Virus record (IMG/VR): IMGVR_UViG_3300035665_000001
Location: 124,001-188,000 of that record
Reading direction: 5' to 3' (one strand)
DNA length: 64,000 nt
Part shown: one piece after another, positions 1 through 64,000 of the stretch
Numbering within the stretch: the first letter of the stretch is position 1
How the letters are laid out: every line of letters starts with the position of its first letter
Translations under genes and position numbers: made by a program
The notes under the pieces: generated by a model
Seen by the model: only the letters and a program-made list of their open reading frames with translations
Told to the model about the DNA's origin: nothing
The model's database searches: none

Positions 1-744
1 ACAAAATACACATACAGTATTGTTGCCGGTAAAGTAACTAGACAACCTGCATATACATTCACAGCACTTGAAGATTTATTTGATAGATTGAGCACAATTA
101 GTAACATTGATACAATTAATGGTATTGCTTCTAGAACACTTCAAGGTGAATCTGAAAGACCATTGATTGATAAAGAAGATGCTTGGTTTAAAGTACAAAC
201 AAGCATTCAAGATATGGATGCGGAACGTGTTTCATTAGAAGCAAAATTAAAAAGTGGTGATGCTTCTGGTAATCCACTTTCACCAACATTACAAAAAAAT
301 GTTGCTGCTCGTATTGCTGATTTAAAAGCTGGTAGTATTACAGTTACTAAACAGTTCTATAACCACTATACTCGTCAAACTATGTCTGTTGAAGAAGTGG
401 TTCAAACATCATACACTGTTTCTTTGGAAAAAAGAACTGATCTAGAACAAACAACACCATATTTAGCTGGTTTAAGAGGTATTTCTGCGGCTCCAACAAG
501 ACCAGCAGTTACTTTAGATCCTGCTAAAGATGCTGAAATTAGAAAAATTCTAGTTAGACAAAAAATTGGTGTTACCGTTGGTGATGACAAAGATATTATT
601 GCCGATTTGGCAAATGCTTTTAACGCTATTATCAAAAAAGTTGGTGGTCAAGCAGTAACACCTGTGGAAGAAGCACTTATCACTAAATATAGTGCACGTC
701 AAGCTCAAATTGCTACTATTTTAGCAACTGACTATAAAAAATAA
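1..744 (+). CDS. Hypothetical protein, 5'-truncated (possibly virion structural)
   Basis: Frame of ORF 88..744 is open back to base 1; Ala/Thr-rich; followed by a terminator. Confidence 0.6.
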   Translation, partial: TKYTYSIVAGKVTRQPAYTFTALEDLFDRLSTISNIDTINGIASRTLQGESERPLIDKEDAWFKVQTSIQDMDAERVSLEAKLKSGDASGNPLSPTLQKNVAARIADLKAGSITVTKQFYNHYTRQTMSVEEVVQTSYTVSLEKRTDLEQTTPYLAGLRGISAAPTRPAVTLDPAKDAEIRKILVRQKIGVTVGDDKDIIADLANAFNAIIKKVGGQAVTPVEEALITKYSARQAQIATILATDYKK

Positions 745-763
745 AATTTATAGTTAAAAAGTT

Positions 764-793
764 AAAAGGTGGGTTTTTACCCACCTTTTTTTT
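764..793 (+). terminator. Intrinsic terminator
   Basis: AAAAGGTGGGT-tttt-ACCCACCTTTTTTTT hairpin plus T-run. Confidence 0.75.
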
Positions 794-847
794 GCCAAAA
801 ATTTAGTATAATAATTTAAATTTTTTTAAATATATTGAGGTATTACC

Positions 848-1780
848 GTGGATTTACAAACCAACACTAAACACCGATTCATTAAAGATTTTTCTTTGCC
901 TATTCAGGTAATTCAAGAACCAATGTTTATGTATTATATTGATGAATTGGATAGTTATTATTCAACTATTAAAAAACTTCAATATTTGAAAGATGCAATA
1001 AATCTGTTAGGTAGTGAAGATAAAGTTTTTAGTGAATTCAGTAAAATTAAAGATAGTTTGATTGCTGCAGTTACCGAACAAAAAAAATACCAAGAATTAA
1101 GTGTTGATTCACTTGAACAATATACCGTGAAAAATGGTGTTACACAAAAAAATATTTATAGTTTGGAAAATTCGAATAAAGTTTTTATTTCTATCGATTT
1201 AAAACATGCAAATTTTAATGTTTTGAAAATGTATGATAGTAGTTTAGTTTTAGAATCTGAAAATTATGAAGATTTTGTTGGTACTATGACTGATGTGGAA
1301 TATTTTAAAAAATCAAAATATATTAGGCAGTTTATTTTTGGAAATTTGTTACCTAAGAAGCAGCAAAAGTTACAGCATTGGGTTATAGATTCTATAGTTC
1401 AAGTTTTACTTTCATCGGGATTAAAATTACCAGAATTTAATTCTGCTTCAGCTGATGAAATTGTGATACACGTGGATAAAAATCGTGTTGATGATGTTTT
1501 CAATCATATAAAAAATGAATTAAAGACGAATGTAAAAACCTGTGGTTTCTATGAGTGGTTGAAAATAGAAATGTTTGTATTAAAGTCAATTGGTGGTAAA
1601 AGTTATTTTGTAAAAGAAAATATGTTAGATGGTTCGATAGAGTTTAAAGCAATACCATCATTTATCTTCATGCAAGTCTACAAAAAATATGTTGGTAACC
1701 CTGTAGAATATTTTGATAGAATATTTTTTCATGAGGGTTATCTGGCTGAATTTAAACAACCTGTATTTAGTGAGGGGTAA
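848..1780 (+). CDS. Hypothetical protein with DNA-polymerase-palm-like motifs
   Basis: FISIDLKHANF, KSKYIRQFIFG and SADEIVIHV are spaced like polymerase motifs A/B/C; GAGG RBS; TATAAT upstream. Confidence 0.4.
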   Translation: MDLQTNTKHRFIKDFSLPIQVIQEPMFMYYIDELDSYYSTIKKLQYLKDAINLLGSEDKVFSEFSKIKDSLIAAVTEQKKYQELSVDSLEQYTVKNGVTQKNIYSLENSNKVFISIDLKHANFNVLKMYDSSLVLESENYEDFVGTMTDVEYFKKSKYIRQFIFGNLLPKKQQKLQHWVIDSIVQVLLSSGLKLPEFNSASADEIVIHVDKNRVDDVFNHIKNELKTNVKTCGFYEWLKIEMFVLKSIGGKSYFVKENMLDGSIEFKAIPSFIFMQVYKKYVGNPVEYFDRIFFHEGYLAEFKQPVFSEG

Positions 1781-1783
1781 AGA

Positions 1784-2032
1784 ATGTTTGTAGGTGGGAG
1801 TTTTTTTAATATAGAAAATAAATTTTGGGAATTTCAAGTTGAACGATATTCTGAATGGGAAACATATTTTAATTTTCAAATTTGTTTTAATCGCAAATGC
1901 GATCATGCCGGTTTAAGATGTAATGCAGAAATTTGTGGTTATTGGGTCGATTTACAGATTTACGATTGTCGACACTGGGATTATGACCACGATAAATGGT
2001 TCGAATATACATCTGAGGTTGATGGTGATTGA
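1784..2032 (+). CDS. Hypothetical protein
   Basis: 82-aa ORF directly after the previous gene, with GAGGGG RBS. Confidence 0.6.
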   Translation: MFVGGSFFNIENKFWEFQVERYSEWETYFNFQICFNRKCDHAGLRCNAEICGYWVDLQIYDCRHWDYDHDKWFEYTSEVDGD

Positions 2033-2066
2033 TAAGTTATTCCCCACTCTAAGGTGGGGATTTTTT

Positions 2067-2570
2067 TCATTGAATTCTTCTTATTAATTTTTTAAATTTC
2101 CAGGCTGGTGTAGTTTCAGTTTGAATAAAATTCTGTTCTTCTATTAGTTGGAAATCATCATATTTTATTGGTGTTAAAAAGGTATCTGCCTCACCCTCAA
2201 AATCTACTTCACTGACATACATCGTATCTACTAAATTCATAAAATAATTGTAGATCTGAGCACCACCAATAATAAACAATTCGGTTTCATGTTTTTCTTT
2301 TGCAAATTTAATTGCTTCTGAAATATCTGTAAATACGTGCAAATGGTCAATACTACTATCACTATAAAATCCTTGTTTAGAAACAACTAATGAAACTCGA
2401 TTTGGTAGTGGTTTACCAATACTTTCAAAAGTTTTTCTTCCCATCAAAATATGGTGTCCTGTTGTTAATTCTTTGAATATTTTTAAATCCTCTGAAATTC
2501 GCCACAATAGTTGGTTTTTGAAGCCTAACTCATAGTTATTACCATGTGCAACAATCATCGAAATTTTCAT
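2067..2570 (-). CDS. folA: Dihydrofolate reductase
   Basis: [46 protein letters not shown] motifs; ATGA overlap with thyA. Confidence 0.97.
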
Positions 2571-4240
2571 ACTGCCATTTCTCCTTCAATTTTATCATGA
2601 CACTGATAGTTTAATAATTCGAAGTCATTCATAGTAAAATCATTAATATTTTTGGTGTTTGAATTTAGTTTCATTGTGGGTAGTGGAAAGGGAGTTCTAC
2701 TTAATTGTAGTTTACATTGCTCGAAATGATTTTTATAAATATGAGCATCTCCACTGGTATGAATAAATTCTCCTGGAACTAAGTTGCAAACTTGTGCGAT
2801 CATCATCGTAAGGAGTGCATATGATGCAATGTTAAAACCCAACCCTAAAAAACTGTCCACTGATCGTTGGTATAGTTGACAACTTAATTTTCCGTTCACA
2901 ACATAAAATTGAAATAAGGTATGACATGGTGGTAGTGCCATACCATCCAAATCACTTACATTCCACGCACTTAAAATTATTCTCCGACTATCTGGGTTAG
3001 TTTTAATGGTGTTAACAATTTCTGATAATTGGTCAATAATAATTTGTTTTCTAAATGCGTGATTTGGTGATGCACGAACTGTATAAAACTTACAATCTAT
3101 ATGAAATTCTTGTTTACCATCAATACAGGCTTTTATTAAATCTTTATTGAATTTTTTATTTGGAAATTTATTATTGAGATCATTAAATGATAAATATTCA
3201 AAACGCACACCATCTGAAAATTCAACGACCGTCTTTGTATTAAAATCGATTTCGTGAGCACTATAAAATTTATTCACCTTTGATGGTAGAAATATACATG
3301 TGTCCTTTGAATATTTGTTAGAGTTATAGTATTCCCTGTCAAGACACCAATCATTTATATTATCTTTTGTGCCAATTGACCATTCGTAAAAAAATGGTAA
3401 TAATTCTAAATCATATAAAAACTGTTTAAAGTCAAACCATCGAGAATCGACAAATATTCCTTTACCACCATATAGATGGTAGGATACATTATTAACATCG
3501 TAACACCGTTGTATCATGTTGTACCACATAGTTTGTGCTTTTGCATAATACGAAATATTCTTATCTTTTTTTATTGTAGAATAAAATTTACCAAAGTATA
3601 TTTGCTGACCAAATGTATTATTTCTGAGATTATGTTTACTTGCTATTTCCTTATGTCCAGTCAATATGGATTGTATTTCATAAGAACTATTTTTTGATTT
3701 ATCCAACTTTTTCAAAACCTTATATTCTGTACCATATTTGTTAGTCATAATACGACCAATAAATTCATCATTTGGAACTGGTTGATGATTATCAATGGAT
3801 GGTATTGGTATGGATTCTATGAATTTTTTTTCTTCCATTTCTATTAAAGTTGTAGAGTTTAACGCCCCTGTTTTTCTCCAACCAGAACCATATACATTTC
3901 CGAGCAATTTCATAGTATCACTATTGGTGTATCCCAATTTTTTACCTTGATTATCTGCGTTTGCAGTCCATATAGTTTTTTTACCAATGAGATTTTCTCT
4001 ACTATCCCCATAGTGTATTTCTGCTAATCTTCTTTCATCGGTACTACCTTCAATAAACCATAATAATTCGGAAATAATAGCTTTTAAATATGTTTTTTTT
4101 GTAGTGATTAATGGAAACCCTTGTGATAAATCGAATCGCATTTGATAACCAAAAATCGATTTTGTTCCAACGCCAGTTCTATCCGTTTTTTCATCACCAT
4201 CATCAATTATTTTTCTTAATAAGTCCAAATATTGTTGCAT
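2567..4240 (-). CDS. thyA: Thymidylate synthase with an in-frame HNH-type nuclease insertion of about 270 aa
   Basis: [56 protein letters not shown] motifs; insertion lies between YGSGWR and IDQL. Confidence 0.95.
3040..3874 (-). mobile_element. HNH/His-Me-finger homing-endonuclease-like domain inserted in frame in thyA
   Basis: [24 protein letters not shown]...YSKDTCIF motifs typical of phage HNH-like nucleases. Confidence 0.75.
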
Positions 4241-4304
4241 AATATCCTATTCCTTTGTAGTTTAGATGATAATATTATACAATTATTTTAAAATTTTGTT
4301 TTTT

Positions 4305-5585
4305 CTATGTTTTCTTTAAAAATTTATATCTTACTAACATTGGCACATAACTTGAAAAATTATGTCTTACTTGGTCGGATGTATCTTTTATTTTATTTAC
4401 ACTACTGTTATAATTTACAATGATCGCTTTTGCAAATTTAGTATCTTTTATTTTTTCCCATGATTCTTTATTTCTTTTTATCCATATTGCCATTATAGTA
4501 ACCACAGCAGCAATACCTATATTTGTGCTTATATCAAATGATGTTACTGAGTTAACCCCTTTATGACCTGCAAGTAACCATAATAAATTTTCAAACCCTG
4601 TATCATTATTTTTATCATCAGCAGAAAGAAACCAGTCAGCTACGTTAAATTTACCTGCAATTGCATCTACAGCCTGTTCTAAATTGTAATCATATACTAA
4701 ATCACCTTTGAAAACCATAGTTTGCCATGTTTGCCATGCAACCCATGCCATCCCACAACCAATCGCGGTTCTTAATGCTAATCCAGCAGATGTTTTTAAA
4801 AATCCTTTAGATGCTACCGTCAATTTTAAAATTCTTATATCGTTAATAGCTTCATTTTTTTTACCCTGATAGTCATTTTCTATAATTTCTTTTATTTTTG
4901 GGTTGACTAGATCGGGTTTCATCATCATTTTGTCCAAATAATCTTGACCATATTTCTGTAGAAAGTTTTTTAGTGCTACTACTGGTGTTGTTCCCGCAAA
5001 ACTTTCACATACTCCTTTGGATAGAATTTCGTGTAATTTTTTATAAACTACAAAACCATCAATTAATCTTTTTAAAAACCAATTACCTGTAGATTTTACT
5101 AAACCTATGAAATCTTTATTTTTTATCATTAACCATACAGCTTTAAAATCTACATCACTTAAAGATAAACCTTTAATAAAATTAAATAATGCCTTTCCAA
5201 AAACACCAACTGATTTTATAAATGAGATGATGATTTTTTTTACATCACTTATTGTGTTTTGAACAACTGTATTTTTCTGTACTGGTTGACCAAATCGTTC
5301 CATCATAATCGTATTTTCTAAGTTATCTATCAATTCGCTTTTTACTGATTCGGTTAGGGTTTTATCTTTTTTCAATCTGTTAATAACTAACTGATTTTCA
5401 AGTAAATGTATATCAACTATAGATTTTTTATCATTTAAAATTGATGTACCAAATCTATTCACTAGAATTTCTATTGCATTTATAGTTTCTAATATTTTGT
5501 TATACTCGCCGTTGCTAATAGTTTGGTTTGCAACGTCTTTAGGTGGTATTGTGAGTAATGTTAATTGTAGGTCAGTTATATTCAT
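4305..5585 (-). CDS. Putative virion internal protein with hydrophobic helices
   Basis: Late-promoter motif at 5617-5623; LTE/LLE motifs; hydrophobic C-terminal segments; start probably at MNITDL. Confidence 0.45.
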   Translation of the reverse strand: MNITDLQLTLLTIPPKDVANQTISNGEYNKILETINAIEILVNRFGTSILNDKKSIVDIHLLENQLVINRLKKDKTLTESVKSELIDNLENTIMMERFGQPVQKNTVVQNTISDVKKIIISFIKSVGVFGKALFNFIKGLSLSDVDFKAVWLMIKNKDFIGLVKSTGNWFLKRLIDGFVVYKKLHEILSKGVCESFAGTTPVVALKNFLQKYGQDYLDKMMMKPDLVNPKIKEIIENDYQGKKNEAINDIRILKLTVASKGFLKTSAGLALRTAIGCGMAWVAWQTWQTMVFKGDLVYDYNLEQAVDAIAGKFNVADWFLSADDKNNDTGFENLLWLLAGHKGVNSVTSFDISTNIGIAAVVTIMAIWIKRNKESWEKIKDTKFAKAIIVNYNSSVNKIKDTSDQVRHNFSSYVPMLVRYKFLKKT

Positions 5586-5684
5586 TTTCAATCTCAGCAA
5601 GGGGTATGATTACAAATATTTATTGTGCACATTGATAAATTATTGTATAATAGATAAAAAATAATTGAAATAGGAATTTAGTTT

Positions 5685-6005
5685 ATGACTAAAAAATTCA
5701 ACAAGCAACGAACTGATTTATTGCAAACTGTAGACGATTTTGAAAGAGTTATGGAGGATTATTTTGGTATGCCTCCATTTAAATTGGAACTGTTTAAACT
5801 CGACAGAATAACCTATTGGGAATATGAAGATGTTGAAAATTCATTAACTTTACATTTTCGTGATATTTTTGATTTGGATGAATTGGTATCTGGGTTAATG
5901 AGTACACCAGATAGATTATTTATGTTTGAATTTGAAGAATACAAACACGTTGATAGAGAAAATTTAACATTAACTATAATTGGTCGAATGGGTGGATTAA
6001 AATAA
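5685..6005 (+). CDS. Hypothetical protein
   Basis: AGGA RBS; TGTATAAT upstream; stop/start coupled to the ligase fragment. Confidence 0.7.
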   Translation: MTKKFNKQRTDLLQTVDDFERVMEDYFGMPPFKLELFKLDRITYWEYEDVENSLTLHFRDIFDLDELVSGLMSTPDRLFMFEFEEYKHVDRENLTLTIIGRMGGLK

Positions 6006-6811
6006 TGAAACTGAATGCGTTATATGAAAAAATTAATAGTATGGTTTCACTAGAAATATTTCAGTTTGGTGATACACAAAAGATATTGGAACAGGAATTC
6101 GTATCCGAATTCCTATATCTCAATAATATGGTAAATGATGTATTCAAAAATGAAACAACTGAAGCTAAATTTAACATTTTGCGAATTTTTGATGTTTATT
6201 ATCGTAGTGGTGTTCCACTAATAAGCGACAATCATTATGATGGTATGTACAAAATTTATGTAGATTCGATCAAAGAACCCGTTTCACCTATTATGTTTGA
6301 ACCCACAATTAATGCATGGGAAAAAGTTAACCATGATATACCTATGGGATCACTTGATAAACAAACAACGATTGATGAGATTGAAAAATGGTGTATGAAA
6401 AAAGGTATAGCTGGTTTACCATCGGTAGTATCGGAGAAACTAGATGGCATTTCGGCAGAACTTATTTTTAAAAATGGTAAATTCACTCAAGCTATTACCA
6501 GAGGTGATGGTAAAAAAGGTGATGATATTACTGAAAATGCTAAGTATTTTGATGGGGTAGTTAAGGAATTACAGGAACCCTGGGATTGTTCTATACGAGG
6601 TGAAGTAATGATAACTAAAGATAATTTAATATCTATCAATACTATTTTAATGTCTAATGGAAAAGATCCTTTAAAAAATACCAGAAACGGTGTTGCTGGA
6701 TTAGCAACAAAATTCAAAGATAGAAACTTAGAAATTCTATCTTTGATTTCATTTTTAGCTTATGATATTCAAGTATTTGCGGTACATGATACCGGTGAAA
6801 ATGTTGTATAA
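6005..6811 (+). CDS. ligA: NAD-dependent DNA ligase, N-terminal (partial adenylation domain) fragment only
   Basis: YYRSG.P.ISD..YD, H..PMGSLDK, EKLDG, TRGDG..G.DIT, IRGEV, NTRN..AG, F.AYD; ends before motif IV and the OB/Zn/HhH domains. Confidence 0.85.
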   Translation: MKLNALYEKINSMVSLEIFQFGDTQKILEQEFVSEFLYLNNMVNDVFKNETTEAKFNILRIFDVYYRSGVPLISDNHYDGMYKIYVDSIKEPVSPIMFEPTINAWEKVNHDIPMGSLDKQTTIDEIEKWCMKKGIAGLPSVVSEKLDGISAELIFKNGKFTQAITRGDGKKGDDITENAKYFDGVVKELQEPWDCSIRGEVMITKDNLISINTILMSNGKDPLKNTRNGVAGLATKFKDRNLEILSLISFLAYDIQVFAVHDTGENVV

Positions 6812-6819
6812 TTATTATT

Positions 6820-7263
6820 TTACGGTTTAAACCATTCTTGGATTGGGTTGTAATGAGTACCTTCCTCACTAATCCAAGTTTGTTCACTTACTAATCTAAT
6901 TGATATTTCCTCAACGTCCCCATACTCAACATATTTAACCTTTGTGGTTATCACTACTTCGTGTGCTTTATCACCTGTTCCTGCCGTACAAATAACCTCT
7001 AATAATTCAGCTCTTGGTTCGTATTTTTTGATTACGTTAGTTATCTCTGTCTGTGCGATGTTTCTAGTTCGTTGAATATTTGGTTCGTATATTAATAGGT
7101 GTAGATTTGTTCCATAGTCTGGATCATATACCCTAGAACCTTTATGGGTGTTTATCAAATTTTGAATTGATTGTTTGATAACCTCCTTATCATATATAAC
7201 AAAACCATCCTCACTTGAATTAATAGAAGGTGATAGTTTAAACAAACCTAAATATTTTGACAT
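6820..7263 (-). CDS. Baseplate wedge subunit, T4 gp25-like
   Basis: IKQSI.NL..T.KG.RV..P.YG..L..L.YEP and YEPR motifs. Confidence 0.9.
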   Translation of the reverse strand: MSKYLGLFKLSPSINSSEDGFVIYDKEVIKQSIQNLINTHKGSRVYDPDYGTNLHLLIYEPNIQRTRNIAQTEITNVIKKYEPRAELLEVICTAGTGDKAHEVVITTKVKYVEYGDVEEISIRLVSEQTWISEEGTHYNPIQEWFKP

Positions 7264-7265
7264 AA

Positions 7266-7643
7266 TTAAAATCCTAAAGTTTTTTTAAAAAAGTTAAAAT
7301 CCGGTATTTTTAGTTCTCTACCTTTGTAAAATTCAATAAATGGATCCTGTATTTCATTAAATAATGCAATTATCCACCAATATTTTGCGTTTCCATAAAC
7401 ATCATAGGCTATGGCATCTGGTCTGTTTACAAATTTTTCCTGATTTATTATAAAAGTGGTAGAATCTATTTTAACATTGTTGAAATTTAATCTCCAATCA
7501 TATGGTAAATCTTTGTTGCCCGGTTTCATATAAACGAATCTATTGAAATTTGTCCCAGTTGCACTTGAATCCTGTTTTAAAAAATAATCTCGTTTATGTA
7601 CCACCGCTCTTGATAAAGCATCTGTTTCATTTCTTATAGCCAT
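7266..7643 (-). CDS. Baseplate wedge protein, T4 gp53-like (LysM-like)
   Basis: RPDAIAYDVYGNAKYWWIIALFN..DP...G..LKIP; adjacent to the gp25-like gene. Confidence 0.8.
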   Translation of the reverse strand: MAIRNETDALSRAVVHKRDYFLKQDSSATGTNFNRFVYMKPGNKDLPYDWRLNFNNVKIDSTTFIINQEKFVNRPDAIAYDVYGNAKYWWIIALFNEIQDPFIEFYKGRELKIPDFNFFKKTLGF

Positions 7644-7663
7644 TCATAACTCCTTTTTTAAGT

Positions 7664-7697
7664 TATTTATCGTCGCTCTGCCGAAAAACTCCAGGTA
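7664..7697 (-). mobile_element. Degenerate copy of the IS200/IS605-like scar fused to a late promoter
   Basis: Minus strand reads GGAGTTTTTCGGCAGAGCGACG-ATAAATA, matching the copies at 31985 and 46234. Confidence 0.55.
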
Positions 7698-7842
7698 ATA
7701 TTTAACGATAATTCTCATAAAAAAAATTTAATATTCATCCGAATCCCTACTAGTCTTGGAGAAAAGCAGTGAACGCATGATGATTTGGGTTACTATTATT
7801 TCAATTATTTTTAGTATAATATATTTTCAAAAGATAATTTAC

Positions 7843-8256
7843 ATGAGGTTAACAGTGTATAGTCATTTTTACAAAAGAAAATACGTTGTTCGATATGAAT
7901 ATATTGGAACTGATTTAAATATCGATATAGTTGAAGTATTTGAATTGTTGACCTTTGATAAAGGTATTGTCAGTATGTCACTCTATATTGAACCACATAA
8001 ATGGAAAAATATTGCATTATTGTCAATAACTGAAAGTAATAAACAAACACTTTTAAATCATGGTGTTGAAATTTTAGAATCTAAATTTTTGTATGATGAT
8101 GAAATAGATGCTTTGATTCAATTGGCTTTTATTTGTTCTAAATATATGGTTGCACCCAGTAAAATTTTTGATTGTTCGAATGGTAGATTAACTACCATAG
8201 CTTATAAAAAATTGGTAAATACATTTTATGATGATTTCCCAGAGAAATATATTTAA
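7843..8256 (+). CDS. Hypothetical protein ending in FPEKYI
   Basis: Start probably 7843 or GTG 7855 (GAGG RBS; TAGTATAAT at about 7812). Confidence 0.6.
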   Translation: MRLTVYSHFYKRKYVVRYEYIGTDLNIDIVEVFELLTFDKGIVSMSLYIEPHKWKNIALLSITESNKQTLLNHGVEILESKFLYDDEIDALIQLAFICSKYMVAPSKIFDCSNGRLTTIAYKKLVNTFYDDFPEKYI

Positions 8257-8265
8257 GGAGTTTAA

Positions 8266-8829
8266 ATGATTAAAATAGGATTAATTGGAGCCCCAGGTTG
8301 TGGTAAATCGACACTTGCTGCGTATGTATATGCTATGCTAAAAGATAAGGGTGTTGATGGTGAATTAGTTTCAGAATATATTCGTGAACATGTAAATAGG
8401 CATAAGCGAGTTCCCAGCATAACATTTCAGGGCGTTATTTACGAACGCCAATTAGAAAAAGAAAAAATAATTCCACAACATTTGGGTTTTTTTATAACTG
8501 ATAGTCCGCATATTTTATCCTATATTTTCGCATCATTGTATATAGATTATGGTGATCCAGATCAAATTGAATTGTTAGGAGATTTATACCTTAAATTTGT
8601 TAGACAGTCAAGAGATGCCTATGATTTAATTTATGTTTTAGATCATAACCATCCACCTAAAATGGATGATGGTGTGCGTTATCAAAATGATGATGAAATG
8701 GAATTATTAAAACGAGTTATACCTACATTTTTAGATATGCACAAGATTTCATATACAGTATTGGATGGAACAATATCCACAAAAGAACGTGCTGAGATGG
8801 TTGTTAATGATGTTTTGAAATTATTGTAA
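8266..8829 (+). CDS. NadR-like/AAA_28 P-loop nucleotide kinase/ATPase
   Basis: GAPGCGKST, ELVSEYIRE, FITDSP, DDGVRYQ motifs. Confidence 0.8.
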   Translation: MIKIGLIGAPGCGKSTLAAYVYAMLKDKGVDGELVSEYIREHVNRHKRVPSITFQGVIYERQLEKEKIIPQHLGFFITDSPHILSYIFASLYIDYGDPDQIELLGDLYLKFVRQSRDAYDLIYVLDHNHPPKMDDGVRYQNDDEMELLKRVIPTFLDMHKISYTVLDGTISTKERAEMVVNDVLKLL

Positions 8830-8862
8830 TGTATGGGAGAAATTTTTAATTCCTCCCATACA
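8829..8862. terminator. Hairpin between convergent genes
   Basis: ATGTATGGGAG...CTCCCATACAT inverted repeat. Confidence 0.65.
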
Positions 8863-8892
8863 TTACATATCAAGTTAAGCCATTGCTGGAGT

Positions 8893-9552
8893 TTATTTTG
8901 TTGTTTTTGTGAGGGATACTACTTTATTTAACAGTTTGTTGGCTAATGTCAATTGATTTGTTGGTAAAACCTTTTCTATTTTTGATTTCAACGACTTAAT
9001 AATGTCAGTAATACCTGGTTCGTGATGTCCACCTGCATTACCATGTGCAGCATGGGCATCTTTACTTTCCCACGGTAATACTATGTGTACCCCAGTTAAC
9101 GCAGAAACCATATGTAATGGGCCAGTTATTAGATGTGCTGTAGCGGTATCAAGCTGTAATAGAACATCAATTACGTTTTGTTGACTAAACGCTTTTTGAA
9201 TATCCCCTTTAAGATCTTTTGCTTGTATTTGACAATTTTTAAATTTTTCTTTGTCACCCGAAGCTTTTGCTTGAGTTGCAGCTAAACCTAATAGGAAAGA
9301 TTTCACTAATGTCTTTCCACCTTTTGCTAAAACTTGAATTAATCCGGGTTTTGTATTGTGAAATTCAAAACCCCATTCTTTAAATTTATCGGTTAAACCA
9401 TCCAATTTACCTTTTAATAAATCTAAAATTGAACTTTCAGTCAAAATAGATTCATCATCTATGACATCAATTAAAAAAGCATATTCTAATACTAGTAATT
9501 CTTGATTAGTTAAATGAGTACCATCATCAACTAATAATTGTTTTAATTTCAT
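8893..9552 (-). CDS. Putative virion internal/head protein
   Basis: N-terminus MKLKQLL.DDG..LTN.EL..LE shared with the neighbouring gene; ILTE motif. Confidence 0.45.
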   Translation of the reverse strand: MKLKQLLVDDGTHLTNQELLVLEYAFLIDVIDDESILTESSILDLLKGKLDGLTDKFKEWGFEFHNTKPGLIQVLAKGGKTLVKSFLLGLAATQAKASGDKEKFKNCQIQAKDLKGDIQKAFSQQNVIDVLLQLDTATAHLITGPLHMVSALTGVHIVLPWESKDAHAAHGNAGGHHEPGITDIIKSLKSKIEKVLPTNQLTLANKLLNKVVSLTKTTK

Positions 9553-9639
9553 AATAATTTTTTCTCCATGAATATAATTTGTAATTTTTTTTATTTACTT
9601 TGTCTTGTTGTAACTAACTACAATCTTATTTGGTAATGA

Positions 9640-10446
9640 TTATGGTTGTCGTGTTTTGTTTTGATTACTTTTGTTTTTCATAATTGTTTTGATTAAATAT
9701 ACAAAAGTTTTGTTTAGTTTTTCTCTCTGGGGGTTATTTTTATCCCCTGGTAGTAATTTCAAAGTATATGAATATATTTTTTCTAATGTTTCTTTTGCAA
9801 TTATCGGTGTAATTGGTTTTCCTCCAATTTTCCCTTTATTGTTTGTGTTTCCAGTAGTTACAGAATCATCACTCATTGTTGGTTGTGTTGTATCTTGAAC
9901 TTTGGTCGAAGCAATTTTTATAAATTCTTTACCTAGATCAATCAATTTATCGAATCCAGTTTTTTCTAATTCTCCACCAAAGTGTTTCATAGACCAAGAT
10001 GGTATGCTAACTTTAAGTGCTTTACTAAATTCTATTATTTCTGTGACTCTATTGTTGTCTGCGAGAATATCGTTCAGTTTTAAACCTAATGGTGGTGAAG
10101 TGAGTTCTTTTTGTAAAGCGTTTACTGATTTTTTACCTTGTGCAAATGCAGTCATTAATTTTAAAAATACGCCAATTGTTAATGATGAAACTGATAATTT
10201 TTTAAACATTGATTTTACGTTATTTATTGAATCACCAATAAGACCCTCTTCTAAAGTTGATTCATTTTCAAGTGCTTCTAAAATAGTATCAAAAAGTTCT
10301 TGATGTCTTAATGAAACAACATCTATCATTTCTGTGGATTGCAACAAACTATCGGAATAATCGGTAAATAATGTATGTTCTATTATTTGTAATTCTCTAT
10401 TAGTTAGTTGAAAACCATTATCATCCAGTAACCGTTTTAATTTCAT
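9640..10446 (-). CDS. Putative virion internal/head protein
   Basis: MKLKRLLDDNG.QLTNREL..IE leader; TLEE motif; late-promoter motif at 10489-10495. Confidence 0.45.
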   Translation of the reverse strand: MKLKRLLDDNGFQLTNRELQIIEHTLFTDYSDSLLQSTEMIDVVSLRHQELFDTILEALENESTLEEGLIGDSINNVKSMFKKLSVSSLTIGVFLKLMTAFAQGKKSVNALQKELTSPPLGLKLNDILADNNRVTEIIEFSKALKVSIPSWSMKHFGGELEKTGFDKLIDLGKEFIKIASTKVQDTTQPTMSDDSVTTGNTNNKGKIGGKPITPIIAKETLEKIYSYTLKLLPGDKNNPQREKLNKTFVYLIKTIMKNKSNQNKTRQP

Positions 10447-10755
10447 AATAATTTTCCTTTGTAGATATTTTATTTTTCAATGTATATATATTTATTTATT
10501 ATTCATATTGAAAGACCTCAAACTTTAGTTGAAGGTTGATGGATAGTTTTGTAGTTAATTTGTGAAAATAATTGACTTTTTGCATGAATATTTTTCAATT
10601 GTGGTATAATTAGTAATAAATCAGTAATTCTGATTTTGGATAACTGTATATTAATATGAATACTTGTTAGTCTTGGAAACAAGCAGTGGAATCACCATTC
10701 TTTAGATTATTTAATGTAGAATAATAGAAAATGTATAATGCACAAGGAGAAATCG

Positions 10756-11157
10756 ATGCCCAATAAAAAATTTGAAATTCAATTAACACCTCAAAATGAT
10801 GAGTGGATAAACTTAATTCCAAACCCAACACAAAATATGGATGTTATCTTTAACAAAATTGTTGATTTGGTAATCAACGAAGGTATTTTTTTAGAGGTAA
10901 TTTCACAGTCACTAACATTGAATGACTTATCAAAATTTAAAATGACATATGCTAAAATGCAAGCAACTCGGGCAAAACATATGCTAGATTTGGAAATAAC
11001 ACCCACTCAAACTGAAAGAAAGAAAATAACACAAATAAAAACTGTAGAAGTGGAAAAAGAAATTATTATCCCAGATGAAATTAAAGTTCCTGTGGAAACT
11101 AAGATTGAGAAAAAAGAAAAGAAAATGTCTCATGGGTTTTCAGAAGAAAGCTTCTGA
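10756..11157 (+). CDS. Hypothetical protein
   Basis: AGGAG RBS before ATG 10756. Confidence 0.65.
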   Translation: MPNKKFEIQLTPQNDEWINLIPNPTQNMDVIFNKIVDLVINEGIFLEVISQSLTLNDLSKFKMTYAKMQATRAKHMLDLEITPTQTERKKITQIKTVEVEKEIIIPDEIKVPVETKIEKKEKKMSHGFSEESF

Positions 11158-11194
11158 TTGGATATAATTGATTTTTTAAACATAGGAGAAAAAT

Positions 11195-11644
11195 ATGGAT
11201 TTGAAATTAGAGGAACGTTTTAATACAGAAGAACTGAATGAAATAAGAAAACGGGTATTTTCATTTGCCGATCAGATGTTTTTGGAAGGAGTTTCAGTTG
11301 GTCGTGAATTAAATAGAGATTTGATATATGGTGAAACCGAACAATTTGTTCGAGATAAATTATCTGCAATGACTGCATATTTTGTTACAGATTCATTATG
11401 GACTGCAATGCCACCACACGGTTATAATCCTGATCCATCCGTTGATATTCCAAAACCTAGTGATGCCGTAGCATCGACATTTGGAAAATCTATAAAAAGA
11501 TCTATTACTGGAGAATGTAACGCACAACAAAAACCCGAAGATGTTGGTTTGGTTTCGGAAGAAAAACCTGATTGGGTTAAAGAAGTTGAGAAAGCTGGGT
11601 TGCTTCGTGAAGGTGTAGATGTTAACACGTTGGAAAACCTATAA
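11195..11644 (+). CDS. Hypothetical protein
   Basis: AGGAG RBS; 149 aa. Confidence 0.7.
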   Translation: MDLKLEERFNTEELNEIRKRVFSFADQMFLEGVSVGRELNRDLIYGETEQFVRDKLSAMTAYFVTDSLWTAMPPHGYNPDPSVDIPKPSDAVASTFGKSIKRSITGECNAQQKPEDVGLVSEEKPDWVKEVEKAGLLREGVDVNTLENL

Positions 11645-11676
11645 CATCACGATATTTTAGTAAGGTTGTCAAATGT

Positions 11677-11710
11677 ATTGGTGGTTTAACTAATTGATTA
11701 AACCACCAAT
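11677..11710. terminator. Hairpin between convergent genes
   Basis: ATTGGTGGTTTAA...TTAAACCACCAAT. Confidence 0.7.
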
Positions 11711-11713
11711 CAT

Positions 11714-12502
11714 TTAAAAAAATAAGTTTTGTAATTTATCTGGTAATAAATGGGTATTGTTAGTTTTTAATGCATATTTTAGCATATCAGGATAATCTTT
11801 CCAAAAATCACCATCATATCTGTCTACTAATTCATTATCTACAATTAATTTTGGTGATGTAACTTGACCAATTATCATAGAATCATGTATTTTTTCTAAT
11901 TCTGTTATTGCATTATGATTATCCGTGTTTAATGCTACGGTAAATGGACTTTCACCTTTTTTATTTAATGGATTAATAATTGTTTGTTTGGCTAAACTAA
12001 AAAATAAAGATAAATATGGAGTATATAAATTTATACCTGATAAAATATGCAATATATGAGTACCTGTTATACTTTGAGAATTTACATTGATATTTTTATG
12101 TGATATGACAATTTCAAACATTTTATTTGGGTTAAGTGAATTTAAAGCACTTTTCATAAGATTGAAATCGGCAGATCTTTTTTCTGTAGTTTTGTGGTGT
12201 TCTAGCATCGTTTCAATGGTCATTGAATAATCATGTGTCGCTGTTTTTGAAACCGATATTGCAACTTCGATAGGTGATAAAAAGTTACTACCACCAACAT
12301 CAACATTGCATCCTTGATCGATGAATTGAGTTACCTTTTGTAATAATTTTATTTTATCAAGATCCGAATATATTAATGCTTCTAAAAGTGTTATTTTATT
12401 GGCAACTCCTTCTATACTTGAAATATCGATAGTTATATCAGGTTTTATATTACCATTTTTTAATTGTTCTAACCATTGATCAATTTGTTCAATTGAAAAC
12501 AT
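11714..12502 (-). CDS. Ankyrin-repeat protein 1 with C-terminal LPDKLQNLFF tag
   Basis: GCNVDV..SPIEVA, NINVN...G.HILHIL, NPLNKKGESPFTVA repeats. Confidence 0.8.
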   Translation of the reverse strand: MFSIEQIDQWLEQLKNGNIKPDITIDISSIEGVANKITLLEALIYSDLDKIKLLQKVTQFIDQGCNVDVGGSNFLSPIEVAISVSKTATHDYSMTIETMLEHHKTTEKRSADFNLMKSALNSLNPNKMFEIVISHKNINVNSQSITGTHILHILSGINLYTPYLSLFFSLAKQTIINPLNKKGESPFTVALNTDNHNAITELEKIHDSMIIGQVTSPKLIVDNELVDRYDGDFWKDYPDMLKYALKTNNTHLLPDKLQNLFF

Positions 12503-12540
12503 TATTTTTCTCCTTTATAATAAATTGTTAATGTTATTCC

Positions 12541-13305
12541 TCAGAATAAAAGGTTTTGTATTTTTTCTGGCAATAAAAATTTTTTTTCTGATTTAACTGC
12601 GTATGTTAACATTGCTGGGTAATCTTTCCAAAAGTTACCAATATATCTGTCCACAATTTCATATTTCACAATGTGTACTGGTGATTTACCATCATAACCT
12701 ATTAACATTGCGTGTTTGTTTTGTTTCCAGGCTAATATTGTAGCAGTGTTGGTGTTTAATAATGCAACAGTCATTGGACTATATCCATCCTTATTTATTG
12801 GATTAACATCAATATCAGGTCTAAGAGTTAGAATATCGTTAAGATGTTCAACATAATATGCCACTGCAGATAATATATGTAAAATATGAGTATTGTCATC
12901 TATAGAAATTGTGTTAACATTGATGTTTTCATTTGTTACTACTAAATTAAACATAATATTTGCATGTAATGCACCTAACGAACATTTCATAATATTTAAA
13001 TCGTTTTCGTGTTTTTTGTGGTGAGATAATAATAATCTGATTAGATCAACATAATCATTATCCTCAGACCAAAAAATTGCAGTTTCAATAGCAGAACAAC
13101 CGACTTGTACACCATCCACATCACAACCAAGTGATATAAGTTTTTCAATTAGTTTAATTTTTTCATTTGGTGATACATTTGTTACTCGTATAGCTGCATC
13201 AAGTAAGGTTGTTTGAAATTCCGTATCAACCATAAAATCGGGGGTAATCTTATGCTCTTCTAAATCTGAAATCCATCCATTAAGTTCTGTTAAGGTAATA
13301 ATCAT
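12541..13305 (-). CDS. Ankyrin-repeat protein 2 with C-terminal LPEKIQNLLF tag
   Basis: Paralog of its neighbours; DVNPINKDGYSPMTVA. Confidence 0.8.
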   Translation of the reverse strand: MIITLTELNGWISDLEEHKITPDFMVDTEFQTTLLDAAIRVTNVSPNEKIKLIEKLISLGCDVDGVQVGCSAIETAIFWSEDNDYVDLIRLLLSHHKKHENDLNIMKCSLGALHANIMFNLVVTNENINVNTISIDDNTHILHILSAVAYYVEHLNDILTLRPDIDVNPINKDGYSPMTVALLNTNTATILAWKQNKHAMLIGYDGKSPVHIVKYEIVDRYIGNFWKDYPAMLTYAVKSEKKFLLPEKIQNLLF

Positions 13306-13342
13306 TTTTTCACCAATGCTTTTAAATATTCAAATAGGGGTG

Positions 13343-14131
13343 TTAAAAAAACACATTTTTTAATTTTTCTGGTAGTTGATTAAATTTACCATTTTTATAG
13401 GCATAATTTAACATTTTTGGATATTTTTTCCAAAAATCTCCAAAATATCTATCAACTAAATTGTTGTCTATAATGTCAGTTTCAGCACCAGTAAAATTTC
13501 CAATAATCATGGTATATTTTCTTTTTTGTAGTTCCCTGACTGCAACATAATTTTTTATGTTTAATGCCACTGTGAATGGACTATTACCATTGTTATCTAG
13601 TGGGTTTAGATGTACATCTGGTGCATAAGAAAATAAATCGCCAATGAATGCTGCGTGATGTTCAGATTCAACTAAAATATGTAAAATATGTTGGTTGTTA
13701 CTATTTAATGCGTTTACATCCACTTGTTTATTTGATACCACAAGTTTAAATCTGGAATCTGGATCGTAAGAATTTATTGCCGTTATCATTAGACTAAAAT
13801 CTGATTCTTGTGTGGAATTATGTTTTCTTAACATCATATTTAATATAGATGTATTTATAACATCATCTTTTAACTGTAGTGCAATTTCTAATGGTGATCT
13901 ATAATTTTTATCATTTAAACTAGCATAATTAACACCATCAACATCACAACCAAAATCTAATAATTGTTTTATTACGTCAAATTTGACATTTACAGGCTCA
14001 TTACTCAAAATAATACTTTCAAGCATAGTAATGTCACCTTTACTACTACCTATAATTGCTTTATTTGGCTTTAATTCACCAGTTCGCAACATTTCAATCC
14101 ACGAATCAAAATACTTTTTGTTAAAACTCAT
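13343..14131 (-). CDS. Ankyrin-repeat protein 3 with C-terminal LPEKLKNVFF tag
   Basis: Paralog; start at MSFNKK (GAAGG RBS) removes the overlap with the upstream gene. Confidence 0.8.
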   Translation of the reverse strand: MSFNKKYFDSWIEMLRTGELKPNKAIIGSSKGDITMLESIILSNEPVNVKFDVIKQLLDFGCDVDGVNYASLNDKNYRSPLEIALQLKDDVINTSILNMMLRKHNSTQESDFSLMITAINSYDPDSRFKLVVSNKQVDVNALNSNNQHILHILVESEHHAAFIGDLFSYAPDVHLNPLDNNGNSPFTVALNIKNYVAVRELQKRKYTMIIGNFTGAETDIIDNNLVDRYFGDFWKKYPKMLNYAYKNGKFNQLPEKLKNVFF

Positions 14132-14141
14132 ATGCATACCT

Positions 14142-14912
14142 TCAAAATAAAAGACTTGAAATTTTAGGTGGTAGCATATCAAATTTCCCAAATTTATATG
14201 CATATTGTAACATATCTGGATGATCTTTCCAAAAATCCCCATTATATCTATCAACTAATTCATAATGTATTATCTTTTTTGGGTCATTTACTTTTCCAAT
14301 TATTCTGCATTTTATATTGTGTTTTAATGCAGAAATTGCAGATGAATCATCTATGTTGATTGCCAATGTTAATGGACTTTCACCTTCGGAATTTAGTGGA
14401 TTGGATATTGTTTTTGGGTTATCCAAAATTAAATTAACAAACGTTGGGTTATAGATTCCTTCATAAATCATAATATGTAATATGTAATCACCATATATTG
14501 TTTTTTCATTTGTGTTTATATTATCACTACCAACAATTACAGGGAATAATGCTTCTGCATGTGGTGATTTAAACGACGTTTTTATTATTTCTAAATCTAA
14601 ATGGTTAGATTTATGGTGTTGTAACATTAGATATACAACATCTGTATAGTTCATGGTTTGCATAATTGCTCGCTCTATTGGGGTAAATACCCCTTCTGCA
14701 TCAACATCACACCCCAATTCAATTAACTTTTCTACTCTATCTAATAATTCCTTTTTAGTTAATTTACTGCTTATTGCAGCATCTAATAAATTTACGGAAT
14801 TCTTATTTCCCAAACTAACTAACTTATTTGGGTTCATTACACCGCTTTTTATTTTTTTTATCCATTCATCAATTTGTTCTGGAGTATAAACTGTAACTGT
14901 GTTCTTTGTCAT
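14142..14912 (-). CDS. Ankyrin-repeat protein 4 with C-terminal LPPKISSLLF tag
   Basis: Paralog; GCDVDAEG..TPIERA, NPLNSEGESPLTLA. Confidence 0.8.
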   Translation of the reverse strand: MTKNTVTVYTPEQIDEWIKKIKSGVMNPNKLVSLGNKNSVNLLDAAISSKLTKKELLDRVEKLIELGCDVDAEGVFTPIERAIMQTMNYTDVVYLMLQHHKSNHLDLEIIKTSFKSPHAEALFPVIVGSDNINTNEKTIYGDYILHIMIYEGIYNPTFVNLILDNPKTISNPLNSEGESPLTLAINIDDSSAISALKHNIKCRIIGKVNDPKKIIHYELVDRYNGDFWKDHPDMLQYAYKFGKFDMLPPKISSLLF

Positions 14913-14931
14913 TTTATTGCCTTTTGTGAAT

Positions 14932-15795
14932 TCAAATTATATCGCTGATAAAAAATATGTTTCGAATATTTTCTGGTAATGTTTCGGGAATATAAGTCAA
15001 AATTAATTTTATTAATGTTGGTTCTAATTTTATAACATTTTTTACCTGTGTACTGTTGATTTTATCAATCCATACATCTTTACCATCAATAAATTGTAAG
15101 ATGTAATCTTTATTAATTCCTTCCCCGCTAGTAATATAATCATAGACATCTTTTGAACCATTAGTTAAGGCTTCCAATGCTATTCGCTGAACATCACCTA
15201 ATCTTGTCAAACTACTTGTGTTCATTTCACCGTACTGAGAATATTCATAGCCCATGTTTCGAAATAAATTTTCACGATTCTTGTTTTTTTCTGAAAAATT
15301 AAAAATTTCTTTTATGAAATCTAAATCATTATGTTTTGCTGCAATGATACACACTAGATGTAAGAACCCATTATCTCTAATATTTCCCGATTTATGTAAA
15401 TTTCTTAAATTATTTCCAAAACATTTGTCGTTGATACCATACTTATCCATAAATTGAATAATATCTTTTAAGGTTTTAGTTTCCCCACCACTAATTGCGT
15501 GTGATACTGCCGATTGTAATTTTATATTTAAAGATGCGAATAGAATGTTTAACTTTTTTTCTTCATCACGACAATACGCCATAAGTTCCGGTAATATATC
15601 TTTATCCGAAACATTACTAGCCCCGTATTTTGTTTCTAATGATTTTTTAATTTTTTCAAATTTATCATCATAAGACTGATAGTTTGATAAAATTTTTGAA
15701 ATTTCATCCCCAATATTTTCGACACCTGAAAAATTATCTCTTGCATGTTTTTCCTGTGATGAAATTTTTTTAATATTTTTAGTTGCTGTATTCAT
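14932..15795 (-). CDS. Helical (possibly degenerate ankyrin) protein with LPENIRNIFF tag
   Basis: Member of the array; near-terminal motif. Confidence 0.6.
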   Translation of the reverse strand: MNTATKNIKKISSQEKHARDNFSGVENIGDEISKILSNYQSYDDKFEKIKKSLETKYGASNVSDKDILPELMAYCRDEEKKLNILFASLNIKLQSAVSHAISGGETKTLKDIIQFMDKYGINDKCFGNNLRNLHKSGNIRDNGFLHLVCIIAAKHNDLDFIKEIFNFSEKNKNRENLFRNMGYEYSQYGEMNTSSLTRLGDVQRIALEALTNGSKDVYDYITSGEGINKDYILQFIDGKDVWIDKINSTQVKNVIKLEPTLIKLILTYIPETLPENIRNIFFISDII

Positions 15796-15816
15796 AATTT
15801 GTGTCGATTGATTGAG

Positions 15817-16725
15817 TTAAAAAAACAAATTTTTTATTTTTTCCGGTAAATATCTATTATCTTTTGTAATCTTATATAACAATTTACTCACTATTGGGGA
15901 TTGAATATCAACTATGCGTTTTAACCATGGTGTGTAATCTTCTTCAGCAAATTTACCCAATTCTATTAAATTGCAGAATAATATTCCTGTTTCTGTTGTA
16001 TAATAATTTCTTATTAGTGATGCTAAAGTATCCATAGCTTGTTTATCGGTAGATAAAACGGTTTCATACTTTTTCATAATATCGTCGATTGTTTCACCAC
16101 CATTGAAAAATAATATTTCACTTGGAAATGTTTTAATCGCTGATAACATCATTCGAAATAATTCAGGCGAATAATTTGCATCAACCAGAGAATAGTAAAA
16201 ATGTAAGTCTTTAAGTGTTCGGAAAATTGCCCATGACTTATCAGGACTTATTGATTTAGCCTGTTTAACCAATTCTTTTTTAAAAAAGAATTCCATATCA
16301 GAAAACCAAGGTTTTTCCGAGAGAGCCGTAAACCAATGTCCAGAACCGCCACCATCATAGTTCAACACTGCGTAAACTAATATTCCAATGTCATAATTAT
16401 TAAATCTGATTTTATCATTCAGTGAAATATTTTTGTACATGAACTTATAACTCCAGGGTGGTTTATTTTTCCCTTTTATGAGTTTATTGAATTCATTAAA
16501 TATCACCGACCAAATAAATTCACAGTTTTCCGTGTTGTTTGCTATACCGGATGCATATTCATATAATGCTTCATTTTTTGAATTTCGCAGTAATCCTCTC
16601 ACAAACTCAGCTTTTTGTATATAATGAGTATCCTTTAAACTGTCATTACATAATTTAATAAATTCGATTGGGTTTTTGGGTGAATGTAGTTTTTTAGCTT
16701 TTTCACCAGCTTCAAGGTAATCCAT
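15817..16725 (-). CDS. Hypothetical helical protein with LPEKIKNLFF tag
   Basis: GGAG RBS; terminal motif. Confidence 0.65.
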   Translation of the reverse strand: MDYLEAGEKAKKLHSPKNPIEFIKLCNDSLKDTHYIQKAEFVRGLLRNSKNEALYEYASGIANNTENCEFIWSVIFNEFNKLIKGKNKPPWSYKFMYKNISLNDKIRFNNYDIGILVYAVLNYDGGGSGHWFTALSEKPWFSDMEFFFKKELVKQAKSISPDKSWAIFRTLKDLHFYYSLVDANYSPELFRMMLSAIKTFPSEILFFNGGETIDDIMKKYETVLSTDKQAMDTLASLIRNYYTTETGILFCNLIELGKFAEEDYTPWLKRIVDIQSPIVSKLLYKITKDNRYLPEKIKNLFF

Positions 16726-16736
16726 ATTATCTCCAT

Positions 16737-17591
16737 TTAAAAGAAAATTAGATTTTTAACCTTTTCAGGTAAAAAATCGACATTTTTAGTTTTGTTATAT
16801 AATAATTTTTTTATATCATCTGGACAGTTTGGATTTTTACAAAAGTTTAGAATAGTAGCTATTCTAAAATTCGACATCATTGATTGTGAACTTAAAACAC
16901 GAGTCAATAATTTCCCCAACTCTATTCCATTTGCTACTACTCGCCACTCTAAGTTGTGGTTAGTTAATAATGCTTCGACTAAATCATCTGTATCTAATGT
17001 TCGGATTTTCCAATCCTTTGCTTTATCACATACAGCTTCAAAGATTTTTGGCATTTTTAATAATCCTGGGTTTGATGCCATCATAATTAGATTTTTATCA
17101 GATTTTATATTTTTCAATAATATTTTTTCAGGTGCGTTAGGATGTTTGAAAAAATCTGCTCGTTGTCTTTCTAACCAACTTTTATCTACTTGTGGATTAT
17201 TTTTAGGTATTAGCGAACTATAAATTTCTTCTAATTGTTTTGGTGAGGTATGTTTTGATTTCCAAAATTTAAATGGTAGTCCTCTAGCTAAACCATTTTC
17301 CCATACGTCATCGAATAATTCTTTCGAACCATTATCAAATAATTTATAAGTGTCGTTGCCATAAATAATCAAAAATTTTTCAAGATTAATATTTGCCAGT
17401 TCTCTGATAATATCATCTGTACAGTTTTTTTCTTCCGATATTTTTAGATAAATTTCCCATGGAGTGTGGATACTTGTTCCAATTAAGTGGGTTGGGGTAT
17501 TTTTTATGGTTTTTACTAATTCTTCTAATTCAACATGAGAAATACTCGGATTTTTAAGTTTTTCATAGCAATCATCATACATATTTATCAT
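16737..17591 (-). CDS. Helical-repeat (LRV/HEAT-like) protein with LPEKVKNLIFF tag
   Basis: KHPNAP, SNPGL, TNHNL, KNPNCP repeats; terminal motif. Confidence 0.65.
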   Translation of the reverse strand: MINMYDDCYEKLKNPSISHVELEELVKTIKNTPTHLIGTSIHTPWEIYLKISEEKNCTDDIIRELANINLEKFLIIYGNDTYKLFDNGSKELFDDVWENGLARGLPFKFWKSKHTSPKQLEEIYSSLIPKNNPQVDKSWLERQRADFFKHPNAPEKILLKNIKSDKNLIMMASNPGLLKMPKIFEAVCDKAKDWKIRTLDTDDLVEALLTNHNLEWRVVANGIELGKLLTRVLSSQSMMSNFRIATILNFCKNPNCPDDIKKLLYNKTKNVDFLPEKVKNLIFF

Positions 17592-17634
17592 TTTTCGGAC
17601 CTTTTAACATTGTTCTAGACATATTATTATAATA

Positions 17635-17686
17635 TATTTATAGGTGTTTTTAATGTTCACTTTATTTTAAAAGGTCAGTATAAATA
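17635..17686. promoter_or_regulatory. Divergent T4-type late promoters (TATAAATA on both strands)
   Basis: TATAAATA on minus at 17635-17642 and on plus at 17679-17686; related ATAAATA precedes most structural genes. Confidence 0.7.
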
Positions 17687-17739
17687 TTATTTGAATAGTT
17701 TTAAATTATTAAGTTTTAATAACAAAAAGGAGATACAAA

Positions 17740-18555
17740 ATGGTTGATTCAATTTTTAAAAAAATGGGTAGTGTAGTTGCAACCGCTGTTGCAAATGAAG
17801 CATCTGCCAGACAGGCGGCAGTTACTACTTTAACCACTGCATTAGAAACTGCTAATACTAATAGACAAAATGCTATTTCAACTGAAGCATCTGCAAGACA
17901 AGCCGCAGATACTACTTTAACAAATAATCTTGCTTCTGAAGCAACTTCAAGAGCAACTGCTGATAACAATTTGACTACAGCTATCAATACCGAAAAAGCT
18001 AGAATTGATGCTATTTTATCAGCATCATCTGCTGATAAAGATTCATTTGCTGAAATTGTTACTTTGATTAACTCAGTTGATACTACTAATGATAACGCAT
18101 TCGCATCATATGTAACATCTAATAATGCAGCAGTCGCGGCATTAGATACTGCGTATAAAGCTGCTGATACTACATTAACTAATAATTTGGCATTAAAAGC
18201 ACCAATTGCAAACCCAACATTTACTGGTGTTGCAACTTTCGTAGGTATTAAAGAAACTAAAATTGCTATGTCAGCAAACAACATTGATTTAGCTACAGGG
18301 TCTGTATTCAGTAAAACTATTTCAGGTGCTACTACATTAACTATTTCAAATTCACCTACATCTGGTTTAGTAGGAACTTTTATTCTTAACCTTACTAATG
18401 GTGGTTCATCAACTATTACTTGGTTTAGTGGTATTAAATGGGTTGGTGGTACAGCTCCAACTTTAACAACTGCTGGTAGAGATAGATTGGGTTTCATTAC
18501 TGAAGATGGTGGTACAACTTGGGATGGTTTTGTAATGGGTAAAGATCTTAAATAA
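17740..18555 (+). CDS. Tail/whisker fibre shaft or adaptor protein (MVDSIFKK family)
   Basis: EASARQAAD coiled-coil repeats; KAPIANPTFTG; C-terminal ITW...KW.GG.APTLT..G.D...F.T.DGGTTW domain. Confidence 0.75.
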   Translation: MVDSIFKKMGSVVATAVANEASARQAAVTTLTTALETANTNRQNAISTEASARQAADTTLTNNLASEATSRATADNNLTTAINTEKARIDAILSASSADKDSFAEIVTLINSVDTTNDNAFASYVTSNNAAVAALDTAYKAADTTLTNNLALKAPIANPTFTGVATFVGIKETKIAMSANNIDLATGSVFSKTISGATTLTISNSPTSGLVGTFILNLTNGGSSTITWFSGIKWVGGTAPTLTTAGRDRLGFITEDGGTTWDGFVMGKDLK

Positions 18556-18565
18556 GGAGATTTTT

Positions 18566-19807
18566 ATGATTAAAGACATTATATTGTGTGCAAATACCCC
18601 AAAGGTATCTAGTGGAACTACATATGCGAGTAGTTCAAATACTACCGCTAGTACAAACCGTGGAACTCCAGTATCACAAGCCTTTAATACATCGGGATCA
18701 TATTTTATATTTGGGACAACATCTGCTGGAAACTACTTACAGGTATCATTTGGATTTGCAGTATCCGTTACACAGGTAACATATCGAAATGCTGTTGGTA
18801 GTAGCTGGGCACCAACAAGTGTAAAAATTAGGTATAGTAATGATGGCAGTACATGGAATGATGCTGTCACTTACTCTGATAACGCCAGTACATCTTTACA
18901 AACTATATCTGTATCTGGTGGTTCTGGTTCTTATTGGCAGTTATACCAAAATAGTAGCACTCGTGCTGGTAGTGGTGGTTATGAGTGGCACATGGATAGT
19001 TTTTCTATGACTGGTTCGTATGGATTAGTTAATGGTCAGATTTCTTATACTGTTCCAGGTACTTATACATGGGTTTGTCCGCAAGGAATAACTAGTGTTT
19101 GTGCAGTTGCTATTGGTGGTGGTAGTGGAGGCTGTCATTATACTGGTGGTGCTGGTGGCGGTTTATCTTACCAAAATAATATTTCTGTAACGCCAGGTCA
19201 ATCTTATACTGTAGTTGTAGGTGCAGGTGCGGTTGGTACAGGTTGGACTTATGGAAAAGGTGGCGATAGTAGTGTTTTTGGTATGGTTGCTGGTGGCGGT
19301 GGTACAATCGGAGGTTTAGGTTATAATTCTACTCCACCTGGTGGTGTTGGTAATGCTGGAACTGGTGGGTTAGGAGAGGGTTATTTTAGAAATAATTCTG
19401 TCTACAATGTTGGTGGTAGTGGTGCTGGTGGTTACGGATACAATGGTGGCGTAGGTACATATATCACTAGTTCACATGGTAATGGAAATGGTGGTGGTGG
19501 TACTGGTATTTTTGGTGGTACTGTTGGTGGATCTGGTGGTACATATGGGTTTGGTAATGCTGGATATACTGGAAGCGGTGGTGCTGGTGGATCTGGTGGT
19601 ACATCCGGTGGATTAGTAACTGGGTGGACAACAGACAGTAGTGCAAGTAGTGGTTCTGGTACACCTGGCAGTGGCGGTTTATACGGTGGTGGTGGTGGTT
19701 CTGGATGTGGATATGGGTATGTTAGTTCCACTGGTGGAAATGGTGCTATACGTATCATCTGGGGTGCTGGTCGTGCGTTCCCAAATACATTAACTGGAGA
19801 CTTATAA
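18566..19807 (+). CDS. Glycine-rich fibre/receptor-binding protein with discoidin-like N-terminal domain
   Basis: MIKDIIL leader; YLQV.F..V..V...YSNDG.TW; PGTYTWVCP...AIGGG; GGNGAIRIIWG. Confidence 0.75.
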   Translation: MIKDIILCANTPKVSSGTTYASSSNTTASTNRGTPVSQAFNTSGSYFIFGTTSAGNYLQVSFGFAVSVTQVTYRNAVGSSWAPTSVKIRYSNDGSTWNDAVTYSDNASTSLQTISVSGGSGSYWQLYQNSSTRAGSGGYEWHMDSFSMTGSYGLVNGQISYTVPGTYTWVCPQGITSVCAVAIGGGSGGCHYTGGAGGGLSYQNNISVTPGQSYTVVVGAGAVGTGWTYGKGGDSSVFGMVAGGGGTIGGLGYNSTPPGGVGNAGTGGLGEGYFRNNSVYNVGGSGAGGYGYNGGVGTYITSSHGNGNGGGGTGIFGGTVGGSGGTYGFGNAGYTGSGGAGGSGGTSGGLVTGWTTDSSASSGSGTPGSGGLYGGGGGSGCGYGYVSSTGGNGAIRIIWGAGRAFPNTLTGDL

Positions 19808-20091
19808 TGGATATGTATATTGAAGTTAACGATGGTGTTATTCATGGACATCCAATACTTGCAGATAATTTGGGTTATTTAGGGTTAGATCTACACAACT
19901 TACCAAGTAATTATGTAAAATATATCAGAGATGATCATTCTATCTCACCTACAAATGTAAAATCCGGGCAGTGGTTGGAGTATATTAAAGAATATAATCC
20001 TGAATTGGGGGTTGTATTTGAGTATGCTTTAGTTTTGGGAAATCCTGATTCTGATGCAAATCATATACCACCTGCATTACAAACAAATTAA
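19807..20091 (+). CDS. Putative fibre chaperone (paralog of 47086)
   Basis: MYIE..DGVIH.HPIL.DNL; coupled to the Gly-rich gene. Confidence 0.6.
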   Translation: MDMYIEVNDGVIHGHPILADNLGYLGLDLHNLPSNYVKYIRDDHSISPTNVKSGQWLEYIKEYNPELGVVFEYALVLGNPDSDANHIPPALQTN

Positions 20092-20111
20092 TTTTAAAAG
20101 GGAAAACTATT

Positions 20112-20627
20112 ATGCAAATTGCAATTATCGACAACGGTCAAGTCATTAAATTAGGCTACTATAAATCATTATTTCCAAATGTATCTTTTCCAACAACTGG
20201 ACCTGATGCAGAATTTTTACAAGCTAATTCGGCTTTAGAAGTTACTGTTTGGAAACCAACAACAGCAACACAAAAATTAGTTGCATCCGAACCTTATGTT
20301 GAAGGAAATTTTGTTTATACTGTTAGAGTAGAAGACAAAACTGCAGAAGAACTTGCTGCAGAAACAGCTTCAGTAGAAGCAAAAAAAGATGCACAAACAG
20401 TATCAATGAAACAAGCAAGAATTGCTCTTTCAAGACAAGGATTGTTAGATGATGTTACTGCTGCATTATCATTAATTGAAGGTCAAGTTGGTGAAGAAGC
20501 AAGAATTGCTTGGGAATTTGCTACAGAAGTAAAACGTGGTGATAAAGTGTTAAAATCTGTGGCTTATGCTTTAAGCTGGGATGAAAGTAAATTAGATGAA
20601 TTGTTTGAATTAGCTACAACAATTTAA
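20112..20627 (+). CDS. Tail-fibre assembly-like protein
   Basis: VSMKQARIAL...LLD.V, IAWEFATEV.R, LDELF..A motifs. Confidence 0.65.
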   Translation: MQIAIIDNGQVIKLGYYKSLFPNVSFPTTGPDAEFLQANSALEVTVWKPTTATQKLVASEPYVEGNFVYTVRVEDKTAEELAAETASVEAKKDAQTVSMKQARIALSRQGLLDDVTAALSLIEGQVGEEARIAWEFATEVKRGDKVLKSVAYALSWDESKLDELFELATTI

Positions 20628-20825
20628 TAATGTTAAAAAAATAAAACCCCATACAAACTTAATTGTTTTTATGGGGTTTTTCATGCCATCATCAAATCTT
20701 AAATTATTTCCGTGTAACCAAAAATCATATATTTTCAAAAATTTAACTGTCCTAACTGAGCGGATATGTCTTTCGGCAGGAGTGGATAAATAAGATTGAA
20801 ATAATAATTTAGAGGGATATGTTTT

Positions 20826-21737
20826 ATGATTAAACAACTTATAATGGGTGTTGGTGATAGCACTTCTGGTGGGGGTGCGACGTTATTTACTTTTTCATCA
20901 TTCACTTTTACAAACGCCTCATCAACTGGACGAAATGGCCCAACATTAGCTCAATGTACATCTGCCTATTCTACTCAACCATGGGTATCTAGCACTGCAA
21001 ATTTTAATATGGTAACACAAGGAATACAGTTATGGACTGTTCCCTCAACTGGAACATATCGTATACTCGCAACTGGTGCTGCTGGAGCACAAAGTAATCC
21101 AAAAGCATATACTGCAGGTGGTAATGGTGGTTCGGCACAAGGAGATTTTACTTTAACATCTGGAACTATACTAGCAATCCTTGTTGGACAAATGGGAACT
21201 ATACCACAAACATATTCTGGTGGTTGGGCTGCAGGTAGTGGTGGTGGTGGTTCATTTGTAGTATTGAATTCATCAAATACTCCATTAATTGTTGGAGCAG
21301 GTGGTGGCGGTGGTGGTGATGATGGTGCTACGTACCAAACATTTCAACAAGGTGGACAAGGATCGGTTGTTACGAATTATACTGGCTCAAATGGACTTGC
21401 AGGTAACAATGGTGGTGGTAATGGTGGGGCTGCAGGTGGTGGTTTCAATAATAATGGTGTTAGTGGTTATAACAAAGTTGGTGGTCTTTCTTATCTGAAT
21501 GGTGGCACTGGTGGTAATGGAAATGTTGATTATCCATCTGGACAGATTGGAGGATTTGGTGGTGGCGGTCAGGGTGGTGGTTGTCCTGGCGGTGGTGGTG
21601 GTGGTTTTATAGGTGGGGCATATGGTCCAGGAAACGTAAGTGGACGTGGTGCAACCCATTTTAATTCCGGTTCAAACCAAATAAATACAACTGGTGGTAA
21701 TAGTGGGCATGGTTTCGTCACTATTACAAAATTATAA
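20826..21737 (+). CDS. Glycine-rich (ALK/LTK-like Gly-rich domain) receptor-binding protein
   Basis: TFTNA..TGR.GP, GIQLWTVP.TG.Y.I.A.GA.G, L.ILVGQ.G, GGGGSFV, GGFGGGG. Confidence 0.75.
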   Translation: MIKQLIMGVGDSTSGGGATLFTFSSFTFTNASSTGRNGPTLAQCTSAYSTQPWVSSTANFNMVTQGIQLWTVPSTGTYRILATGAAGAQSNPKAYTAGGNGGSAQGDFTLTSGTILAILVGQMGTIPQTYSGGWAAGSGGGGSFVVLNSSNTPLIVGAGGGGGGDDGATYQTFQQGGQGSVVTNYTGSNGLAGNNGGGNGGAAGGGFNNNGVSGYNKVGGLSYLNGGTGGNGNVDYPSGQIGGFGGGGQGGGCPGGGGGGFIGGAYGPGNVSGRGATHFNSGSNQINTTGGNSGHGFVTITKL

Positions 21738-21762
21738 TAAAAGATTAAAAAGGGGAAAATCT

Positions 21763-22344
21763 ATGTATATTAATACATTAACAAAAGAAACATATAACAC
21801 ATTGGATGACATAAGAACAAGTTTTAGTAGTATATCCTTACCCACAAATTTAACAGATTCAGTATTGTTAACATTTAATATTGTAGAAGTATTAAATTTA
21901 CCAGAACCTCAAGTTACAGATTTACAAGTTGCAATCGAAACAAATGATGTAGAATTGGCAAATGATGGAAATTATGTACAAAAATGGGTTATTACTGATA
22001 AGTTTGCAACTTATACTAATTTTCAAGGGGTAATTGTTACTAAAGAAGAACAGGAACAAAATTTTTTATTAGATAAAAATAAACTACGAGTTCCTTATGC
22101 GATTACACCTATACAAGCAAGAATGGGCTTTTTAAATGTTGGTTTACTTGATAAGGTAGAGACTTTAATAAATGCAGATAAAGTTAAAACTATTTGGTGG
22201 GAATACTCATTAGAAATTCATCGCAACAACGAACATATTTTAAGTTTAACACAGGCATTAAATTTAACTGATACAGAAATGGATGATATTTTTATTTCTG
22301 GTAGAAATTTGGTTCCAGACGTTCTCGCAGATGTTGTTCAGTAA
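21763..22344 (+). CDS. Tail-fibre assembly-like protein
   Basis: VP..ITP.QAR, WWEYS.E..R, L.LTD.EMDDIF; start at MYINT. Confidence 0.65.
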   Translation: MYINTLTKETYNTLDDIRTSFSSISLPTNLTDSVLLTFNIVEVLNLPEPQVTDLQVAIETNDVELANDGNYVQKWVITDKFATYTNFQGVIVTKEEQEQNFLLDKNKLRVPYAITPIQARMGFLNVGLLDKVETLINADKVKTIWWEYSLEIHRNNEHILSLTQALNLTDTEMDDIFISGRNLVPDVLADVVQ

Positions 22345-22451
22345 ATAACATTCTGTTATAATTGACATTTTGTCCCCACTCAAAATTAAATTTGTCTGGG
22401 GATTTTTTGTGCTCGCCGATAAATAATTTTTAATATAATGTGGAGTATAAA

Positions 22452-25139
22452 ATGATTAAAGATATTATTTTGGGTGTTGAATCACCATATACAGTAAGTG
22501 GTAGTAGTGCTGGTGATAAAAATTGGGATAAAGTAAGTTTATTATTGAATGGGGATGATTTGTTTGATCATTCATCAAATACTAAAACTATAAGCAATAC
22601 ATTAACAACCGTTAACAATGCAACAAAAAAATTTGGTAGTGGCAGTTTATCATTTTCATCTTTAGCAACTATGGTTGTACATTCACCTTCTGATAATTTA
22701 ATAAATTGGTTTTCTGGTGGGACTTATACTTTTGAATGTTGGGTTTATCCTACATCAATAACAGATGCAAATTCTGGTGGATCGTTAGTTGGAAATGGGT
22801 GTTCGGATGGATCTAATGGATATAATTATTGGTCATTTGGACCTAAGTCTGATGGTAGACTCGGTTTGTATTATTATACAGGTGGGTTAAACAATGTTTA
22901 TTCAAACTCAACAATCCCGTTTAATGCTTGGACTCATATTGCTTTCACATGTGATGGAACTAATATAAAATTTTGGATAAATGGCAACTTAGATACCAAT
23001 ACCACCATAGTAGGTTCGCCACAAATTTCTAATGCTGCAAACACTGGTGATTTTTCTATGGGTAGATTAGCCGCAGGTGTATTTAGTGGTTACGTTGACG
23101 ATGTTCGAATTACAAAAGGTATTGATAGATATACAGCTAATTTTACGCCACCAACAGCAGCATTGCCAACTTCCATGTTTGTGGCTGATTCATCAGCAAC
23201 ACCTGTTTCTGATCCCAATACATCAAAATATGTTTCTTTGTTATTAAATGGCGATGGTACAAATGGTTCACAAAATAACACTTTCATTGATGGTAGTGTT
23301 AACAATGTAACCATTACTAAGTATGGTGATGCTACTCAAGGTTCTTTTAGTCCTTTCGGTAATTCGTGGAGTGTTTATTTTGATGGCAATGGGGATTATT
23401 TAAGTTTGCAAAATAGTGTTACCAATCAACCAGGCAATGGAGATTTTACTATAGAATGTTGGGTTAACGTAGATTACATTTCTTCGTATCAAATTATATT
23501 TTGTAAAGGTGAAGGGATAACTTCGGGTGAAATGTTTTTTGCTGTTACTGCATCTGGTTATATTGTATTGTATAACCCCTCAGTAACAAGTTCAAATACA
23601 ATTACTCCAGGTTTATGGAATCATGTAGCATTAGTTAGACAATCCGGAGTAATAAAAATATTCGTAAATGGTGTTGGTGGGACAGGTGTAAATGATTCGA
23701 CAAATTTCAATTCTACAAGCTATTTTAATTTAGGAGATAGAAATGCAGGTGCTAGTTATTTAAACTATCCGTTAAAGGGTGCAATATCAAATTTTAGAAT
23801 GGTGAAAGGTAGTGCACTTTATACTGCTAACTTTACACCATCTACAGCACCATTAGTTGCAGTAACGGGAACAACATTATTGATGTGTCAATCAAACGGG
23901 TTTATTGATAACAGCTCTAATAATTCTTTGATTACTGTTTATGGTGAAACTAAAATTATTAAAAGTAGTCCATTTCCCGAAATATATGATAAGAATGTTC
24001 ATGGAGGCAGTGTTTATTTTGATGGAACTGGTGATTATTTGAGTATGCCTAGTTCTGCTAATTATGCGTTTGATACCAGTGATTTTACAGTGGAAGCCTG
24101 GGTTAACCCAGCTACTGTTGGGTTATTGTGTGTTTTTCAATGTAGAGATACTGCATCTAATGGTATGTGGTTGGGATTATATAATGGTAACGTATTTTGG
24201 TATGATTCGGCAATTGGTACATGGAGTGGTACTGCGGTAAAATTAAATAGCTGGACACATTTAGCTTGGTCGAGAAATTCTAGTACATGCAGAATGTTTG
24301 TAAATGGTGATGATGTTGGAGTTACAAAAACATCAAATGCAAATTATACAAGCACTAATGCGAAAATAAGTTATGATGCTAGTAATAATGGTAATTATTT
24401 TAATGGTTATATTTCAAATTTGCGAGCAGTAAAAGGAACCGCACTTTACACTGTAAATTTTACACCAGGTACAAGTCCATTAAGTCAGGTATCCAATACG
24501 ATTTTACTGTTAAAATTTGATAATGCCGGGATTTATGATGCAATAGGTAAAAACGATTTAATAACTTATGGCAACTCTCAAATTAGTACAACCCAAAAGA
24601 AATATGGTACAGGTGCTATGTATTTTGATGGTAGTAGTTATGTAAAAATTCCAACTAGTGTTGGTGGAGATTTAGATTTTCAATCTATTGATTTTACTAT
24701 AGAATTTTGGGCAAATAGTCCAATGAGTGCAAATCAAGGATGGGTTGATAAGTGGGGAAGTAGTAGTAGCAGATCTGTGTTCATAGGATACTCAAATTCA
24801 TCACCTAGTTCAGGTGTGAATTTTAACTGGACTACTAATGGTACTAATTGGAGTGCAATTAATTCTTTATCTATCCCATCTGCAAATGTATGGCATCATT
24901 ACGCTGCAATTAGAAATGGTAATACATTAAACTTTTTTATTGATGGTGTTTCTCAAGGTACTGCATCGATAAGTGGTTCTATATATTCTAGTTCATCACC
25001 GTTTATTATTGGTTGTAATGGTGAAACACTAGGTTCTAGTTGGTATTATACGGGGTATATTGATGATTTGCGTATAATCAAAGGGAAAGCACTTTATACT
25101 GCAAATTTTACCCCTCCATCTGCACCATTATCATTATAA
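22452..25139 (+). CDS. Four-domain LamG/concanavalin-A-like receptor-binding protein 1
   Basis: Four repeats of FT.E.W...W.H.A..R...G.I...R..KG..YT.NFTP; MIKDIILG leader. Confidence 0.85.
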   Translation: MIKDIILGVESPYTVSGSSAGDKNWDKVSLLLNGDDLFDHSSNTKTISNTLTTVNNATKKFGSGSLSFSSLATMVVHSPSDNLINWFSGGTYTFECWVYPTSITDANSGGSLVGNGCSDGSNGYNYWSFGPKSDGRLGLYYYTGGLNNVYSNSTIPFNAWTHIAFTCDGTNIKFWINGNLDTNTTIVGSPQISNAANTGDFSMGRLAAGVFSGYVDDVRITKGIDRYTANFTPPTAALPTSMFVADSSATPVSDPNTSKYVSLLLNGDGTNGSQNNTFIDGSVNNVTITKYGDATQGSFSPFGNSWSVYFDGNGDYLSLQNSVTNQPGNGDFTIECWVNVDYISSYQIIFCKGEGITSGEMFFAVTASGYIVLYNPSVTSSNTITPGLWNHVALVRQSGVIKIFVNGVGGTGVNDSTNFNSTSYFNLGDRNAGASYLNYPLKGAISNFRMVKGSALYTANFTPSTAPLVAVTGTTLLMCQSNGFIDNSSNNSLITVYGETKIIKSSPFPEIYDKNVHGGSVYFDGTGDYLSMPSSANYAFDTSDFTVEAWVNPATVGLLCVFQCRDTASNGMWLGLYNGNVFWYDSAIGTWSGTAVKLNSWTHLAWSRNSSTCRMFVNGDDVGVTKTSNANYTSTNAKISYDASNNGNYFNGYISNLRAVKGTALYTVNFTPGTSPLSQVSNTILLLKFDNAGIYDAIGKNDLITYGNSQISTTQKKYGTGAMYFDGSSYVKIPTSVGGDLDFQSIDFTIEFWANSPMSANQGWVDKWGSSSSRSVFIGYSNSSPSSGVNFNWTTNGTNWSAINSLSIPSANVWHHYAAIRNGNTLNFFIDGVSQGTASISGSIYSSSSPFIIGCNGETLGSSWYYTGYIDDLRIIKGKALYTANFTPPSAPLSL

Positions 25140-25194
25140 TTTTTAGTTTGATTAATACCCTTCATATCGATTAAGATGGGAAGGGTATTTTTAA

Positions 25195-25371
25195 TTAACT
25201 GATATTATACTTAGAAGGGTAGATTAAGGTTATAACAAAATGAGGATATTTTTTATCAACAATTTTCCTAACATCCTGTGGATTATCAGCAATAATTGCA
25301 AAATGGGTCTCTGAACTAGGAGTTGTATCTTTGTTATATCTACCAAAAACTTCAAAACTACTTTTACACAT
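25195..25371 (-). CDS. Small hypothetical protein (58 aa, not in ORF track)
   Basis: ATG at 25371 with AGAGGG RBS; reads MCKSSFEVFGRY...YNIS*. Confidence 0.4.
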   Translation of the reverse strand: MCKSSFEVFGRYNKDTTPSSETHFAIIADNPQDVRKIVDKKYPHFVITLIYPSKYNIS

Positions 25372-25404
25372 AACAATCGGCCCTCTAAAAAATAATTTAA
25401 CTTA

Positions 25405-26019
25405 TCAAAATAATATATCTGTTGTTTTTTGATTTTTGAATTCTTGTAATTCTTTTACATTATATGACATGCGATGTACTTCACAATAACCATAATTTTT
25501 TATAGCAGAAATATGTTCTTTGGTAGCATAACCAACATTATTTAAAAAATTATAATTTGGATATTTTTTATGATGTTCACTCATAAGTGAATCTTTAGTA
25601 TGTTTTGCGATGATAGATGCTGCACCAACACCTTTTACTAATGCGTCTGCTTTTATTAACGTTGTTAAGTTTTTATTGGTTACACCGAACGTTTTATTTC
25701 CATCATATAAGTAATTTTCATTTTTACCAAAATGGTCAATAATATTCTCTAATGATCTTTTAATCATTGCAGACAATCCAAACACATCAATATCTTTTGC
25801 AGTTGTTATTACTGAAAAATATTCACTATTAGATTTGATTTTATCAACTAAGTCATTTCGTTGTTTAGTGGATAATTTTTTAGAATCATTAGCAAAAGAA
25901 ACATCACCAGTTATTTTTAATCCAGTAAATACCATTTCAGCTGCTAAACACCCTCTACCTGCTTCGTCTATGAATACATAATTCTTATAAATTTCATCAT
26001 AATTTGTTACATCAATCAT
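25405..26019 (-). CDS. rnhB: Ribonuclease HII
   Basis: IDEAGRG, DSKKLS, DG, KAD...V.AASIIAK, N.GY.T.EH, HR.SY motifs. Confidence 0.93.
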   Translation of the reverse strand: MIDVTNYDEIYKNYVFIDEAGRGCLAAEMVFTGLKITGDVSFANDSKKLSTKQRNDLVDKIKSNSEYFSVITTAKDIDVFGLSAMIKRSLENIIDHFGKNENYLYDGNKTFGVTNKNLTTLIKADALVKGVGAASIIAKHTKDSLMSEHHKKYPNYNFLNNVGYATKEHISAIKNYGYCEVHRMSYNVKELQEFKNQKTTDILF

Positions 26020-26126
26020 AGATTATATCCTTATTTCTAAAAAATTACCCGTTAATATTTATTTAACATTTTTTCAGATTCACTGAAAAACTTTCAACAG
26101 TCGACAATTTTTTTTGTTATCAAATT

Positions 26127-26321
26127 TTAAACATTATCCCATTGTAAACCTTCTACTAATTTTTCTACAGCTAGATTTTTGGCTTTAGATTCACACATCA
26201 TATCTGCCCACGATAGATGAGTTAAAGCCCAATCATTAACAGCTATATTCCAGTAGAAATCGGAATGAGCACGCAATTTGGATTTAGTGTAACCGGCGGC
26301 AACTAATGAAGGTAAATCTGG
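26127..26321 (-). pseudogene. uvsE: C-terminal remnant of UV-damage endonuclease
   Basis: Manual translation PDL..LVAAGY.KSKLRAHSDFYWN.AVNDWAL....ADMMCESKAKNLA; in-frame stop upstream and no start codon before the conserved part. Confidence 0.75.
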
Positions 26322-26403
26322 AAAACTCCAGTTAAAAAAAGAATATAAATATTATACCATATATCTTTAACTGTGTCAAGATATGTTACCAATTGTTTTA
26401 GTT

Positions 26404-26724
26404 TCACCATTCAATCATGACTTTGGTGTTGATTTGAGTATTGCGTAAAGCATGTTCGACATAAACAACATCAAAATTTCGACTTAACATTTCTATACAA
26501 ATTAAACGAGTTAACACTTTTCTATGTTGTTCATCTGAAACGATAAAAGTGTGATTTCCATCATGTATAGTGTTTGTTGAAATGTTAAAGCCCACTGCAT
26601 TCCTTGAAGGTTTAATAGCTAATATCATCGATTTTATTTCATCGAGAATTGATGAAAATCCCTCATAGTAACAATCTTTTGATGGTGGTTCGGGGGTTTT
26701 TCTAAGTGCGTCAGCATTTATCAT
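26404..26724 (-). CDS. Hypothetical protein
   Basis: AGGA RBS; in an operon. Confidence 0.6.
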   Translation of the reverse strand: MINADALRKTPEPPSKDCYYEGFSSILDEIKSMILAIKPSRNAVGFNISTNTIHDGNHTFIVSDEQHRKVLTRLICIEMLSRNFDVVYVEHALRNTQINTKVMIEW

Positions 26725-26746
26725 TTTTTGAATATCCTACTAATTT

Positions 26747-27094
26747 TCACATCATTGCAAATGATAAACTATTTAAGATTTGCAATGATGTTTTATTTAA
26801 TGCATATTGAAAGTTGGTGTTGTCAAAATTTAAAAGTTCCCATAGAGTTAAATCTATATCACCACCACACACAGTCATATTTTTAAATGCACTACTAAAC
26901 GTATATTCGATTTCTGATATTAAATACTGTTTAGTAAAGTCCTCATCACATTCTTTAACCACATGATTAACACATTCGTTAAAATGTGGGCAAATTTTTG
27001 AATAATGTCCATCAAACATTTTTATCAGTGCATTATCACCCGAAGTTTGATTTCTTAAACTTAATTCAGAGTATAAAATAGCAAAATAATTCAT
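26747..27094 (-). CDS. Hypothetical protein
   Basis: AAGG RBS. Confidence 0.6.
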   Translation of the reverse strand: MNYFAILYSELSLRNQTSGDNALIKMFDGHYSKICPHFNECVNHVVKECDEDFTKQYLISEIEYTFSSAFKNMTVCGGDIDLTLWELLNFDNTNFQYALNKTSLQILNSLSFAMM

Positions 27095-27168
27095 GTAGTT
27101 TTTTACCTTTTTTTGACGTTTTTTGTATTTAGTGGATATAGTTAAAAATTCTTTTGATTAAAAAATTT

Positions 27169-29193
27169 TCAATCTATATGATTTGTATAGAAATTTTGTT
27201 CTTCATTATACAAAGAATCTAACATCATTTCAATTCGAACTAATTCTAATTCGTCTTTGGTTGTGTTTAAACTTGTTTTTTTCAATTTATCTAATTTAAA
27301 CTCATATAAATTAATTTTATCTTTAATTTCATATTTACTTTTTTCCAAGTTTATAAATTCATCACTCACCATTTTCTGTGAAAATACAGTCGAATTTAAA
27401 GATTTTGAATTTGTTAGATTCAAGTATTTCTTAAAATCAGCAGATGATAATAGATATTGTAAGTTATCATTGGTTGATTTAATAAAAATACCATTTTGTT
27501 CACTTTCATAATATTCGGTATTATGTTGAAAACTACCAAATTCATCTTTTTTATAAACTTCATGTAAATAGGGATTATATAATAAATCGGCGTCACTAGG
27601 GTTATCGACAACTACACCATACTCACCGAATTTTACAGAATTGGTATTGTAATTCTGTAACCAAATTTTTTCATCTACATTTAAAATTTTTATTTTATCA
27701 GTTATTTCAGATTTAACAATCGCAAAACAGTCCCCGTAATTATCAATATGAATACTTTTCGATTTTGTAGAGTTAAACCCTAAAAGAACATAGGCTTTCT
27801 CATCAATATCAATAAGTTGCATGTTATCAATGTGAGGCATTATATGTTTGATTACGTCCTCATCTTCCAAATCCGCTTTTTCAATAATTGAAAACCATTT
27901 TGAATAATTGAATACTTTATTATATTCCATTGAAAAATAATCGGTTTTTGAGCTGGAAACAATTTTTTCTAATGATAGTTGGTTAAACAATTCAATTAGT
28001 GGGTGGTTAATATCATTAGTTTCACCAATTAAAAATGATGTACACAGGTTTAATGGGCAGTATTTTTCCTGTATAATTTTTTTATAAAATGAATATTGGT
28101 CCTGTTTATTTTCATCAACCCAATCATAAAAATCTACACCATGATAAGGATTAAAGATCTTTTTTGTTAATGAGAAAAACAATTTATTTAAATTTGTTGA
28201 TTTTAGATTATATTCACTTAATAATACCACTTGATCGATTATAGATTTTGGTATTTTTACTCTTCCTAGATATGAAATATCTTGCCATACGGGTAATTTT
28301 GCAATTTCATCGGAAATATGTAAATTTTCTCGACTGTTTTTATTATTTTTCATAGTTTGAAAAAATAACGAAAACACATTCCAGTGGGATTTTAAATTTT
28401 GGTCGAAATCATTTTTTCGATTGTATATAGTTTTGATTAATAATGGAGGTAATTTAGAACAATCCTCTAAATATGCCATTGCTAAAAATTTATTGAATAA
28501 ATCGTCAGCATACGCAGGTTTTATTTGATTGTGTATAGATTTATAAATGCTAGATGCAATTAAATAGAAATCTTCATCAATTTCTTTTTCAGTCTCACCA
28601 CTTTGTGCTATCATCAATTTAGTTAAATTTCCATAGAAACTATTATAACTCATTACTAGATAAAATTCTTTAAAATCATCGTAACTCATGTTGAAAATTG
28701 ACCATGATTGGCGAAATTCTTCTTTTCTATTGAATACTACAAAACTATCAAAATTACTCACCACTGCTAATTCTGAATTAGATGTTTGAAACAAATATTT
28801 AGCACCCTGTGTGATTGGTGATAATTTACCACTCTTTTTAAATAAGTCCGGTGTATCTAACGCTTTTAATTCGATAACAACTTTGATTGTTTTTTTATCA
28901 TTTGCATAAAAAACACCATCAATTCTCTCTTCCTTTTTTCCAGCACCATTGGTAGTCCAACTTTCTCTGGATTTTAATTTTTTTGGATAACCTAAAATTT
29001 CACAAAAAATTTCATCGATCCATTCTGCATCAAAAGTTGATTCTGAGTATAATCGTTTATCATTTTTGTATTCGTTTCTGAAAGTTTGGAGTTTATTCCA
29101 AGCATCACTATATTCTGTTTCGGAATAATTATCAATAAATTTGTTGAGCACTAATTCAGTAATTAAAGTTTTGTTGTTAAACATTTTTATCAC
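27169..29193 (-). CDS. Type I/IIG restriction-endonuclease-like (HsdR_N PD-(D/E)xK) protein lacking methyltransferase motifs
   Basis: IF..ILGY, RIDG, VIELKA, Q..KY, AVVSNF, FL...YLED..LP; no FxGxG or NPPY seen. Confidence 0.6.
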   Translation of the reverse strand: MIKMFNNKTLITELVLNKFIDNYSETEYSDAWNKLQTFRNEYKNDKRLYSESTFDAEWIDEIFCEILGYPKKLKSRESWTTNGAGKKEERIDGVFYANDKKTIKVVIELKALDTPDLFKKSGKLSPITQGAKYLFQTSNSELAVVSNFDSFVVFNRKEEFRQSWSIFNMSYDDFKEFYLVMSYNSFYGNLTKLMIAQSGETEKEIDEDFYLIASSIYKSIHNQIKPAYADDLFNKFLAMAYLEDCSKLPPLLIKTIYNRKNDFDQNLKSHWNVFSLFFQTMKNNKNSRENLHISDEIAKLPVWQDISYLGRVKIPKSIIDQVVLLSEYNLKSTNLNKLFFSLTKKIFNPYHGVDFYDWVDENKQDQYSFYKKIIQEKYCPLNLCTSFLIGETNDINHPLIELFNQLSLEKIVSSSKTDYFSMEYNKVFNYSKWFSIIEKADLEDEDVIKHIMPHIDNMQLIDIDEKAYVLLGFNSTKSKSIHIDNYGDCFAIVKSEITDKIKILNVDEKIWLQNYNTNSVKFGEYGVVVDNPSDADLLYNPYLHEVYKKDEFGSFQHNTEYYESEQNGIFIKSTNDNLQYLLSSADFKKYLNLTNSKSLNSTVFSQKMVSDEFINLEKSKYEIKDKINLYEFKLDKLKKTSLNTTKDELELVRIEMMLDSLYNEEQNFYTNHID

Positions 29194-29260
29194 CTAAACA
29201 AATGAAACTAAGACAAATGACCATCATATTAAAGATGGTCATTAAACCATAAAATTCGTA

Positions 29261-29452
29261 TCACCCTTCACATTTACAAACTTTTACAACTTCGAGTAAC
29301 GCATCATATTTCCCAGTGTAATATTGAACAAGTTCATTTATTTCATCTCTAGTTTTACCCGAACCATCTATTGCTGTTTGGTCGTTTAATACTTTACTCC
29401 AGTTATTTTTTTTTGCTTCGGCTGCATAAATCATTGATTTGATTGTATTCAT
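29261..29452 (-). CDS. Hypothetical protein
   Basis: Short ORF followed by a hairpin at about 29218-29243. Confidence 0.5.
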   Translation of the reverse strand: MNTIKSMIYAAEAKKNNWSKVLNDQTAIDGSGKTRDEINELVQYYTGKYDALLEVVKVCKCEG

Positions 29453-29609
29453 AATCTTTTGATGTCCTTAAAATGTTGCTACGTTAAAACCTAAAAAATT
29501 TTGATGTTAGATTTAATTTATTTTCAGAGCATTTGAAATAATTCAACGCCATTTTTAGTTCAGTTTTATAAGTTGAACAAACCTTATTAGATTATTTTAC
29601 CAAATTTTT

Positions 29610-29873
29610 TCACTTAGTAAGTCTTTTATTATGCACTACATACGGTGTTTCTCCACTATGAATTGTTGTATCATCATATGTTTTCGTGTCATATGTTGGT
29701 AAATTTTCATTTTTTGGTGGTATTGATGAACTCCTTGTATGCACAAATTTACGCCCAGATTCCGAATTAGTAGATTCTGGTGTTTTTTGTAATACTTCAT
29801 CTTTAATTTTTGATGATTGTGAGTTATCTATTGTTTTTTTAGTATGCACTAAAACCATTCCTTTTTGAGTCAT
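29610..29873 (-). CDS. Low-complexity hypothetical protein
   Basis: AAGGA RBS; coupled to the upstream gene. Confidence 0.55.
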   Translation of the reverse strand: MTQKGMVLVHTKKTIDNSQSSKIKDEVLQKTPESTNSESGRKFVHTRSSSIPPKNENLPTYDTKTYDDTTIHSGETPYVVHNKRLTK

Positions 29874-29877
29874 ATGA

Positions 29878-30306
29878 TTATCCTTTTAAATCAGCTGTAA
29901 GTAACTCCAATTTTTTTTCCCAATCGAGAATATCTTCCAAAAAAAATGGTTCGTTATTGTCAAATGTAGTATATTCATCACCTAAAGAATCGGAATAAAG
30001 CACTCCATCATCATGTTTTTTATTAGTTTTTTCCACTACTCTGGTTGGTGGTGTAGTATTTTCATGAACTATTACATTCTGTTTCAAATTCAAAACTTTA
30101 TTGGGTTCGGTAATCATTATTTTACCAGGCTCAACAGTCTCACGCATTTGCTGGATTATTTCTGCATGTGGTGAAGGTTTTGTTTCTGAAACATACACAC
30201 TATCAATCTTTTTTACTTCATCGACCAAATCAGAATCGGTTCGTTTATGTTTATCTGATCGTCCCCATTGACTTTTACCATGGGTAATAATTATTCCCAT
30301 ATTCAC
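29878..30306 (-). CDS. Low-complexity hypothetical protein
   Basis: GGAG RBS. Confidence 0.6.
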   Translation of the reverse strand: MNMGIIITHGKSQWGRSDKHKRTDSDLVDEVKKIDSVYVSETKPSPHAEIIQQMRETVEPGKIMITEPNKVLNLKQNVIVHENTTPPTRVVEKTNKKHDDGVLYSDSLGDEYTTFDNNEPFFLEDILDWEKKLELLTADLKG

Positions 30307-30339
30307 TCCAATAATAATTTTAATATTTTTTGGTTATAT

Positions 30340-30606
30340 TTATATTAATTTTTCGGGGTAATGTAATTCTAACTGTTTTGTAAATTGTGGTTTTATTTTT
30401 ATTTCAATTGGAGTTATCACATCTATAGTTCCGTCAGTGTTATATCTTATACATATACTGACATATTTTTCATTCATAATATGTACATAATTTGATGAAA
30501 TAAAATTATTAATATTATGTTCCATATTATGAATTAGATTCTCAGTCAATAATTCAAATGATGAACTATCGGTTAATTGTTCGATGTAATCAATCAAACT
30601 TTTCAT
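30340..30606 (-). CDS. Hypothetical protein ending in YPEKLI
   Basis: ORF in a tight operon. Confidence 0.6.
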   Translation of the reverse strand: MKSLIDYIEQLTDSSSFELLTENLIHNMEHNINNFISSNYVHIMNEKYVSICIRYNTDGTIDVITPIEIKIKPQFTKQLELHYPEKLI

Positions 30607-30607
30607 T

Positions 30608-31135
30608 TTAAATTGGTGATCTATTGATGAAACTATGAATCTTATATGAAATTATATTTGTGATGAATCCTACGGTTTCAACAAACAAATAATGGGAATC
30701 AATCGTTTCATCGGATACTAATTTATTTAGATTTTTAATTTTTTGTGAACACAAATCCATATCATCTAAGGCAACTACTTTATATCCATCATTAAGTAAA
30801 TTAATAATGTCGTTAAATCTGCAACCTGACGATAAACCAATTATTCGATTACCGATACCATCACTGATAGTTTGAAAAGCTTCATATTCATCTTTTTGAT
30901 TTTTGTGTGAAATTTTTCGATTATATGCTAGACAATTTGTTACTTCGTCAATTTTCAAAATTGAATACCACGATGATGTTATGAACACACCCATATTATA
31001 CTTTTCCAACATCATTGATATTCTTTTCATGTTTAACTGTAACAAATGTAATGAATCATCAACTTGTCCAAAACAAGTATAGTCGGATGGAAGGATACAA
31101 TCATCTATATCTAAGCACAAAATATGTTGGTACAT
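30608..31135 (-). CDS. HAD-superfamily protein (RNA-repair-associated HAD-like)
   Basis: LCLDIDD, FITSSW, VALDD motifs. Confidence 0.7.
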   Translation of the reverse strand: MYQHILCLDIDDCILPSDYTCFGQVDDSLHLLQLNMKRISMMLEKYNMGVFITSSWYSILKIDEVTNCLAYNRKISHKNQKDEYEAFQTISDGIGNRIIGLSSGCRFNDIINLLNDGYKVVALDDMDLCSQKIKNLNKLVSDETIDSHYLFVETVGFITNIISYKIHSFINRSPI

Positions 31136-31136
31136 G

Positions 31137-31409
31137 TTAAAAATGTTCCTCTGATGAAAAATTTGAATGGATGTTATTTGAAATGTAAAAATTTTCTACG
31201 ATTTTTCGTTCTTTTGGTATAGTAGATAGTTTCATATCTATTACACTTTTTTGAATGTAACCTAACCATCGGTTTGCTTTACCTTCGGGCATTGAATCAA
31301 TCTTATCAATTATGGTTAAGCACATATTTCTAAGATGTTGATCTCTATTAAAACCAAGCATTTTTAAATATCTATTTGCAAGTAGTAATATTATATCTTT
31401 TTCATTCAT
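31137..31409 (-). CDS. Hypothetical phage protein
   Basis: HL..MC...KANRWLGYIQ motif; TAGTATAAT upstream. Confidence 0.65.
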   Translation of the reverse strand: MNEKDIILLLANRYLKMLGFNRDQHLRNMCLTIIDKIDSMPEGKANRWLGYIQKSVIDMKLSTIPKERKIVENFYISNNIHSNFSSEEHF

Positions 31410-31456
31410 TTAATAAATCCTTTAGTTATTAATATTATACTATAATTAATTGGATT

Positions 31457-31942
31457 TTAATCACTTGTTTTTTCTAATTTCGATTTTATTGCAAATGTTA
31501 AAATACCACCTAAGTAACTAGGAGCAATATTATAGTTATTTGCTTGTGAACCTAAACTAGACATAATTATCGTTGTTATATGGTTTGTTACATCTTCTTG
31601 ACTGATTTCCTGGTTGGTTTGTCTCACAATAAATTTTCCAGGATTATTAGAAAAATTGAATATTACTGTAACTATGTTGTTTGCAACTTTTACTTCCTTA
31701 ACATTTAATTCATTAGTTAGAGTTTTTTGTAAGTTAACACCCAGTTGTGATGAAACTTTATAACTTTCTTTACCAATACCATCACTCGAACTTTTTATTT
31801 TATCCGTTATACGTTGTGGTTTATTTGTAGGTGCTGTTGATGTTGGTTTATTAGTACCTGCATCTGTTGGTTTTACATCTGTAGAAACCGCAGGTTGTGT
31901 ATCATCCTCGAATATAATATTCTTTAAATCTTTAAGTAGCAT
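31457..31942 (-). CDS. Putative late/virion protein
   Basis: Start at MLLKDLKNIIFED, downstream of the late motif at 31978-31984. Confidence 0.55.
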   Translation of the reverse strand: MLLKDLKNIIFEDDTQPAVSTDVKPTDAGTNKPTSTAPTNKPQRITDKIKSSSDGIGKESYKVSSQLGVNLQKTLTNELNVKEVKVANNIVTVIFNFSNNPGKFIVRQTNQEISQEDVTNHITTIIMSSLGSQANNYNIAPSYLGGILTFAIKSKLEKTSD

Positions 31943-31984
31943 ATGGTATATCCTATTTAGTTTACTGTTATATCTTATATTTAT

Positions 31985-32031
31985 CCTCGCTCTACCGAAA
32001 AACCCCATCCCTTTAGGGTGGGGTAATTGAC
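31985..32031 (-). mobile_element. IS200/IS605-type (IscB-like end) miniature scar
   Basis: GTCAATTACCCCACCCTAAAGGGATGGGGTTTTTCGGTAGAGCGAGG then ATAAATA; near-identical to 46234-46279. Confidence 0.65.
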
Positions 32032-32038
32032 CTGACTA

Positions 32039-33223
32039 TTAACAAATAATTTCTAGTCCTTCCATATTTTTCAATCTTGAATAATCGGGATTCAACCAGC
32101 AAATGTGATGTGCATCAACCCAAGGATAGTATCCATTAACAGTATTTCCTTCTAAAACCAGCGAATAAAACATTTCAGTTCTATATCTATGTTCAACTTT
32201 AATTTTTTTACTTCCATCTGTAAGGCTAAGTATTTTTTCATCTCTTGATAAATCCAATGCAGGGACATATCCTTTATTTGGTACTGACACTAACGTATCT
32301 CTGGAAACCGAATAAACGTACTCATAATTAACTTTTTTAGAATTTTTAGATGAGTGCATTTGTATTATTATATTTTGATCTCTTTTACCAACAATACCTT
32401 GTATTCGATAAATTGTATTAAATGGTCCTGGAACATATAAACCTAAATTTGGATGATGTGATAAAACCTCTTTAAGGAAAAAAAAGTTTGTTTGAATTTG
32501 CATCATTTCTCTACGGTTTGTATCAATAAATTTATTATAGTAGTTGGTTATGAAATTATATTCATTGACATCAGGTGGATTATTAGCTAATGCACTGTTT
32601 CTATAGACGATTTCAACAATTCGTAAAGCTTCGTGGTATGCATCATCTCTTTCCATACCTTCAGAAATATTGAAATCGGTTAATCCATAAATTAATTCTG
32701 TGTTGAGTGCTTTACCTTTAAAGGTTGAAGTAACTGCATCTTCATAAGTCATACCACCCATATATATTTTTTCCATTACGGATCTAGAATCAAATCCCAT
32801 GGAAACATTTAACATTGGTGAATTTGGTATCGATATGGTGTTTCTCATTTTTTTTGCAGTTTTTGCAGTTCTATCAAATTTACCACCAACTCCCCACCAA
32901 CCTAAAACATAACTGTTGAATTTTTCATTATAATCATAATATATGTTGCCTACAACATCTGCATAGTTGGATTCTTTTTTTTCATATTGTTTTCCATTAG
33001 CAAATACGTTTGATTCTTGATGCCACCCCATGATTTTTAATGGTCTCGTGTAACCAGTATCATGTTTGCGATTGTTTTCCAATACTTTTACTTCATCAAC
33101 TCCTAGAACATCCGCTGTTCTCCATCGCCTTTTTGTTCTCTCATGCCAATTCTTAAAATTATAATATGTGTAAGTATCTTTTGGTGCTATCCAAATTTTT
33201 AACAATGTTGATGCAGAAAACAT
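32039..33223 (-). CDS. Hypothetical protein
   Basis: 394-aa ORF; AAGGAG RBS; TGTATAAT upstream. Confidence 0.7.
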   Translation of the reverse strand: MFSASTLLKIWIAPKDTYTYYNFKNWHERTKRRWRTADVLGVDEVKVLENNRKHDTGYTRPLKIMGWHQESNVFANGKQYEKKESNYADVVGNIYYDYNEKFNSYVLGWWGVGGKFDRTAKTAKKMRNTISIPNSPMLNVSMGFDSRSVMEKIYMGGMTYEDAVTSTFKGKALNTELIYGLTDFNISEGMERDDAYHEALRIVEIVYRNSALANNPPDVNEYNFITNYYNKFIDTNRREMMQIQTNFFFLKEVLSHHPNLGLYVPGPFNTIYRIQGIVGKRDQNIIIQMHSSKNSKKVNYEYVYSVSRDTLVSVPNKGYVPALDLSRDEKILSLTDGSKKIKVEHRYRTEMFYSLVLEGNTVNGYYPWVDAHHICWLNPDYSRLKNMEGLEIIC

Positions 33224-33269
33224 AAAACTCCTTAGTTAAATAAAACATATTCTATTATTATACAATTTA

Positions 33270-34082
33270 TCAAAATATTAATAGTTGTTTCAGTTTTTTA
33301 GGTAATATAGTTTCATCTTTAGTGTACTTATACATTTCAATTTTTATTTTATCTGGACTGTTTTTATGTTTTGCAATGGCAATTTTTCTTGATGTTGTGG
33401 TACATTTATCAAAAAAATCAACTAAAATTTTTGTTGATGTATCTTTGAATTGTGTTAAAACGTTAACAATCTGGTCTTCAAATACATCATCATCCGATAA
33501 CTGATATTCCACTTCATCTCGATACCAATCATACATGTCATCGTCAGACATAGAACTGAATAATTTATGTAAAAAAACAATTGTTTCTTTGTTTGCTATG
33601 TTATACGAGATAGTTATAGTTGCGAATATTCGGTTAAAAGGCTCATCTGTAATATCAAACCATAATGGTCTCCCTAAAACACAATAATGTAAAAAACTAT
33701 ATGGGGATTTTGAATTAAAATACTTGATCCAGTCCAATTTATTACTGGTACCTACACCAGGGGTAAGTTTAAATAGGTGATTTAAAGTATTAAAATGATC
33801 ATCTGTATTTACAAAATTATCAAGATAAACAACATTCGCAAATTTATTCAAAACATCTAAATTGAATGGTCCCTGTTGACTACATATTAAACTTTTATAA
33901 AAAGAGATTCTATTAGACGCTTTTTCTATATTCTCCGATATTTCAAAAATCTCCAATAATTCTGTATTTGAAAAAGTGAATTTACTTAGAAATTCACTAT
34001 TCCTCGCAGTTATAGATGTATTAAAAAATTCTTTGATCTGTTTTGATTTATCCACAATATCACTTTTTTTTAATTTACTCAT
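33270..34082 (-). CDS. Helical-repeat protein with C-terminal LPKKLKQLLIF tag
   Basis: Tail IAKHKNSP..IK..MYKYTKD...LP matches the 15817 and 16737 tails; TAAATA repeats upstream. Confidence 0.65.
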   Translation of the reverse strand: MSKLKKSDIVDKSKQIKEFFNTSITARNSEFLSKFTFSNTELLEIFEISENIEKASNRISFYKSLICSQQGPFNLDVLNKFANVVYLDNFVNTDDHFNTLNHLFKLTPGVGTSNKLDWIKYFNSKSPYSFLHYCVLGRPLWFDITDEPFNRIFATITISYNIANKETIVFLHKLFSSMSDDDMYDWYRDEVEYQLSDDDVFEDQIVNVLTQFKDTSTKILVDFFDKCTTTSRKIAIAKHKNSPDKIKIEMYKYTKDETILPKKLKQLLIF

Positions 34083-34258
34083 AAACACCCTCGTTTGTTT
34101 TTTTATTTATTTATTTATTTGTTATTCTCTTGTCATAAGACCTCACACTTTAATTCGTTGCACAAGTTAAAAAAATTGATGGTGTACATTCATATACCAA
34201 ACGTGAATCGTGAAAAAATCATCAACTCTAAATTAAAGTTGATGATTTTGATTAGATG

Positions 34259-34648
34259 TTAAATCTTTCTACCTTTACCCATTTTTTCTAACTTAGCTAT
34301 CTTTCGCAACAATGCAAATTCAATAGTATCGAAGTCGTGAGGTAAAACCAAATGATCCATAATATTTCCTAAAAAGGCTTCATTTTGAGTAAGTGAATAT
34401 TCAATTTGTTCTGATGTACCAATCAATAGAAATTTAACATTATTATTTCTACCAAATTTACGAAATACAAATCTAACATCCAACCCTATCAAATCAAAGG
34501 TAATAACGGGTAGGATTATGATAGTTTTTTCCGACGTTTCCCAGTTTTCATGAAATTCAGTCCATTTTGAAAATTTCTGTATTTCTTTTTCATTCGAAAA
34601 TAAGTTTCTAAATGGTCTATAGTAATTGTAGAATATTTTTTTCATCAA
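34259..34648 (-). CDS. Hypothetical protein, possibly a degenerate receiver-like fold
   Basis: IIILP...DLIGLD...KFLLIG pattern only; weak. Confidence 0.4.
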   Translation of the reverse strand: MMKKIFYNYYRPFRNLFSNEKEIQKFSKWTEFHENWETSEKTIIILPVITFDLIGLDVRFVFRKFGRNNNVKFLLIGTSEQIEYSLTQNEAFLGNIMDHLVLPHDFDTIEFALLRKIAKLEKMGKGRKI

Positions 34649-34998
34649 CGTTCAAATGTTTTGAATAATTTTTCTCGATTACCTAATTTAATTTTATATG
34701 TATCACAGGTATTTTTTACTAGAAATACCTCCTCTTTAATTTGTACATTGGTAATATCTCTAATATAGTAAATGCCCGTATTTATACCATTAATATCTGC
34801 AACAGTAAGTTGCATTCTTGGTAAATCGTTGAAAGATGTGGGTATTTCTTTCGCATCACTTAAAAATCCAACAGATGTTTTACTTGCAATATCACACACG
34901 GTTGGTACGTTAAATGGAAATAAAATAAATGTTGCAAAACCAACTATAAGTATGATTGGAGTTAAAACTTTGCATGTTTCCCATAAAATTTTTTTCAT
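34645..34998 (-). CDS. Membrane-anchored hypothetical protein
   Basis: N-terminal hydrophobic helix; GAGG RBS. Confidence 0.6.
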   Translation of the reverse strand: MKKILWETCKVLTPIILIVGFATFILFPFNVPTVCDIASKTSVGFLSDAKEIPTSFNDLPRMQLTVADINGINTGIYYIRDITNVQIKEEVFLVKNTCDTYKIKLGNREKLFKTFER

Positions 34999-35018
34999 TT
35001 TTTTCCTCGTTATATTTT

Positions 35019-35591
35019 CTACATAAGTCTCAAACCCTTATTGAATGAGTTTTTACCTTTTAAATTGTTGATGATTGTTTTTGGTGATTTTTGTGGTTTT
35101 TCACTGTTGTCATCATTATCTGTTGTGGAGTCGTTATATTGTGAATCATTATTTTCTTTGTTTTTAGTGAGTTTAGTATATTCTTTTTGTTTTGAATTTG
35201 CCCTTACATCAGTATAAGCATTTTTATCGTGTGATACCGTTTCTTCTCCATTTTCATTTGTAGTTGGGATAAATGATAATGTTCCCCAATCAGTTTTAAA
35301 AAAAACATATGAACCAACACCGGATGAATCTCTGGTTTTTAATAATTTTGCTCTAATAATTCCTGAATCTCTTGATGCTGAATTTGGGATGAACGCTAAT
35401 ACATTATCAGCACTTTGAATTTTTGCGATACCACCTTGAATATTTTCTTCTGAAATATCATTGGTATCACCACTAGCACTATTATGGGTAAGTATGTCAT
35501 TAGTAAAAAATAAGTGATCACCATCAACAGTAATATCTCTGGTTTTTCTAATACCAATTTTTTGAATATTTACGATTTCATCCAATACCAT
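35019..35591 (-). CDS. Split-intein IntC (37 aa) fused to the C-terminal extein of a T4 gp41/DnaB-like helicase
   Basis: MVLDEIV.I..IG...T.DITVDGDHLFFTNDILTHN|S resembles gp41-type IntC; extein has ISEENIQGG..KIQSAD and KLLKTR; own RBS and TGTATAAT. Confidence 0.85.
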   Translation of the reverse strand: MVLDEIVNIQKIGIRKTRDITVDGDHLFFTNDILTHNSASGDTNDISEENIQGGIAKIQSADNVLAFIPNSASRDSGIIRAKLLKTRDSSGVGSYVFFKTDWGTLSFIPTTNENGEETVSHDKNAYTDVRANSKQKEYTKLTKNKENNDSQYNDSTTDNDDNSEKPQKSPKTIINNLKGKNSFNKGLRLM

Positions 35592-35675
35592 TATTTCTCC
35601 CAATTAAATTGATTTAGTTGTTTTTAAGAATTATACAATAGTTTTACTTGTAATGATATTAGAAATATGATGCTA

Positions 35676-35736
35676 TGAGAGTTCATTTACCAATGCTCTG
35701 CAGAAATGCCACGTCTTGTAGGGTGGGGTGGTTCAC
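35676..35736 (+). mobile_element. TnpB/IS605-type right-end remnant inside a hairpin
   Basis: GAAATGCCACGTCTTGTAGGGTGGGGTGGTTCAC flanked by a perfect 15-bp inverted repeat (35658-35672 / 35739-35753). Confidence 0.5.
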
Positions 35737-35762
35737 AACATCATATTTCTAATGTAATGGTG

Positions 35763-36863
35763 TTAAGTGTTATTCTGATTGACTTGTGATATTTCTTGAA
35801 GACCAACTTTTTTAATTTCTTCAAAACATTTTTCAAACGCTTCTACTATAGTAGGATCAAATTGTGTTCCTGCACCTGCTATGATAATTTCTTTTGCCTC
35901 GTCAAAACTTACTTTTTCTCGGTATGGTCTTTTTGAAATTAAAGCCTCTAAAGTATCAATTATGTGAATTAATCTTGCAGATATTGGTATTTCAAATCCA
36001 CTCAATCCTTCTGGATACCCTGTTCCATCCCATTTCTCATGATGATAATGTGCCATTTCAATCGCAGTATCAATGTATGTAGTTACTTCTGGTTTCATCA
36101 ATAGTTCGTCTTTAACAAATTCTAATGCAACACATCCCAATCGTGTATGTTCCTGCATGATATGATTTTCATTTTCTGTATATTTATCCCTTTTTAAGAG
36201 TGTATTGTCTCGAATACCTACCATACCTATGTCATATAATGTCGCAGATAAACAGATATGTTCAACAAATTCAGATGTTAAATCATAAATATATTCTTTA
36301 TTTTTAGTAAGCTGATTGACTAAAATTTTAATATACTCTTTTATGAGTGAACTATGTTCAAATGCATTAGCGTGGTTAAATTTTGTCAAGTATGACACCG
36401 CCAATAATACTACATCGGTAAATTTATTATAATCCGTTTGAAATCGATTATTGTCATTCTCTAATTTCACAATGTATTCTTGTAATTCTTTTATTTTTGT
36501 GTTTGCTTTTATCTGATTGTTGACCCTAGCTAAAAAAATCAATGGTGTAATTGGTTTACGCATATAATCTACTGCACCTAATTCAAATCCTCGAAATTCA
36601 TCGGAAATATCATCTAATTCAGATATAAAAATTACGGGTGTGTTTTTATATCTGGAATCGTTTTTCAACAGTTCAAACATATCATACCCAGTTTCAAAAG
36701 GCATGATTACATCTATTACAAAAAGTGATATGTTATTAGCTACGGATATTATTTTTTTTGCTGATTTAACAGAGCTTGCAGTTTTAACTTTGTAAAATGG
36801 TTTTAAAATTCCACGAATGGTATCGACACTTTCACCATCATCATCGATTATCAATATAGTCAT
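35763..36863 (-). CDS. Response regulator REC + HD-GYP (RpfG-like) with degenerate catalytic site
   Basis: ILIIDDD, IDVIMP..TGY, GAVDYMRKP; LYDIGM replaces LHDIGK; HHEKWDGTGYP, RPYR, G.QFDP intact. Confidence 0.9.
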   Translation of the reverse strand: MTILIIDDDGESVDTIRGILKPFYKVKTASSVKSAKKIISVANNISLFVIDVIMPFETGYDMFELLKNDSRYKNTPVIFISELDDISDEFRGFELGAVDYMRKPITPLIFLARVNNQIKANTKIKELQEYIVKLENDNNRFQTDYNKFTDVVLLAVSYLTKFNHANAFEHSSLIKEYIKILVNQLTKNKEYIYDLTSEFVEHICLSATLYDIGMVGIRDNTLLKRDKYTENENHIMQEHTRLGCVALEFVKDELLMKPEVTTYIDTAIEMAHYHHEKWDGTGYPEGLSGFEIPISARLIHIIDTLEALISKRPYREKVSFDEAKEIIIAGAGTQFDPTIVEAFEKCFEEIKKVGLQEISQVNQNNT

Positions 36864-36893
36864 AATTTCCCCACTTGGTTTGAATGAACTTGG

Positions 36894-37244
36894 TTAGTTA
36901 TTGAAATTTAACAGATTATTATTTTGTTCCAATGGTTTCCACATTTTTGCAAATTTCAAAACTTTCGGGACATCATCTTTTTGTGTTGGACAAACAACTA
37001 TACTTGAGTCTTTACCACCTAAAGTATGTAATTCATGACCGATACACACATTAGGTAATTCTTTTATTTTATCAAACTCTTTTTGTGTAACTCGAAGAAC
37101 AACTTTTCGAAATGATTCAGATAACCATTGTTGATAATTTTCATTATCGCTAAATTTAATATGTGCCCATAAAACACTATGTGCAACTAATGTTGGTGTC
37201 ATAAAATCAGGAAATTCATCCAAAACGGCAATATACATCTTCAT
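36894..37244 (-). CDS. Peptidyl-tRNA hydrolase 2-like phage protein
   Basis: KMYIAV, VAHS, WL..SFRKVVLRV...EF, CP motifs. Confidence 0.6.
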   Translation of the reverse strand: MKMYIAVLDEFPDFMTPTLVAHSVLWAHIKFSDNENYQQWLSESFRKVVLRVTQKEFDKIKELPNVCIGHELHTLGGKDSSIVVCPTQKDDVPKVLKFAKMWKPLEQNNNLLNFNN

Positions 37245-37337
37245 AATTTTCTCTTTTTAAGATTTAATATGTTGATTATTTATAAGTTCACCGATTAACT
37301 CAATTAATATCATTTTTTTGTAAAAAAATAGTTTAAA

Positions 37338-38189
37338 TTATTTTTTCATATCAAAATTTTTGATAAAGTATTCTTCTCTGAGCACTTCAATGGTATTGTC
37401 TTTTTTCCATTGAATTGCCACGGTTTTTTTAACTAATGCATCATCTCTTTCTTTTCCTAATCCAATCACTATTACGTAATTAGATTTAGATTCTAAATGT
37501 GCTGATGATTTTGACCATAAACTACCTATCTCAATATTACAAGTTGTGTTGGGGTTTTCTTCTTGAAAGAGTATTTCTGTTTTTAATATGTTTGAATTTC
37601 TATCTGCCCAATGAACTACAACACACATTTCTTCTGCTTTTGGTGGTGCGGTATTCCAATCAGGAATAAATTTTTCATATTTGGTGAATGATTGATAATT
37701 AAGAAATTCTTTAATATCTTCGACAGAATGAAAATGTTTATTCTCTGTAAAATGATAAACCATTTTGTTTATTTGGTCTTCATTCAAACCAACTGCAACT
37801 TCAACCGTAGTAGGTTTAACAAAATCATCTCGATTATTTACCAACCATTTTTTTATTTTGGTAATATTTGAGTTTATATCACCATCTAAAAATCGTGCTA
37901 AACGATGTACTTGTTCATTTGTCAACCCAACCGCAACTTCTTTCTCCACCACATCGTCAAATTTCTGTAAATTTAAATAAGATTTAATGCACTCTAAAAT
38001 AGTTATCGTGCCTTTTCTTTGCCATATTGCATTTTCTAAATCTATGATTTGACTATCACTCAAGCCAACAACAGACTTGGTTGGTTTAGGGTTATTTAAT
38101 TCTACCCACCGGGTAATAGCTTTCTTATAATCGAAAATTGTATCAACTGATAAAAATTTTGCTAAACTTTCAATTTCCAATGAATTCAT
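37338..38189 (-). CDS. Hypothetical protein with internal repeats
   Basis: Three V(A/V)GL...Q(I/V) units. Confidence 0.6.
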   Translation of the reverse strand: MNSLEIESLAKFLSVDTIFDYKKAITRWVELNNPKPTKSVVGLSDSQIIDLENAIWQRKGTITILECIKSYLNLQKFDDVVEKEVAVGLTNEQVHRLARFLDGDINSNITKIKKWLVNNRDDFVKPTTVEVAVGLNEDQINKMVYHFTENKHFHSVEDIKEFLNYQSFTKYEKFIPDWNTAPPKAEEMCVVVHWADRNSNILKTEILFQEENPNTTCNIEIGSLWSKSSAHLESKSNYVIVIGLGKERDDALVKKTVAIQWKKDNTIEVLREEYFIKNFDMKK

Positions 38190-38343
38190 TTTTTCTCTCT
38201 TTTAAGGTTATTTTTGCAAATTAGTTTGATGAGGAGTGTTTTTTAAATGTTAAAATGTGGCATTTTTTTGGTTTTCGTAGGGAAGGATTGTAGTATCTTA
38301 ATGTTGATGGATAACACCAACATTAAGATGTAATTTTTGTTGC

Positions 38344-38829
38344 TTAATCAATAAATGATGATGCTTTTCCATTATCATCAATTAGAATATAAGCCGAACT
38401 TCTACCGGCATATGCCCTAACAACAATAGAACCGTTTGCTCGATAAGGAGGAACAGTATCTAATGACCACCCTTTATTTTCTTCAACATATTTTTTTGCG
38501 ATACTCAAAGCATCATCTTTTTCTTTTTTTGATAACTCAGTAGTTTTATCATCTTTAACACTATCGGCAGTTTGAGATTTTTTTGTTATTTCTGATACAG
38601 GTTTATCAACACCTTCACCAAACTTTTCATCTGCCGCAGAAATATTTTGTTTAGCAGTAGCACCACTGGTATTGTAGATTCCATAAAACCAACTTTTTTC
38701 TTCTGCATCCCATTTCAAACCCATTTTTTTTGCAATTTCTTTATCTTTGAAATCAACTTTATAATACCGTTTTGTTACCAAAGTGGGGGCTTGTTTTGTT
38801 TCATTAATCAATAATTCACGAACTTTCAT
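38344..38829 (-). CDS. Late protein with DUF5710-like domain
   Basis: Y.V.FKDKE.AKK.G.KWD...KSWF; MKVRELLINE leader; late motif at 38861. Confidence 0.55.
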   Translation of the reverse strand: MKVRELLINETKQAPTLVTKRYYKVDFKDKEIAKKMGLKWDAEEKSWFYGIYNTSGATAKQNISAADEKFGEGVDKPVSEITKKSQTADSVKDDKTTELSKKEKDDALSIAKKYVEENKGWSLDTVPPYRANGSIVVRAYAGRSSAYILIDDNGKASSFID

Positions 38830-38907
38830 TTAGAATTCTCCATTTACTATATTTTATCAGTATTTATATTTTTCATCAAAAAAAGTGAATGATTTTCTGT
38901 GATTTCA

Positions 38908-39990
38908 TTACACTATTTTCGTTTTATTTTCGAAGATATACTGAATTTCATCAAATTCATCAAAATTTGGTAGTTCAAAGTTTTTTACCTGGTTTGAAAT
39001 AATATTATACTCTAATTTTTTATGATCTCGGTTATTTAAATTTTGAGTTATTTGTTTTTCACCAATTAAGAAAACCACAGCCTTATGATTATACTGTGTG
39101 GTTGGTATTTTAATAAGTTTATTCAAGCGATGTTCCTTAGTTAAATTTGTCATATCAACTAAAATGTTTTCTTTGTTTTTTACTGCATTTAGTAAATCTT
39201 TTAAACTCTGGTCGTGAGCTTTTTTAATATTTTTTTTATAATCGACAGAATCGTATCCCATTTTTTTATTATAAAAAAAGTTGTCAACTGATATTATACT
39301 ATAATTTGAAAAATCTGAATTGTTTTTGACAAACGTTGATTTTCCACTACCAGATAACCCAATTAAAAATACAGCATCCAATTTTCTTTTTTCCCTAAAC
39401 TGTTGTTTATTATATGGGATATAGTTTTCTAAATGAGTGAACTGGTTGTCAATAAATACCAGCTCATCATTAAAATCGGGTGAAATTTCTCTACCGTACG
39501 CATCAGCCTTAACAAAATCAATAAGTTCTTTTAAAAATTCCGGTTGGTGTCCATAACATAAATCCAAATTTTTTATTTTTTCCTCAATAGGAATTTTGTT
39601 CCAAAGAGTACCGTGTCTAGCAATTAATTGCAATGTTAATAAAAAATCGATTTCAAATTCTGTTGAGGCATGTTTTAGAATATCTATACTTTTGACCATT
39701 GATACGTTTTCATGGTCATAAAACGCTACTCGCCCGTTCTCTTTTTCATATCTTACATAAACTTTACCGATATCATGCAGTATTGCCGCAAAAATATGGT
39801 TATTATTATTTAATGCTAAATCCAATACCATTTCAGTATGACACCATACAGTTCCTTCAAAATGAAAAGGATTTTTACTACCATTACTATGTGTATGATC
39901 ACATAATACCATAGCATTGTATAATTCAACATAATTGGTTTTAAACCAATTCACAATTTTTTGTTTTTCAACTGTCATTAGATTAGCCAT
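38908..39990 (-). CDS. HD-domain phosphohydrolase fused to a P-loop (polynucleotide-kinase-like) domain
   Basis: H.EG.VW.HT.MV, LHDIGK, F..HE..S, AD..GR; GLSGSGKST, VDMTNL. Confidence 0.85.
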   Translation of the reverse strand: MANLMTVEKQKIVNWFKTNYVELYNAMVLCDHTHSNGSKNPFHFEGTVWCHTEMVLDLALNNNNHIFAAILHDIGKVYVRYEKENGRVAFYDHENVSMVKSIDILKHASTEFEIDFLLTLQLIARHGTLWNKIPIEEKIKNLDLCYGHQPEFLKELIDFVKADAYGREISPDFNDELVFIDNQFTHLENYIPYNKQQFREKRKLDAVFLIGLSGSGKSTFVKNNSDFSNYSIISVDNFFYNKKMGYDSVDYKKNIKKAHDQSLKDLLNAVKNKENILVDMTNLTKEHRLNKLIKIPTTQYNHKAVVFLIGEKQITQNLNNRDHKKLEYNIISNQVKNFELPNFDEFDEIQYIFENKTKIV

Positions 39991-40343
39991 TCTGGATTTT
40001 CTATTTGGATTTTTTTATATAATTCTATAAAATGTGAAAAATCTATACCATTGATTGACTCAAAATTTTTGAAAAATTCTTTAGCCCATAATTTTTCAGC
40101 TATCTCTTTATCTTGTATTTTAAACAGATAATTATAATTTGCAGGTGGAATATCAATATATACTGTAAGAAATTCCATATTATCGCTTTTGTCAAACTTA
40201 ACTGTGCGAAATGTGGCGGATTTATCTTGCAGTAAATCTACTAAAAATACTTTTTCAAGTTTAATAGTTTGTACCGCGGTATACGTTGGAATAAAAACAT
40301 ACCAATAGTAATTATGTGGCACTAGATCACTGGGTTTTATCAT
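39978..40343 (-). CDS. Hypothetical protein ending in NPEWLI
   Basis: ORF in an operon. Confidence 0.6.
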   Translation of the reverse strand: MIKPSDLVPHNYYWYVFIPTYTAVQTIKLEKVFLVDLLQDKSATFRTVKFDKSDNMEFLTVYIDIPPANYNYLFKIQDKEIAEKLWAKEFFKNFESINGIDFSHFIELYKKIQIENPEWLI

Positions 40344-40349
40344 AACATA

Positions 40350-40610
40350 TTATTCCAAATAGTCATTTGTTTTAACTGGGTGTTTAAATGTTGATACCCA
40401 TTTTTCAATACAGTCATCACAAATTTCAAAATCCCAGGTATCCATATCAAATTTTGAACCATATCCAAATAAAATTGAAAAATTGGTTATGTTTGAACAT
40501 ACAAATTGATATTCATCTGTGATATGGGTTTCTTTACCACAACAATCACAAGCCACCATAGATACTATTTTTTCTGTTGTAGTTACTTCTTTTTCAATGT
40601 ATTTAATCAT
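40350..40610 (-). CDS. Small zinc-finger protein
   Basis: CDCC...GYGSKFD.....ICDDC. Confidence 0.7.
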   Translation of the reverse strand: MIKYIEKEVTTTEKIVSMVACDCCGKETHITDEYQFVCSNITNFSILFGYGSKFDMDTWDFEICDDCIEKWVSTFKHPVKTNDYLE

Positions 40611-40911
40611 GATTAATTTTCTTTTTTTTGGTTTTAATTTTAGAATCACATAGAGAAGACATTAGATCCTCCTGTTGTACCATATATTCTATAAATTTTT
40701 TATGAGACATAACATCGAAACAAACATAATCAATTATATTTTTAAAATTTGGAATTGCAACTATTAATTCTTCATCATTTGATAGAGTTTCAATGGCATA
40801 TTTAAATTCTAAAATTGATGGTTTGTGGTTATATCCATACGCCATAACATAATTATAATTATTATCCATAAACACCAAATAATATTCGAACTCTTTAAAA
40901 GTTGTTGTCAT
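40603..40911 (-). CDS. Hypothetical protein
   Basis: AGGA RBS. Confidence 0.6.
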   Translation of the reverse strand: MTTTFKEFEYYLVFMDNNYNYVMAYGYNHKPSILEFKYAIETLSNDEELIVAIPNFKNIIDYVCFDVMSHKKFIEYMVQQEDLMSSLCDSKIKTKKKKINHD

Positions 40912-40988
40912 TTTTTAATCCTGTAGAGTTATTGAAAAAACACTCCCATAACTGGGTTAAGTAGATGCAATGTATTATTTTCAATTCA

Positions 40989-41249
40989 TTATACATTTTT
41001 TTTAAAAACAATTGGATCTGACGCTTTTCCTTTTTCACGAGTATTGGAAACCTGAAATTTTCTTTGGTGGTTATTATCAACAGCAACACCCGACCATTCA
41101 ATACTTTCTGAAAAATCACCATAAAAATTACTTTCATTGTTATGGATTGCTTCATAATTTACAACATATTCTCTACCACCCACAATGAATATATCACCAC
41201 TTTTTAACTCTTTAAGTTCATCAAAAGTATATCTGACCATGTTTTTCAC
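40989..41249 (-). CDS. Hypothetical protein
   Basis: ORF coupled to the upstream gene. Confidence 0.5.
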   Translation of the reverse strand: MKNMVRYTFDELKELKSGDIFIVGGREYVVNYEAIHNNESNFYGDFSESIEWSGVAVDNNHQRKFQVSNTREKGKASDPIVFKKNV

Positions 41250-41250
41250 A

Positions 41251-41880
41251 TTATAATTTAAAATTTGATGTAATGTTTAATAAACTACTAAACAAATTAA
41301 GTATATTCAAATATAAATCCATTGCTGCCTCTATTGGAGTAACATCGGTGTATAGAACTCGCTGTGTATCATAAATCATGTAAAATGAAAACATAATAGC
41401 CACACAATATGAAATATATAATGATAGTAATGAACTTCCTATAAATATGTTGATTACCATTAATAGTAACATACCAATTAACACCCAAAATAAATAAGTG
41501 CCCATAGTTAAGAAATTTTTACGAGTGGTTGATGCGTAAAGTGTCAAACCACCAGTGATAAACGTTGTTAATGTTAATGATTGTATAATCACATCACTTG
41601 ATCCAATACTGATAAAATGATTTAATGTAGGTACTAAAGTTATACCTGTAAATAAAGTAAAAAGATAATATGCCACTGGAACTTTTTTAAATATAAACCA
41701 AAAAAGAATCAAAAATTCCAACAATATTAAAATGAAAAATGTAACAGCTGTCAATACATGTGTGTATGGTAATATTGCCCATGATCCAAGCATTGCCAAT
41801 AAGACCCCATTAAACACATACGAGTATGTTTTTCCTAATTTTTGTAAATTGTCACTTGTAGTATTACTAACTAATTGCAT
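41251..41880 (-). CDS. BAX inhibitor-1/YccA family membrane protein
   Basis: About 7 hydrophobic segments; FT..TG.TL.P, YDTQ, AA..LYL.ILNLF. Confidence 0.88.
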   Translation of the reverse strand: MQLVSNTTSDNLQKLGKTYSYVFNGVLLAMLGSWAILPYTHVLTAVTFFILILLEFLILFWFIFKKVPVAYYLFTLFTGITLVPTLNHFISIGSSDVIIQSLTLTTFITGGLTLYASTTRKNFLTMGTYLFWVLIGMLLLMVINIFIGSSLLSLYISYCVAIMFSFYMIYDTQRVLYTDVTPIEAAMDLYLNILNLFSSLLNITSNFKL

Positions 41881-41912
41881 GTTTGTACCCTCTATATATT
41901 AAAATTAATTTT

Positions 41913-42206
41913 TCACCTATTTATCAATTCGTACAGTTCGTCACGTAAAGTTTCGATTTCAAATTCCATTGCATTAATTTTTGCTTTCAATTCATTAATC
42001 TTTTCTTCTGAAATACGTTCCTCTAAAAATAAATCAATCATATCATTTATTAATACTAGTTCTGAAAAATCAGTTTTAAAAATCAACTCCGATTTAACAT
42101 TATTCCTTGTTCGATACACCGAAATTCCAGAATCTTCTTTTTCAATACACAAGGTAAAAATTGTTTTACTGTTTTCTGATAAGAAACTATTGTCATCTCT
42201 TAACAA
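41913..42206 (-). CDS. Hypothetical coiled-coil protein
   Basis: ORF in an operon; start uncertain. Confidence 0.5.
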   Translation of the reverse strand: MLRDDNSFLSENSKTIFTLCIEKEDSGISVYRTRNNVKSELIFKTDFSELVLINDMIDLFLEERISEEKINELKAKINAMEFEIETLRDELYELINR

Positions 42207-42219
42207 TGGTTCGAGTGAT

Positions 42220-43080
42220 TTAGGAATCTGTTTTTTCCTTTTCTAACGTATTTTTAATGATGGTAGTGTCAAATACTTGACCTCTATAAATTACTCCCGC
42301 AAAACCATCGTTTATTACCTCTGTATTTAATTCATCAAAAGTTTTACCATTTAACATATAATGGTATAACCACATTTTTTTCTTATATACCTCAGGAATA
42401 TCTTTTAATTGGTGGTATTGACAATGTACACCATTTTCATAATTTGCAAATTCACATTCTTGGAAAATAATATCGGCATATTCCCAGAATGACATTAATC
42501 GCCAAAAATCAAATTGTGTGTCCCCACTGTAAAAAAACTTAATTCCATCTTCCTGCCATTTCAAACCAAATGCAGGTACTTCATCTTCATCATCAACAAT
42601 ATGTGGTAGTCTAACTGGATAAAATTCAGTTCCTAGAAATTGAAATCCATCTCTAGGTCTAATACGTCTAACATCGAAGTAATCATCCAATCCAACTTTA
42701 CTATTTTTATTATGACACCCCATATTTCCTTTTAAAACATTCTCCCATAAAACATCCATTACCTTTGGGTTTGCAAATAACATAGGTTTTTCTGCGTTAG
42801 GATTAAAAAATGTTTTGAATCCAATAAGTTCGAGACCACCATTATGGTCGCCATGGTTGTGCGTAATAAAAATATGTTTAATATCTGTTACATCAATATT
42901 GTTATACTCTAAAGCCTCACCAATATGATAACCTACATCAATTAACAGATTAGAAGTAACTACTTCAGTTACTCCTTCCTCTGATACAATAGTTCCTGTC
43001 TTGGTTATTAAAATGTTGGAATGGAAATTTTCTTTTATTGAAACAAATGCACTTCCACTACCTAAAAATTTAATTATCAT
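42220..43080 (-). CDS. Metallo-beta-lactamase-fold hydrolase (RNase Z/phosphodiesterase-like)
   Basis: FLGSGSAF, LLIDVG, ITHNHGDHNGG, YSGDT, IFQEC, H, LYHY. Confidence 0.88.
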   Translation of the reverse strand: MIIKFLGSGSAFVSIKENFHSNILITKTGTIVSEEGVTEVVTSNLLIDVGYHIGEALEYNNIDVTDIKHIFITHNHGDHNGGLELIGFKTFFNPNAEKPMLFANPKVMDVLWENVLKGNMGCHNKNSKVGLDDYFDVRRIRPRDGFQFLGTEFYPVRLPHIVDDEDEVPAFGLKWQEDGIKFFYSGDTQFDFWRLMSFWEYADIIFQECEFANYENGVHCQYHQLKDIPEVYKKKMWLYHYMLNGKTFDELNTEVINDGFAGVIYRGQVFDTTIIKNTLEKEKTDS

Positions 43081-43092
43081 TCATTTTCACCA

Positions 43093-43386
43093 TTATGACC
43101 CAGTAAAATAACCCATTTCATCTTCATCACCATCATATTCTTCATTACCATAATTTTCTTCATCTGCAAGATCTTCTAAGATTTCTTGTAGATTATATTG
43201 TGTATCAGAAATTTTTTCTGAAATTTTTTGATATTCAAAATCATCAATATCATCAATAATGGTATCTAATTGAGTTACTAAATCGTCTAAAGTATTCAAT
43301 AATTGTTCAATAATATGTTCGTCTTTAATTGTTTCTGCTTCTAATGAGATTTCTGCCAAAGTTGATTTAATGGTTGCAATAGTCAT
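43093..43386 (-). CDS. Highly acidic small protein
   Basis: About 29 Asp/Glu versus 4 Lys in 97 aa; GGAG RBS. Confidence 0.65.
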   Translation of the reverse strand: MTIATIKSTLAEISLEAETIKDEHIIEQLLNTLDDLVTQLDTIIDDIDDFEYQKISEKISDTQYNLQEILEDLADEENYGNEEYDGDEDEMGYFTGS

Positions 43387-43427
43387 AAACTGTCTCCAAG
43401 TTTTTATGTTATTTAAAAATAGTTGTT

Positions 43428-43976
43428 TTAAAGACCGATGAGTGGTGGAACATCATCATCGGAATAGTCTGAGTTTGGGTTCATCATATGTTTAATCTGA
43501 TCTAAAATCTCTTTTTGAGTCCCTTTTATACCTGGTTGATCCATATTTAAATTGTTGATGGTTACTGATTTTATTTCAAGTTTCTGTTTTTCAATTTCCA
43601 TTTTCTCTTTTTGTAGAGTGAAATTCAAAAGAGCCTTCGATGCGTCACTAGCATTTCCCAATGCTTGTTGTGCTACCTCCGAAATTCTCGCAGCAGATTT
43701 ATCATCAATTTTACCCATAATTTCAATTAATTCATCATGATCGTTTAAACTTTTTTGTGCTACTTTCATTAGAATTATTTTTGAAAAATCTGCAAGACCA
43801 AGATCTGTTTCCATTGCTCGAAACATTGAAATATCTTGATCCGTAATCAATGAAGAGGAATAAATGGGTTGGTTTGTCAAAGGATTTATAGAAACTACTG
43901 ATTCTTCAATTTTTTTATCGTCAACTATATTATCGATATTGAGCATCTTTGATAATTTCTTACTTACTATATCCAA
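43428..43976 (-). CDS. Probable terminase small subunit (T4 gp16-like)
   Basis: AARISEVAQQ.L..A.DA...LL, NNL...GTQKEIL pattern; late motif at 44009; AGGAG RBS before TTG 43976; near a terL piece. Confidence 0.55.
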   Translation of the reverse strand: MDIVSKKLSKMLNIDNIVDDKKIEESVVSINPLTNQPIYSSSLITDQDISMFRAMETDLGLADFSKIILMKVAQKSLNDHDELIEIMGKIDDKSAARISEVAQQALGNASDASKALLNFTLQKEKMEIEKQKLEIKSVTINNLNMDQPGIKGTQKEILDQIKHMMNPNSDYSDDDVPPLIGL

Positions 43977-44169
43977 AATGAATCTCCTTTTTATTGTTAT
44001 AAAATACCTATTTATCCAAAATACAAAACCATTATACAAAAAATATTTATTTTTTTGCGTTTATTATTTTAAAAAATAATCATTAACGTCAACATATAGT
44101 AAATTTTGTGGGACGGTGCTTTTTTGTAAAATAGGTAAAAACAACGTGTGGTTACACTGGAAAAAATAT

Positions 44170-45351
44170 ATGAAATCCGATAATTCAATCAGCTATCATT
44201 ATGTTTACAAAATTACAAATATTAATCCTCCTGATGAAAAAAAGTATTACATTGGTGTTAGAACAACCAAAAATAGAACACCTCAAGAGGATAGTAGTTA
44301 CATGGGATCATCAAAACATTTAAAATCCGCGATTAAAAAACAAGGAAAACAACATTTTTTTAAGGAAATATTATCTACTTGGAATTCAAGGGATGAAGCA
44401 AATGTAGAAGAAATAAGATTACATTCATTGTACTCAGTTTCGAGTAATGTCGAATATTACAATATGGCAGAAGCTGTAAGTGTTGGGTTTTGTACATACG
44501 GAAATGTTCCCGTTATCGATACAAATACGGGTAAAACACTTTCAGTGTCGTTAAAAAATTTTAATGAAACTTGTCATTATGTAACAAATTCAAAAGGTTG
44601 GGTATCTGTTATTGATACCCGAACAAATGAAACTACAAGAGTAACAGTGGAAAATTATCATCGATATGGATATTATAAGTGTATCAACACAGGTACCTTA
44701 GTGGTTATTGATACTCGAGACAAAAAGCGAAAAAAAGTGTCGGTAGAAGATTATTACAAACACGAACATTTTGAATGTTTGAGTGTGGGAAAATTAACGG
44801 TTAAAGATACTCGCACAAACAAACTAGTTAAAGTTTCAGTTGATGATTACTATAGATATGATTATTTTCAACATCCCTTCATAGGTCAAGTTACAGTAAT
44901 TGATACACGTGATGGAACAGTGAAAAATGTAAGTAGAGAAGAATTTTTAAATAATAATCATTTTGTTTCACCCTCAAAAGGTAGAGTCAGTGTTATCGAT
45001 TTGCGAGATGGTGTTAAAAAAATGGTTTCACAAGATGAATATCAAAATAATGAGTATTTCGTTTCTCCTGTCAAAGGGTTAGTTACAGTTATTGATACTC
45101 GTGATGGAGTAACTAAAAATGTCACGAGAATGGAATATCAAAGCACCGATAATTATATTTCGGTGGCAAGTAAAAAAGTGAATATTTACAATGCCTCACA
45201 TGAGTTAAAATATACCATTTGGGGAAAATTTAGAGAAACCTGTGTCAAACTAAAAATCCCTGCGAGATTATTTAAAGAATCGTGTAACAATAACTCAAAA
45301 CCCATTGTACACAAAAAATTTAATGGTTGGTATGCGATTGAAGTAAAATAA
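44170..45351 (+). CDS. Free-standing GIY-YIG homing endonuclease with seven 32-aa repeats
   Basis: YVYKITN...YYIG.R, YMGSS..L..AI.K.G...F.KEIL, YYN; repeats every 96 nt from 44500. Confidence 0.85.
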   Translation: MKSDNSISYHYVYKITNINPPDEKKYYIGVRTTKNRTPQEDSSYMGSSKHLKSAIKKQGKQHFFKEILSTWNSRDEANVEEIRLHSLYSVSSNVEYYNMAEAVSVGFCTYGNVPVIDTNTGKTLSVSLKNFNETCHYVTNSKGWVSVIDTRTNETTRVTVENYHRYGYYKCINTGTLVVIDTRDKKRKKVSVEDYYKHEHFECLSVGKLTVKDTRTNKLVKVSVDDYYRYDYFQHPFIGQVTVIDTRDGTVKNVSREEFLNNNHFVSPSKGRVSVIDLRDGVKKMVSQDEYQNNEYFVSPVKGLVTVIDTRDGVTKNVTRMEYQSTDNYISVASKKVNIYNASHELKYTIWGKFRETCVKLKIPARLFKESCNNNSKPIVHKKFNGWYAIEVK

Positions 45352-45357
45352 TCCAGC

Positions 45358-46110
45358 TTATTGGTATTCATCCCCATAGTACAAATCCTGAATATCGATT
45401 TCTCTGATTTCACCTGTTTTTTTGTTTCTAATAGTAATCTGTGTTTTACCATCCAGACAGTAAACAAATTTTAGCGATTTACCCCTAGCTGCGTTCGCAG
45501 TTGTAGCTTCCGCAATGATACGCATACCATTATCAAATTCTACCGAGGTTTCATTGTTCTTAATCATCCCAGGTTTTAACCAGTTTGGAGCAGAATAATA
45601 CATATCTTTTATTCGCTTCAATACTTCAACAGAATGTGCTTGTTTGTGAGCAACAATTAAAATATCCCCTTTTGCTACAGGAAAACATGCTTCATAAAGT
45701 AAATAAAAAGCACCAATGGTTGTATTATGACTGAGAATGCCATTCGTATAATATCGATGATCTTCACTTTCTACCGAAAGGTCATACATAGGTGTTGATT
45801 CGATTGTTTTCTTTACAGAAATTATTTTTTCTAATCCATCTTCTGTTACAATGAAATCATCAACGGTTAAATCTTTTACAAAAATTGAATTGTAATTACT
45901 ATCAAAAACAATATGATTATCTGCACATTCCAATATGTGATTTTCAGTAATCACTTCCCATACACAATAATCAACGGTCTTATTACTACCAATTATTTTT
46001 TGAAATCCCGTGTCTGTATTTACTGACCACCCATCAACTAAAAGTTGTTCAATAAATTTTTGTTTTTCATTCATACTGTATCCATTAAGTTTTTCACAAT
46101 TCAAAATCAT
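45358..46110 (-). CDS. terL: Terminase large subunit piece 2: IntC - ATPase extein (88 aa) - IntN
   Basis: ECADNH, MYDLSV...YYTNGILSHN|TT; extein AHK, NETSVEFDNG.RI.A.AT...A.RGKS; then CLDGKTQITIRNKKTGEI..IDI.DLY*. Confidence 0.9.
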   Translation of the reverse strand: MILNCEKLNGYSMNEKQKFIEQLLVDGWSVNTDTGFQKIIGSNKTVDYCVWEVITENHILECADNHIVFDSNYNSIFVKDLTVDDFIVTEDGLEKIISVKKTIESTPMYDLSVESEDHRYYTNGILSHNTTIGAFYLLYEACFPVAKGDILIVAHKQAHSVEVLKRIKDMYYSAPNWLKPGMIKNNETSVEFDNGMRIIAEATTANAARGKSLKFVYCLDGKTQITIRNKKTGEIREIDIQDLYYGDEYQ

Positions 46111-46233
46111 CGATTATTTCTAATTATACAATTGGTTGTGAAATAATTACAAAAACAGTCAAATTTTTTTGATGATTAGCTATCAAATATCTATACCACA
46201 TCGGTAAAAGTTTGATGACTTATGGTTGGGGTT

Positions 46234-46279
46234 GTCAATTACCCCAACCTAAAGGTCGGGGTTTTTCGGCAGAGCGAGG
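46234..46279 (+). mobile_element. IS200/IS605-type (IscB-like end) miniature scar
   Basis: GTCAATTACCCCAACCTAAAGGTCGGGGTTTTTCGGCAGAGCGAGG then ATAAATA. Confidence 0.65.
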
Positions 46280-46318
46280 ATAAATATCAATATGGTTCAC
46301 TTTAAATGGGTGGTAACA

Positions 46319-47086
46319 ATGATTAAAGATATTATAGTTGGTTCAAGTAGTTATACAGGTGTTCCTGCAACTGGTGCACAAATTACGTTCACAACACCTG
46401 GAACTTATACGTGGATATGTCCATCCAATGTAACTACGGTTTGTGCAGTTGCCATTGGTGGTGGTGGTAGTAGTGGAGCATACTATACTGGTGGTGCTGG
46501 TGGTGGATTATCTTATTTAAACAATATCGCTGTAACGCCAGGTCAATCTTATACCGTAGGTGCAGGTGGTATCGGTTCAGGTGGTATCGGTTGTATTGCA
46601 GGTGGTATCGGTTCAGGTGGTATCGGTTGTATTGCAGGTGGTATCGGTTCAGGTGGTATCGGTTGTATTGCAGGTGGGAATAGTTCAGTATTTGGTATGG
46701 TAGCTGGTGGAGGTGGTGGAAATAGTGCCCCTGGTTATAATAATGCACCACCACAAGGTGGTTATGATAATGCGGGAACTAGCGGGAGATCACCATACAA
46801 CTACTCTACTAACAGTTCAATTTACAACGTAGGTGGTGCTGGTGCTGGTGGTACTGGCATTTTTGGTGGAACAGGTGGTGGAACAGGTGGTGGAACAGGT
46901 GGTTTGCCTGGCGGTATAGATAACTCCAATAATACAACTACTATCAGTGGTTCGGTTGGTATTGGTGGTGGTGGCGGATCAGGGTGTGGATATGACTATA
47001 TAGATTCAAAAGGTGGGAATGGAGCAGTTAGAATAATTTGGGGTTCTGGTAGAGCTTTTCCTAATACAAATACGGAGGATTTATAA
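46319..47086 (+). CDS. Glycine-rich fibre protein (rearranged paralog of 18566)
   Basis: MIKDIIVG leader; PGTYTWICP...; GGNGAVRIIWGSGRAFPNT. Confidence 0.7.
   Translation: MIKDIIVGSSSYTGVPATGAQITFTTPGTYTWICPSNVTTVCAVAIGGGGSSGAYYTGGAGGGLSYLNNIAVTPGQSYTVGAGGIGSGGIGCIAGGIGSGGIGCIAGGIGSGGIGCIAGGNSSVFGMVAGGGGGNSAPGYNNAPPQGGYDNAGTSGRSPYNYSTNSSIYNVGGAGAGGTGIFGGTGGGTGGGTGGLPGGIDNSNNTTTISGSVGIGGGGGSGCGYDYIDSKGGNGAVRIIWGSGRAFPNTNTEDL
46562..46677 (+). repeat. Perfect 36-bp tandem repeat, three copies plus a partial
   Basis: GCAGGTGGTATCGGTTCAGGTGGTATCGGTTGTATT at 46562, 46598, 46634. Confidence 0.95.
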
Positions 47087-47379
47087 TGAAAATGTATATT
47101 GAACTTAAAGATGGAGTTATTCACAATCATCCTATTTTGGAAGATAATTTAATTCATTTAGGCTTTGATATTAATAACTTACCAAATAATTATGTTGAGT
47201 TTGTTAGAGATGATTATTCCATTTCATCCACAAAATTAAAAGCTGGACAATGGTTGGAATATTATGCAGAATATAATGAAGCAAATAAAATAGTGTATGA
47301 ATATTCTATAGTTATGGGTGAGGCTATTCCTGCAGATCCAAATATGTTTCCTCCAGGGTTACTGATTGGTCGTGAATAG
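47086..47379 (+). CDS. Putative fibre chaperone (paralog of 19807)
   Basis: MYIE..DGVIH.HPIL.DNL; RDD.SIS. Confidence 0.6.
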   Translation: MKMYIELKDGVIHNHPILEDNLIHLGFDINNLPNNYVEFVRDDYSISSTKLKAGQWLEYYAEYNEANKIVYEYSIVMGEAIPADPNMFPPGLLIGRE

Positions 47380-47448
47380 TTTAGGGTGGTGAAGTAATTT
47401 TTTTTTTAATCATAAATAATTCAAATCGGGTAAATTAGAGGGTATGTT

Positions 47449-50082
47449 ATGATTAAGGATATTATATTAGGTTCATCAGAAACATTGACATCGACAGGCA
47501 GTGGTTCTGGTGATTCAAATTGGGATAAGGTAAGTTTATTATTAACCGGAAACAGTTTGTTAGATAGTAGTTTGTCAAACAATACTGTTTCTATTGTAGG
47601 CAACACGACTACATCATCTACACAGAAAAAATACAATAACACTAGTATTTATTTTGATGGTAGTGGTGATGAACTGTATGTTTCAAAAACAACTAGTCAG
47701 TTGATTGGACTATCAAATGATTTTACTGTTGAATTATGGTATTATGCTGATGGTAATCAATCTGCGTGGACGGGTATTATAAACAACTATCAAAGTGGTG
47801 GTTGGGGTTCAAATTCTAGTTGGTGGCTTGGATATGATGGTTCAGGTAGTAATGTACAAATTGGTGTAAAAACGGATTCTTCTCAAACATCAACTACACC
47901 AGTAAATGTTTCAGTTAATACATGGCATCATATTGCGTTTGTGCGTTATGGAAACAATTATACCATGTATCTTGATGGTGTTGGTGTAGGAACAGTTACT
48001 AATTCGGGTACGATAGTAGATACCAGCACAAAATTGGAAATTGGTGCCTGGGGTAATAATGTATATAATGTTAAAGCTTATATGAGTGACATTAGAATTA
48101 CAAAAGGTGTTGCTAGATATACTACAACATTTACACCACCTATTTCATCATTACCAACAGCAGCATTTGTTGCGACATTAGCAACACCAGCTTCCGATCC
48201 TAATACATCTAAATATGTTACTCTCCTATTAAATGGTGAGGGAACAAATGGATCTCAAAACAATACGTTTATTGATTCATCCTCTAATAACGCAACCGTC
48301 ACTAAATATGGTGATGTTACTCAAGGTTCATTTGGACCATTTGGTAATTCGTGGAGTGTTTATCTTGATGGTGCTGGGGATGATTTATATATACCTACTT
48401 CTTATGGTATTGGAGTTGGAGATTTTACTGTTGAAGCCTGGGGATATTTAAATGTACTATCTTCATGGAGTGATATTATCTGTTTTATTGGTAGTACATC
48501 ATGGGGATTAACCACGAATAACGGTGATATTGGTGCTTATAACATTGGTATAAACACATCGGGCACTATAATACCTACAAATTCATGGAACCATTTATCA
48601 ATTACGAGACAATCGGGTACAGTTAGATTATTTTTAAATGGTAGTCTTATAGGATCATCCACAAATAACACATCATTGGATAATACAAGTGTTAGAATTG
48701 GTGCCTGGGTATCATCTGGTACTGAAAACTGGAACGGTTATATTTCAAATCTTAGAGTAGTAAAAGGTACTGCACTTTATACCTCTAATTTTACTCCACC
48801 AACATCACCTTTAACAGCAGTTTTGGGAACAGTATTGTTGACTTGTCAATCAAATTGGATAAAAGATAATTCAGTCAATAATGTAACAATAACAGTAAAT
48901 GGTGATACTAAAGTAGTTAAAGATAGTCCTTTTCCTGAAGTTTATGATAAAACTGTTCATGGTGCAAGTGTTTATATACCATCAACGAGTTATTTGTCCA
49001 TACCTACCTTAGCAAATTATGGATTAGATGGGGATTTTACTGTTGAGGCATGGATTTATCCAAATAGTTATTCGACGTACGCCTATATTTTTTCAGTTAC
49101 TAACAATCCTAATGGGTTTGTATTTTATATTAATGGTGGTTATCTTAAAGTTCGAGCATATTATAACACTGATTTATTGTCCGTAACTGCACCACCATTA
49201 AATGTATGGTCTCACGTTGCCGCAACCAGAAGTGGTTCAACACTTAAAATTTTTATAAATGGTGTTCAAATGGGCAGTGTATCCAATTCAACCATTTTTC
49301 CTGCAAATGCTATTAGAGTTGGTGTGGATGGTACTGGTGGTGACTGGAATGGATATATATCAAATTTAAGAGTAGTGAAAGGAAGTGCACTCTATACTAA
49401 CAATTTCACTCCACCATCATCACCACTAAACATCGTTACAAATACATCAGTTTTATTGAAATTCGATAATGCTGGAATTATTGATTCTAGTGGGAAAACT
49501 GATTTAACAACTTATGGAAATGCTCAAATTAGTACAACATCAAAAAAATTTGGTACAGGTGCTATCTACTTTGATGGTAGTGGTGATTATCTAATAACAC
49601 CTCCAATATCAAGTAGTTATTTGATTGACACCACTGTTAACTACACTATAGAATGTTGGGTAAATATTACTGCAAATCCAAATACAGGTTATGGTCCTGT
49701 ATTTGTTTTAAATGGTGGTAGTTCAGGTACAAATGGCATTAGTGTTTGGATTTATAATAGTACCATCAATTTTTGGAATAATGGTTATTCTGCACCATTT
49801 GGTACATCAGGAAGTATTAGTTTTAATACCTGGTACCATATCGCTTATGTAAAAAATGGAACTACACTTACAGGTTATGTGAATGGTATATCTGTTGGAA
49901 CTGCAACTACGGTTACTGCAAACGGTGCTACTAATCAAATATATATTGGTGGAACATCCGCCGGTAAATCGTGGGATGGTAATTATTCATATTTGGGTTA
50001 TATTGATGATTTTAGAATTACTAAAGGAAAAGCTCTTTATACTAGTAATTTTACACCACCCACAACATCATTAACATTATAA
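47449..50082 (+). CDS. Four-domain LamG-like receptor-binding protein 2
   Basis: Same framework as 22452; MIKDIILG leader; late motif at 47412. Confidence 0.85.
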   Translation: MIKDIILGSSETLTSTGSGSGDSNWDKVSLLLTGNSLLDSSLSNNTVSIVGNTTTSSTQKKYNNTSIYFDGSGDELYVSKTTSQLIGLSNDFTVELWYYADGNQSAWTGIINNYQSGGWGSNSSWWLGYDGSGSNVQIGVKTDSSQTSTTPVNVSVNTWHHIAFVRYGNNYTMYLDGVGVGTVTNSGTIVDTSTKLEIGAWGNNVYNVKAYMSDIRITKGVARYTTTFTPPISSLPTAAFVATLATPASDPNTSKYVTLLLNGEGTNGSQNNTFIDSSSNNATVTKYGDVTQGSFGPFGNSWSVYLDGAGDDLYIPTSYGIGVGDFTVEAWGYLNVLSSWSDIICFIGSTSWGLTTNNGDIGAYNIGINTSGTIIPTNSWNHLSITRQSGTVRLFLNGSLIGSSTNNTSLDNTSVRIGAWVSSGTENWNGYISNLRVVKGTALYTSNFTPPTSPLTAVLGTVLLTCQSNWIKDNSVNNVTITVNGDTKVVKDSPFPEVYDKTVHGASVYIPSTSYLSIPTLANYGLDGDFTVEAWIYPNSYSTYAYIFSVTNNPNGFVFYINGGYLKVRAYYNTDLLSVTAPPLNVWSHVAATRSGSTLKIFINGVQMGSVSNSTIFPANAIRVGVDGTGGDWNGYISNLRVVKGSALYTNNFTPPSSPLNIVTNTSVLLKFDNAGIIDSSGKTDLTTYGNAQISTTSKKFGTGAIYFDGSGDYLITPPISSSYLIDTTVNYTIECWVNITANPNTGYGPVFVLNGGSSGTNGISVWIYNSTINFWNNGYSAPFGTSGSISFNTWYHIAYVKNGTTLTGYVNGISVGTATTVTANGATNQIYIGGTSAGKSWDGNYSYLGYIDDFRITKGKALYTSNFTPPTTSLTL

Positions 50083-50242
50083 TACAAATTTAATCATTTT
50101 AATCCTATTACATTTTTTTAAGTGTGATAGGATTTTTTACTCTCGCAATTGACTTAAAAACACATACCCTAATTGTGATGAATGTTTCCTATAGGATGAA
50201 GATAAATAACTGTATCGACTAATTACAAATGAGGAGTAATAC

Positions 50243-52855
50243 ATGATTAAAGATATTATATTAGGTTCATCCGAAATAGTAACAGTAAGTGGTACAGGTG
50301 ATCCAAATTGGAGTAACGTTGCGTTGTTATTAAATGGTGATGATTTATTGGATCATTCGAGTAATTCTAAAACCATAACTGTTAATGGTACTATATCAAT
50401 TAATACAACTACAAAGAAATACGGAACAGGTTCATATTATAGTTCATCTGCTGGAAATTATTTAACAGTTACAAATATGGGTTTATTTGGATCTTCTAAT
50501 TTTACAATGGAAGGATGGTTTTATAAGATAGCTAGCACTGGAAATGGGTTGACAAGTTATTTTTCATATAACCAATATACGGATGGTATTTTATTCCGCG
50601 ACGATTGTTTATATATTAATGGTTTGAATTTAGGTTCATTTTCATCAGGTTTATCAACAAACACTTGGCACCATATAGCATTAGTCCGTGATGGAAACAC
50701 TTTTACAATTTATTTAGATGGTGTGTCGACTAAACAATATAGTAGTAATGCTGTTATTTCACCATCATCCACAACAACATTATGGGTGGGTGCGGCATCA
50801 CATAATGCAGGTAGTGAAGGGTTTTATGGGTATATTGATGATGTAAGAGTAACTAAAGGGGTTGCGGTTTATACTGCAAATTTTACACCAACACAATTAC
50901 AGATTGGAGCTTTCACAACTTCACCTGTTTCTGCTTCCGATCCAAATACATCGAGATATGTTTCTTTATTATTAAATGGTGATGGTACAAACGGTGCACA
51001 AAATAATACTTTTGTTGATAGTAGTTCAAGTAATTTGACTGTTACTAGGTATGGTGATTCAACACAGGGCTCATTTGGACCTTTTGGTAATAGTTGGGGT
51101 GTTTCTTTTAATGGTGCATCCGATTATTTAGAGGTACCAACAGCTTTTGCAGGTTTAACAAATACAACATCACCATTTACAGTCGAAGGTTGGTTTAATA
51201 GTAATATATCTATTTCTGGTATTTGTCCAATCGGTATGAATAGTAAGAGTTCAGGGACAAATGTTTTATTATGGGGTGGTGATTTATGGGTAAATAATAC
51301 GAATGTATTTTCATTTAGTACAAACCATACCGATGTAGTAAAATATAATTGGTATCATGTTGCTATTTGTTACAATGGATCAACAGTAAAATGGTATGAA
51401 AATGGTAATTTAATTTATACTTATAATGGGGCATTAACAGTTGCACCTAATGATTGTACATTAGGAATTGGTGCTGAATTTGACGCTGCAAATGGTGGCA
51501 GTCCAGGCAATTATCATAATGGTTACATAAGTAATTTTAGAGTTAGTAATATCGTTCGTTATACATCGAACTTTACACCACCAACATCTAATTTTGTTTC
51601 AGATACAAATACTTTACTATTAACCTGTAGTGGTAATATGTTTAAAGATTATTCATCACTTAATAAAACAATATCAATTTTTAATACACCAAAAATTGTA
51701 AAGGAATGTCCATTTCCAGAAGTGTATGATAAAACTGTTCAAGGTGGAAGTGCTTATTTTGATGGTACAGGTGATTATTTGACTACTAATGGAGTATCTA
51801 TTTCATCAGCAACAAATTATACCTTAGAATTCTGGTTTTATACCACCGATGTAACTGCAAGTTATCACAGAATTATTCATAATAACTCCAATGGTAATAT
51901 TTATTATTGGTACACCAATGGGACAACATTATATGGTTATAATGCTGACATTGGTACCCTTATTTCTGCAGGGACATTTGTTCCAGGTCAATGGACTCAT
52001 GTTGCGATTAGTAGAGTGAGTACAACGACCACGGTGTATTTAAATGGGGTTTCTACAAAAACGTATTCTGGTTCAAGTGCATTCACTACGATTGGTAATA
52101 CAATTGGTGGCGGTCCAGCTTCAGAATATTTTACTGGATACTTATCTAATATTCACATTGTAAATGGTACAGCATTATATACCTCCAATTTTACACCATC
52201 AACATCTCCATTAACAGCAATTGCAAACACCTCATTACTATTGAAGTGTGATAATGCTGGTATTATCGATGCAATAGGTAAAAATGATTTGGTTACTTAT
52301 GGTAATGCTCAAATTAGTACAGCTAAGAAAAAATATGGTACAGGCAGTATGTATTTCGATGGTTCAAATGGTTATTTGGTAATACCCCACAATACCAATT
52401 TAAATATGGTAGGAGGTAATTTTACTATTGAGTTTTGGGCTAATTTTGCGGCAAATCAAAACGGTCCTGTTATTTCGAAATGGATAAATGGTAAAGGTGA
52501 ATTTTATTTTGGTATTCATAATTCAGCAGTACAATGTGCAATTTTAAATAGTTCCAGTGCTGGGAATACCTCTGGTGGTACATTTTGTTCAGCAGGTGCA
52601 TTTACAACGAATGTTTGGAATCATTGGGCTGCGGTTAGAAATGGTGATAATATTTTAATGTTTAAAGATGGTGTTTTACAATCAACTACATCATTTACTG
52701 GTAATATTTTTACATCTGATTCAAAATTAACATGTGGGTATAATTTAGACAATGGTTGGACAATAAACGGTTACATAGATGATTTAAGAATCACAAAAGG
52801 GAAAGCGTTGTACACATCAAACTTTACACCTCCATCTACACCACTAACACCATAA
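50243..52855 (+). CDS. Four-domain LamG-like receptor-binding protein 3
   Basis: Same framework; MIKDIILG leader; late motif at 50202. Confidence 0.85.
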   Translation: MIKDIILGSSEIVTVSGTGDPNWSNVALLLNGDDLLDHSSNSKTITVNGTISINTTTKKYGTGSYYSSSAGNYLTVTNMGLFGSSNFTMEGWFYKIASTGNGLTSYFSYNQYTDGILFRDDCLYINGLNLGSFSSGLSTNTWHHIALVRDGNTFTIYLDGVSTKQYSSNAVISPSSTTTLWVGAASHNAGSEGFYGYIDDVRVTKGVAVYTANFTPTQLQIGAFTTSPVSASDPNTSRYVSLLLNGDGTNGAQNNTFVDSSSSNLTVTRYGDSTQGSFGPFGNSWGVSFNGASDYLEVPTAFAGLTNTTSPFTVEGWFNSNISISGICPIGMNSKSSGTNVLLWGGDLWVNNTNVFSFSTNHTDVVKYNWYHVAICYNGSTVKWYENGNLIYTYNGALTVAPNDCTLGIGAEFDAANGGSPGNYHNGYISNFRVSNIVRYTSNFTPPTSNFVSDTNTLLLTCSGNMFKDYSSLNKTISIFNTPKIVKECPFPEVYDKTVQGGSAYFDGTGDYLTTNGVSISSATNYTLEFWFYTTDVTASYHRIIHNNSNGNIYYWYTNGTTLYGYNADIGTLISAGTFVPGQWTHVAISRVSTTTTVYLNGVSTKTYSGSSAFTTIGNTIGGGPASEYFTGYLSNIHIVNGTALYTSNFTPSTSPLTAIANTSLLLKCDNAGIIDAIGKNDLVTYGNAQISTAKKKYGTGSMYFDGSNGYLVIPHNTNLNMVGGNFTIEFWANFAANQNGPVISKWINGKGEFYFGIHNSAVQCAILNSSSAGNTSGGTFCSAGAFTTNVWNHWAAVRNGDNILMFKDGVLQSTTSFTGNIFTSDSKLTCGYNLDNGWTINGYIDDLRITKGKALYTSNFTPPSTPLTP

Positions 52856-52871
52856 TTATGTGTTGAAATTT

Positions 52872-52910
52872 AAAACCCCTTCCATTTAAATAATTGGCGA
52901 AGGGGTTTTA
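52872..52910. terminator. Bidirectional terminator
   Basis: AAAACCCCTTC...GAAGGGGTTTT between convergent genes. Confidence 0.7.
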
Positions 52911-52914
52911 ATCA

Positions 52915-53790
52915 TCATTGTATAGTTAATACTGTATAGTAATTTTTTGGTTCATGAAAAAATGTAGTGTAATCAGAAACAACATTTACCAAAGAAAGTG
53001 TATTGTTTGTGGATTCAATTTTCTCAATTTTTTCTAAATCAAACATAATGTATGGAATAAAATATCCACCCCCATCTGCCATAATTTTAATAGTATTACC
53101 TACGTTATTATAGGCTAACAAAATTTTATCACCAATTGCCTCATGTATTCGGATTTTAATATTCTGATTGATGTAAAAAGAACCATCATCTTTACAATTT
53201 AAAAATTTTTTCTCTACATCCAAGATTTTAAAGTTACTAAATGTTTTTGATGATATTACTATCACATTTGCAGTACCTCTTCGATTTTTTCTACCAATGT
53301 TATTTGCTTCATTTTGAATGATACCAAAAATTTTAATATCAACATCATCCACAAAAGTAAATTTTTCTGCACGATCAACAATTTCACATAACATCTTATT
53401 TTCGATTGATTCATATAAAACTGAAAAGGTGTCATGTAAATTATGTTGTGGTGTTTTATCTTGTTGCAATGTATCTAAAAAGTCTAAAGTAATTTGACAT
53501 ACAGATTCATTATCTGTTTCTACCACAATATCATCGGTTTGTAATGAAAAAGAAGTGTTGGAATCATTAGAAACATACATAAATTTTATGGTATCCTGTT
53601 TTTTTGATACAGGTTGTATCTGCATAATATCATTAATGATTGATTTTTTTAAAAAATTAACTACAGCATTCAAAAATATATTCTTAGTATCTTCAGTCTG
53701 AGATATTAACAGTTGGTTTGATAGTAGTTGTATTGCAACATTATGTTTACCGCAACCTGGTGTAAAATCAATTTTTTCTACAATTTGCAT
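52915..53790 (-). CDS. Shortened T4 gp23/gp24-like capsid protein paralog
   Basis: IMQIQPV, I.NEAN.I.R.NRRG.AN.I..S, L.Y.....DGGGYF.PY, NYY motifs; only 291 aa. Confidence 0.65.
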   Translation of the reverse strand: MQIVEKIDFTPGCGKHNVAIQLLSNQLLISQTEDTKNIFLNAVVNFLKKSIINDIMQIQPVSKKQDTIKFMYVSNDSNTSFSLQTDDIVVETDNESVCQITLDFLDTLQQDKTPQHNLHDTFSVLYESIENKMLCEIVDRAEKFTFVDDVDIKIFGIIQNEANNIGRKNRRGTANVIVISSKTFSNFKILDVEKKFLNCKDDGSFYINQNIKIRIHEAIGDKILLAYNNVGNTIKIMADGGGYFIPYIMFDLEKIEKIESTNNTLSLVNVVSDYTTFFHEPKNYYTVLTIQ

Positions 53791-53799
53791 AATTTTCCT

Positions 53800-54414
53800 C
53801 TAACGATTTTTAATTAATGGTTGTGTTTCTTCACCAAAAAATAATTTTTCAGTTTTATATTTTTTTAGCCAATTAGCGGTATCTTTAGCTTGTTCAATAA
53901 ATTCTGGTGACACCTTCTCCCATCGCTCATCTGATTCAGAATCCCAACCACCTTTTGTTTTATCAGGAACATAATTTTCCAATGAATGAATTACTTCATC
54001 AATAGTTTTATATTCACTAAAGGCACTTTCAATCATGCTCGCAGAATGTTGTTTTAACCCAGGAATTGTATTAATACCCAACAATTCTTCTGCATGACAT
54101 TTAGTACAACTGCACGGAACACAAGTGCAATCACCAATATGAATGCCACTTAATTCAGTTAGGAATATATCAAATAATTCATCAACTCTTTCATCTAATT
54201 TAGATTTTATATTATCTTCTGGACACCAATAATCAATATCTAAATCTTTTCGGATTTTTTCAATATCATAATCTGTTTTTTTAGATTCAAACCAAGCAAA
54301 TTCAATAATATTTTCCATTCTGGAAATTTTTATCTTTAACCAAAATTCTTTTTTGTCTGATTCTGTTAATTCAACTATCGAATCTAGTGGATTATCTTTA
54401 TATATTATATGCAT
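53800..54414 (-). CDS. Hypothetical protein with HxGDC..VPCSC.KC metal motif
   Basis: Cys/His cluster; TAGTATAAT upstream. Confidence 0.65.
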   Translation of the reverse strand: MHIIYKDNPLDSIVELTESDKKEFWLKIKISRMENIIEFAWFESKKTDYDIEKIRKDLDIDYWCPEDNIKSKLDERVDELFDIFLTELSGIHIGDCTCVPCSCTKCHAEELLGINTIPGLKQHSASMIESAFSEYKTIDEVIHSLENYVPDKTKGGWDSESDERWEKVSPEFIEQAKDTANWLKKYKTEKLFFGEETQPLIKNR

Positions 54415-54535
54415 GTTATGTAAGTTTTGTAATAATTAAATGGTTATCAATGTCAATTATACTATATTCTTTTAGAGGTAAAAAAAACCTAACAAGTTAT
54501 TTGTTAGGCTTTTTAATTATGATGTTAACTAAGAT

Positions 54536-54982
54536 TTAAACAAAAAGTTTATTTCTTTCACCAGCAAACCATGATGCGAATTTCATCCAATCTTTATCAC
54601 TGATAGGCATAGATACACCATTTTCCATTTTTAATACAGTAGAATTAAACGCATTATTCATGATTGCAATTGTAATTGCAGCCACTGTATCCTGTGTTTC
54701 TTTAGTTAATGTAATTTTATAAGTTTTACCATTCAACTCATAATCTACACCAGCTCTTTTAGCATCTAAAGCCGCTAAATCTGCAGCTACTTTTTCTTCT
54801 TGTGCTTTAAGTTCTGCAGCTGTAAACGCTCTAATGTCACCATTAGTTTCTTTAATTAATCTTCCTTGGAAAGTAAAACCTTCTTGAAGTGTATCAAAAC
54901 CAGTGGTATCAAAATCTTCTGCAGGATTAACAATAATTTCTGTTGATATACCATCTTTACCAAATTTAACGTATGTAGTCAT
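54536..54982 (-). CDS. Tail-fibre assembly-like protein
   Basis: Downstream of a fibre gene; GV.Y.....Y.I, NG...I...D...F..WF..ERN.LF. Confidence 0.55.
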   Translation of the reverse strand: MTTYVKFGKDGISTEIIVNPAEDFDTTGFDTLQEGFTFQGRLIKETNGDIRAFTAAELKAQEEKVAADLAALDAKRAGVDYELNGKTYKITLTKETQDTVAAITIAIMNNAFNSTVLKMENGVSMPISDKDWMKFASWFAGERNKLFV

Positions 54983-55009
54983 TTTAAATATCTCCTTTTT
55001 TTAGTTTAA

Positions 55010-56341
55010 TTATCTATTGCCATAATCTCTGGCACATGCAGTCCAGATATTTGCAAAGTTAGCAGTAGTATAACCTAAATTCCATTTTGATGAATTTAAC
55101 GTTGCTAACATTCTTAAATCACAAATAGTAGATGAACCATCAATTAATGTGGAAAGATTGTAAATTTTATTAATATCAACAAATGTTTCACCACCATTAC
55201 TACTAGTCCATTTATACATTGAAGCAGATAGTAAAATAATAACTGTAGTATTGGCAGGAATAGTAACAGTCATAGATGAATTGTTAGGTGTATTTCCACC
55301 TGTATATTGATATACATACGAATGACTTGTATTTGTAACAGAATTATAAGTTGTGGCATTTGGCGTAATAACTACTGCACCAGATCCTTCATGACCATAC
55401 ACCCACCCTGCAGCAAAATCCCAATACAACGTTTTATTTAATGATGACCCTGTTGTGTTTCTAACTGGTATTGCTAGGAATGAGTTTGGACAGTAACCAC
55501 CGTTATTGTAGGAGCCGTTGTATGCCGCTTGATAACTTCTATCTGTACCAACGATGTTATCGTGTCTAGCCCATAGAATTTGTGGACCTGGTTGTGCATC
55601 CGAACCAGAAAAACCATCATGTGTTGAATGTGAGGTTCCCAAACCATAACCAGATAATAAACACATTGCCTGAATTAATGAGGTATCACCATTTCCAGAT
55701 AGATAAGAATAATATGTTGTCCATGGTCCACTACTTGAACTTACTGGATAACCAGAAGCTCTATCCCATACGTTGTATAACGCACCTACAGAATAACCTT
55801 CTTTACCTTGATAACTGGATGCACTTGTTGATGCACTGCTAGCATTAACAACAGTAGTAGAAATAGATGCATTTCCAGTTCCATCAAATGAAACTGAACC
55901 AGTAACGTCCCCAGTTAATGCGATTGTTCTTGCAGTTGCTAATTTAGTGGCAGCAGCAGCAGTTGCAGTTAGACCTAATTTACCATCAATGTTTGTTTGT
56001 AATGTTGTAACTGCTGAAGCTCTTGTAGATACTTCACTTGCCAAATTGTTGGTTAAAGTGGTAATTGCTGAAGCTCTTGTAGATGCTTCAGTTGCCAAAT
56101 TATTGGTTAAAGTAGTATCTGCGTTTTGTCTTGCGGTTACTTCCGCAGTCAAATTATTGGTTAAAGTGGTATCTGCTGCTTGTCTTGCAGTTGCCTCAGT
56201 AGTAATCGCTGTTGAACGAGCAGTTTCAGCTGCGGTAATAGCAGTTTGCAATGCAGTGTCTGCTGCTTGTCTTGCAGTTGCCTCATTTGCGATATTAGTA
56301 GCAACAACACTACCGATTTTTTTAAATATTGAATCGACCAT
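55010..56341 (-). CDS. Tail/whisker fibre (MVDSIFKK family) with a unique tip domain
   Basis: EATARQAAD repeats; ATKLATARTI.LTGDVTGSVSFDG motif. Confidence 0.8.
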   Translation of the reverse strand: MVDSIFKKIGSVVATNIANEATARQAADTALQTAITAAETARSTAITTEATARQAADTTLTNNLTAEVTARQNADTTLTNNLATEASTRASAITTLTNNLASEVSTRASAVTTLQTNIDGKLGLTATAAAATKLATARTIALTGDVTGSVSFDGTGNASISTTVVNASSASTSASSYQGKEGYSVGALYNVWDRASGYPVSSSSGPWTTYYSYLSGNGDTSLIQAMCLLSGYGLGTSHSTHDGFSGSDAQPGPQILWARHDNIVGTDRSYQAAYNGSYNNGGYCPNSFLAIPVRNTTGSSLNKTLYWDFAAGWVYGHEGSGAVVITPNATTYNSVTNTSHSYVYQYTGGNTPNNSSMTVTIPANTTVIILLSASMYKWTSSNGGETFVDINKIYNLSTLIDGSSTICDLRMLATLNSSKWNLGYTTANFANIWTACARDYGNR

Positions 56342-56847
56342 TTGTATCTCCTATTTAATAATTTTTAATTTCAATAAATCATTTCATTTTTTAAAATGAA
56401 ACATCACCTAAATAGTGAAGTTTCTATACCTATTTCTAGGTCTTATAAAGATTTTTATTCCCTAAGAAAACCATAATATTTTCTATTTCAAGGACACACA
56501 TTGTTTTAATTTCTTAGAAAATACAATGACCATGAATTAAAAATATTATGATTTTCTCATCCTTTATATCCATACAAAAAGTGGTATTTTAGAAAAGGGA
56601 TGATAAAAAATTAAATAATTCCACTTTTATTTATTCACAAACATCAAAATGATGATGAGTTGATGGGAAAATAACCATGAATCCAAAATATAGTATTTCT
56701 AAATTTTAGTTTTGTTGGTATTAAATTTTTAATATATCAACTATTTTACATTTGACCACTTAATTGACTAAAAATATTTATTTTTTGAAGTTAAAAAAAC
56801 TCCAACATATTAAACATTGGAGTTTTTAGTAGAGTAAATATTAACTA

Positions 56848-57210
56848 TTATTTACTTGGTTCTACAGGCCATGCAATTTGCTCAGGTGTTGTAACATAGG
56901 GTTGAACACTTGGAAAATTACGTAATGCATTACGATAAGCTGCCCATTCTGCTTTTTTTGCATCTGATAATGCCGCGTCTGGAAGTTGTGTCCAATCAGA
57001 CATTTTCAATAAATCTGTACGAACAGTTCTAATATAATTAAAGAACTGTTCGTTGGTTGGAGGAACGATTGTTTCCGCCTCAAAATATTCAACATACCCT
57101 AATTCAGCTAAACCGACTTGGTCTTTTAAACCTGTTCTAGCTAATACATCCAAATATGGTATTTTACTTTCTGTAACAATACCACCAACTTCTAAATTAT
57201 AATAAACCAT
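56848..57210 (-). CDS. Tail-fibre assembly chaperone
   Basis: R..R..LL..SDWTQLPD...WA.YR.ALR..P...I.WP..P; start at MVYYN. Confidence 0.85.
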   Translation of the reverse strand: MVYYNLEVGGIVTESKIPYLDVLARTGLKDQVGLAELGYVEYFEAETIVPPTNEQFFNYIRTVRTDLLKMSDWTQLPDAALSDAKKAEWAAYRNALRNFPSVQPYVTTPEQIAWPVEPSK

Positions 57211-59381
57211 TACATATCTCCTGTACCTGTTGATGGGAATGAACGACCAGATCCCCAAATTATACGAACGCAACCACGACCACCTTTATTTAATCCGTAA
57301 CCCATTGGACTACTACTACCAGTTCCGCCACCGCCACCGCCATATAAACCACCTACTTTTGTACCAAAAACACCTATACTCCACCATGGGTTTTCACCAA
57401 TGTCACCATCTGTACCACCGGAACCACACATACCACCCGAATGTGCCCGTGAACTTCCTGATGTACCTTGACCAAATGGACCAACACCACCACCTGCACC
57501 TGTACCATAAGTAGAAGAGTACATATAACCACCTGCTGCACCGCCACCAGATCCATTGTGATTGGCACCATTTTCTCCAGATCCACCGTTTCCTGTATAA
57601 CCGCCGGCACCACCACCAGAACAAGCCCATTGTCCTGAACCATAACCACCATTACCACCACCACCTCTATATGCTCCACCACCACCAGCATTACTACCAT
57701 TGGAACCGCCATTAGCATAGAGTGTAGATGTATTTATGAAGTATGATTGACCACCGGATAAATCACCACCATTCCCATCACCACCTTTACCAACTTGAAC
57801 CGTATAATCTGTACCTGGTGTTACTGGAATGTTATTACCCCACGATAAAGCTCCACCAGCTCCACCACCATAAGACCATTGTGAACCACCACCAGCTCCA
57901 CCACCGATACAAACTACAGAAACAGATGTTACCCCAGGAGGACATCTCCATGTATAAGTACCATGTCCAGAACCATAGAAAGCTTGTCCAACTAATGAAC
58001 CACTACCACCAACAACAGTTCCAGAAACAGTAGTAGAAATAGATGCATTTCCTGTTCCATCGAATGAAACCGAACCAGTGACGTCACCAGTTAAAGAGAT
58101 AGTTCTTGCAGTTGCTAATTTAGTTGCTGCTGCTGCAGTTGCAGTTAGACCTAATTTACCATCAATGTTTGTTTGTAATGTTGTAACTGCTGAAGCTCTT
58201 GTAGATACTTCACTTGCCAAATTGTTGGTTAAAGTGGTAATTGCTGCTTGTCTTGCAGATGTTTCAACAGCTATAGCAGCTGCTTGTGCAGTTGAAACAG
58301 GTTTTGATAAGTCGGCTGTATTATCAACGTTAGTTAAACCAATTGCTGATTTATCTAATACACCATTTACAAAATTAGTACCATTCCATTTAATAATGTC
58401 GTTCACTTGTTTATTTGAAATTAATACATCATTTAATGAACCTAAAGCATGGTTATGATTGGTTTTACTATAGGTAAGATTTGTAAACTCTCTAGTTGCG
58501 ATAGTTTCAAATGTTCCACCAATTTGACCAACTTTGAAGAAATCATCTAATTCATCAAATAATAGAGCAAAATCAGACATATCACCACGATCAACTTGGA
58601 TACCAGCTTTACCTAAAGTAACACCTGAACCAATTTCTCCGGAATTAACTACAATAATGTTATCTTTAACATTTACAATTGTTGAGTTTACAGATGTTTG
58701 TGTACCGTTAACTGTTAAGTTACCACCAATAGTTAAATTACCACTCAATTGTTGACTAGTTCCAGAAATAGTGCTACTAAACACAGTTGGTGCAGATACT
58801 TGTACCTCATTAGTTGCACCAATACGAACATTAGAACCGGTACCAACTGCATTTAAAAATACGTCAGCGTTAATTCCTGATGTAGATATATTTACTGATT
58901 TTTCAGATTCAACTGTAGTTGTGCCAGTCCCAGAAGTTTTCATATCAATTGACTGATTACTATCTGAATGAATGTTAATTGTAGTTGCAGTTGTACCCAA
59001 AATAGCTGTATCACCAATATACAATGTATTTGTCGATAATTTGGCTTCATCAACGAAGATTGTTTTAAATCTTTGTGTTACTGAACCAATATCAATGTTA
59101 GCACCGCTTGGTAAAATTGTACTTGCTACAGTAAGTGATTTTGCATTGAAATCTTGTAACACGCTACCTGCTAAATTGGCTTTTAATGCATCTGCAGCTT
59201 TATAGGCTGTATCCAGTGCATTAACTGTATTCGATAATGTAGTAATAGCAGTTGTTCTAGATGTATTTGCAGAGGCAATATCAGCAGATAAACTATTATC
59301 AGCTGCCTGTCTTGCAGATGCTTCATTTGCAACAGCGGTTGCAACTACACTACCAATTTTTTTAAAAATTGAATCAACCAT
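57210..59381 (-). CDS. Tail/whisker fibre (MVDSIFKK family) with a glycine-rich tip
   Basis: GNLTVNGT, DNII..N, GLTNVDNTADL.KPVSTAQ, ARTISLTGD, Gly-rich GCVRIIWG tip. Confidence 0.82.
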   Translation of the reverse strand: MVDSIFKKIGSVVATAVANEASARQAADNSLSADIASANTSRTTAITTLSNTVNALDTAYKAADALKANLAGSVLQDFNAKSLTVASTILPSGANIDIGSVTQRFKTIFVDEAKLSTNTLYIGDTAILGTTATTINIHSDSNQSIDMKTSGTGTTTVESEKSVNISTSGINADVFLNAVGTGSNVRIGATNEVQVSAPTVFSSTISGTSQQLSGNLTIGGNLTVNGTQTSVNSTIVNVKDNIIVVNSGEIGSGVTLGKAGIQVDRGDMSDFALLFDELDDFFKVGQIGGTFETIATREFTNLTYSKTNHNHALGSLNDVLISNKQVNDIIKWNGTNFVNGVLDKSAIGLTNVDNTADLSKPVSTAQAAAIAVETSARQAAITTLTNNLASEVSTRASAVTTLQTNIDGKLGLTATAAAATKLATARTISLTGDVTGSVSFDGTGNASISTTVSGTVVGGSGSLVGQAFYGSGHGTYTWRCPPGVTSVSVVCIGGGAGGGSQWSYGGGAGGALSWGNNIPVTPGTDYTVQVGKGGDGNGGDLSGGQSYFINTSTLYANGGSNGSNAGGGGAYRGGGGNGGYGSGQWACSGGGAGGYTGNGGSGENGANHNGSGGGAAGGYMYSSTYGTGAGGGVGPFGQGTSGSSRAHSGGMCGSGGTDGDIGENPWWSIGVFGTKVGGLYGGGGGGTGSSSPMGYGLNKGGRGCVRIIWGSGRSFPSTGTGDM

Positions 59382-59570
59382 TTTGTATCTCCTTTTAAAT
59401 AATTTTGGGTTAATAGATTTTTTTTCATTTGAAATTTGAATAAATCCAACTTTATTTATCCAAATTTCAAAATATACATGATATTTATTTTTTAAAAAAA
59501 TATCACAAAATTCATATTTTAATATGATTTACTTTTATTATTTTACATTCACAGCGATAAAAATAACAAA

Positions 59571-60890
59571 TTATTTTTTTAAAATTAATGGGTTTTGACT
59601 ACCATATATTAATGCCGAATCAATATCCTCAATATCAAATGTTCTTTCACATTCATGACACTGATAACATTGTGATTTACATACAGATAATATTTTTTCT
59701 AATCTTATTCCTTTTTCAGTCATCCAAATATTATTATATAGATATTTTTCTTTAATTTCGGTGTAAATGTCGGGTGTTAAGTATCTATATTCATGATCAT
59801 CTGTTACTCGATTTAGTTTCCAGGTACTCATTGGAGCTGCTTCTAAATTATAAATATTTTCAAAGGTTTTGTCGATGATGATATAATCTTTTTCACCAGT
59901 CAAACCAAATTTTTTTGTTGCACTAACTGCTGCCGCACCAAATGTCCAGGCTAAATGAATGTTTTTATCTATTATATCCTGTTCACTGAAAGTTGAAAAA
60001 CTATCTAATCTACCCGAATATTTTAAAATATCTACATTTTCAAAATATTGGTCTTGTGTTTCTCTATGATTTGCTTCAATATTAACACCATTTCTAGGTA
60101 GTTGACCAAATATTGGATTTCTCCAATTGTTACATGTAAAATTGGCTAATGTTCTAAAATAATTAACACTGATCGATGAACCAATATCATCATGTTCCTT
60201 TTTAAAGGGGCATCTATACAAACATCCTTCAGTAACTAACAGTGATGTTTTTAATTGTTTTGCATTAGGATCTAATTCTTTTTTTATGGTATTATATTTA
60301 TCAATGATTTTCTTTGTTTTTTTAAGTTCTGGTATATTTCTATTATAGGATCTGTCTAATAATATGGTATCATATCCCAAACTGATAAATTCGACCACCT
60401 GTTGTGTATCTGAAACAATATGATTGACCGTGTTTTTCCAACGCATTTCTGGACATCTATGTTGTAATGCACCACTTCTTAATAAATGTGTCCAAGCAAT
60501 TGTACAACTTCTTAACCCTCTGTCATAAAAAGCACCAATCCAATCGAGAAATTGGTTTCCAATTTCAGGATTAGTTTGTAGTTCTTCAGGCACTTCTAAA
60601 GTGTTTAATGTCAAAGAAATTTGTACACCTGTTTCTTCTTGAATTTTAAATAAATTGTCTACCTGTGCATCTGTTGCTTCAACACCCATACAATTACCAT
60701 ATTTCTTTTTTGTACCATTACTTTCAAAATAGAAATATTTACCGAAATAAATGTCTTCAATTTCAGCCAATGTTTCTTTTGGTGTTTGTTTTATAAGAAG
60801 ATAAAAATGGTTGGGTGCATTTTCCATATGTAGTTCTGGATGTGCTATCGAAAATCTTTTTTTAAAATTTTGTGTCTGGGTATGTTCCAT
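59571..60890 (-). CDS. U32-peptidase-like (possible Fe-S) protein
   Basis: LTLN, NTVN, I.LDR..NRN, LLVTEGCLYRCPFKKEHD, DILKYSGR, C-terminal C..QC..CH.CE. Confidence 0.5.
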   Translation of the reverse strand: MEHTQTQNFKKRFSIAHPELHMENAPNHFYLLIKQTPKETLAEIEDIYFGKYFYFESNGTKKKYGNCMGVEATDAQVDNLFKIQEETGVQISLTLNTLEVPEELQTNPEIGNQFLDWIGAFYDRGLRSCTIAWTHLLRSGALQHRCPEMRWKNTVNHIVSDTQQVVEFISLGYDTILLDRSYNRNIPELKKTKKIIDKYNTIKKELDPNAKQLKTSLLVTEGCLYRCPFKKEHDDIGSSISVNYFRTLANFTCNNWRNPIFGQLPRNGVNIEANHRETQDQYFENVDILKYSGRLDSFSTFSEQDIIDKNIHLAWTFGAAAVSATKKFGLTGEKDYIIIDKTFENIYNLEAAPMSTWKLNRVTDDHEYRYLTPDIYTEIKEKYLYNNIWMTEKGIRLEKILSVCKSQCYQCHECERTFDIEDIDSALIYGSQNPLILKK

Positions 60891-60956
60891 AATTTTCGTT
60901 CCAATTTTAATTTGATATTATTATATTATTTTACATTAAAAATCATTTTCATGTGA

Positions 60957-61298
60957 TTAATGTTTGGTCATATCATGAAATTCTTTAATAGTAAACTCCA
61001 TTATTTCACCAGTTAAATCATTCCTTACAGTGATGATTGAATTTCCTTTTACACATTTACTCATTTGACGACTAGCTAAAAGAATAGATCTTTCAGAATT
61101 TTGAAAAAGATCTAACATTTCAAATTGATATGGTTTGATAACCTTTGCAAAATTAACAGGTCCATCGGATGTATTAATATCACAATAATAAGTAAACCGT
61201 TTTAATCCTGTTGGTCTTCTCATTAATCTAGCCATTTCCATAGTTTGTTCTAATGAAAGTGATATTTCCTGATTTGCTCTCCTAATATAATCTGCCAT
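60957..61298 (-). CDS. terL: Terminase large subunit piece 1: N-terminal extein (81 aa) plus 32-aa IntN
   Basis: PYQ..ML, SILLASRQMSK| followed by CVKGNSIITVRNDLTGEI..FTI.EF*; late motif at 61331. Confidence 0.88.
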   Translation of the reverse strand: MADYIRRANQEISLSLEQTMEMARLMRRPTGLKRFTYYCDINTSDGPVNFAKVIKPYQFEMLDLFQNSERSILLASRQMSKCVKGNSIITVRNDLTGEIMEFTIKEFHDMTKH

Positions 61299-61589
61299 AA
61301 TATGGTATCCTTTTGTTGTATGATTTATGCTATTTATTTTACATTTGATTTGGTGGTGTAATAATCTATATTTATAAGGTGTTAAAACATGATTATTATC
61401 TTATGGTGATAAATTCTATTTTAGATGATATTTTCTTTTTCTTTTTGCTGAAAGCAGATGTTATCCTCAAGGGAGCTTCTTAAAAAGAAGCTCCTCTTTA
61501 AGATTCTTTAATATCTATTCTTTAGGAAAATATTTTTCGTTTTTATACTATATTAATAAGGGGTTTTTTCGAGGGTGTTCAAAAAAATT

Positions 61590-61787
61590 CATTTTCTATT
61601 GGGAGAAATCAATTTTTTTTCATTTTCTATTGGGAGGAAATAACGAAAATTCATTTTCTATTGGGAAAGATTCAAATATCATTTTCTATTGGGAAGTTAT
61701 TTTTCATTTTCTAAGGTATAATAATATGTAAAATATTTCATTCTATTCTTTGAATGAAAATGAAAAATAACTTCCCAATAGAAAATG
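61590..61787. repeat. Iteron-like array (putative replication origin)
   Basis: CATTTTCTATTGGGA at 61590, 61621, 61652, 61680; partial at 61705; inverted copy at 61773-61787. Confidence 0.85.
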
Positions 61788-61792
61788 AAAAA

Positions 61793-62962
61793 ATGAAAAT
61801 AAATAAGCACAATTTTGAAATCAATAAACCCTCCGAACTATGTCAAGTAGTTTTTTTTGAAAATTATAAAAAAGGTATTTTTGCATACTTAACACCAACA
61901 CAAATTGACCTGATTAATATTTTATTTTATCAGGTTAAAAAAGAGATATTAACTGATAAAACATCAACCGATGATTTAGATAGTATAATTATGGTAGATA
62001 TTGAATTGACTGAAATTCACAGAATGTTAAATTATAAGTATAATAAGGATAGTGAAGCCTTACTAAATTACCTCTATGAGTTAAAGAAAGTTGATGTTAT
62101 GGTTAATACTTTAGGTAAAGTAAAAGACAGAATTGATTATAAACTAACATCAATAATCCATACACTAGAATGGTCAAAACATAAGAATATTTTAGATAAG
62201 AAAATAAAAATTGGTATAGACCGAGATATTATTCTATCTTTCATTGATAGAAAGGATTATTTTGCAAAGATGCATCTTTCATTACAATTATCAATGGTTT
62301 CAAAATATTCTAAGTTGTTATATGAGATATTGAAAGATTACGCTGGACTAAAAACGATTACTGTTGATTTTGGAATATTATTACCATTACTAAATGTTAA
62401 TTTTGAAAATACTAGGAATGGTGAATGGTCTATGTTTAATCAAAACATTTTAATGAAATCGGTTAATGAAATCAATGAAAAATCTGATATTGTAGTTTCT
62501 TATGAAGCGATTAAAGAAAAACCAGAAGGTGGTAGATTGCAAGTAACTAAAATAAAATTTACTATTGAAAAACAACCAGAAATAAGATTGTGTGAATTGG
62601 GTTTAATTCCACCAAGAATTGATAATAATAAATTTTATAATAAATCAAAAACTAAACTAGATAAATTGATTAGTAGTGGTTATAAAGTTATTGATGAGGA
62701 AAAATGGATTGAAACAGATATTACCAATAATGAAGAAAGATATGATGCAGAAATGCGTGTAGATATGTGGTTGAAAAGCACACCACGAGAAGATAGAAAT
62801 AAGATTTATGAATTACTTGCAACAAATTTAGATGAATGTCATGAGCAATTTATCACCATTGAAGGCTATTTAATTAAAGGTATTTTTTCAAATGAAGCCT
62901 ATACTAAGAATCCAATGGAAACTATTGCTGTTATGAATGATTTTTTGAGCAAAATAACATAA
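61793..62962 (+). CDS. Rep3/RepB-type plasmid replication initiator
   Basis: LT..Q..L...L, SKYSKLLYEILKDY, FNQ.IL..SV.EINEKSDI.V.Y, GR...I.F.I; start may be 61754 or 61793. Confidence 0.82.
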   Translation: MKINKHNFEINKPSELCQVVFFENYKKGIFAYLTPTQIDLINILFYQVKKEILTDKTSTDDLDSIIMVDIELTEIHRMLNYKYNKDSEALLNYLYELKKVDVMVNTLGKVKDRIDYKLTSIIHTLEWSKHKNILDKKIKIGIDRDIILSFIDRKDYFAKMHLSLQLSMVSKYSKLLYEILKDYAGLKTITVDFGILLPLLNVNFENTRNGEWSMFNQNILMKSVNEINEKSDIVVSYEAIKEKPEGGRLQVTKIKFTIEKQPEIRLCELGLIPPRIDNNKFYNKSKTKLDKLISSGYKVIDEEKWIETDITNNEERYDAEMRVDMWLKSTPREDRNKIYELLATNLDECHEQFITIEGYLIKGIFSNEAYTKNPMETIAVMNDFLSKIT

Positions 62963-62997
62963 ATAAACATATTAAAATAATAAAAAGGTATTCACAT

Positions 62998-63513
62998 ATG
63001 GCTGACGAAAAACTTAGTGCAAAATTTGCAAAATATTGTGGAGAAGGCAAACTTACCATGGTTAAAAAATATATTGCTGATAAAAATGTCGATGTTAATT
63101 GGAATATGAGTTCACCATTAACAAAAGCAGTTAAATATGATAAAATTGAAGTTGTGAAACTTTTACTATCTGACCCTCGATTACAAACCGATTTTGAGAA
63201 TAAAAAAGAGTTGCGTGGATCGTTAATGTATAATAACCCACCATTAGTTTTAAATAATGTTATTATCAATCCATTTACTGAGGCAATGTTTACTAAAAAG
63301 TATGATATTCTCGATTTATTTTTATCAGATGGTAGATTTACAACTAATCGAACTGAATATTTGGATATTTTATTAAAAATTGATGATGATGAATTGAACA
63401 ATTACTTTAAAAAAATTCCAGGGTTTAAAGAATATGCTGTTTCCAAAGTTAAAGAAAACAATGATTATGTTAAGATAATTTCTAAATCTGTTGCATCCAT
63501 TATGATGTTTTAA
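62998..63513 (+). CDS. Ankyrin-repeat protein with divergent terminal tag (ISKSVASIMMF)
   Basis: C.EGKL.MVK, VDVN...SPL..AV......VVKLLL.DPR; late motif at 62959. Confidence 0.75.
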   Translation: MADEKLSAKFAKYCGEGKLTMVKKYIADKNVDVNWNMSSPLTKAVKYDKIEVVKLLLSDPRLQTDFENKKELRGSLMYNNPPLVLNNVIINPFTEAMFTKKYDILDLFLSDGRFTTNRTEYLDILLKIDDDELNNYFKKIPGFKEYAVSKVKENNDYVKIISKSVASIMMF

Positions 63514-63605
63514 GAGTTTAACCACTAACTATTTGAATAATGAAATATCTAGTTTTTTGAAGTGGTGAGGATAAATAATTAAAACAAAAATATATAGGGG
63601 AAAAT

Positions 63606-64000
63606 ATGCGTATATTAGATTTAATTTTGGAATTCCAATTTGAAGAATTAGCTCAAGCATTATTTGAAAAAACAGGTGATGGTAAGAATGCAACAGTTGT
63701 CGCATGGGCTAAAAAATTAGATATGACTTATGAAGAATTACATAAAGTATGGGATAAATCTAAAAAAATAGCAAAAAGTGATACTGATTATGGTTTGATT
63801 ATGACTATTTTTAAAAGACAGGTTACCTCACTTAAAGGCGTAACTAAAAAACAACTTAAAGATGGTGGCGATGCTAAATTTAATTATAAAGTTAGAACAC
63901 AACAAACAATAGATCAGTTATTAGACGATAAACCTGCACCAAAATCCACAAATCGAGTTGAAGTTAAAAAAGCAGCAGTAAAACTTAAAAAAATTAGTCA
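63606..64000 (+). CDS. Putative late/virion protein, 3'-truncated
   Basis: ATG 63606 (MRILDLILEFQFEE...) open to the window end; late motif at 63571. Confidence 0.6.
   Translation, partial: MRILDLILEFQFEELAQALFEKTGDGKNATVVAWAKKLDMTYEELHKVWDKSKKIAKSDTDYGLIMTIFKRQVTSLKGVTKKQLKDGGDAKFNYKVRTQQTIDQLLDDKPAPKSTNRVEVKKAAVKLKKIS

What the first reader, a model, noticed from the sequence alone, without database searches (positions are those of the whole stretch)
17740..59381. Modular adhesin system with two shared N-terminal docking peptides
Seen: six different tip proteins start MIK(D/Q)(I/L)I(L/M/V)(G/C) followed by a Ser/Gly/Thr linker (18566, 20826, 22452, 46319, 47449, 50243). Three fibres start MVDSIFKK(M/I)GSVVAT (17740, 55010, 57210). 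The 17740 fibre ends in a small domain rather than a tip and lies directly upstream of a MIKDIIL gene. Inferred: MVDSIFKK anchors fibres to the virion, and the 17740 C-terminal domain is a socket for interchangeable MIKDIILG tips, giving heterogeneous virions.
Basis: partly seen in the sequence, partly recalled or inferred. Interest (0 to 1): 0.68.

Follow-up and report, generated by a model that had tools for sequence, protein, structure and literature searches.

The report
Phage fibre socket with swappable tips
A large freshwater phage encodes one short fibre ending in a small knob and six different sugar-binding "tip" proteins that all start with the same 8-residue peptide; the same knob-then-peptide gene pairing recurs in hundreds of unrelated phages, so it is probably a general plug-and-socket for exchanging host-recognition tips.

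Summary
Six genes start MIK(D/Q)(I/L)I(L/M/V)(G/C) plus a Ser/Gly/Thr linker. Three fibre genes start MVDSIFKK(M/I)GSVVAT; two lie on the minus strand, with starts at 56341 and 59381. Chance expects under 0.001 of either.

The window comes from a 306-kb T4-like lake-water phage. The last ~100 residues of the 17740 fibre ("domain X") occur in at least 502 IMG/VR loci. In the 80 best loci the domain is always the C-terminal end of a fibre gene. In 75 of 80 the next gene follows directly, usually overlapping the stop. Most of these start with a leader like MSVRDIVMAAAG, the motif class of MIKDIILG. At least 24 unrelated cargo types follow the leader.

Searching by leader finds domain X directly upstream in 37 of 44 cases. 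Leader similarity tracks domain X identity even when cargo is unrelated. A co-fold gave only weak support (0.44 against 0.00 for controls).

The socket-and-tip reading is well supported by comparative genomics, but binding is not shown. The anchor role of MVDSIFKK and mosaic virions remain inference. This is a new variant of the known branching-domain plus docking-peptide systems. One socket serving six tips is unusual.

The parts
17740..18555 (+). Socket fibre, 271 aa. It has an MVDSIFKKMGSVVAT N-terminus, an Ala/Thr-rich coiled-coil-like shaft with ARQAAD-TTLTNNL repeats, and a C-terminal knob.
   Evidence: An ATAAATA late-promoter-like box lies 60 nt upstream.
18247..18552 (+). Domain X, the C-terminal ~100-residue all-beta knob and proposed socket. 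It is the only copy in the 306-kb record.
   Evidence: Model pLDDT 86.7. Fold matches: Pa223 gp52 knob Z 8.2, CBA120 TSP4 XD1 Z 6.5.
18566..19807 (+). Tip 1: MIKDIILC leader, linker, F5/8 type C (discoidin) domain, glycine-rich domain. It starts 10 nt after the socket gene and has no promoter box of its own.
19807..20091 (+). 94-aa ORF overlapping the tip 1 stop. It is a paralogue of 47086-47379 and a putative tip-specific assembly factor (inferred).
   Evidence: clear similarity by eye. No Pfam or PHROG hit.
20112..20627 (+). 171-aa ORF of phrog_6034/10241/14311, the same families as 21763-22344. Role unknown.
20826..21737 (+). Tip 2: MIKQLIMG leader, linker, then a TNF-like plus glycine-rich module homologous to the ALK/LTK ectodomain.
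   Evidence: PF12810. (phmmer E 8e-16 to ALK chains). Promoter box 40 nt upstream.
21763..22344 (+). 193-aa ORF of phrog_10241/6034, in the same families as 20112-20627.
22452..25139 (+). Tip 3: MIKDIILG leader, linker, four Laminin_G_3 (ConA-like lectin) domains.
   Evidence: Promoter box 33 nt upstream.
46319..47086 (+). Tip 4: MIKDIIVG leader, linker, TNF-like plus glycine-rich domain (Gly_rich_2). It contains 36-nt and 12-nt tandem repeats.
   Evidence: best PDB match is the Pam3 fibre gp24 (E 1.6e-3, 32% identity over 74 columns).
47086..47379 (+). 97-aa ORF overlapping the tip 4 stop; paralogue of 19807-20091.
47449..50082 (+). Tip 5: MIKDIILG leader, linker, four Laminin_G_3 domains.
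   Evidence: Its N-terminal 50 aa were used in the co-fold.
50243..52855 (+). Tip 6: MIKDIILG leader, linker, four Laminin_G_3 domains.
55010..56341 (-). Second MVDSIFKK fibre, 443 aa: coiled-coil shaft and a C-terminal domain with no known family.
57210..59381 (-). Third MVDSIFKK fibre, 723 aa, with the glycine-rich tip domain fused directly to its C-terminus. This is the same domain family as tips 1 and 4.
   Evidence: phrog_4474, PF21722.
56848..57210 (-). Tail-fibre assembly chaperone, overlapping the stop of the 57210 fibre.
   Evidence: PF16778, E 1e-15..

Best explanation
The window is part of a 306-kb T4-like phage from lake water. Gene 17740-18555 encodes a short coiled-coil fibre, probably a trimer, that ends in a ~100-residue beta-sandwich knob (domain X).

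The six MIK proteins are alternative receptor-binding tips. Each has an 8-residue hydrophobic leader, a flexible Ser/Gly/Thr linker of ~15 residues, and then a lectin-like or glycine-rich binding module. The leader most likely acts as a docking peptide that binds the knob. It may add a beta-strand to the knob, with up to three leaders per trimeric knob. On this reading the 17740 fibre is an adaptor that can carry any of the six tips.

One tip gene sits in the ancestral position, directly after the socket gene. The other five are extra cassettes, each with its own late-promoter-like ATAAATA box.

Shown here: the motifs, the gene linkage in many phages, the leader-socket co-variation, the cargo diversity and the domain folds. 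Inferred: direct binding, stoichiometry, and mixed tips on one virion.

The MVDSIFKK(M/I)GSVVAT N-terminus is shared by three fibres, plus a frameshifted fourth. It is probably the proximal peptide that fixes these fibres to one kind of site on the virion. That is inferred by analogy only.
For: 1. Domain X is found in at least 502 IMG/VR loci. In the best 80 it always ends a fibre ORF of 134-1,407 aa, with the stop 1-11 codons after the match.
2. 75 of 80 loci have an ORF of at least 100 aa starting within -12 to +60 nt of that stop. Among 70 distinct pairs, 49 overlap the stop by 1 or 4 nt.
3. These ORFs begin with leaders such as MSVRDIVMAAAG, MAAHDILMGAAG, MATKDIILAAAG and MIRSVIFGAIG. In cross-validation, 42 of 70 score above the 99th percentile of 744 control ORF N-termini (Mann-Whitney p 5e-34). 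The window's six leaders score at the 98.0-99.7th percentile with a matrix built from other phages only.
4. Cargo behind the leader falls into at least 24 unrelated clusters: DUF7483 (24 members), Laminin_G_3 (14), beta-propellers, Gly_rich_2 and others.
5. Leader similarity follows domain X identity (Spearman 0.47; Mantel 0 of 999 permutations). The correlation also holds among the 2,043 pairs with unrelated cargo (0.45).
6. The reciprocal test: of 44 leader-pattern matches with upstream sequence, 37 have domain X directly upstream. One more has it with an endonuclease ORF inserted between. The other six have an X-like C-terminus nearby, judged by eye only.
7. The same pairing occurs in cultured phages of different types: Pseudomonas pPa_SNUABM_DT01, Roseobacter CRP-603 and Limnohabitans DC31. 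In DT01, LamG proteins carry a shared N-terminus of their own.
8. In the window, five unlinked genes keep the leader despite unrelated upstream DNA and synonymous codon differences. There is only one domain X gene in the record.
9. The co-fold used three copies of domain X plus the first 50 aa of tip 5. Score 0.44, best of 3 controls 0.00, verdict 'weak support'. The mark was reached by 58 of 80 solved complexes and 2 of 110 mismatched pairs. At 0.60 or under it was reached by only 7 of those 80 solved complexes and by both mismatches that passed. The runs agree in at least 55% of contacts, and the partner's pLDDT is at least 39.
10. The glycine-rich tip domain occurs both fused to an MVDSIFKK shaft (57210) and free behind a leader (18566, 46319). 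So the leader stands where a shaft otherwise would.
Against: No experiment or virion proteomics exists for this phage. The co-fold passed only weakly, with a poorly folded partner, and no interface was reported.

The fold of domain X resembles terminal TNF-like knobs (Pa223 gp52), the XD1 spacer domain of CBA120 TSP4 and T4 gp9/gp10, and glycan-binding StcE. It does not resemble the XD2/XD3 jellyrolls that are the proven docking sites (PMC8825819). The knob could therefore be a receptor binder itself.

Leader-socket co-variation could partly reflect physical linkage, because the leader lies within 40 nt of domain X in most phages. The motif is short: genome-wide scoring ranks four of the six leaders only 7th-10th of 4,439 candidate starts.

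Other phages show one tip per socket within 4 kb, so six tips on one socket has no close precedent. The record is about 85% complete, so further sockets cannot be excluded.
Confidence: 0.65

Rival explanations
1. Domain X is itself the receptor-binding knob of a short fibre. The leader proteins are separate receptor-binding proteins that attach through their leader to another virion part, such as a baseplate or a third protein. The gene adjacency then only reflects co-regulated host-recognition genes.
For: The fold matches are to distal TNF-like knobs and to a glycan-binding fold (StcE). In known phages the XD1 fold is not a docking site (PMC8825819; bioRxiv 10.1101/2025.06.11.659172). The co-fold gave only weak support.
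Against: The pairing holds across contigs of 4 to 352 kb and across cultured phages of different families (for example Kyanoviridae and Pakpunavirus), which would need a shared third partner. Leader similarity tracks domain X identity even with unrelated cargo. The reciprocal search gave 37 of 44, or 38 counting L141. The co-fold controls scored 0.00.
Confidence: 0.17
2. The downstream leader proteins are assembly chaperones or folding partners of the fibre tip, as T4 gp38 and Tfa proteins are. On this reading they bind the knob transiently and are absent from virions.
For: Genes directly downstream of fibre genes often encode such chaperones. Stop-start overlap suggests coupled synthesis.
Against: The proteins are 200 to over 1,300 aa and made of lectin, propeller or glycine-rich receptor-binding modules. 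Their LamG relatives in cyanophages are annotated as virion structural proteins. Typical small chaperones are encoded separately, for example PF16778 at 56848-57210 and the Tfa-like genes after the cargo gene in CRP-603 and DC31.
Confidence: 0.06
3. The shared N-termini are only remnants of duplication or gene conversion, or a favourable translation-initiation sequence. They have no docking role.
For: The 17740 and 57210 fibres are 97% identical in DNA over the first 75 nt and share the 16 nt upstream, which points to recent conversion. The three LamG tips are paralogues.
Against: MIK leaders sit on three unrelated cargo types, with unrelated upstream DNA and synonymous differences. The same peptide motif is kept in phages of quite different codon usage, always next to domain X. 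The 55010 fibre keeps the MVDSIFKK peptide despite many synonymous changes.
Confidence: 0.04

Closest known systems
Dual receptor-binding proteins of Klebsiella podophages KP32, K11 and KP34: the branching domain of RBP1 plus the conserved N-terminal docking peptide of RBP2 (PMC6872550, PMC13352976)
   Same: A first fibre or spike carries a docking domain. The adjacent downstream gene encodes a second receptor-binding protein that has no anchor domain, only a short conserved N-terminal peptide (the first 29 aa in KP32 gp38). The peptide can carry unrelated cargo.
   Different: There the docking domain is a T4 gp10-like jellyroll placed between the anchor and the enzymatic domain of a spike that has its own receptor-binding part. 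Here the socket is a C-terminal knob with a different fold, and the fibre has no other tip. The leader is shorter (8-12 aa) and unrelated in sequence. Six partners share one socket instead of one.
Branched tailspike complexes of Ackermannviridae (CBA120 TSP1-4) and phage G7C gp66/gp63.1 (PMC8825819, PMC11414711)
   Same: Several receptor-binding proteins hang on one anchoring protein through dedicated domains, which widens host recognition. Domain X shares the XD1 fold of TSP4 (Z 6.5, rmsd 3.3, 88 residues aligned).
   Different: In CBA120 the partners bind XD2/XD3 through folded domains, each at its own site, and XD1 is regarded as a spacer. Here the partners share one identical short leader, so they would compete for one kind of site.
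T2/S16-type gp38 adhesin capping the gp37 long-tail-fibre tip (PMC12032242; Dunne et al. 2018, from my own knowledge)
   Same: A separate polypeptide, encoded next to the fibre gene, sits on the distal fibre end and provides the receptor specificity. It uses a polyglycine-rich module, as three of the six tips here do.
   Different: No sequence relation to gp37 or gp38 was found. gp38 attaches through a folded N-terminal domain, not a short leader. It is one adhesin per fibre.
Myocyanophage Pam3 fibre gp24 with chaperone gp25 (PMC9608196)
   Same: Its TNF-like plus glycine-rich receptor-binding module is the best structural match of tip 4. A small chaperone gene lies downstream, as with 56848-57210 (PF16778).
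   Different: In Pam3 the module is fused to an alpha-helical shaft that docks to the baseplate, as in the 57210 fibre here. In tips 1, 2 and 4 the shaft is replaced by the leader.

Membership tests
Branching-domain / conserved-peptide dual RBP system (Klebsiella KP32 type) | RBP1 carries a T4 gp10-like (XD2/XD3 jellyroll) branching domain between the anchor and the receptor-binding part. | tested here: not met
   Domain X is C-terminal and has no Pfam hit. Its best fold matches are a TNF-like knob and XD1, not XD2/XD3 (PMC8825819).
Branching-domain / conserved-peptide dual RBP system (Klebsiella KP32 type) | RBP2 lacks an anchor domain and starts with a short conserved peptide followed by variable cargo. 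| tested here: met
   Six tips share an 8-aa leader plus linker in front of three unrelated cargo types. The same holds in 70 other phages with at least 24 cargo clusters.
Branching-domain / conserved-peptide dual RBP system (Klebsiella KP32 type) | The RBP2 gene lies directly downstream of the RBP1 gene. | tested here: met
   18566 starts 10 nt after 17740 ends. 75 of 80 related loci show the same; 49 of 70 overlap the stop.
Branching-domain / conserved-peptide dual RBP system (Klebsiella KP32 type) | The peptide and the docking domain bind each other, and the peptide is required for incorporation into the virion. | tested here: inconclusive
   Co-fold score 0.44 against a best control of 0.00, 'weak support'. 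No bench data.
T2/S16 gp38 adhesin on gp37 | Sequence homology to gp38 and gp37. | tested here: not met
   No gp38 or gp37 family among Pfam or PHROG hits of any tip or fibre. Only generic coiled-coil matches to 'long tail fiber distal subunit' appeared.
T2/S16 gp38 adhesin on gp37 | A polyglycine-rich receptor-binding module. | tested here: met
   Met for three of the six tips and for the 57210 fibre: PF21722 or PF12810, ALK GRD homology, Pam3 gp24 match. Not met for the LamG tips.
Pam3 gp24-type TNF-like + glycine-rich fibre | A TNF-like beta-sandwich followed by a glycine-rich lattice at the distal end. | tested here: met
   Foldseek 7yfw_a E 1.6e-3, probability 1.00, 32% identity over 74 columns. 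The model is confident only in the beta core (mean pLDDT 62.5).
Pam3 gp24-type TNF-like + glycine-rich fibre | An N-terminal alpha-helical shaft that docks to the baseplate. | tested here: not met
   Tips 1, 2 and 4 have only the leader and linker before the module. The 57210 fibre does have a shaft.
T4-like phage (context) | gp23-type major capsid protein. | tested here: met
   PF07068 match at G000:71866-72909, E 3e-81.

The most novel reading that the evidence does not exclude
A C-terminal beta-sandwich knob and a ~10-residue N-terminal leader may form a previously undescribed, widely shared plug-and-socket standard. Many unrelated environmental phage lineages would use it to hang interchangeable receptor-binding modules on a fibre. 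In this jumbo phage the standard has been expanded to six tips competing for one socket. A single burst could then produce virions with mixed or differing tip sets, a bet-hedging host-recognition device.
Probability: 0.4. Interest if true: 0.8.

Novelty: new variant of a known kind. Interest (0 to 1): 0.7.

Why it matters
If the knob and leader bind, three things follow.

1. Genome annotation. Hundreds of uncultured phages would gain a simple, sequence-readable rule: a fibre ending in domain X, and the next gene starting with the leader. That rule says which gene is the true receptor-binding tip and where the exchange boundary lies. This helps host prediction and explains how lectin, propeller and glycine-rich modules move between phages.

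2. Engineering. It would offer a very small natural connector for attaching new binding modules to fibres. It is comparable to the Klebsiella docking peptide but far more widespread.

3. Phage biology. The six-to-one arrangement in this jumbo phage would make the long-discussed idea of mosaic, bet-hedging virions directly testable.

Tried and rejected
- Megablast of 18 kb of the window against cultured phages found no match.
- An exact back-translated MIKDIILG pattern in IMG/VR found only a near-identical contig of the same phage plus chance hits. The MVDSIFKK pattern likewise found only that contig and one relative. The exact leaders are therefore lineage-specific, and the motif had to be reached through domain X.
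- An ungapped leader matrix missed the window's leaders, because they are one residue shorter than the common register. Allowing an offset fixed this, but genome-wide specificity stayed modest.
- A PDB sequence search with the domain X profile found nothing meaningful. Foldseek on PDB gave no match at E <= 0.001. Only the Foldseek-independent alignment gave a clear top group.
- A search for further genes with the same leader within 4 kb of the socket in 70 other phages found none.
- The relative G001 has MVDSIFKK fibres but neither domain X nor MIK leaders. It is only 48% complete, so this is uninformative.
- The 579-aa ORF at G000:100135(-), starting MMNDLLQAAS, scored high for the leader but has no Pfam family. 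It is left open.
- Literature searches for this pairing found only the Klebsiella and Ackermannviridae analogues. The library is open-access only, so absence there is not proof of novelty.
- Not used: the large representative-protein search (not needed) and any alternative genetic code.
Full report
**Context.** The window is G000:C1:124001-188000 of a 306,333-bp IMG/VR virus record, estimated 85% complete. GC content is about 30%, rising to 36-40% over the fibre and tip genes. The record encodes a T4-type gp23 capsid protein (PF07068, E 3e-81). The window also holds a SegE-like GIY-YIG endonuclease. Near-identical sequence occurs in contigs from many lake-water metagenomes. No cultured phage matches at the DNA level. 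It is an uncultured T4-like freshwater jumbo phage.

**Observation.** Translation and a whole-genome regex scan confirm six ORFs beginning MIK(D/Q)(I/L)I(L/M/V)(G/C). They start at 18566, 20826, 22452, 46319, 47449 and 50243. Three intact ORFs begin MVDSIFKK(M/I)GSVVAT: 17740 on the + strand, and 56341 and 59381 on the - strand. Expected chance counts are 0.0005 and 0.00004.

Each MIK leader is followed by about 15 residues rich in Ser, Gly and Thr. The first recognisable domain begins at residue ~24-27. In the AlphaFold model of the 46319 protein, residues 1-19 are unstructured.

The cargo behind the leaders differs:
- 18566: discoidin plus glycine-rich domain.
- 20826: an ALK/LTK-like TNF-like plus glycine-rich module (phmmer E 8e-16).
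- 46319: Gly_rich_2. Its best PDB match is the receptor-binding fibre gp24 of cyanophage Pam3.
- 22452, 47449 and 50243: four Laminin_G_3 lectin domains each.

The DNA upstream of the six genes is unrelated apart from a GGAG-type ribosome site. Five of the six also have an ATAAATA box 33-41 nt upstream. The leader codons differ synonymously. The conservation is therefore at the peptide level.

**The socket domain.** The last ~100 residues of the 17740 protein ("domain X") match the C-termini of annotated tail-fibre proteins in six cultured phages of different kinds (phrog_9017). In Pseudomonas jumbo phage pPa_SNUABM_DT01 a 196-aa fibre with this domain lies next to four genes, three of them LamG proteins. 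Their N-termini resemble one another (MRIHLMAAAIR twice, MRIGYLAAAARR, MVRMLLPAAIKQ). In Roseobacter phage CRP-603 and Limnohabitans phage DC31 the next gene starts MSNVKKLMMTAASAG and MDSISQKMLMGAAGAS.

A profile search of IMG/VR found at least 502 loci. In the best 80:
- Domain X always ends a fibre ORF of 134-1,407 aa.
- 75 have an ORF of at least 100 aa starting within -12 to +60 nt of the stop.
- Among 70 distinct pairs, 49 overlap the stop by 1 or 4 nt.

Most of these downstream genes start with M-x-x-(R/K/H/N)-(D/N/S)-(I/L)-(I/V/L)-(M/L)-(A/G)-(A/S)-(A/S)-G. The window's MIKDIILGSS fits this motif with one residue fewer. In cross-validation, 42 of 70 exceed the 99th percentile of 744 control ORF N-termini (p 5e-34). 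The six window leaders score at the 98.0-99.7th percentile with a matrix built only from other phages.

Behind the leader lie at least 24 unrelated cargo clusters: DUF7483, LamG, several beta-propellers, Gly_rich_2, PKD, SPRY and more. Leader similarity follows domain X identity (Spearman 0.47; Mantel 0 of 999). This also holds among pairs with unrelated cargo (0.45).

The reverse test agrees. Of 44 IMG/VR matches to a leader DNA pattern with enough upstream sequence, 37 have domain X directly upstream. One has it with an endonuclease gene inserted between. Six, all from a 229-aa glycine-rich family, have a C-terminus nearby that looks X-like by eye. The pairing is reciprocal and not specific to this phage lineage.

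**Structure.** Domain X folds confidently as an eight-stranded beta sandwich (pLDDT 86.7). Sequence search of the PDB finds nothing. A Foldseek-independent alignment gives a top group well separated from the rest:
- Pa223 capsid-spike gp52 C-terminal knob, Z 8.2. Its authors describe it as a trimeric TNF-fold knob (bioRxiv 10.1101/2025.06.11.659172).
- Solidus gp83 C-terminal domain, Z 7.4.
- A KP1 baseplate protein, Z 7.2.
- CBA120 TSP4 residues 79-180, Z 6.5. This is the XD1 domain shared with T4 gp9 and gp10 and with glycan-binding StcE (PMC8825819).
- The next row has Z 3.3.

The tool warns that Z below 8 can be a common arrangement. The fold therefore places domain X among distal or spacer domains of phage fibres. 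It does not by itself show a docking function. XD1 in particular is not the docking domain in CBA120.

**Co-fold.** The job used three copies of domain X (alignment of 72 rows) and the first 50 residues of tip 5 (alignment of 12 LamG-type leaders). It scored 0.44, with the best of 3 controls at 0.00. The verdict was weak support. The mark was reached by 58 of 80 solved complexes and 2 of 110 mismatched pairs. At 0.60 or under it was reached by only 7 of those 80 solved complexes and by both mismatches that passed. The runs agree in at least 55% of contacts, and the partner's pLDDT is at least 39. Given the strong prior from gene pairing I count this as mild support, not proof.

**Interpretation.** The simplest reading is a two-part fibre: an adaptor fibre ending in a knob, and a tip protein that plugs in through its N-terminal leader. 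This phage has one knob gene in the held record and six leader genes. One is in the canonical adjacent position without its own promoter box. Five are separate cassettes with late-promoter-like boxes. Two of the cassettes have a small conserved downstream ORF (19807 and 47086).

The same glycine-rich module is also found fused directly to an MVDSIFKK shaft (57210 fibre), followed by a PF16778 tail-assembly chaperone. So the leader replaces a shaft. Other phages show one tip per socket within 4 kb. The six-fold expansion is unusual and is what would allow mixed virions. That, the stoichiometry and the binding mode are all inferred.

**The MVDSIFKK fibres.** Three fibres share the first 15 residues. 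The 17740 and 57210 genes are 97% identical in DNA over the first 75 nt and the 16 nt upstream, which points to recent conversion. The 55010 gene keeps the peptide through many synonymous changes. A related contig has two more such fibres with other distal parts. A common proximal attachment peptide is the usual meaning of such a pattern in phage fibres, but nothing here tests it.

**Comparison and novelty.** The nearest known systems are:
- The Klebsiella KP32-type branching domain plus conserved docking peptide, now experimentally validated (PMC13352976).
- The Ackermannviridae and G7C branched spikes (PMC8825819).
- The T2/S16 gp38 adhesin on gp37.

This system works like the first of these but fails its defining structural feature. 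The socket is not a gp10-like jellyroll inside a spike; it is a terminal knob of another fold. The leader is unrelated in sequence and shorter. I found no description of the pairing in the searchable literature, and that library is incomplete. I rate it a new variant of a known kind, with an unusually broad distribution and an unusual six-to-one expansion here.

**Limits.** There are no bench data. The co-variation may partly reflect linkage. The motif is short. The record is incomplete.

Noticed in passing
G000:C1:~242900-243397 (- strand), outside the window (locus L162): A fourth MVDSIFKK fibre gene, a short one with a glycine-rich end, is frameshifted. Its poly-A run has 9 A where the 55010 paralogue has 7. 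Contigs from four separate lake-water runs reproduce the A9 form. It is therefore a real pseudogene or a slippage-dependent gene, not a one-off assembly error.
   Followed up: partly
window 46864-46903 and 46561-46677: The tip 4 gene holds a perfect 12-nt repeat (3.3 copies) and a perfect 36-nt repeat (3.2 copies) inside its glycine-rich loops. The near-identical contig IMGVR_UViG_3300035188_001312 has three more 12-nt units, giving 267 aa instead of 255. The tip varies by repeat copy number within the population.
   Followed up: partly
window 20826-21737: A phage protein with clear sequence homology (phmmer E 8e-16) to the TNF-like plus glycine-rich ectodomain of animal ALK/LTK receptor kinases. 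Here it is used as a fibre tip behind the leader.
   Followed up: partly
window 44116-45351; also L141:5679-6131 and L027:4303-4797: A SegE-like GIY-YIG endonuclease with about eight tandem ~33-residue repeats (motif V-x-V-I-D-T-R-D) lies between the two tip clusters. In two other phages a small endonuclease-like ORF is inserted exactly between the socket gene and the leader gene. Homing endonucleases may help move these cassettes.
   Followed up: no
window 52915-53790 (- strand): A 291-aa protein with a weak partial gp23 match (PF07068, 33 bits). It lies next to the tip cluster, about 100 kb from the true capsid gene at G000:71866-72909. Its role is unknown.
   Followed up: no
G000:C1:98399-100135 (- strand), outside the window (locus L161): A 579-aa ORF starting MMNDLLQAASQD scores among the best leader-like N-termini in the genome but has no Pfam family. 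It may be a seventh, diverged tip.
   Followed up: partly
window, 33-60 nt upstream of 17740, 20826, 22452, 46319, 47449 and 50243: An ATAAATA box, like the T4 late promoter, precedes six of the seven + strand fibre and tip genes. Background density is 0.42 per kb over both strands. The 18566 gene lacks one and is probably co-transcribed with the socket gene.
   Followed up: partly
L124:2933-3880 and L142:2764-3729: In a family of small phages, the 229-aa glycine-rich leader protein (MVFHNIMMAAAG) is not preceded by domain X. A ~315-aa protein encoded about 1-1.5 kb downstream ends in a sequence that looks like a diverged domain X. This was judged by eye; the profile was not run on it.
   Followed up: no

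What the first reader, a model, noticed from the sequence alone, without database searches (positions are those of the whole stretch)
31978..46286. Miniature IS200/IS605-type scars sit directly against late promoters
Seen: two near-identical 46-47 bp elements (31985-32031 minus, 46234-46279 plus) and decayed copies (7664-7697, 20768-20792) all end immediately at ATAAATA. Established: GTCAAxTACCCC..CTAAAG..GGGG resembles IscB-element ends, and ATAAA is a described IscB TAM. Inferred: collapsed elements whose target motif coincides with the phage late promoter. They would insert harmlessly upstream of late genes, may supply a hairpin terminator and could seed rearrangements.
Basis: partly seen in the sequence, partly recalled or inferred. 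Interest (0 to 1): 0.65.

Follow-up and report, generated by a model that had tools for sequence, protein, structure and literature searches.

The report
Collapsed transposon ends at phage late promoters
The short repeats are real: they are the fused left and right ends of an IS605-family (TnpB-type) transposon that invades relatives of this T4-like jumbo phage, and its insertion motif TTTAT is the complement of the phage late-promoter core ATAAA(TA), so the scars sit directly against late promoters.

Summary
The window holds three complete 46-47 nt mini-elements (A 46234-46279 +, B 31985-32031 -, E 35691-35736 -). It also holds two left-end fragments (7671-7697 -, 20770-20785 +). More copies lie elsewhere in the 306-kb phage record.

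Each mini-element has three pieces: about 20 nt of an IS605-family left end (LE), one hairpin, and the last 8 nt of the right end (RE). A complete 1.42-kb element with these same ends occurs in metagenomic relatives of this phage, at four or more different sites. It is built as TTTAT|LE, an internal late promoter, a 416-aa TnpB gene, then RE.

The RE half also equals positions 1-29 of Rfam HEARO, the IscB guide RNA.

ATAAATA is strongly enriched, in the sense direction, upstream of genes, and the phage encodes a gp55-like late sigma factor. A distant relative has an empty site B that keeps ATAAATA.

This genome has no TnpA, TnpB or IscB. A and C keep an LE-type hairpin; B and H keep an RE-type one. 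That points to independent internal collapses, probably immobile scars. In the direction of the late gene, the hairpin plus U5 looks like an intrinsic terminator. No terminator activity, promoter activity or mobility was measured.

The parts
46234..46279 (+). Mini-element A, 46 nt. Read on the + strand it is RE' (GTCAATTA), then a hairpin, then LE'. The hairpin is of the LE type.
46280..46286 (+). ATAAATA. It is both the TAM (TTTAT on the other strand) and the late-promoter core for the gene starting at 46319.
46319..47086 (+). Glycine-rich putative structural gene downstream of A. GGGTGG lies before the ATG at 46319.
31985..32031 (-). Mini-element B, 47 nt. Its hairpin and last 8 nt are identical to the RE of the complete TnpB element in L033. 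It begins 7 nt after the stop of the 394-aa gene.
31978..31984 (-). ATAAATA, the TAM and late-promoter core for the gene 31457-31945. It is retained at the empty orthologous site in L043.
31457..31945 (-). 162-aa gene downstream of B. Orthologues occur in L040, L041 and L043.
32039..33223 (-). 394-aa gene upstream of B. It is not a transposon gene and has orthologues without the element in relatives.
35691..35736 (-). Mini-element E, a second subtype. Its RE' starts GTGAACCA, like the elements in L052 and L053. The hairpin is decayed, and it abuts GTAAATG (35684-35690).
7671..7697 (-). Left-end fragment F. The 3' arm of the hairpin and the LE tail survive, and the RE part is lost.
7664..7670 (-). 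ATAAATA before the gp25-like baseplate gene 7266-7643.
20770..20785 (+). Left-end fragment G, a decayed LE tail.
20786..20792 (+). ATAAATA before the gene 20826-21737.

Best explanation
The repeats are internally collapsed copies of a non-autonomous IS605-family transposon that colonises this lineage of T4-like jumbo phages. In relatives the intact element is about 1.42 kb. It inserts immediately 3' of TTTAT. It consists of a left end with a nested hairpin, its own ATAAATA late promoter, a 416-aa TnpB gene, and a right end with a hairpin followed by TAATTGAC. TTTAT is the complement of ATAAA, so an insertion into a late promoter (N)ATAAATA places the left end directly against ATAAATA and leaves that core intact. 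T4-type late promoters need no upstream element (established knowledge), so such insertions should be tolerated. The LE and RE hairpins are similar direct repeats. A deletion between them removes tnpB and the guide-RNA region and leaves a scar of 46-47 nt: the LE tail, one hairpin, and the 8-nt RE end. Read toward the late gene, that scar is a G+C-rich hairpin followed by five U, which would act as an intrinsic terminator just upstream of the promoter. Shown here: homology of both ends, the TAM, the empty site, the absence of transposon genes, and the promoter-motif statistics. Inferred: the deletion mechanism, the immobility of the scars, and the terminator and promoter activity.
For: Ends. 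In TnpB orientation, B reads TTTAT, then 18 nt of LE tail (one mismatch to L033's LE), then a hairpin plus TAATTGAC that match L033's RE exactly. A carries the same LE tail, an LE-type hairpin and the same RE end. L033:548-1798 is a TnpB (Pfam HTH_OrfB_IS605, OrfB_IS605, Cas12f1-like_TNB; phrog_506, 3.5e-81).

Presence in relatives. The same TnpB at 94-97% identity, with the same LE, lies in L031, L032 and L036 with a different flank after ATAAA in each. L004, L031, L035 and L036 are relatives of this phage at about 66-75% nucleotide identity. Further family members sit in T4-like contexts, with TTTAT|LE and an internal ATAAATA in L052 and L053; L054 has a truncated LE start and an imperfect motif. 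RE and LE hairpin stems co-vary across the family.

Link to IscB. The RE' half equals HEARO positions 1-29. IscB copies in other phage contigs have the same layout and are flanked by GATAAA.

Empty site. The L043 orthologues of both genes flanking B are separated by 54 nt that contain ATAAATATA and no element.

Promoter. 94 of 201 ATAAATA lie within 60 nt sense-upstream of a start codon, against 14 of 201 for the complement. A gp55-like late sigma factor is present (E 5.6e-6, phrog_234, 5e-19). The TerL fragment is T4-superfamily-like.

Enrichment. 4 of 8 copies abut ATAAATA, although only 7.2% of ATAAA sites are ATAAATA (p = 1.5e-3).

Terminator. B is picked up by the terminator scan. Its hairpin folds at -14.6 kcal/mol, or -18.9 for the 63-nt stretch.
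Against: No TnpA was seen in this genome or in any fetched locus, so no transposase is identified. The record is estimated 85% complete, so a full element could lie in the missing part. The empty site comes from a distant relative (54% amino-acid identity in the flanking protein), so loss there rather than gain here cannot be excluded. Promoter and terminator activities therefore rest on motifs only. The hairpin of A has a mismatch and fails the simple terminator scan. H lacks a clean U run. C is not upstream of a gene.
Confidence: 0.82

Rival explanations
1. The blocks are active miniature transposons (PATE/MITE-like), copied around the genome as 46-47 nt units by a TnpA supplied in trans by the host or a co-infecting element.
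For: There are several copies with the same overall layout at unrelated sites, all at the TAM. PATEs of IS605-family elements are documented. A 338-nt gene-less derivative exists in relatives, and a homologue lies at 190336-190662.
Against: Each mini has only one hairpin, and the sequence 5' of the RE hairpin (TTAGAAG in full elements) is lost. In the IS608 model (established knowledge) that sequence pairs with the RE cleavage site, so precise excision is unlikely. A and C carry LE-type hairpins while B and H carry RE-type hairpins, which fits separate collapses better than spread of one founder. No Y1 transposase is present.
Confidence: 0.1
2. They are remnants specifically of IscB (HEARO) elements.
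For: The first 29 nt match the HEARO consensus. The exact 22-nt pattern finds genuine HEARO+IscB loci in viral contigs, and those are flanked by GATAAA.
Against: HEARO scores only 13.5-22.6 bits against a cut-off of 83. No IscB is present. The LE tail matches TnpB elements exactly but matches the IscB elements only in pattern. The RE is shared by both element types because both use the RE flank as guide.
Confidence: 0.06
3. They are conserved terminator-promoter regulatory cassettes of the phage (PeSL-like) with no transposon origin.
For: The hairpin-plus-promoter architecture between genes resembles PeSLs. The hairpin with a U run is terminator-like.
Against: Both halves are homologous to the ends of a TnpB element. 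The element is absent from the orthologous site in L043. Copies C, D and J lie antisense or inside genes, where no regulation is expected. PeSLs use sigma-70-type early promoters and number about 50 per genome.
Confidence: 0.02

Closest known systems
IS200/IS605-family elements with TnpB, and their gene-less PATE derivatives (for example the ISGst elements of Geobacillus stearothermophilus; Meers et al., doi 10.1101/2023.03.14.532601)
   Same: Both have subterminal hairpins at each end and insert 3' of an AT-rich pentanucleotide TAM; TTTAT is the TAM of GstTnpB2. Both lack target duplication, keep the guide-RNA side at the RE, and are mostly non-autonomous without an adjacent TnpA. Gene-less derivatives that keep only the ends are known.
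   Different: Here the derivative is reduced to a single hybrid hairpin of 46-47 nt. It lives in a lytic-type T4-like jumbo phage. The full element carries a phage late promoter in front of tnpB, and the TAM is embedded in the host genome's own late-promoter motif.
HEARO / IscB omega RNA (Rfam RF02033)
   Same: The first 29 nt (GTCAATTA plus the first hairpin with a TAAA loop) match the consensus almost base for base.
   Different: The rest of the 211-position model is absent, the scores fall far below the cut-off, and no IscB is present. The match reflects an RE shared between IscB and TnpB elements.
PeSL terminator/promoter cassettes of T4-type phages (PMC2839356, PMC4122927)
   Same: Both are a short intergenic stem-loop joined to a promoter, and both can insulate and drive the downstream gene.
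   Different: PeSLs contain sigma-70-like early promoters, span about 100 bp, number about 50 per genome, and have no reported link to transposons. Here the promoter is the late type and belongs to the target rather than the element.

Membership tests
IS200/IS605 family (IS605 group) transposon ends | Both ends are homologous to the ends of a complete element that encodes TnpB or IscB | tested here: met
   The LE tail and the RE hairpin plus 8 nt match the L033 element. L033's ORF is a TnpB.
IS200/IS605 family (IS605 group) transposon ends | Insertion immediately 3' of a fixed pentanucleotide TAM, with no target-site duplication | tested here: met
   All copies and the full elements in L031-L036, L052 and L053 abut TTTAT, or TTTAC in subtype 2. 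The flanks differ and no flanking direct repeat is seen.
IS200/IS605 family (IS605 group) transposon ends | A subterminal hairpin at each end | tested here: not met
   Full elements have both hairpins, with co-varying stems. The mini copies keep only one, so they are remnants rather than intact ends.
IS200/IS605 family (IS605 group) transposon ends | A Y1 (HUH) TnpA transposase is available | tested here: not met
   PF01797 is absent from the 306-kb record and none was seen in the fetched loci. A host copy cannot be examined.
IS200/IS605 family (IS605 group) transposon ends | An empty orthologous site exists in a relative | tested here: met
   L043 lacks the element between the orthologues of both genes flanking B and retains ATAAATA.
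HEARO / IscB omega RNA (RF02033) | A covariance-model score at or above 83 bits, with an IscB ORF downstream | tested here: not met
   Scores were 13.5-22.6 bits. There is no RRXRR match.
PeSL cassettes | A sigma-70-type early promoter fused to a stem-loop, in many copies in hyperplastic regions | tested here: not met
   The motif here is ATAAATA (late type), only about 5 complete copies exist, and they derive from transposon ends.
Intrinsic (Rho-independent) terminator | A G+C-rich stem-loop followed by a U run on the transcribed strand | tested here: inconclusive
   B passes the scan. A has a stem mismatch and fails it but still has five U. Fold energies are -17 to -19 kcal/mol with modest z-scores. 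There is no transcript data.
T4-type late promoter | A TATAAATA-like motif upstream of late genes, plus a gp55-type sigma factor | tested here: met
   The motif is enriched in the sense orientation upstream of starts. A gp55 homologue is present. Activity was not measured.

The most novel reading that the evidence does not exclude
An IS605/TnpB lineage has specialised on T4-like phages. Its TAM is the complement of the late-promoter core, so it lands harmlessly upstream of late genes, and it carries its own late promoter to express TnpB with the late genes. Its collapsed ends are then retained as terminator-promoter punctuation. Transposon-end scars would therefore be one evolutionary source of the composite stem-loop/promoter cassettes that structure and shuffle T4-type genomes.
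Probability: 0.2. Interest if true: 0.75.

Novelty: new variant of a known kind. Interest (0 to 1): 0.55.

Why it matters
The finding ties two things that are usually studied apart: RNA-guided-nuclease transposons (TnpB/IscB) and the minimal late promoter of T4-type phages. Because the transposon's insertion motif lies inside the promoter core, the promoter becomes a safe landing pad. The full element has in turn adopted the phage's late promoter for its own nuclease gene. The single-hairpin scars show how such elements decay. They may also add terminators in front of late genes. In addition, the phage contigs provide natural TnpB and IscB elements with defined ends and a TTTAT-type TAM.

Tried and rejected
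- Rfam at gathering thresholds found nothing in the window, and ARAGORN found no tRNA, so the repeats are not a known RNA gene or a tRNA fragment.
- I first suspected that the 394-aa ORF beside B (32039-33223) and the 411-aa ORF at 44116-45351 were TnpB or IscB. The first has no family hit and has orthologues without the element. The second is a SegE-type GIY-YIG homing endonuclease.
- Megablast of 8 kb against cultured phages found nothing. Searches of viral contigs with the flanking proteins returned only a near-identical 140-kb contig, which has the same copies.
- The exact LE-tail pattern is absent from 185,579 prokaryotic genomes, so no host copy was found.
- Viral contigs hold no close relative of the L033 TnpB. 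Cultured phages have TnpB homologues only at about 32% identity or less.
- The glycine-rich protein next to A has no clear orthologues, so no empty site was obtained for A.
- A weak TnpB-like tblastn hit beside copy J (E 0.036) is only a zinc-ribbon-like stretch and was dismissed.
- The 338-nt short element of L004 shares its first 129 nt with L033's LE region, but its interior shows no nucleotide similarity to the 3' ends of tnpB. Its origin as a simple deletion derivative is therefore unproven.
- Two script calls returned nothing and were repeated later.
Full report
SETTING
The window is bases 124001-188000 of a 306,333-bp IMG/VR virus record with about 30% G+C, estimated 85% complete. Structural genes have baseplate and virion PHROG matches. 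A terminase fragment finds T4-superfamily phages at 36-44% identity. A gp55-like late sigma factor is present (E 5.6e-6, phrog_234, 5e-19). Together these place it among T4-like jumbo phages.

THE OBSERVATION
A (46234-46279 +) and B (31985-32031 -) align at 91% over 55 nt. The 23-nt 3' module, allowing up to 3 mismatches, occurs three times in the window; the 100 shuffles gave none.

Genome-wide fuzzy and BLAST searches add the following:
- a third complete copy in the window, E (35691-35736 -, diverged);
- complete copies C (genome 115435-115480 -) and H (213113-213160 +);
- fragments D, J and one near 116089, plus the window fragments F (7671-7697 -) and G (20770-20785 +).

IS ATAAATA A PROMOTER?
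Of 201 ATAAATA sites, 94 lie within 60 nt sense-upstream of a start codon of my simple ORF set. Only 14 of 201 do so for the reverse complement. The 8-mers built on ATAAATA are 10-18 times enriched upstream of genes. The base before ATAAATA varies among gene-proximal sites (T 29, A 41, G 13, C 11). With the gp55 homologue, this supports a T4-type late promoter. Activity itself was not measured.

WHAT THE REPEATS ARE
The 5' module (GTCAATTA plus a hairpin with a TAAA loop) was searched as an exact 22-nt pattern in IMG/VR and hit 20 loci.
- Four of these loci are full Rfam HEARO RNAs at 106-147 bits, and the HEARO consensus begins with exactly this module.
- ORFs downstream in L011, L014 and L025 are IscB (RRXRR plus HNH).
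- After the stop codon, those elements end in a similar hairpin, a T-rich tail and GATAAA.

The better match came from searching the 3' module in metagenomes.
- Six contigs with about 30% G+C carry the hairpin and the identical tail. Each is followed by ATAAA and then by a different sequence.
- L004, L031, L035 and L036 are relatives of this phage (about 66-75% nucleotide identity over genes).
- One contig, L033, also contains the 5' module 1.4 kb away on the same strand.
- Between the two modules lies a 416-aa ORF with HTH_OrfB_IS605, OrfB_IS605 and Cas12f1-like_TNB domains.

Read in the TnpB direction, L033 is TTTAT | LE with a nested hairpin | GATATAAATAA | ribosome-binding site and tnpB | RE hairpin | TAATTGAC | flank. 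The same TnpB (94-97% identity) is cut by contig ends in L031, L032 and L036, which is typical of a multi-copy element.

More distant members (about 60-65% identity) sit beside an anti-Pycsar gene, a patatin gene and an rIIB-like gene in T4-like contexts. L052 lies on the same 42,966-bp contig that carries the orthologue of the gene next to B. L052 and L053 show TTTAT|LE, an internal ATAAATA and an RE ending in T(A/G)(A/G)TT(C/G)AC; L054 has a truncated LE start and only an imperfect internal motif. Hairpin stems differ in sequence across the family but always pair.

ANATOMY OF THE MINI-ELEMENTS
In TnpB orientation:
- B is TTTAT, then 18 nt of LE tail (one mismatch to L033's LE), then a hairpin and TAATTGAC that are identical to L033's RE.
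- A has the same LE tail, a hairpin of the LE type, and the same RE end.
- C is LE-type and H is RE-type.
- E and H belong to a second LE subtype and abut GTAAA.
- E has the RE end seen in L052 and L053.

Each mini is therefore LE tail plus one hairpin plus RE end, that is, an internal deletion between the two similar hairpins. The different crossover positions argue for separate collapses rather than spread of one founder. This last step is an inference.

The outer LE stem seen in full elements and the sequence 5' of the RE hairpin are both lost. By analogy with IS608, where that sequence pairs with the RE cleavage site (established knowledge), the scars are probably not excisable.

The genome holds no Y1 transposase, no IscB, no TnpB and no full HEARO.

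WHY THEY ABUT LATE PROMOTERS
TTTAT on the transposon's top strand is ATAAA on the other strand. Insertion into NATAAATA therefore leaves the LE directly against ATAAATA, and the LE contributes the preceding G.

Meers et al. report that the HEARO region is bounded by the RE, that the TAM lies 5' of the LE, that TTTAT is the TAM of GstTnpB2, and that TTCAT is the TAM of GstIscB. This geometry fits what is seen here.

Copies that are not at gene starts, and the full elements in relatives, mostly abut ATAAAA or ATAAAG. The trailing TA of ATAAATA therefore belongs to the target, not to the element.

Only 7.2% of the 2781 ATAAA sites are ATAAATA, yet 4 of 8 copies sit at one (p = 1.5e-3). Only 9.3% of ATAAA sites lie within 60 nt upstream of a start (p = 3.9e-3). 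Whether this reflects targeting or survival of harmless insertions is not resolved.

Full elements in L033, L036, L052 and L053 also lie just upstream of a divergent gene. In L053 the element sits at a clean ATAAATA about 30 nt before the ATG.

EMPTY SITE
Orthologues of the 394-aa gene exist at 47-61% identity. In L043 this orthologue is followed after 54 nt by the orthologue of the 162-aa gene. The spacer contains ATAAATATA, and the alignment shows a gap exactly where B lies. The promoter was therefore there independently of the element.

Conversely, the short element of L004 and L035 lies between orthologues of two genes that are adjacent in this genome, at an intergenic region (75293-75461) that has no element.

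LIKELY EFFECT
Read toward the late gene, the scar is a 9-bp G+C-rich hairpin followed by five U.
- B passes the terminator scan. Its hairpin folds at -14.6 kcal/mol, or -18.9 for the 63-nt stretch that includes it.
- A has one stem mismatch.
B begins 7 nt after the stop of the upstream gene, so it would end upstream transcription just before the late promoter. This is inferred from sequence only.

NOT SHOWN
I found no evidence that the scars seed rearrangements. Gene order differs between relatives, but I found no breakpoint that lies at an element. Read-level tests were not possible.

COMPARISON WITH KNOWN SYSTEMS
The nearest known kind is the PATE-type remnant of IS605-family elements.
- HEARO membership fails on score and on the absence of IscB.
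- PeSL cassettes of T4-type phages are functionally similar, being a stem-loop terminator joined to a promoter. They use sigma-70-type early promoters, and the 2010 paper never uses a word beginning 'transpos'.
- TnpB genes are common in cultured phages (589 records) but are only distantly related to this one.
I found no paper that links an IS605 TAM to the T4 late promoter. That search covers open-access texts only.

Noticed in passing
G000 190336-190662 (-), 2.3 kb beyond the window end; locus L044:837-1163: A roughly 330-nt intergenic block is homologous (83% over 242 nt) to the 338-nt gene-less element of L004 and L035. It has a decayed LE, a GATATAAATAA promoter, about 210 nt of noncoding sequence that folds with z = -3.6, and an RE hairpin ending in GCTTCAC. 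It may be an orphan guide-RNA-like transcript with no nuclease in the genome.
   Followed up: partly
window 44116-45351 (+) and 45358-46110 (-): A SegE-like GIY-YIG homing endonuclease gene lies directly beside a 250-aa fragment of the large terminase. The fragment has a weak Terminase_6N match and a faint intein-splicing hit. The rest of the terminase was not located, so the gene may be split, as in some jumbo phages.
   Followed up: partly
window 35763-36863 (-): The phage encodes a response-regulator receiver domain fused to an HD-GYP-type HD_5 domain. This is possibly a cyclic-di-GMP phosphodiesterase. Mini-element E follows its stop codon.
   Followed up: no
window 22440-25139, 47449-50082, 50243-52855 (+): There are three paralogous structural proteins of about 870-900 aa (baseplate-wedge or virion PHROGs). 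Two of them lie in gene clusters that open with a gene behind a scar-adjacent ATAAATA promoter (G and A): the glycine-rich gene at A, and a 303-aa gene with PHROG hits of unknown function at G.
   Followed up: no
window 46224-46249 (+): The flank just 5' of element A (GGTTGGGG) is complementary to the 5' arm of the element's hairpin. This allows an alternative hairpin across the RE end, and it could be a trace of a second, inverted copy.
   Followed up: no
L004/L035/L039 versus L032/L033/L036, LE hairpin: The LE hairpin is flipped between otherwise 90%-identical left ends (loop TTTA versus TAAA, with the arms swapped). This suggests inversion or template switching within the palindrome.
   Followed up: no
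L011 and L014 (IMGVR_UViG_3300028364_000014, 237,910 bp): Another jumbo-phage contig carries two full IscB elements, each with a HEARO-type 5' end and each flanked by GATAAAAA. This gives a natural pair for defining the boundaries of an IscB element in a phage.
   Followed up: partly
G000 29590-29625 (+): A bidirectional terminator-like hairpin has the same arms and TAAA loop as the element hairpin but has neither the LE nor the RE module. It may be a further decayed copy or a case of convergence.
   Followed up: no

Follow-up and report, generated by a model that had tools for sequence, protein, structure and literature searches.

A helicase C-terminal piece with a gp41-1-class split intein in a freshwater jumbo phage, and its probable place in a three-piece enzyme

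A 64,000-nucleotide stretch of phage DNA (hereafter the window) encodes on its minus strand a short protein in which the C-terminal half of a split intein (IntC) stands ahead of the last motifs of a replicative helicase, which raises the question of where the rest of the helicase is encoded and how its parts could become one enzyme. Split inteins of phage gp41 helicases are textbook tools, and gp41-1 is among the fastest known. We put the probability at roughly 0.87 that the gene (piece C) specifies one of three polypeptides of an SF4 replicative helicase that are joined by two split inteins.

The window comprises bases 124001-188000 of G000, a 306,333-bp IMG/VR record (IMGVR_UViG_3300035665_000001), which is linear, has 30% G+C and has a CheckV completeness estimate of 85%. 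Sequencing runs containing the locus were lake-water and freshwater metagenomes, with no RNA run among them, and the source is a freshwater jumbo phage, a giant phage of lake water. One further record (G001, IMGVR_UViG_3300035188_001312) was considered as extra sequence and rejected, as it is the same phage, spans G000 35265-176019 and contains nothing new.

The C-terminal helicase gene and its upstream region

The coding sequence of piece C was placed at window positions 35019..35591 on the minus strand (190 aa plus stop) using the list of open reading frames and an alignment of 22 relatives, and its product is identical to the database protein P0002. The open frame including a TTG start extends over 35019..35603 (minus strand). 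Translation almost certainly begins at the ATG (35591) and not at the TTG, because all 22 full-length relatives begin with M-[ILV]-LDEIV and the database call (P0002) is 190 aa long. A ribosome-binding site, GGGAGA, was read from the sequence at 35596..35601 (minus strand), 4 nt before this ATG.

Residues 1-37 (MVLDEI...DILTHN; 35481..35591, minus strand) form the IntC, MVLDEIVNIQKIGIRKTRDITVDGDHLFFTNDILTHN, which has the His-Asn end and is followed by Ser+1, so that the junction reads ...ILTHN/S (the slash marks the junction here and below). The assignment was based on the match to the solved gp41-1 intein (6qaz residues 92-128, E=3.6e-5), on the relatives and on a predicted interface; DnaB and DnaX mini-inteins matched more weakly, at their C-terminal ends. 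The C-extein (35022..35480, minus strand; 153 aa) has Ser+1 as its first residue. It includes helicase motif H4 (GGIAKIQSADNV) and, in LLKTRDSSGVG, the arginine finger, followed by a low-complexity tail that terminates in a conserved basic motif. It was identified from invariant alignment columns and by tblastn, which matched it to the C-termini of DnaB-like helicases from PA5oct, Phosso and other jumbo phages with E values of 2e-8 to 3e-7. The alignment to the PA5oct helicase covers its residues 345-412 at 44% identity, the third extein residue corresponding to PA5oct 345. Piece C alone gave no significant family in Pfam or PHROG scans. Judged from these sequence matches, the 37-aa segment is a conventional short IntC of the gp41-1 class, attached to the C-terminal part of an SF4 (DnaB/gp41) helicase. 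The original prediction, which had described a 37-aa IntC ending THN/S ahead of helicase C-terminal motifs, is confirmed on this point by the 6qaz match and by the tblastn matches to PA5oct and Phosso.

The ATG is preceded at 38 nt by TTGTATAAT, a promoter-like extended -10 element (35630..35638, minus strand). This 9-mer occurs 12 times in the window compared with 3.9 +/- 1.8 expected copies, a count that none of 100 shuffles reached. Six of the 12 copies precede a start codon by 12-84 nt, and for four of these, including the one at piece C, the distance is 33-38 nt; the copy before a terminase piece is 12 nt upstream of an in-frame ATG. The element recurs 38 nt before the start codon of helicase piece N1, described below (L050 7729-7737). 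Between it and the stop codon of the upstream response-regulator/HD gene is a long hairpin with a 21-bp stem (35658..35753, minus strand), which is unique in the genome and has a fold energy of -30.6 kcal/mol (z=-4.8; 0/200 shuffles fold as well). The hairpin may act as a terminator or insulator and so set piece C apart as a separate transcription unit. No tRNA was found in the spacer upstream of piece C. An own promoter, as had been proposed, is plausible given the position and over-representation of the element in the window, its function as a promoter being predicted, and an independent transcription unit for piece C is likewise plausible.

Helicase pieces beyond the end of the record

All 306 kb of G000 were searched in six frames with the helicases of PA5oct and Phosso, three PA5oct-like N-pieces, a contiguous relative (L038), and IntN and IntC profiles built from the genome's own inteins. 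They returned nothing but piece C and inteins belonging to other genes, and no N-terminal helicase partner. The families DnaB_C, phrog_19 (helicase) and phrog_47 (primase) had no candidate members in the record, but as even piece C went unnoticed in these searches, this negative result carries no information. The earlier observation of no N-terminal partner in 64 kb is correct, and it can be extended to all 306,333 bp of the record.

Three loci were considered individually and rejected. The Walker A open reading frame at window 38908-39990 encodes an HD domain and a P-loop kinase instead of a helicase. The frame at window 30608-31135 matched in tblastn at chance level (E=2.2) and by eye looks like a HAD-type phosphatase with a DIDD motif. 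The IntN at G000 242575-242832, the sole otherwise unassigned long IntN in the record, ends a RecA/UvsX-like middle piece and has its own C piece 1 kb downstream (243880-244611).

The search was also extended to other collections. The IntN profile matched 1786 proteins among 1.84 billion representatives, and the best matches were mostly helicase N-pieces ending in Q-x-N-R/C. Split helicase N-pieces are thus common, and the profile does not single out a partner for the clade of piece C. A degenerate DNA pattern for Q-x-N-R-C-L-x-L-D-T was found in 8 viral contigs, L038 included, and the partner was on none of them.

G000 is incomplete. Its last gene is also carried by an ENA contig (ERZ28008831:k141_410798; 227,833 bp), which was reached through this gene and extends past the right end of the record. 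The two sequences are 100% identical across all 11,849 overlapping bp, which are the last 11,849 bp of G000, and both have 30% G+C. Beyond the overlap 36.9 kb of the contig were read, giving a total of 343 kb inspected together with G000; this stretch has no match to G000 sequence. The first stretch past the right end is backed by Logan contigs from two other runs, and several other contigs carry the same genes as the extension. Because of the identical overlap, the equal G+C content and these other contigs, the extension was assigned to the same genome. The left-end gene of G000 was used in the same way to close the genome and gave no join, every assembly breaking at the same GQQ-coding repeat.

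Two helicase pieces were found approximately 24-28 kb past the right end of G000, on the strand corresponding to G000 plus. Piece N1 (L050 7775-8512; 245 aa) begins 24.3 kb past the end and consists of the putative helicase N-domain up to the P-loop (...LAKSGGGK/), followed by a 23-aa Cys-initiated IntN, CVFHDTLVTIKVSKDLYNRLLEA, whose ending (DLYNRLLEA) we take to resemble that of the AceL-TerL IntN. It matched PA5oct helicase residues 16-193 with E=1.5e-18, and the Pfam DnaB N-domain PF00772 with 16.9 bits, under the cut-off of 23.

Piece M (P0306, 394 aa; L050 10378-11562) begins 26.9 kb past the end, on the same strand. Its N-terminal part is a 152-aa IntC ending GLIHHN/S (Pfam Intein_splicing, 42.4 bits; cut-off 35.8). 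The 148-aa extein that follows runs from the P-loop Ser (GK-S) through Walker B to ...SADQYNR and corresponds to PA5oct residues 194-343; it scored 28.8 bits against Pfam DnaB_C (cut-off 27) and matched solved T4-type helicase chains (8due, 8dtp) over residues 202-358 with E=2e-8. After the junction QYNR/C, piece M ends in a 94-aa Cys-initiated IntN (CIAFGETVET...VSGRHIFP...), which matched 6qaz residues 10-89 with E=1.5e-7, scored 57.5 bits against a gp41-1-like IntN profile and is 44% identical to the IntN of P0088. The JGI protein P0307 matches piece M with 100% identity across 94% of its length. N1 and M are separated by an endonuclease-like gene, and M is directly followed by a Vsr-like endonuclease gene (L050 11559-13085); none of the open reading frames after the latter is a helicase. 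The layout at the N1/M junction (L050 7775-11562) is that of a "fractured gene", with N1 and M each followed by a homing-endonuclease-like gene. This layout does not extend to piece C: M and the Vsr-like endonuclease gene stand together, and piece C lies approximately 174 kb from N1 and M on the opposite strand, a distance measured through the overlap-joined contigs.

The helicase N-piece with a Cys-initiated IntN that the original prediction had called for is therefore piece M, 26.9 kb past the record end and outside the deposited record. An intact helicase was not found in the 343 kb inspected, nor was any DnaB-like extein other than those of N1, M and C, so that the combination of a missing partner and an intact helicase, which would have spoken against the prediction, does not occur there. 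The description of piece C as an orphan is right for the window and for the incomplete record and wrong for the phage, in which N1 and M exist.

Proposed assembly of the helicase and alternative explanations

The exteins of N1 (residues 16-193), M (194-343) and C (from 345) tile the PA5oct helicase without gap or overlap, with identities of 27-44%. The core motifs are distributed over them, GGGK/S being shared between N1 and M, VVDYAG and ADQYNR lying in M, and GGIAKIQSADNV and KTR in C. The M IntN (6qaz 10-89) and the piece C IntC (6qaz 92-128) are complementary parts of one chain, which bears out the earlier claim of a split intein with a conventional short IntC. All residues expected for splicing are present in this phage: Cys1, the block B His (SGRH), the penultimate His, the terminal Asn and Ser+1. 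The earlier claim of a split helicase is confirmed as to the split; the number of pieces is three and not two, as a second, atypical split intein cuts the P-loop.

A complex of the M IntN (P0306 296-394) and the piece C IntC (P0002 1-48) was predicted with a score of 0.77 compared with 0.01 for the best of 3 controls, a score that may reflect memory of the solved gp41-1 and cannot discriminate among family members. The mark for this score was reached by 51/78 solved complexes and 2/108 mismatched pairs. Runs agreed in at least 93% of contacts, partner pLDDT was at least 75, and 37/37 IntC residues lay in the interface. Because the gp41-1 structure is already solved, the prediction shows likeness and is not a proof of binding.

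In the proposed mechanism, each IntN and IntC would associate with its own partner and form a HINT fold, and protein trans-splicing by both pairs would yield N1-M-C, one helicase of approximately 523 aa. This spliced form would be the one able to assemble a hexamer with complete ATP sites. An N1-M product that is not spliced to C would be without motif H4 and without the arginine finger that completes the ATP site of the neighbouring subunit; for this reason the helicase, and with it phage replication, should depend on both ligations. We infer the splicing, its order and the dependence of replication on it from the arrangement of the pieces. The two pairs differ in architecture (23+152 aa versus 94+37 aa), a difference that should prevent cross-reaction.

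Stand-alone piece C was found in 27 clusters of a 5.8-billion-protein collection. The IntC and the HN/S junction are kept in 22/22 full-length relatives, with 45-60% overall identity to the query, and the Arg of K-T-R is invariant across 27 relatives. On the contigs of five relatives the surroundings of the piece C gene are partly syntenic, and it stands alone in each, with no helicase N-part within 10 kb. One relative, G002 (290 kb, ~55% protein identity), was read whole; piece C is present, and no N1, M or cognate IntN was found. Other genes of G002 have no counterpart in G000, namely those for split DNA polymerase B pieces, a primase, a ligase, a clamp loader and a topoisomerase II N-piece. 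Since the relative has these replication genes, it is a replication module that the G000 record is missing, and the genes are not lacking as such. The topoisomerase II halves of G002 are 117 kb apart, and scattering of split halves is normal in the clade of G000 and G002.

Approximately 60 relatives of M were found, all of which end in ADQYNR followed by a Cys- or Ser-initiated IntN. About two dozen, of 390-415 aa and with a long IntC, represent the three-piece form, and ~35, of 460-495 aa, have N1 and M fused with an unbroken GGGKSIGL P-loop and represent the two-piece form. As the split that sets off piece C runs throughout the clade and that of the P-loop through part of it only, the P-loop split looks like a later addition.

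Three other explanations were weighed against a helicase ligated from three pieces. Piece C could be the stranded, non-functional relic of a broken fractured gene, with another intact helicase, encoded elsewhere in the genome, or that of the host unwinding the DNA. No partner accompanies it in the 306-kb record or on any relative's contig, other helicase-like genes occur in the phage (a two-piece SF2 helicase and a PhoH/PIN protein), and ~110 kb of the ENA contig lies beyond the 343 kb that the inspection covers. A relic is nevertheless very improbable, as the splicing residues and helicase motifs are all kept in 22 relatives at 45-60% identity. Both counterparts of piece C, N1 and M, are present with equal conservation and, lacking H4 and the arginine finger, would be useless without it; no further DnaB-like extein occurs in the inspected sequence. 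Hardly more credible is a helicase that works as a non-covalent assembly of three chains, in which the intein halves associate without splicing and are kept as dimerisation tags. Such inteins would sit at the P-loop and beside motif H4, where a retained intein, of 152 aa in the P-loop or of 131 aa between H3 and H4, would in all likelihood obstruct the ATP site. Splicing itself is deduced from sequence, and in some relatives of M (P0320, P0357) the IntN starts with Ser in place of Cys. Ser1 is a working nucleophile in known inteins and so counts against this explanation, as does the complete set of splicing residues in this phage. The solved homologue gp41-1 is moreover among the fastest trans-splicing inteins (10.1101/546465).

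Pairing of the piece C IntC with a different IntN, such as that of the RecA-like middle piece, of ribonucleotide reductase (RNR) or of a GyrA-like protein, or promiscuously with several, was judged as improbable as a relic. At least 5 other Cys-initiated long IntNs are encoded, and the complex prediction does not tell family members apart. Against this, each of the other IntNs has its own continuation, an IntC-bearing piece from the same host protein, namely the RNR pieces, the RecA C piece at G000 243880-244611 and a GyrA-like 417-aa piece. Only M ends at the helicase residue that precedes the first extein residue of piece C, and only its IntN is of the gp41-1 class (44% to the P0088 IntN; 6qaz E=1.5e-7). 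Ligation of N1, M and C into one helicase remains the preferred reading. N1/M and piece C are on separate contigs, with the 11.8-kb identical overlap as their linkage.

Comparison with known split genes and inteins

Fractured gp41 helicase genes have been described from marine and freshwater metagenomes, with the N half, an endonuclease and the C half together (Dassa 2009, PMC2677866). The locus described here shares with them and with gp41-1 the helicase family, the site between H3 (Q-x-N/T-R) and H4, an IntN of ~90 aa with an IntC of 37 aa, Cys1, HN/S, and a Vsr-like endonuclease gene directly after the IntN piece. The original prediction had referred to a gp41-type split-intein site, and insertion after Q-x-N-R is indeed the known site in phage gp41 helicases (PMC2677866). 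In the known fractured genes, however, the C half lies within a few hundred bases of the endonuclease, whereas here it is ~174 kb away on the other strand, and the host gene here has a second break, in the P-loop. A further difference is the junction NR/C, which lies three residues before the TRSGY/C of gp41-1; both variants occur among the relatives. In the proposed arrangement piece C has been relocated by ~174 kb to the opposite strand, where its own promoter-like element precedes it.

The fractured-gene layout itself was found at locus L032, where an N-piece is followed by the gene of a 426-aa Vsr-like endonuclease and by a C-piece starting ...DVLTHN/SS. The PA5oct-like N-pieces P0064, P0088 and P0120, from metagenomes, end in SQLNR/CL.LDT with an IntN of ~90 aa. 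L038 encodes a contiguous helicase with a one-piece mini-intein at the same residue, ending GILTHN/SA, which is 51% identical to the C-piece of G002 over 112 aa spanning IntC and extein. Among full-length proteins, the three exteins are closest to the PA5oct-like and Phosso-like helicases and their intein-bearing relatives (L038, P0197, P0241), but in these the helicase is one gene, beside a primase gene.

Two other systems are comparable in part. The cyanobacterial dnaE genes are broken and lie in separate loci (Dassa 2009, PMC2677866). As in Ssp/Npu DnaE, the halves of an essential replication protein are here encoded at distant loci and would be joined by trans-splicing, but DnaE is the Pol III alpha subunit, is cellular, consists of two pieces and has another insertion site and intein lineage. 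AceL-TerL and GOS-TerL combine a very short IntN (25 and 37 aa) with a long IntC, an architecture rare in nature (Thiel et al. 2014, as reviewed in PMC11766414). The N1/M junction shares it (IntN of 23 aa, IntC of 152 aa); the host is here the P-loop of a helicase and not a terminase, and the resemblance concerns this junction, outside the window, and not piece C.

The intein class and the insertion site are already known; what is new is the dispersed three-piece arrangement among roughly a dozen split inteins. If splicing takes place as proposed, the helicase would be a natural three-fragment ligation, and about a dozen split inteins would have to coexist in one cytoplasm without cross-reaction, which would make them candidate orthogonal ligation tags. 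The locus further indicates that a fractured gene can lose its linkage, and raises the question of whether such dispersal is neutral or serves the timing of replisome assembly. For annotation it is a warning, as Pfam and PHROG both miss piece C, and the record as deposited seems to be without a helicase.

A wider reading is tentative and on balance doubtful. The phage would possess about a dozen mutually orthogonal split inteins of at least two architectures, and the scattered pieces with their separate promoters would form a layer of control, the helicase becoming active only after the distant piece C, equipped with a promoter and an upstream hairpin of its own, has been expressed and two ordered splicing reactions have taken place. 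G000 is rich in inteins to a remarkable degree, with roughly a dozen split inteins in the genome. The split hosts considered in that reading are the helicase (twice), a RecA-like protein, RNR, the terminase, both topoisomerase II subunits and the SF2 helicase.

Split genes encoded across the phage genome

A single phage genome is predicted to encode roughly a dozen split inteins, including the two in the helicase to which piece C (its C-terminal part) belongs. The terminase also appears to be made as several pieces, cut by atypical split inteins and spread across 60 kb. Large-subunit pieces were located at window 45361–46113 (minus strand) and, outside the window, at positions 200204–201526 (minus strand) and 230001–230795 (plus strand) of the full IMG/VR record (G000). 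All three start with a long IntC of about 100–130 aa, with the endings SHN|T, THN|C or SKN|C, and two terminase pieces carry a short Cys-initiated IntN at their C-terminal end.

A RecA/UvsX-like recombinase is encoded in at least three pieces, two of which were located, also outside the window; another would carry the first short IntN. Its middle piece (G000 241513–242853, plus strand) opens with a long IntC that interrupts the P-loop (...SSHN|SGKS) and closes, following ...KPKGGQ, with a 93-aa IntN. The C piece (G000 243880–244611, plus strand), with a short IntC, was found 1 kb downstream. Ribonucleotide reductase is encoded in three adjacent pieces (G000 106990–110465, plus strand), and a GyrB-like topoisomerase II C piece was detected at G000 117459–118694 (plus strand). 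No N piece of this topoisomerase was found in the G000 record; the topoisomerase II halves of the 290-kb relative G002 are separated by 117 kb. Two adjacent pieces each were found for a GyrA-like subunit (L046 10001–11833) and an SF2 helicase with ResIII and Helicase_C domains (L050 4514–6378, minus strand), on stretches past the right end of the record.

Helicase pieces in related phages

In one relative (contig L007, ena:ERZ27280233:k141_4871303), two tandem group I introns interrupt the piece C gene directly 3' of the region coding for the IntC and the start of the extein. They span L007 1383–1651 and 1691–1983 and scored 56.9 and 61 bits against Rfam RF00028, where the gathering score is 50 bits. 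It is because these introns split the gene that the family members P0025–P0027 are 'truncated'. The helicase of the L007 phage is split as a protein and interrupted in its RNA as well. Among the relatives of helicase piece M, position 1 of the IntN is Ser rather than Cys in P0320 and P0357 (junctions ...QYNR|SLVLNSK and ...QYNR|SIFIGEK), which may be naturally cysteine-less variants of the split intein of piece M.

Elements and genes near piece C

The motif TTGTATAAT was three-fold over-represented in the window (12 copies vs 3.9 expected), with sites including 4274, 5643, 33257, 35630, 44031 and 46123; a further copy was located outside the window at L050 7729–7737. It often lies 33–38 nt upstream of start codons and is probably the main -10 promoter element of the phage. 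A hairpin with a 21-bp stem was predicted at window 35658–35753 (fold energy -30.6 kcal/mol, z=-4.8); the enclosed loop is richer in G+C, and the genome has 30% G+C. The hairpin occurs once in the genome and has no counterpart in relatives. It may act as a terminator or have a regulatory role, or it may be a scar left by relocation of the gene.

Upstream of piece C, a gene at window 35763–36863 (minus strand) encodes a signalling protein of a kind unusual in phages, in which a response-regulator receiver domain is joined to an HD_5 domain of the HD-GYP type; the adjacency of this gene to piece C is conserved in the relative L008. The 360-aa protein encoded at window 38908–39990 (minus strand) was initially a candidate for the helicase N-part but was rejected. 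Its N-terminal region is HD-like, as in phosphohydrolases, its C-terminal part is a P-loop kinase (GLSGSGKS), and by eye the protein resembles an RNA-repair polynucleotide kinase/phosphatase.

Record ends and putative DNA modification genes

At its left end (G000 1–320), the record stops in a tandem repeat that codes for (GQQ)n at a protein C-terminus, as does every other assembly of the phage. Other assemblies have further breaks at about 35.25 and 176 kb of G000. Since an ENA contig extends 147 kb past the right end, the CheckV completeness of 85% may be an overestimate.

Genes at G000 297483–305996 and on L043/L046 past the record end encode QueC, two DUF5591 proteins and a paralogous set of at least three proteins of 450–560 aa. 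The paralogs had no Pfam match on record; by eye they resemble tRNA-guanine transglycosylase/DpdA proteins, with an HxHLLG motif. Together, these genes suggest that the phage DNA carries 7-deazaguanine modification.

Follow-up and report, generated by a model that had tools for sequence, protein, structure and literature searches.

Natural split inteins join two halves of a protein. The closest described relatives of the elements analysed here are the atypical split inteins AceL-TerL, GOS-TerL and Cat (Dassa et al. 2009, PMC2677866; reviewed in PMC11766414; PDB 6DSL), which interrupt a gp17-type myovirus terminase, use class-1 Cys1 chemistry and are divided into a short N-terminal half (IntN, 25-37 aa) and a long C-terminal half (IntC, 104-122 aa) in which blocks B, F and G lie. 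The phage studied here shares the host protein, the chemistry and the same unusual split. Its third intein also lies at the same insertion site, with an N-extein ending in EFE followed by C..DT.I.., and its IntC2 and IntC3 match CatC. The known systems, however, comprise one split and two halves, whereas here there are three inteins per gene, two of them at other sites. We found no description in the literature available to us of split inteins at these other positions (sites 1 and 2), nor of the three-intein combination.

In the 'fractured genes' described previously (Dassa et al. 2009, PMC2677866), an N-half, a free-standing homing endonuclease and a C-half lie on one strand. Here too split-intein halves flank the breaks and endonuclease genes, GIY-YIG as well as Vsr-like ones, adjoin pieces 2, 3 and 4, and in a relative (G001) junction 2 still has the classical layout; but the pieces are dispersed, piece 3 is on the other strand, and the GIY-YIG genes converge on pieces instead of lying between two halves. 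The cultured T4-like phages Aeromonas phage PX29 (gp17A/gp17B) and Yersinia phage MHG19 combine an atypical split intein at site 3 with a GIY-YIG endonuclease, as here (the intein is annotated in both, that of PX29 in GenBank, and T4 is contiguous at this site), but have two adjacent pieces and one intein as against four dispersed pieces. Salicola phage SCTP-2 (MF360958), a cultured phage with a complete 440-kb genome, resembles our phage in that its TerL pieces are dispersed over both strands, sites 1 and 2 hold atypical split inteins and piece 2 is likewise built as IntC-extein-IntN. It differs in having three pieces, an uninterrupted site 3, an IntC2 that ends in Gln and an extra large contiguous intein at another site. 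SCTP-2 has no TerL besides this three-piece one, of which only one piece is annotated as terminase; we found no published description of its split TerL. Contiguous inteins homologous to IntC1 occupy the same site after the Walker A lysine in other cultured phages (for example Klebsiella phage Magnus, annotated 'intein'); these are cis-splicing, whereas here a break after about 32 residues divides the intein, and its halves are encoded 15 kb from each other. The joining of several fragments in a defined order by different split inteins, as proposed here, has been engineered (PMC7090010), but as a laboratory design with unrelated inteins, whereas the present case would be natural and use three related atypical ones.

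The locus was found in a 64,000-nt stretch of DNA (the window; positions 124,001-188,000 of IMG/VR record IMGVR_UViG_3300035665_000001, so that a window coordinate is the genome coordinate minus 124,000). The 306-kb record is a linear metagenomic contig with a CheckV completeness estimate of 85%. The large terminase (TerL) of this freshwater phage consists of four separate genes with three atypical split inteins, the pieces being scattered over 61 kb on both strands in the genomic order 2-1-4-3, with spacings of 15-45 kb, one strand switch and no two pieces adjacent. Each begins and/or ends in a split-intein half, and all four open reading frames are intact with the junction residues given below. 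The original prediction of three or more pieces and two inteins thus holds as a lower bound. It had also counted an intact terL elsewhere, together with the lack of a third piece, as evidence against itself; no intact terL is present in the 306-kb record, where tblastn with the joined product returns exactly four loci, and no other terminase family is present either. We judge it likely that the essential terminase is encoded as four genes and would require three protein-splicing reactions to become a working enzyme.

Piece 1 (window 60957-61298, minus strand) encodes 113 aa. Its 81-aa extein 1 (61056-61298) runs from the TerL N-terminus to the Walker A lysine, ending LASRQMSK, and aligns with T4 gp17 124-166. 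As originally read, a 32-aa Cys-initiated IntN1 (CVKGNS...TKH; 60960-61055) follows directly, with the stop codon at 60957-60959. IntN1 aligns with the first ~30 residues of contiguous mini-inteins in two relatives, and the same architecture, an extein ending in Lys followed by a short Cys-initiated tail, is seen in 96 representative stand-alone clusters.

Piece 2 (45358-46110, minus strand) lies 14.8 kb away, in agreement with the 15 kb on the same strand first noted, and encodes 250 aa counted from the first ATG. The true start is probably M13 at 46074, because homologues are 238 aa long. The order within the piece is as originally read: a long IntC1 (45724-46110; 129 aa if read from the first ATG, 117 aa with M13 as start) with block B motif CADNH, ending SHN with Thr at +1; the 88-aa extein 2 (TTIG...RGKSLKFVY; 45460-45723), which corresponds to gp17 167-253 and runs from the remainder of Walker A to a point just short of Walker B; and the 33-aa Cys-initiated IntN2 (CLDGKTQ...; 45361-45459), with the stop codon at 45358-45360. 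Piece 2 matches a TerL PHROG (E 3e-29), its extein matches T4 gp17 residues 167-253 (E about 1e-11) and IntC1 matches the solved atypical split inteins VidaL (6VGV; E 2e-5) and CatC (E 8e-5), so that this reading is more than a chance resemblance.

A third piece beginning with an IntC followed by (C)DE had been expected outside the window, and it is found at genome 230,010-230,798 (L007:4010-4798), on the plus strand, opposite to pieces 1, 2 and 4. Its 262 aa comprise the 108-aa IntC2, ending SKN, the 108-aa extein 3 (CDEIAFIPN..WKIEFE) and the 46-aa IntN3. Piece 4 (genome 200,201-201,511, L008:4201-5511, minus strand) encodes 436 aa, with a 111-aa IntC3, ending THN, ahead of the 325-aa extein 4, which contains the nuclease domain. 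All checkable elements of the original interpretation were borne out in the sequence, with a fourth piece carrying the nuclease domain and the IntC that matches IntN3.

Joined in silico, the exteins (81, 88, 108 and 325 aa) give a 602-aa protein. BLASTP against T4 gp17 yields one collinear alignment (residues 38-505 against 124-566, E 1.9e-37), compared with E 3e-3 to 2e-18 for single pieces. The junctions fall at gp17 K166|T167, Y253|I254 and H352|T353, which places site 1 after the Walker A lysine, site 2 immediately before the Walker B Asp-Glu and site 3 at the end of the ATPase domain. Walker A, the Walker B Glu, the TSTPNG coupling motif and the nuclease D/E/D positions all align: SRQMSK|TT, KFVY|CDE and TSTPNG with gp17 161-167, 251-256 and 285-289, and TIDPS, FERNG and YTDDR of piece 4 with the D401, E458 and D542 regions. 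Piece 4 also matches the RB49 gp17 nuclease 3C6A (E 6e-4), and pieces match PHROG TerL families with E 3e-29, 2e-10 and 1e-5. No single piece reaches the Pfam gathering thresholds of Terminase_6N or Terminase_6C (PF03237 scores 13 bits on piece 2 against a cut-off of 22, and PF17289 gave no match to the pieces), as would be expected for fragments of a divergent family member. Since the junctions lie inside or beside essential motifs, no single piece should be an active motor.

The sequence hallmarks of class-1 inteins are present at all three junctions. Cys begins IntN1, IntN2 and IntN3, and Cys1 is invariant in IntN2 (47/47 homologues) and IntN3 (42/42). The block B motifs are ADNH, SETH and SGEH, with a His conserved in 47/47, 42/42 and 28/28 homologues; block G reads SHN|T, SKN|C and THN|C, the terminal Asn and the +1 residue being invariant in all three families (for IntC1, the His, the Asn and a +1 Thr or Ser in 47/47). 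The penultimate residue of IntC2 is Lys here and His in 35 of 42 homologues, a substitution that could slow Asn cyclisation. With IntN halves of 32, 33 and 46 aa, IntC halves of 117 (129), 108 and 111 aa, and blocks B, F and G all in IntC, the split is of the atypical kind that had been proposed, and CatC (6DSL_B) matches the three IntC halves (E 9e-8, 8e-4 and 8e-5). The IntN3 junction EFE|C..DT.I.. aligns with CatN at a weak E of 0.16, and on these features we assign intein 3 as an allele of the known AceL/GOS/Cat TerL intein.

The three IntN halves are 22-38% identical to one another and allelic TerL IntN halves are known to be interchangeable (PMC11766414), so mis-pairing of halves, or cyclisation of the middle pieces, is a real possibility. 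Complex prediction, a structural proxy for trans-splicing and cognate pairing, scored 0.36 with piece 3 as partner against 0.10 for the best control, which amounts to weak support; of 80 solved complexes 58 reach this mark (only 7 of the 80 at 0.60 or below), as do 2 of 110 mismatched pairs. Confident contacts were predicted between IntN3 and IntC3 and between extein 3 and exteins 1 and 2, and none between IntN2 and IntC2.

Relatives provide natural controls for the predicted junctions. Joining pieces 1 and 2 was predicted to restore the gp17 Walker A region, and exteins 1 and 2 are indeed fused in relative G001 with a precise RQMSK-TT junction, uninterrupted in a 202-aa reading frame; they are contiguous in L010. 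The predicted KFVY-xDE junction likewise exists, as P0123 and P0264 read through site 2 (KFVY/KIVY-CDE) and lack the IntN2 tail. Intein-free alleles equal to the predicted junction are thus available for site 1 (L010 and P0167), site 2 (P0123) and both sites together (P0264), while site 3 is uninterrupted only in the distant proteins T4 gp17 and SCTP-2 TerL. In P0122 and P0127, intein 1 is an unbroken cis mini-intein of 155-163 aa, collinear with IntN1 plus IntC1.

Transcription signals agree in part with the idea of separately promoted genes. The T4-type late-promoter motif TATAAATA lies at 61369-61376 (minus strand), 78 nt upstream of piece 1; genome-wide, 31 of its 57 copies are 8-100 nt upstream of an open reading frame, against 11-29% for control octamers. 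Exact copies of the motif precede pieces 1 and 3, and piece 4 is preceded by a copy that agrees at 7 of 8 bases. For piece 2 the reported extended -10-like TGTATAAT is likewise present (46123-46130, minus strand), upstream at a distance of 20 nt from the first ATG and 56 nt from M13. It is a putative promoter element, and a generic sigma-70 scan found sites no more numerous than in shuffled sequence.

In protein order the pieces read extein 1-IntN1, IntC1-extein 2-IntN2, IntC2-extein 3-IntN3 and IntC3-extein 4. Each short IntN (32-46 aa) would dock into its cognate long IntC (108-117 aa) and complete the HINT fold. Class-1 splicing would then begin with an acyl shift at Cys1; transesterification to the +1 residue (Thr, Cys or Cys) would follow, then cyclisation of Asn and a final acyl shift back to the peptide bond, so that three trans-splicing reactions would join the exteins into the 602-aa terminase and discard the inteins. 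We infer protein splicing at all three junctions from the sequence. Extending this to the clade, we lean towards the view that a widespread group of large freshwater and saline phages makes its packaging motor only post-translationally, from three or four polypeptides ligated by co-evolved, mutually orthogonal atypical split inteins. No earlier natural case of such a multi-fragment trans-splicing cascade would then be known. As the breaks lie in ATPase catalytic motifs and each piece would have a promoter of its own, splicing could in addition control the timing of motor activity.

The four polypeptides might instead assemble non-covalently, the intein halves acting as high-affinity docking modules with no peptide bond formed at one junction or more and the terminase working as a multi-chain enzyme. 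Assembly without splicing is known for a phage ribonucleotide reductase that is fragmented (PMC3045599), and the Lys at the penultimate His position of IntC2, the Gln in place of the terminal Asn in SCTP-2 IntC2 and the lack of confident IntN2 docking could all be read in this way. Docking alone, though, needs none of Cys1, block B His, terminal Asn or +1 nucleophile, which are invariant in 28-47 diverged homologues per piece; an unspliced HINT domain in the P-loop or before the Walker B pair would be expected to block the active site, and splicing in vitro is reported for the related TerL inteins AceL, GOS and Cat (PMC11766414). We consider this reading unlikely, and less probable still that the pieces are decaying remnants broken by mobile elements, with a functional terL in the unsampled ~15% of the genome or supplied by a helper. 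The incompleteness of the linear contig and the sub-threshold Pfam scores would suit such decay, but the four reading frames are intact and, for each of them, dozens to hundreds of homologues share its architecture and keep the catalytic residues, whereas pseudogenes would lose the exact extein-intein boundaries; moreover, G001 (87% complete) and the complete SCTP-2 genome likewise have only a split TerL.

It is equally improbable that the dispersal is an assembly artefact, with a chimeric or mis-joined contig concealing adjacent pieces of a classical fractured gene. The record is a metagenome assembly, and in G001 the fused piece 1+2 and piece 3 are only 3.6 kb apart on one strand; against this, piece 4 lies about 80 kb from the others there too, in a conserved gene context, and the isolate genome of SCTP-2 is also dispersed. 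Piece 2 with its flanks is matched at 100% identity by a second IMG/VR contig, which comes from another sample. Logan contigs of independent lake samples extend past either end of piece 2 into the same neighbours, with 0 differences, and independent lake metagenomes of the years 2016 to 2024 contain the locus again, also with 0 differences. Even with adjacent pieces, the split inteins would stay.

If trans-splicing does occur as proposed, three ordered events across four scattered genes would widen the natural scope of post-translational gene assembly. The arrangement also shows to what extent a core viral gene can be broken up by selfish elements (inteins and homing endonucleases) while the virus survives. 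Tools for genome annotation and phage completeness that seek a single terL gene will overlook this clade or score it wrongly. Short-IntN atypical split inteins are valued labelling tools of which only a handful of natural ones are used (PMC13014065, PMC11766414); from this locus and its hundreds of homologues come trios of inteins that have to coexist in one cell, and these are candidate orthogonal pairs for multi-segment ligation.

The scattered state probably arose in steps, in which mini-inteins at conserved terminase sites would have been fractured by free-standing homing-endonuclease genes, giving the fractured-gene state still present in relatives, and later rearrangements with breakpoints in those gaps would have separated the pieces. 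A SegE-type GIY-YIG homing-endonuclease gene (44116-45351, plus strand; Pfam SegE_GIY-YIG E 5e-9, phrog_314 E 1e-18) converges on the 3' end of piece 2 at a distance of 6 nt, and a 40%-identical paralogue (L008:3074-4204) is likewise positioned at the 3' end of piece 4.

The source record is a linear sequence of 306,333 bp with 30% G+C and a CheckV completeness of 85%. Both open reading frames of the original prediction are present within the window, on the minus strand. The first (piece 1, window 60957-61298) encodes 113 residues, of which 81 lead to LASRQMSK and the remaining 32 form a tail with Cys at its first position. The second (piece 2, window 45358-46110) encodes 250 residues from the first ATG and consists of a C-terminal intein half (IntC) with block B CADNH, block F and a terminal SHN, an 88-residue extein running from TTIG to RGKSLKFVY, and a 33-residue Cys-initiated tail resembling an N-terminal intein half (IntN). 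Because nearly all homologues of piece 2 are 238 residues long and begin where its Met13 falls, the true start is probably at window position 46074. Piece 2 matches a terminase PHROG (E 3e-29), its extein aligns with residues 167-253 of T4 gp17 (E about 1e-11), and among solved atypical split inteins its IntC matches VidaL (E 2e-5) and CatC (E 8e-5).

The remainder of the enzyme was expected outside the window, in a piece reading IntC-(C)DE. Scanning the whole record with a terminase PHROG (phrog_36964) located this piece, as the profile resumes exactly at the end of piece 2 (profile position 522) in an open reading frame at genome 230,010-230,798 on the plus strand. Piece 3 carries a 108-residue IntC ending in SKN (E 9e-8 to CatC), followed by a 108-residue extein that begins CDEIAFIPN, contains a TSTPNG motif, matches gp17 246-300 and ends in WKIEFE, and then by a third Cys-initiated tail of 46 residues. 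The predicted IntC-CDE junction is therefore found, but this IntC does not end in HN and the nuclease domain lies in a further gene. That gene, piece 4 (genome 200,201-201,511, minus strand), has a 111-residue IntC ending in THN that leads through CAFITFE into the nuclease domain; in sequence searches it matches both CatC (E 8e-4) and the nuclease domain of RB49 gp17 (3C6A, E 6e-4). An open reading frame at genome 200,204-201,526 was tried as piece 3 and rejected, as it starts at CAFITFE and would leave the Walker B region missing. Read from the sequence, the terminase is encoded by four genes with three split inteins, extending the two inteins and three or more pieces first proposed. The genomic order is 2-1-4-3 across 61 kb, with piece 3 alone on the opposite strand. 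Pfam gave only sub-threshold matches on the single pieces, so PHROGs, a PDB sequence search and alignment of the joined exteins were needed.

The four exteins total 602 residues, compared with 610 for T4 gp17. When joined they gave one collinear BLASTP alignment with gp17 (38-505 against 124-566, 27% identity, E 1.9e-37), whereas taken singly they gave E values of 3e-3, 2e-18, 9e-6 and 1e-6. Joining restores the gp17 motifs exactly, including the Walker A region predicted from pieces 1 and 2. Site 1 corresponds to gp17 K166|T167, after the Walker A lysine, and site 2 to Y253|I254, directly ahead of the Walker B D255 and the catalytic E256. Site 3 was placed at H352|T353 from a comparison with gp17 of phages PX29 and MHG19, where it is split, and the nuclease acidic residues of gp17 are also aligned in the joined product. 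The alternative, an intact terL elsewhere and no third piece, does not describe this record: tblastn of the joined product returned exactly four loci, and none of three other terminase families searched for was found in the 306 kb (CheckV 85% complete).

The residues required for splicing are strongly conserved. Alignments were made of 47 piece-2, 42 piece-3 and 28 piece-4 homologues, which share 38-76% identity with the proteins of this genome. They show no variation in the block B His, the terminal Asn, the +1 nucleophile or Cys1 of the IntN that follows, and the penultimate His is present in 45/47, 35/42 and 28/28, respectively. IntC2 of this genome has Lys at the penultimate position, one of three such cases in its family, and this is the sole departure from the canonical residue set. 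Orthogonality of the three related inteins matters, because without it pieces 2 and 3, each with an IntC at one end and an IntN at the other, could cyclise; the IntN halves are mutually 22-38% identical and the IntC halves 27-44%.

Structure prediction was performed with the four chains folded together, with piece 3 as partner and piece 4 trimmed to 380 residues. The complex scored 0.36 against 0.10 for the best control, which the tool grades as 'weak support'; of the 80 solved complexes in the benchmark, 58 reached the score mark, as did 2 of 110 mismatched pairs, and only 7 of the 80 reached it at 0.60 or under. Confident contacts were predicted between residues 216-250 of piece 3 (IntN3) and residues 2-110 of piece 4 (IntC3), and between extein 3 and exteins 1 and 2; the same four-chain prediction contained no confident IntC2-IntN2 contacts.

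A rival route, RNA-level joining through group I or II introns, was rejected because neither the window nor the surroundings of pieces 3 and 4 gave an Rfam match. At the level of sequence, four intact genes carry three atypical pairs of intein halves with their catalytic residues in place. Through protein splicing, the halves would pair cognately, and three class-1 trans-splicing reactions would yield an active terminase of 602 residues. The unspliced pieces would lack activity, since the breaks interrupt both the P-loop and Walker B.

Relatives provide alleles of the same gene without the splits. IMG/VR contained only three related contigs. In G001, a 289,880-bp IMG/VR contig that shares orthologous proteins at 22-76% identity with this genome, a 202-residue open reading frame contains exteins 1 and 2 uninterrupted (LASRQMSK-TTLAAVYLLYE), an empty site for intein 1, and ends with an IntN2 homologue. 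It is followed by a gene for a 711-residue endonuclease-like protein, with piece 3 lying 3.6 kb downstream on the same strand, in what reads as a classical 'fractured gene'; piece 4 is about 80 kb off on the other strand. Homologues in large protein collections numbered 645 for piece 2, 77 for piece 3 and 90 for piece 4, with 141 representative clusters for piece 1, 96 of them stand-alone and ending in K|C plus a tail of 28-60 residues. Their architectures are mosaic: the matches listed comprise 91 of IntC1-extein2-IntN2, 85 of IntC3-extein4, 51 of IntC2-extein3-IntN3, 13 of IntC1-extein2-extein3-IntN3, eight each of extein1-extein2-IntN2 and extein1-extein2-extein3-IntN3, and two with a contiguous intein 1. 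In these last two (P0122 and P0127), intein 1 is a contiguous mini-intein of 155-163 residues that aligns end to end with IntN1 plus IntC1, placing the split after about 30 residues, before block B. Two other proteins (P0123 and P0264) read KFVY-CDEM or KIVY-CDEM and provide an empty site for intein 2. No contiguous intein 2 was found at exactly site 2 among the relatives examined; P0169 and P0192 have inteins at neighbouring positions. Overall, the original observation is confirmed, and its reading as a trans-spliced terminase is supported and extended.

The Walker B region is a hot spot for inteins, and the insertion points in P0169 and P0192 differ from site 2. P0169 has a contiguous mini-intein before CIFIDE and a split IntN right after DE, leaving a six-residue extein between two inteins, and in P0192 a contiguous mini-intein is followed directly by a second IntN-like segment (HN|CITGDNT). 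On a 67-kb relative (the P0118 contig), genes for 115 and 253 residues are tightly packed ahead of a 238-residue piece-2 gene on the same strand, sizes that by themselves fit a candidate order of piece 1, endonuclease and piece 2; an IS605/Cas12f-like TnpB pair lies nearby.

The locus recurs in independent data. In a second contig, from a different metagenome, piece 2 with its flanking sequence is 100% identical, Logan contigs of independent samples run across each end of this piece into the same neighbours with 0 differences, and the locus is present in many lake-water metagenomes from 2016 to 2024. Protein-level synteny with G001 is conserved around piece 4 and downstream of piece 3, and piece 1 still adjoins the orthologue of the gene flanking the fused piece of G001. 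This pattern fits rearrangements with breakpoints in the gaps of an ancestral fractured gene, and the present arrangement has probably arisen by endonuclease-mediated fracture followed by rearrangement. Pieces 2 and 4 each have a convergent SegE-type GIY-YIG gene at the 3' end, the two being paralogues with 40% identity, and a Vsr/DUF559-like open reading frame follows piece 3 (weak Pfam matches; phrog_22677, E 5e-23). The 15 kb between pieces 1 and 2 (window 46292-59381) encode two proteins of ~870 residues with four LamG-type (Laminin_G_3) domains each, two glycine-rich-domain (Gly_rich_2) proteins, a gp23-like protein of 291 residues and open reading frames of unknown function. One of the glycine-rich proteins is tandemly repeated internally, and over this repeat the Logan contigs either break off or carry small indels (46471-46482). 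Directly downstream of piece 1, a 439-residue open reading frame (window 59571-60890, minus strand) matches only PHROGs of unknown function and has no Pfam match; it occupies the place expected for a homing endonuclease in a fractured gene, and its G001 homologue is elsewhere in that genome. Divergent upstream of piece 1 is a plasmid-type Rep3 replication initiator (window 61754-62962, plus strand; Rep3_N E 7e-8, Rep3_C E 6e-9).

Atypical split inteins and fractured genes are already known in phage terminase. Dassa et al. 2009 (PMC2677866) reported such a case from Lake Gatun, a terminase 'fractured' by a split intein whose C-part, at 122 residues, is unusual, and AceL-TerL (IntN of 25 residues), GOS-TerL (37 residues) and the consensus Cat intein, from the Lake Gatun terminase intein family, splice in vitro (PMC11766414; PMC13014065). 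The crystallised CatN chain, which begins with its native N-extein EFE, aligns with piece 3 at EFE|CMYPDT (a weak match, E 0.16 with a 57-residue query), which suggests that intein 3 is an allele of the AceL/GOS/Cat TerL intein. That known intein occurs in cultured T4-like phages as well; in PX29, gene 17A carries the annotation 'N-intein' and gene 17B 'GIY-YIG endonuclease and C-intein'. Klebsiella phage Magnus and many other cultured phages have contiguous inteins at the site of intein 1, which is split here. In the open-access literature searched we found no description of a split intein at site 1, any intein at site 2 or a multiply split terminase. What is notable is the number of splits, the new split sites and the dispersal of the pieces, and that multiply split TerL has gone unrecognised though abundant in metagenomes and present in one cultured phage.

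That phage is Salicola phage SCTP-2 (MF360958, complete 440-kb genome), in which TerL is in three pieces. Extein 1 plus IntN1 is a 131-residue open frame near 429.4-429.8 kb (minus strand), gene 267 (256.4-257.3 kb, plus strand) encodes IntC1-extein2-IntN2 and is the only one of the three annotated as terminase, and a 709-residue open reading frame at 216-218 kb (minus strand) begins with IntC2 and holds the remainder of the enzyme. SCTP-2 is grown in culture, which suggests that a phage can be viable with a dispersed, multiply split terminase. In the open-access literature searched, we found no paper on this split terminase. Its IntC2 has Gln for Asn at the end (VSQ|CDE), and the 709-residue frame contains a large contiguous intein at another site, ahead of TGGKCIITTTP.

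As originally noted, pieces 1 and 2 differ in their upstream motifs. The T4-type late-promoter motif TATAAATA is found ahead of piece 1 (78 nt upstream) and piece 3 (44 nt upstream); in front of piece 4 is the 7/8-base version CATAAATA, and piece 2 has the extended -10-like TGTATAAT instead. Genome-wide, 31 of 57 copies of TATAAATA lie 8-100 nt upstream of an open reading frame, compared with 11-29% for composition-matched octamers, a pattern resembling that of a promoter element. No excess over chance was seen with generic sigma-70 or terminator scans.

At least nine intein C-terminal halves are located at the starts of open reading frames in this genome, three in TerL and six in other replication genes, and several essential genes therefore appear to be fractured. 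The six lie at window 35019-35603 (minus strand) and genome 108775-110465, 117459-118694 and 241513-244611; named by eye, two are in ribonucleotide reductase, one in a topoisomerase/gyrase-like gene, two in a RecA/UvsX-like ATPase and one, inside the window, in a gp41/DnaB-like helicase C-piece. Between this C-piece and the expected position of its N-piece, a 366-residue open reading frame (window 35763-36863, minus strand) resembles, by eye only, a response-regulator receiver fused to an HD-GYP-type domain (HHEKWDGTGYP), an unusual cargo for a phage.
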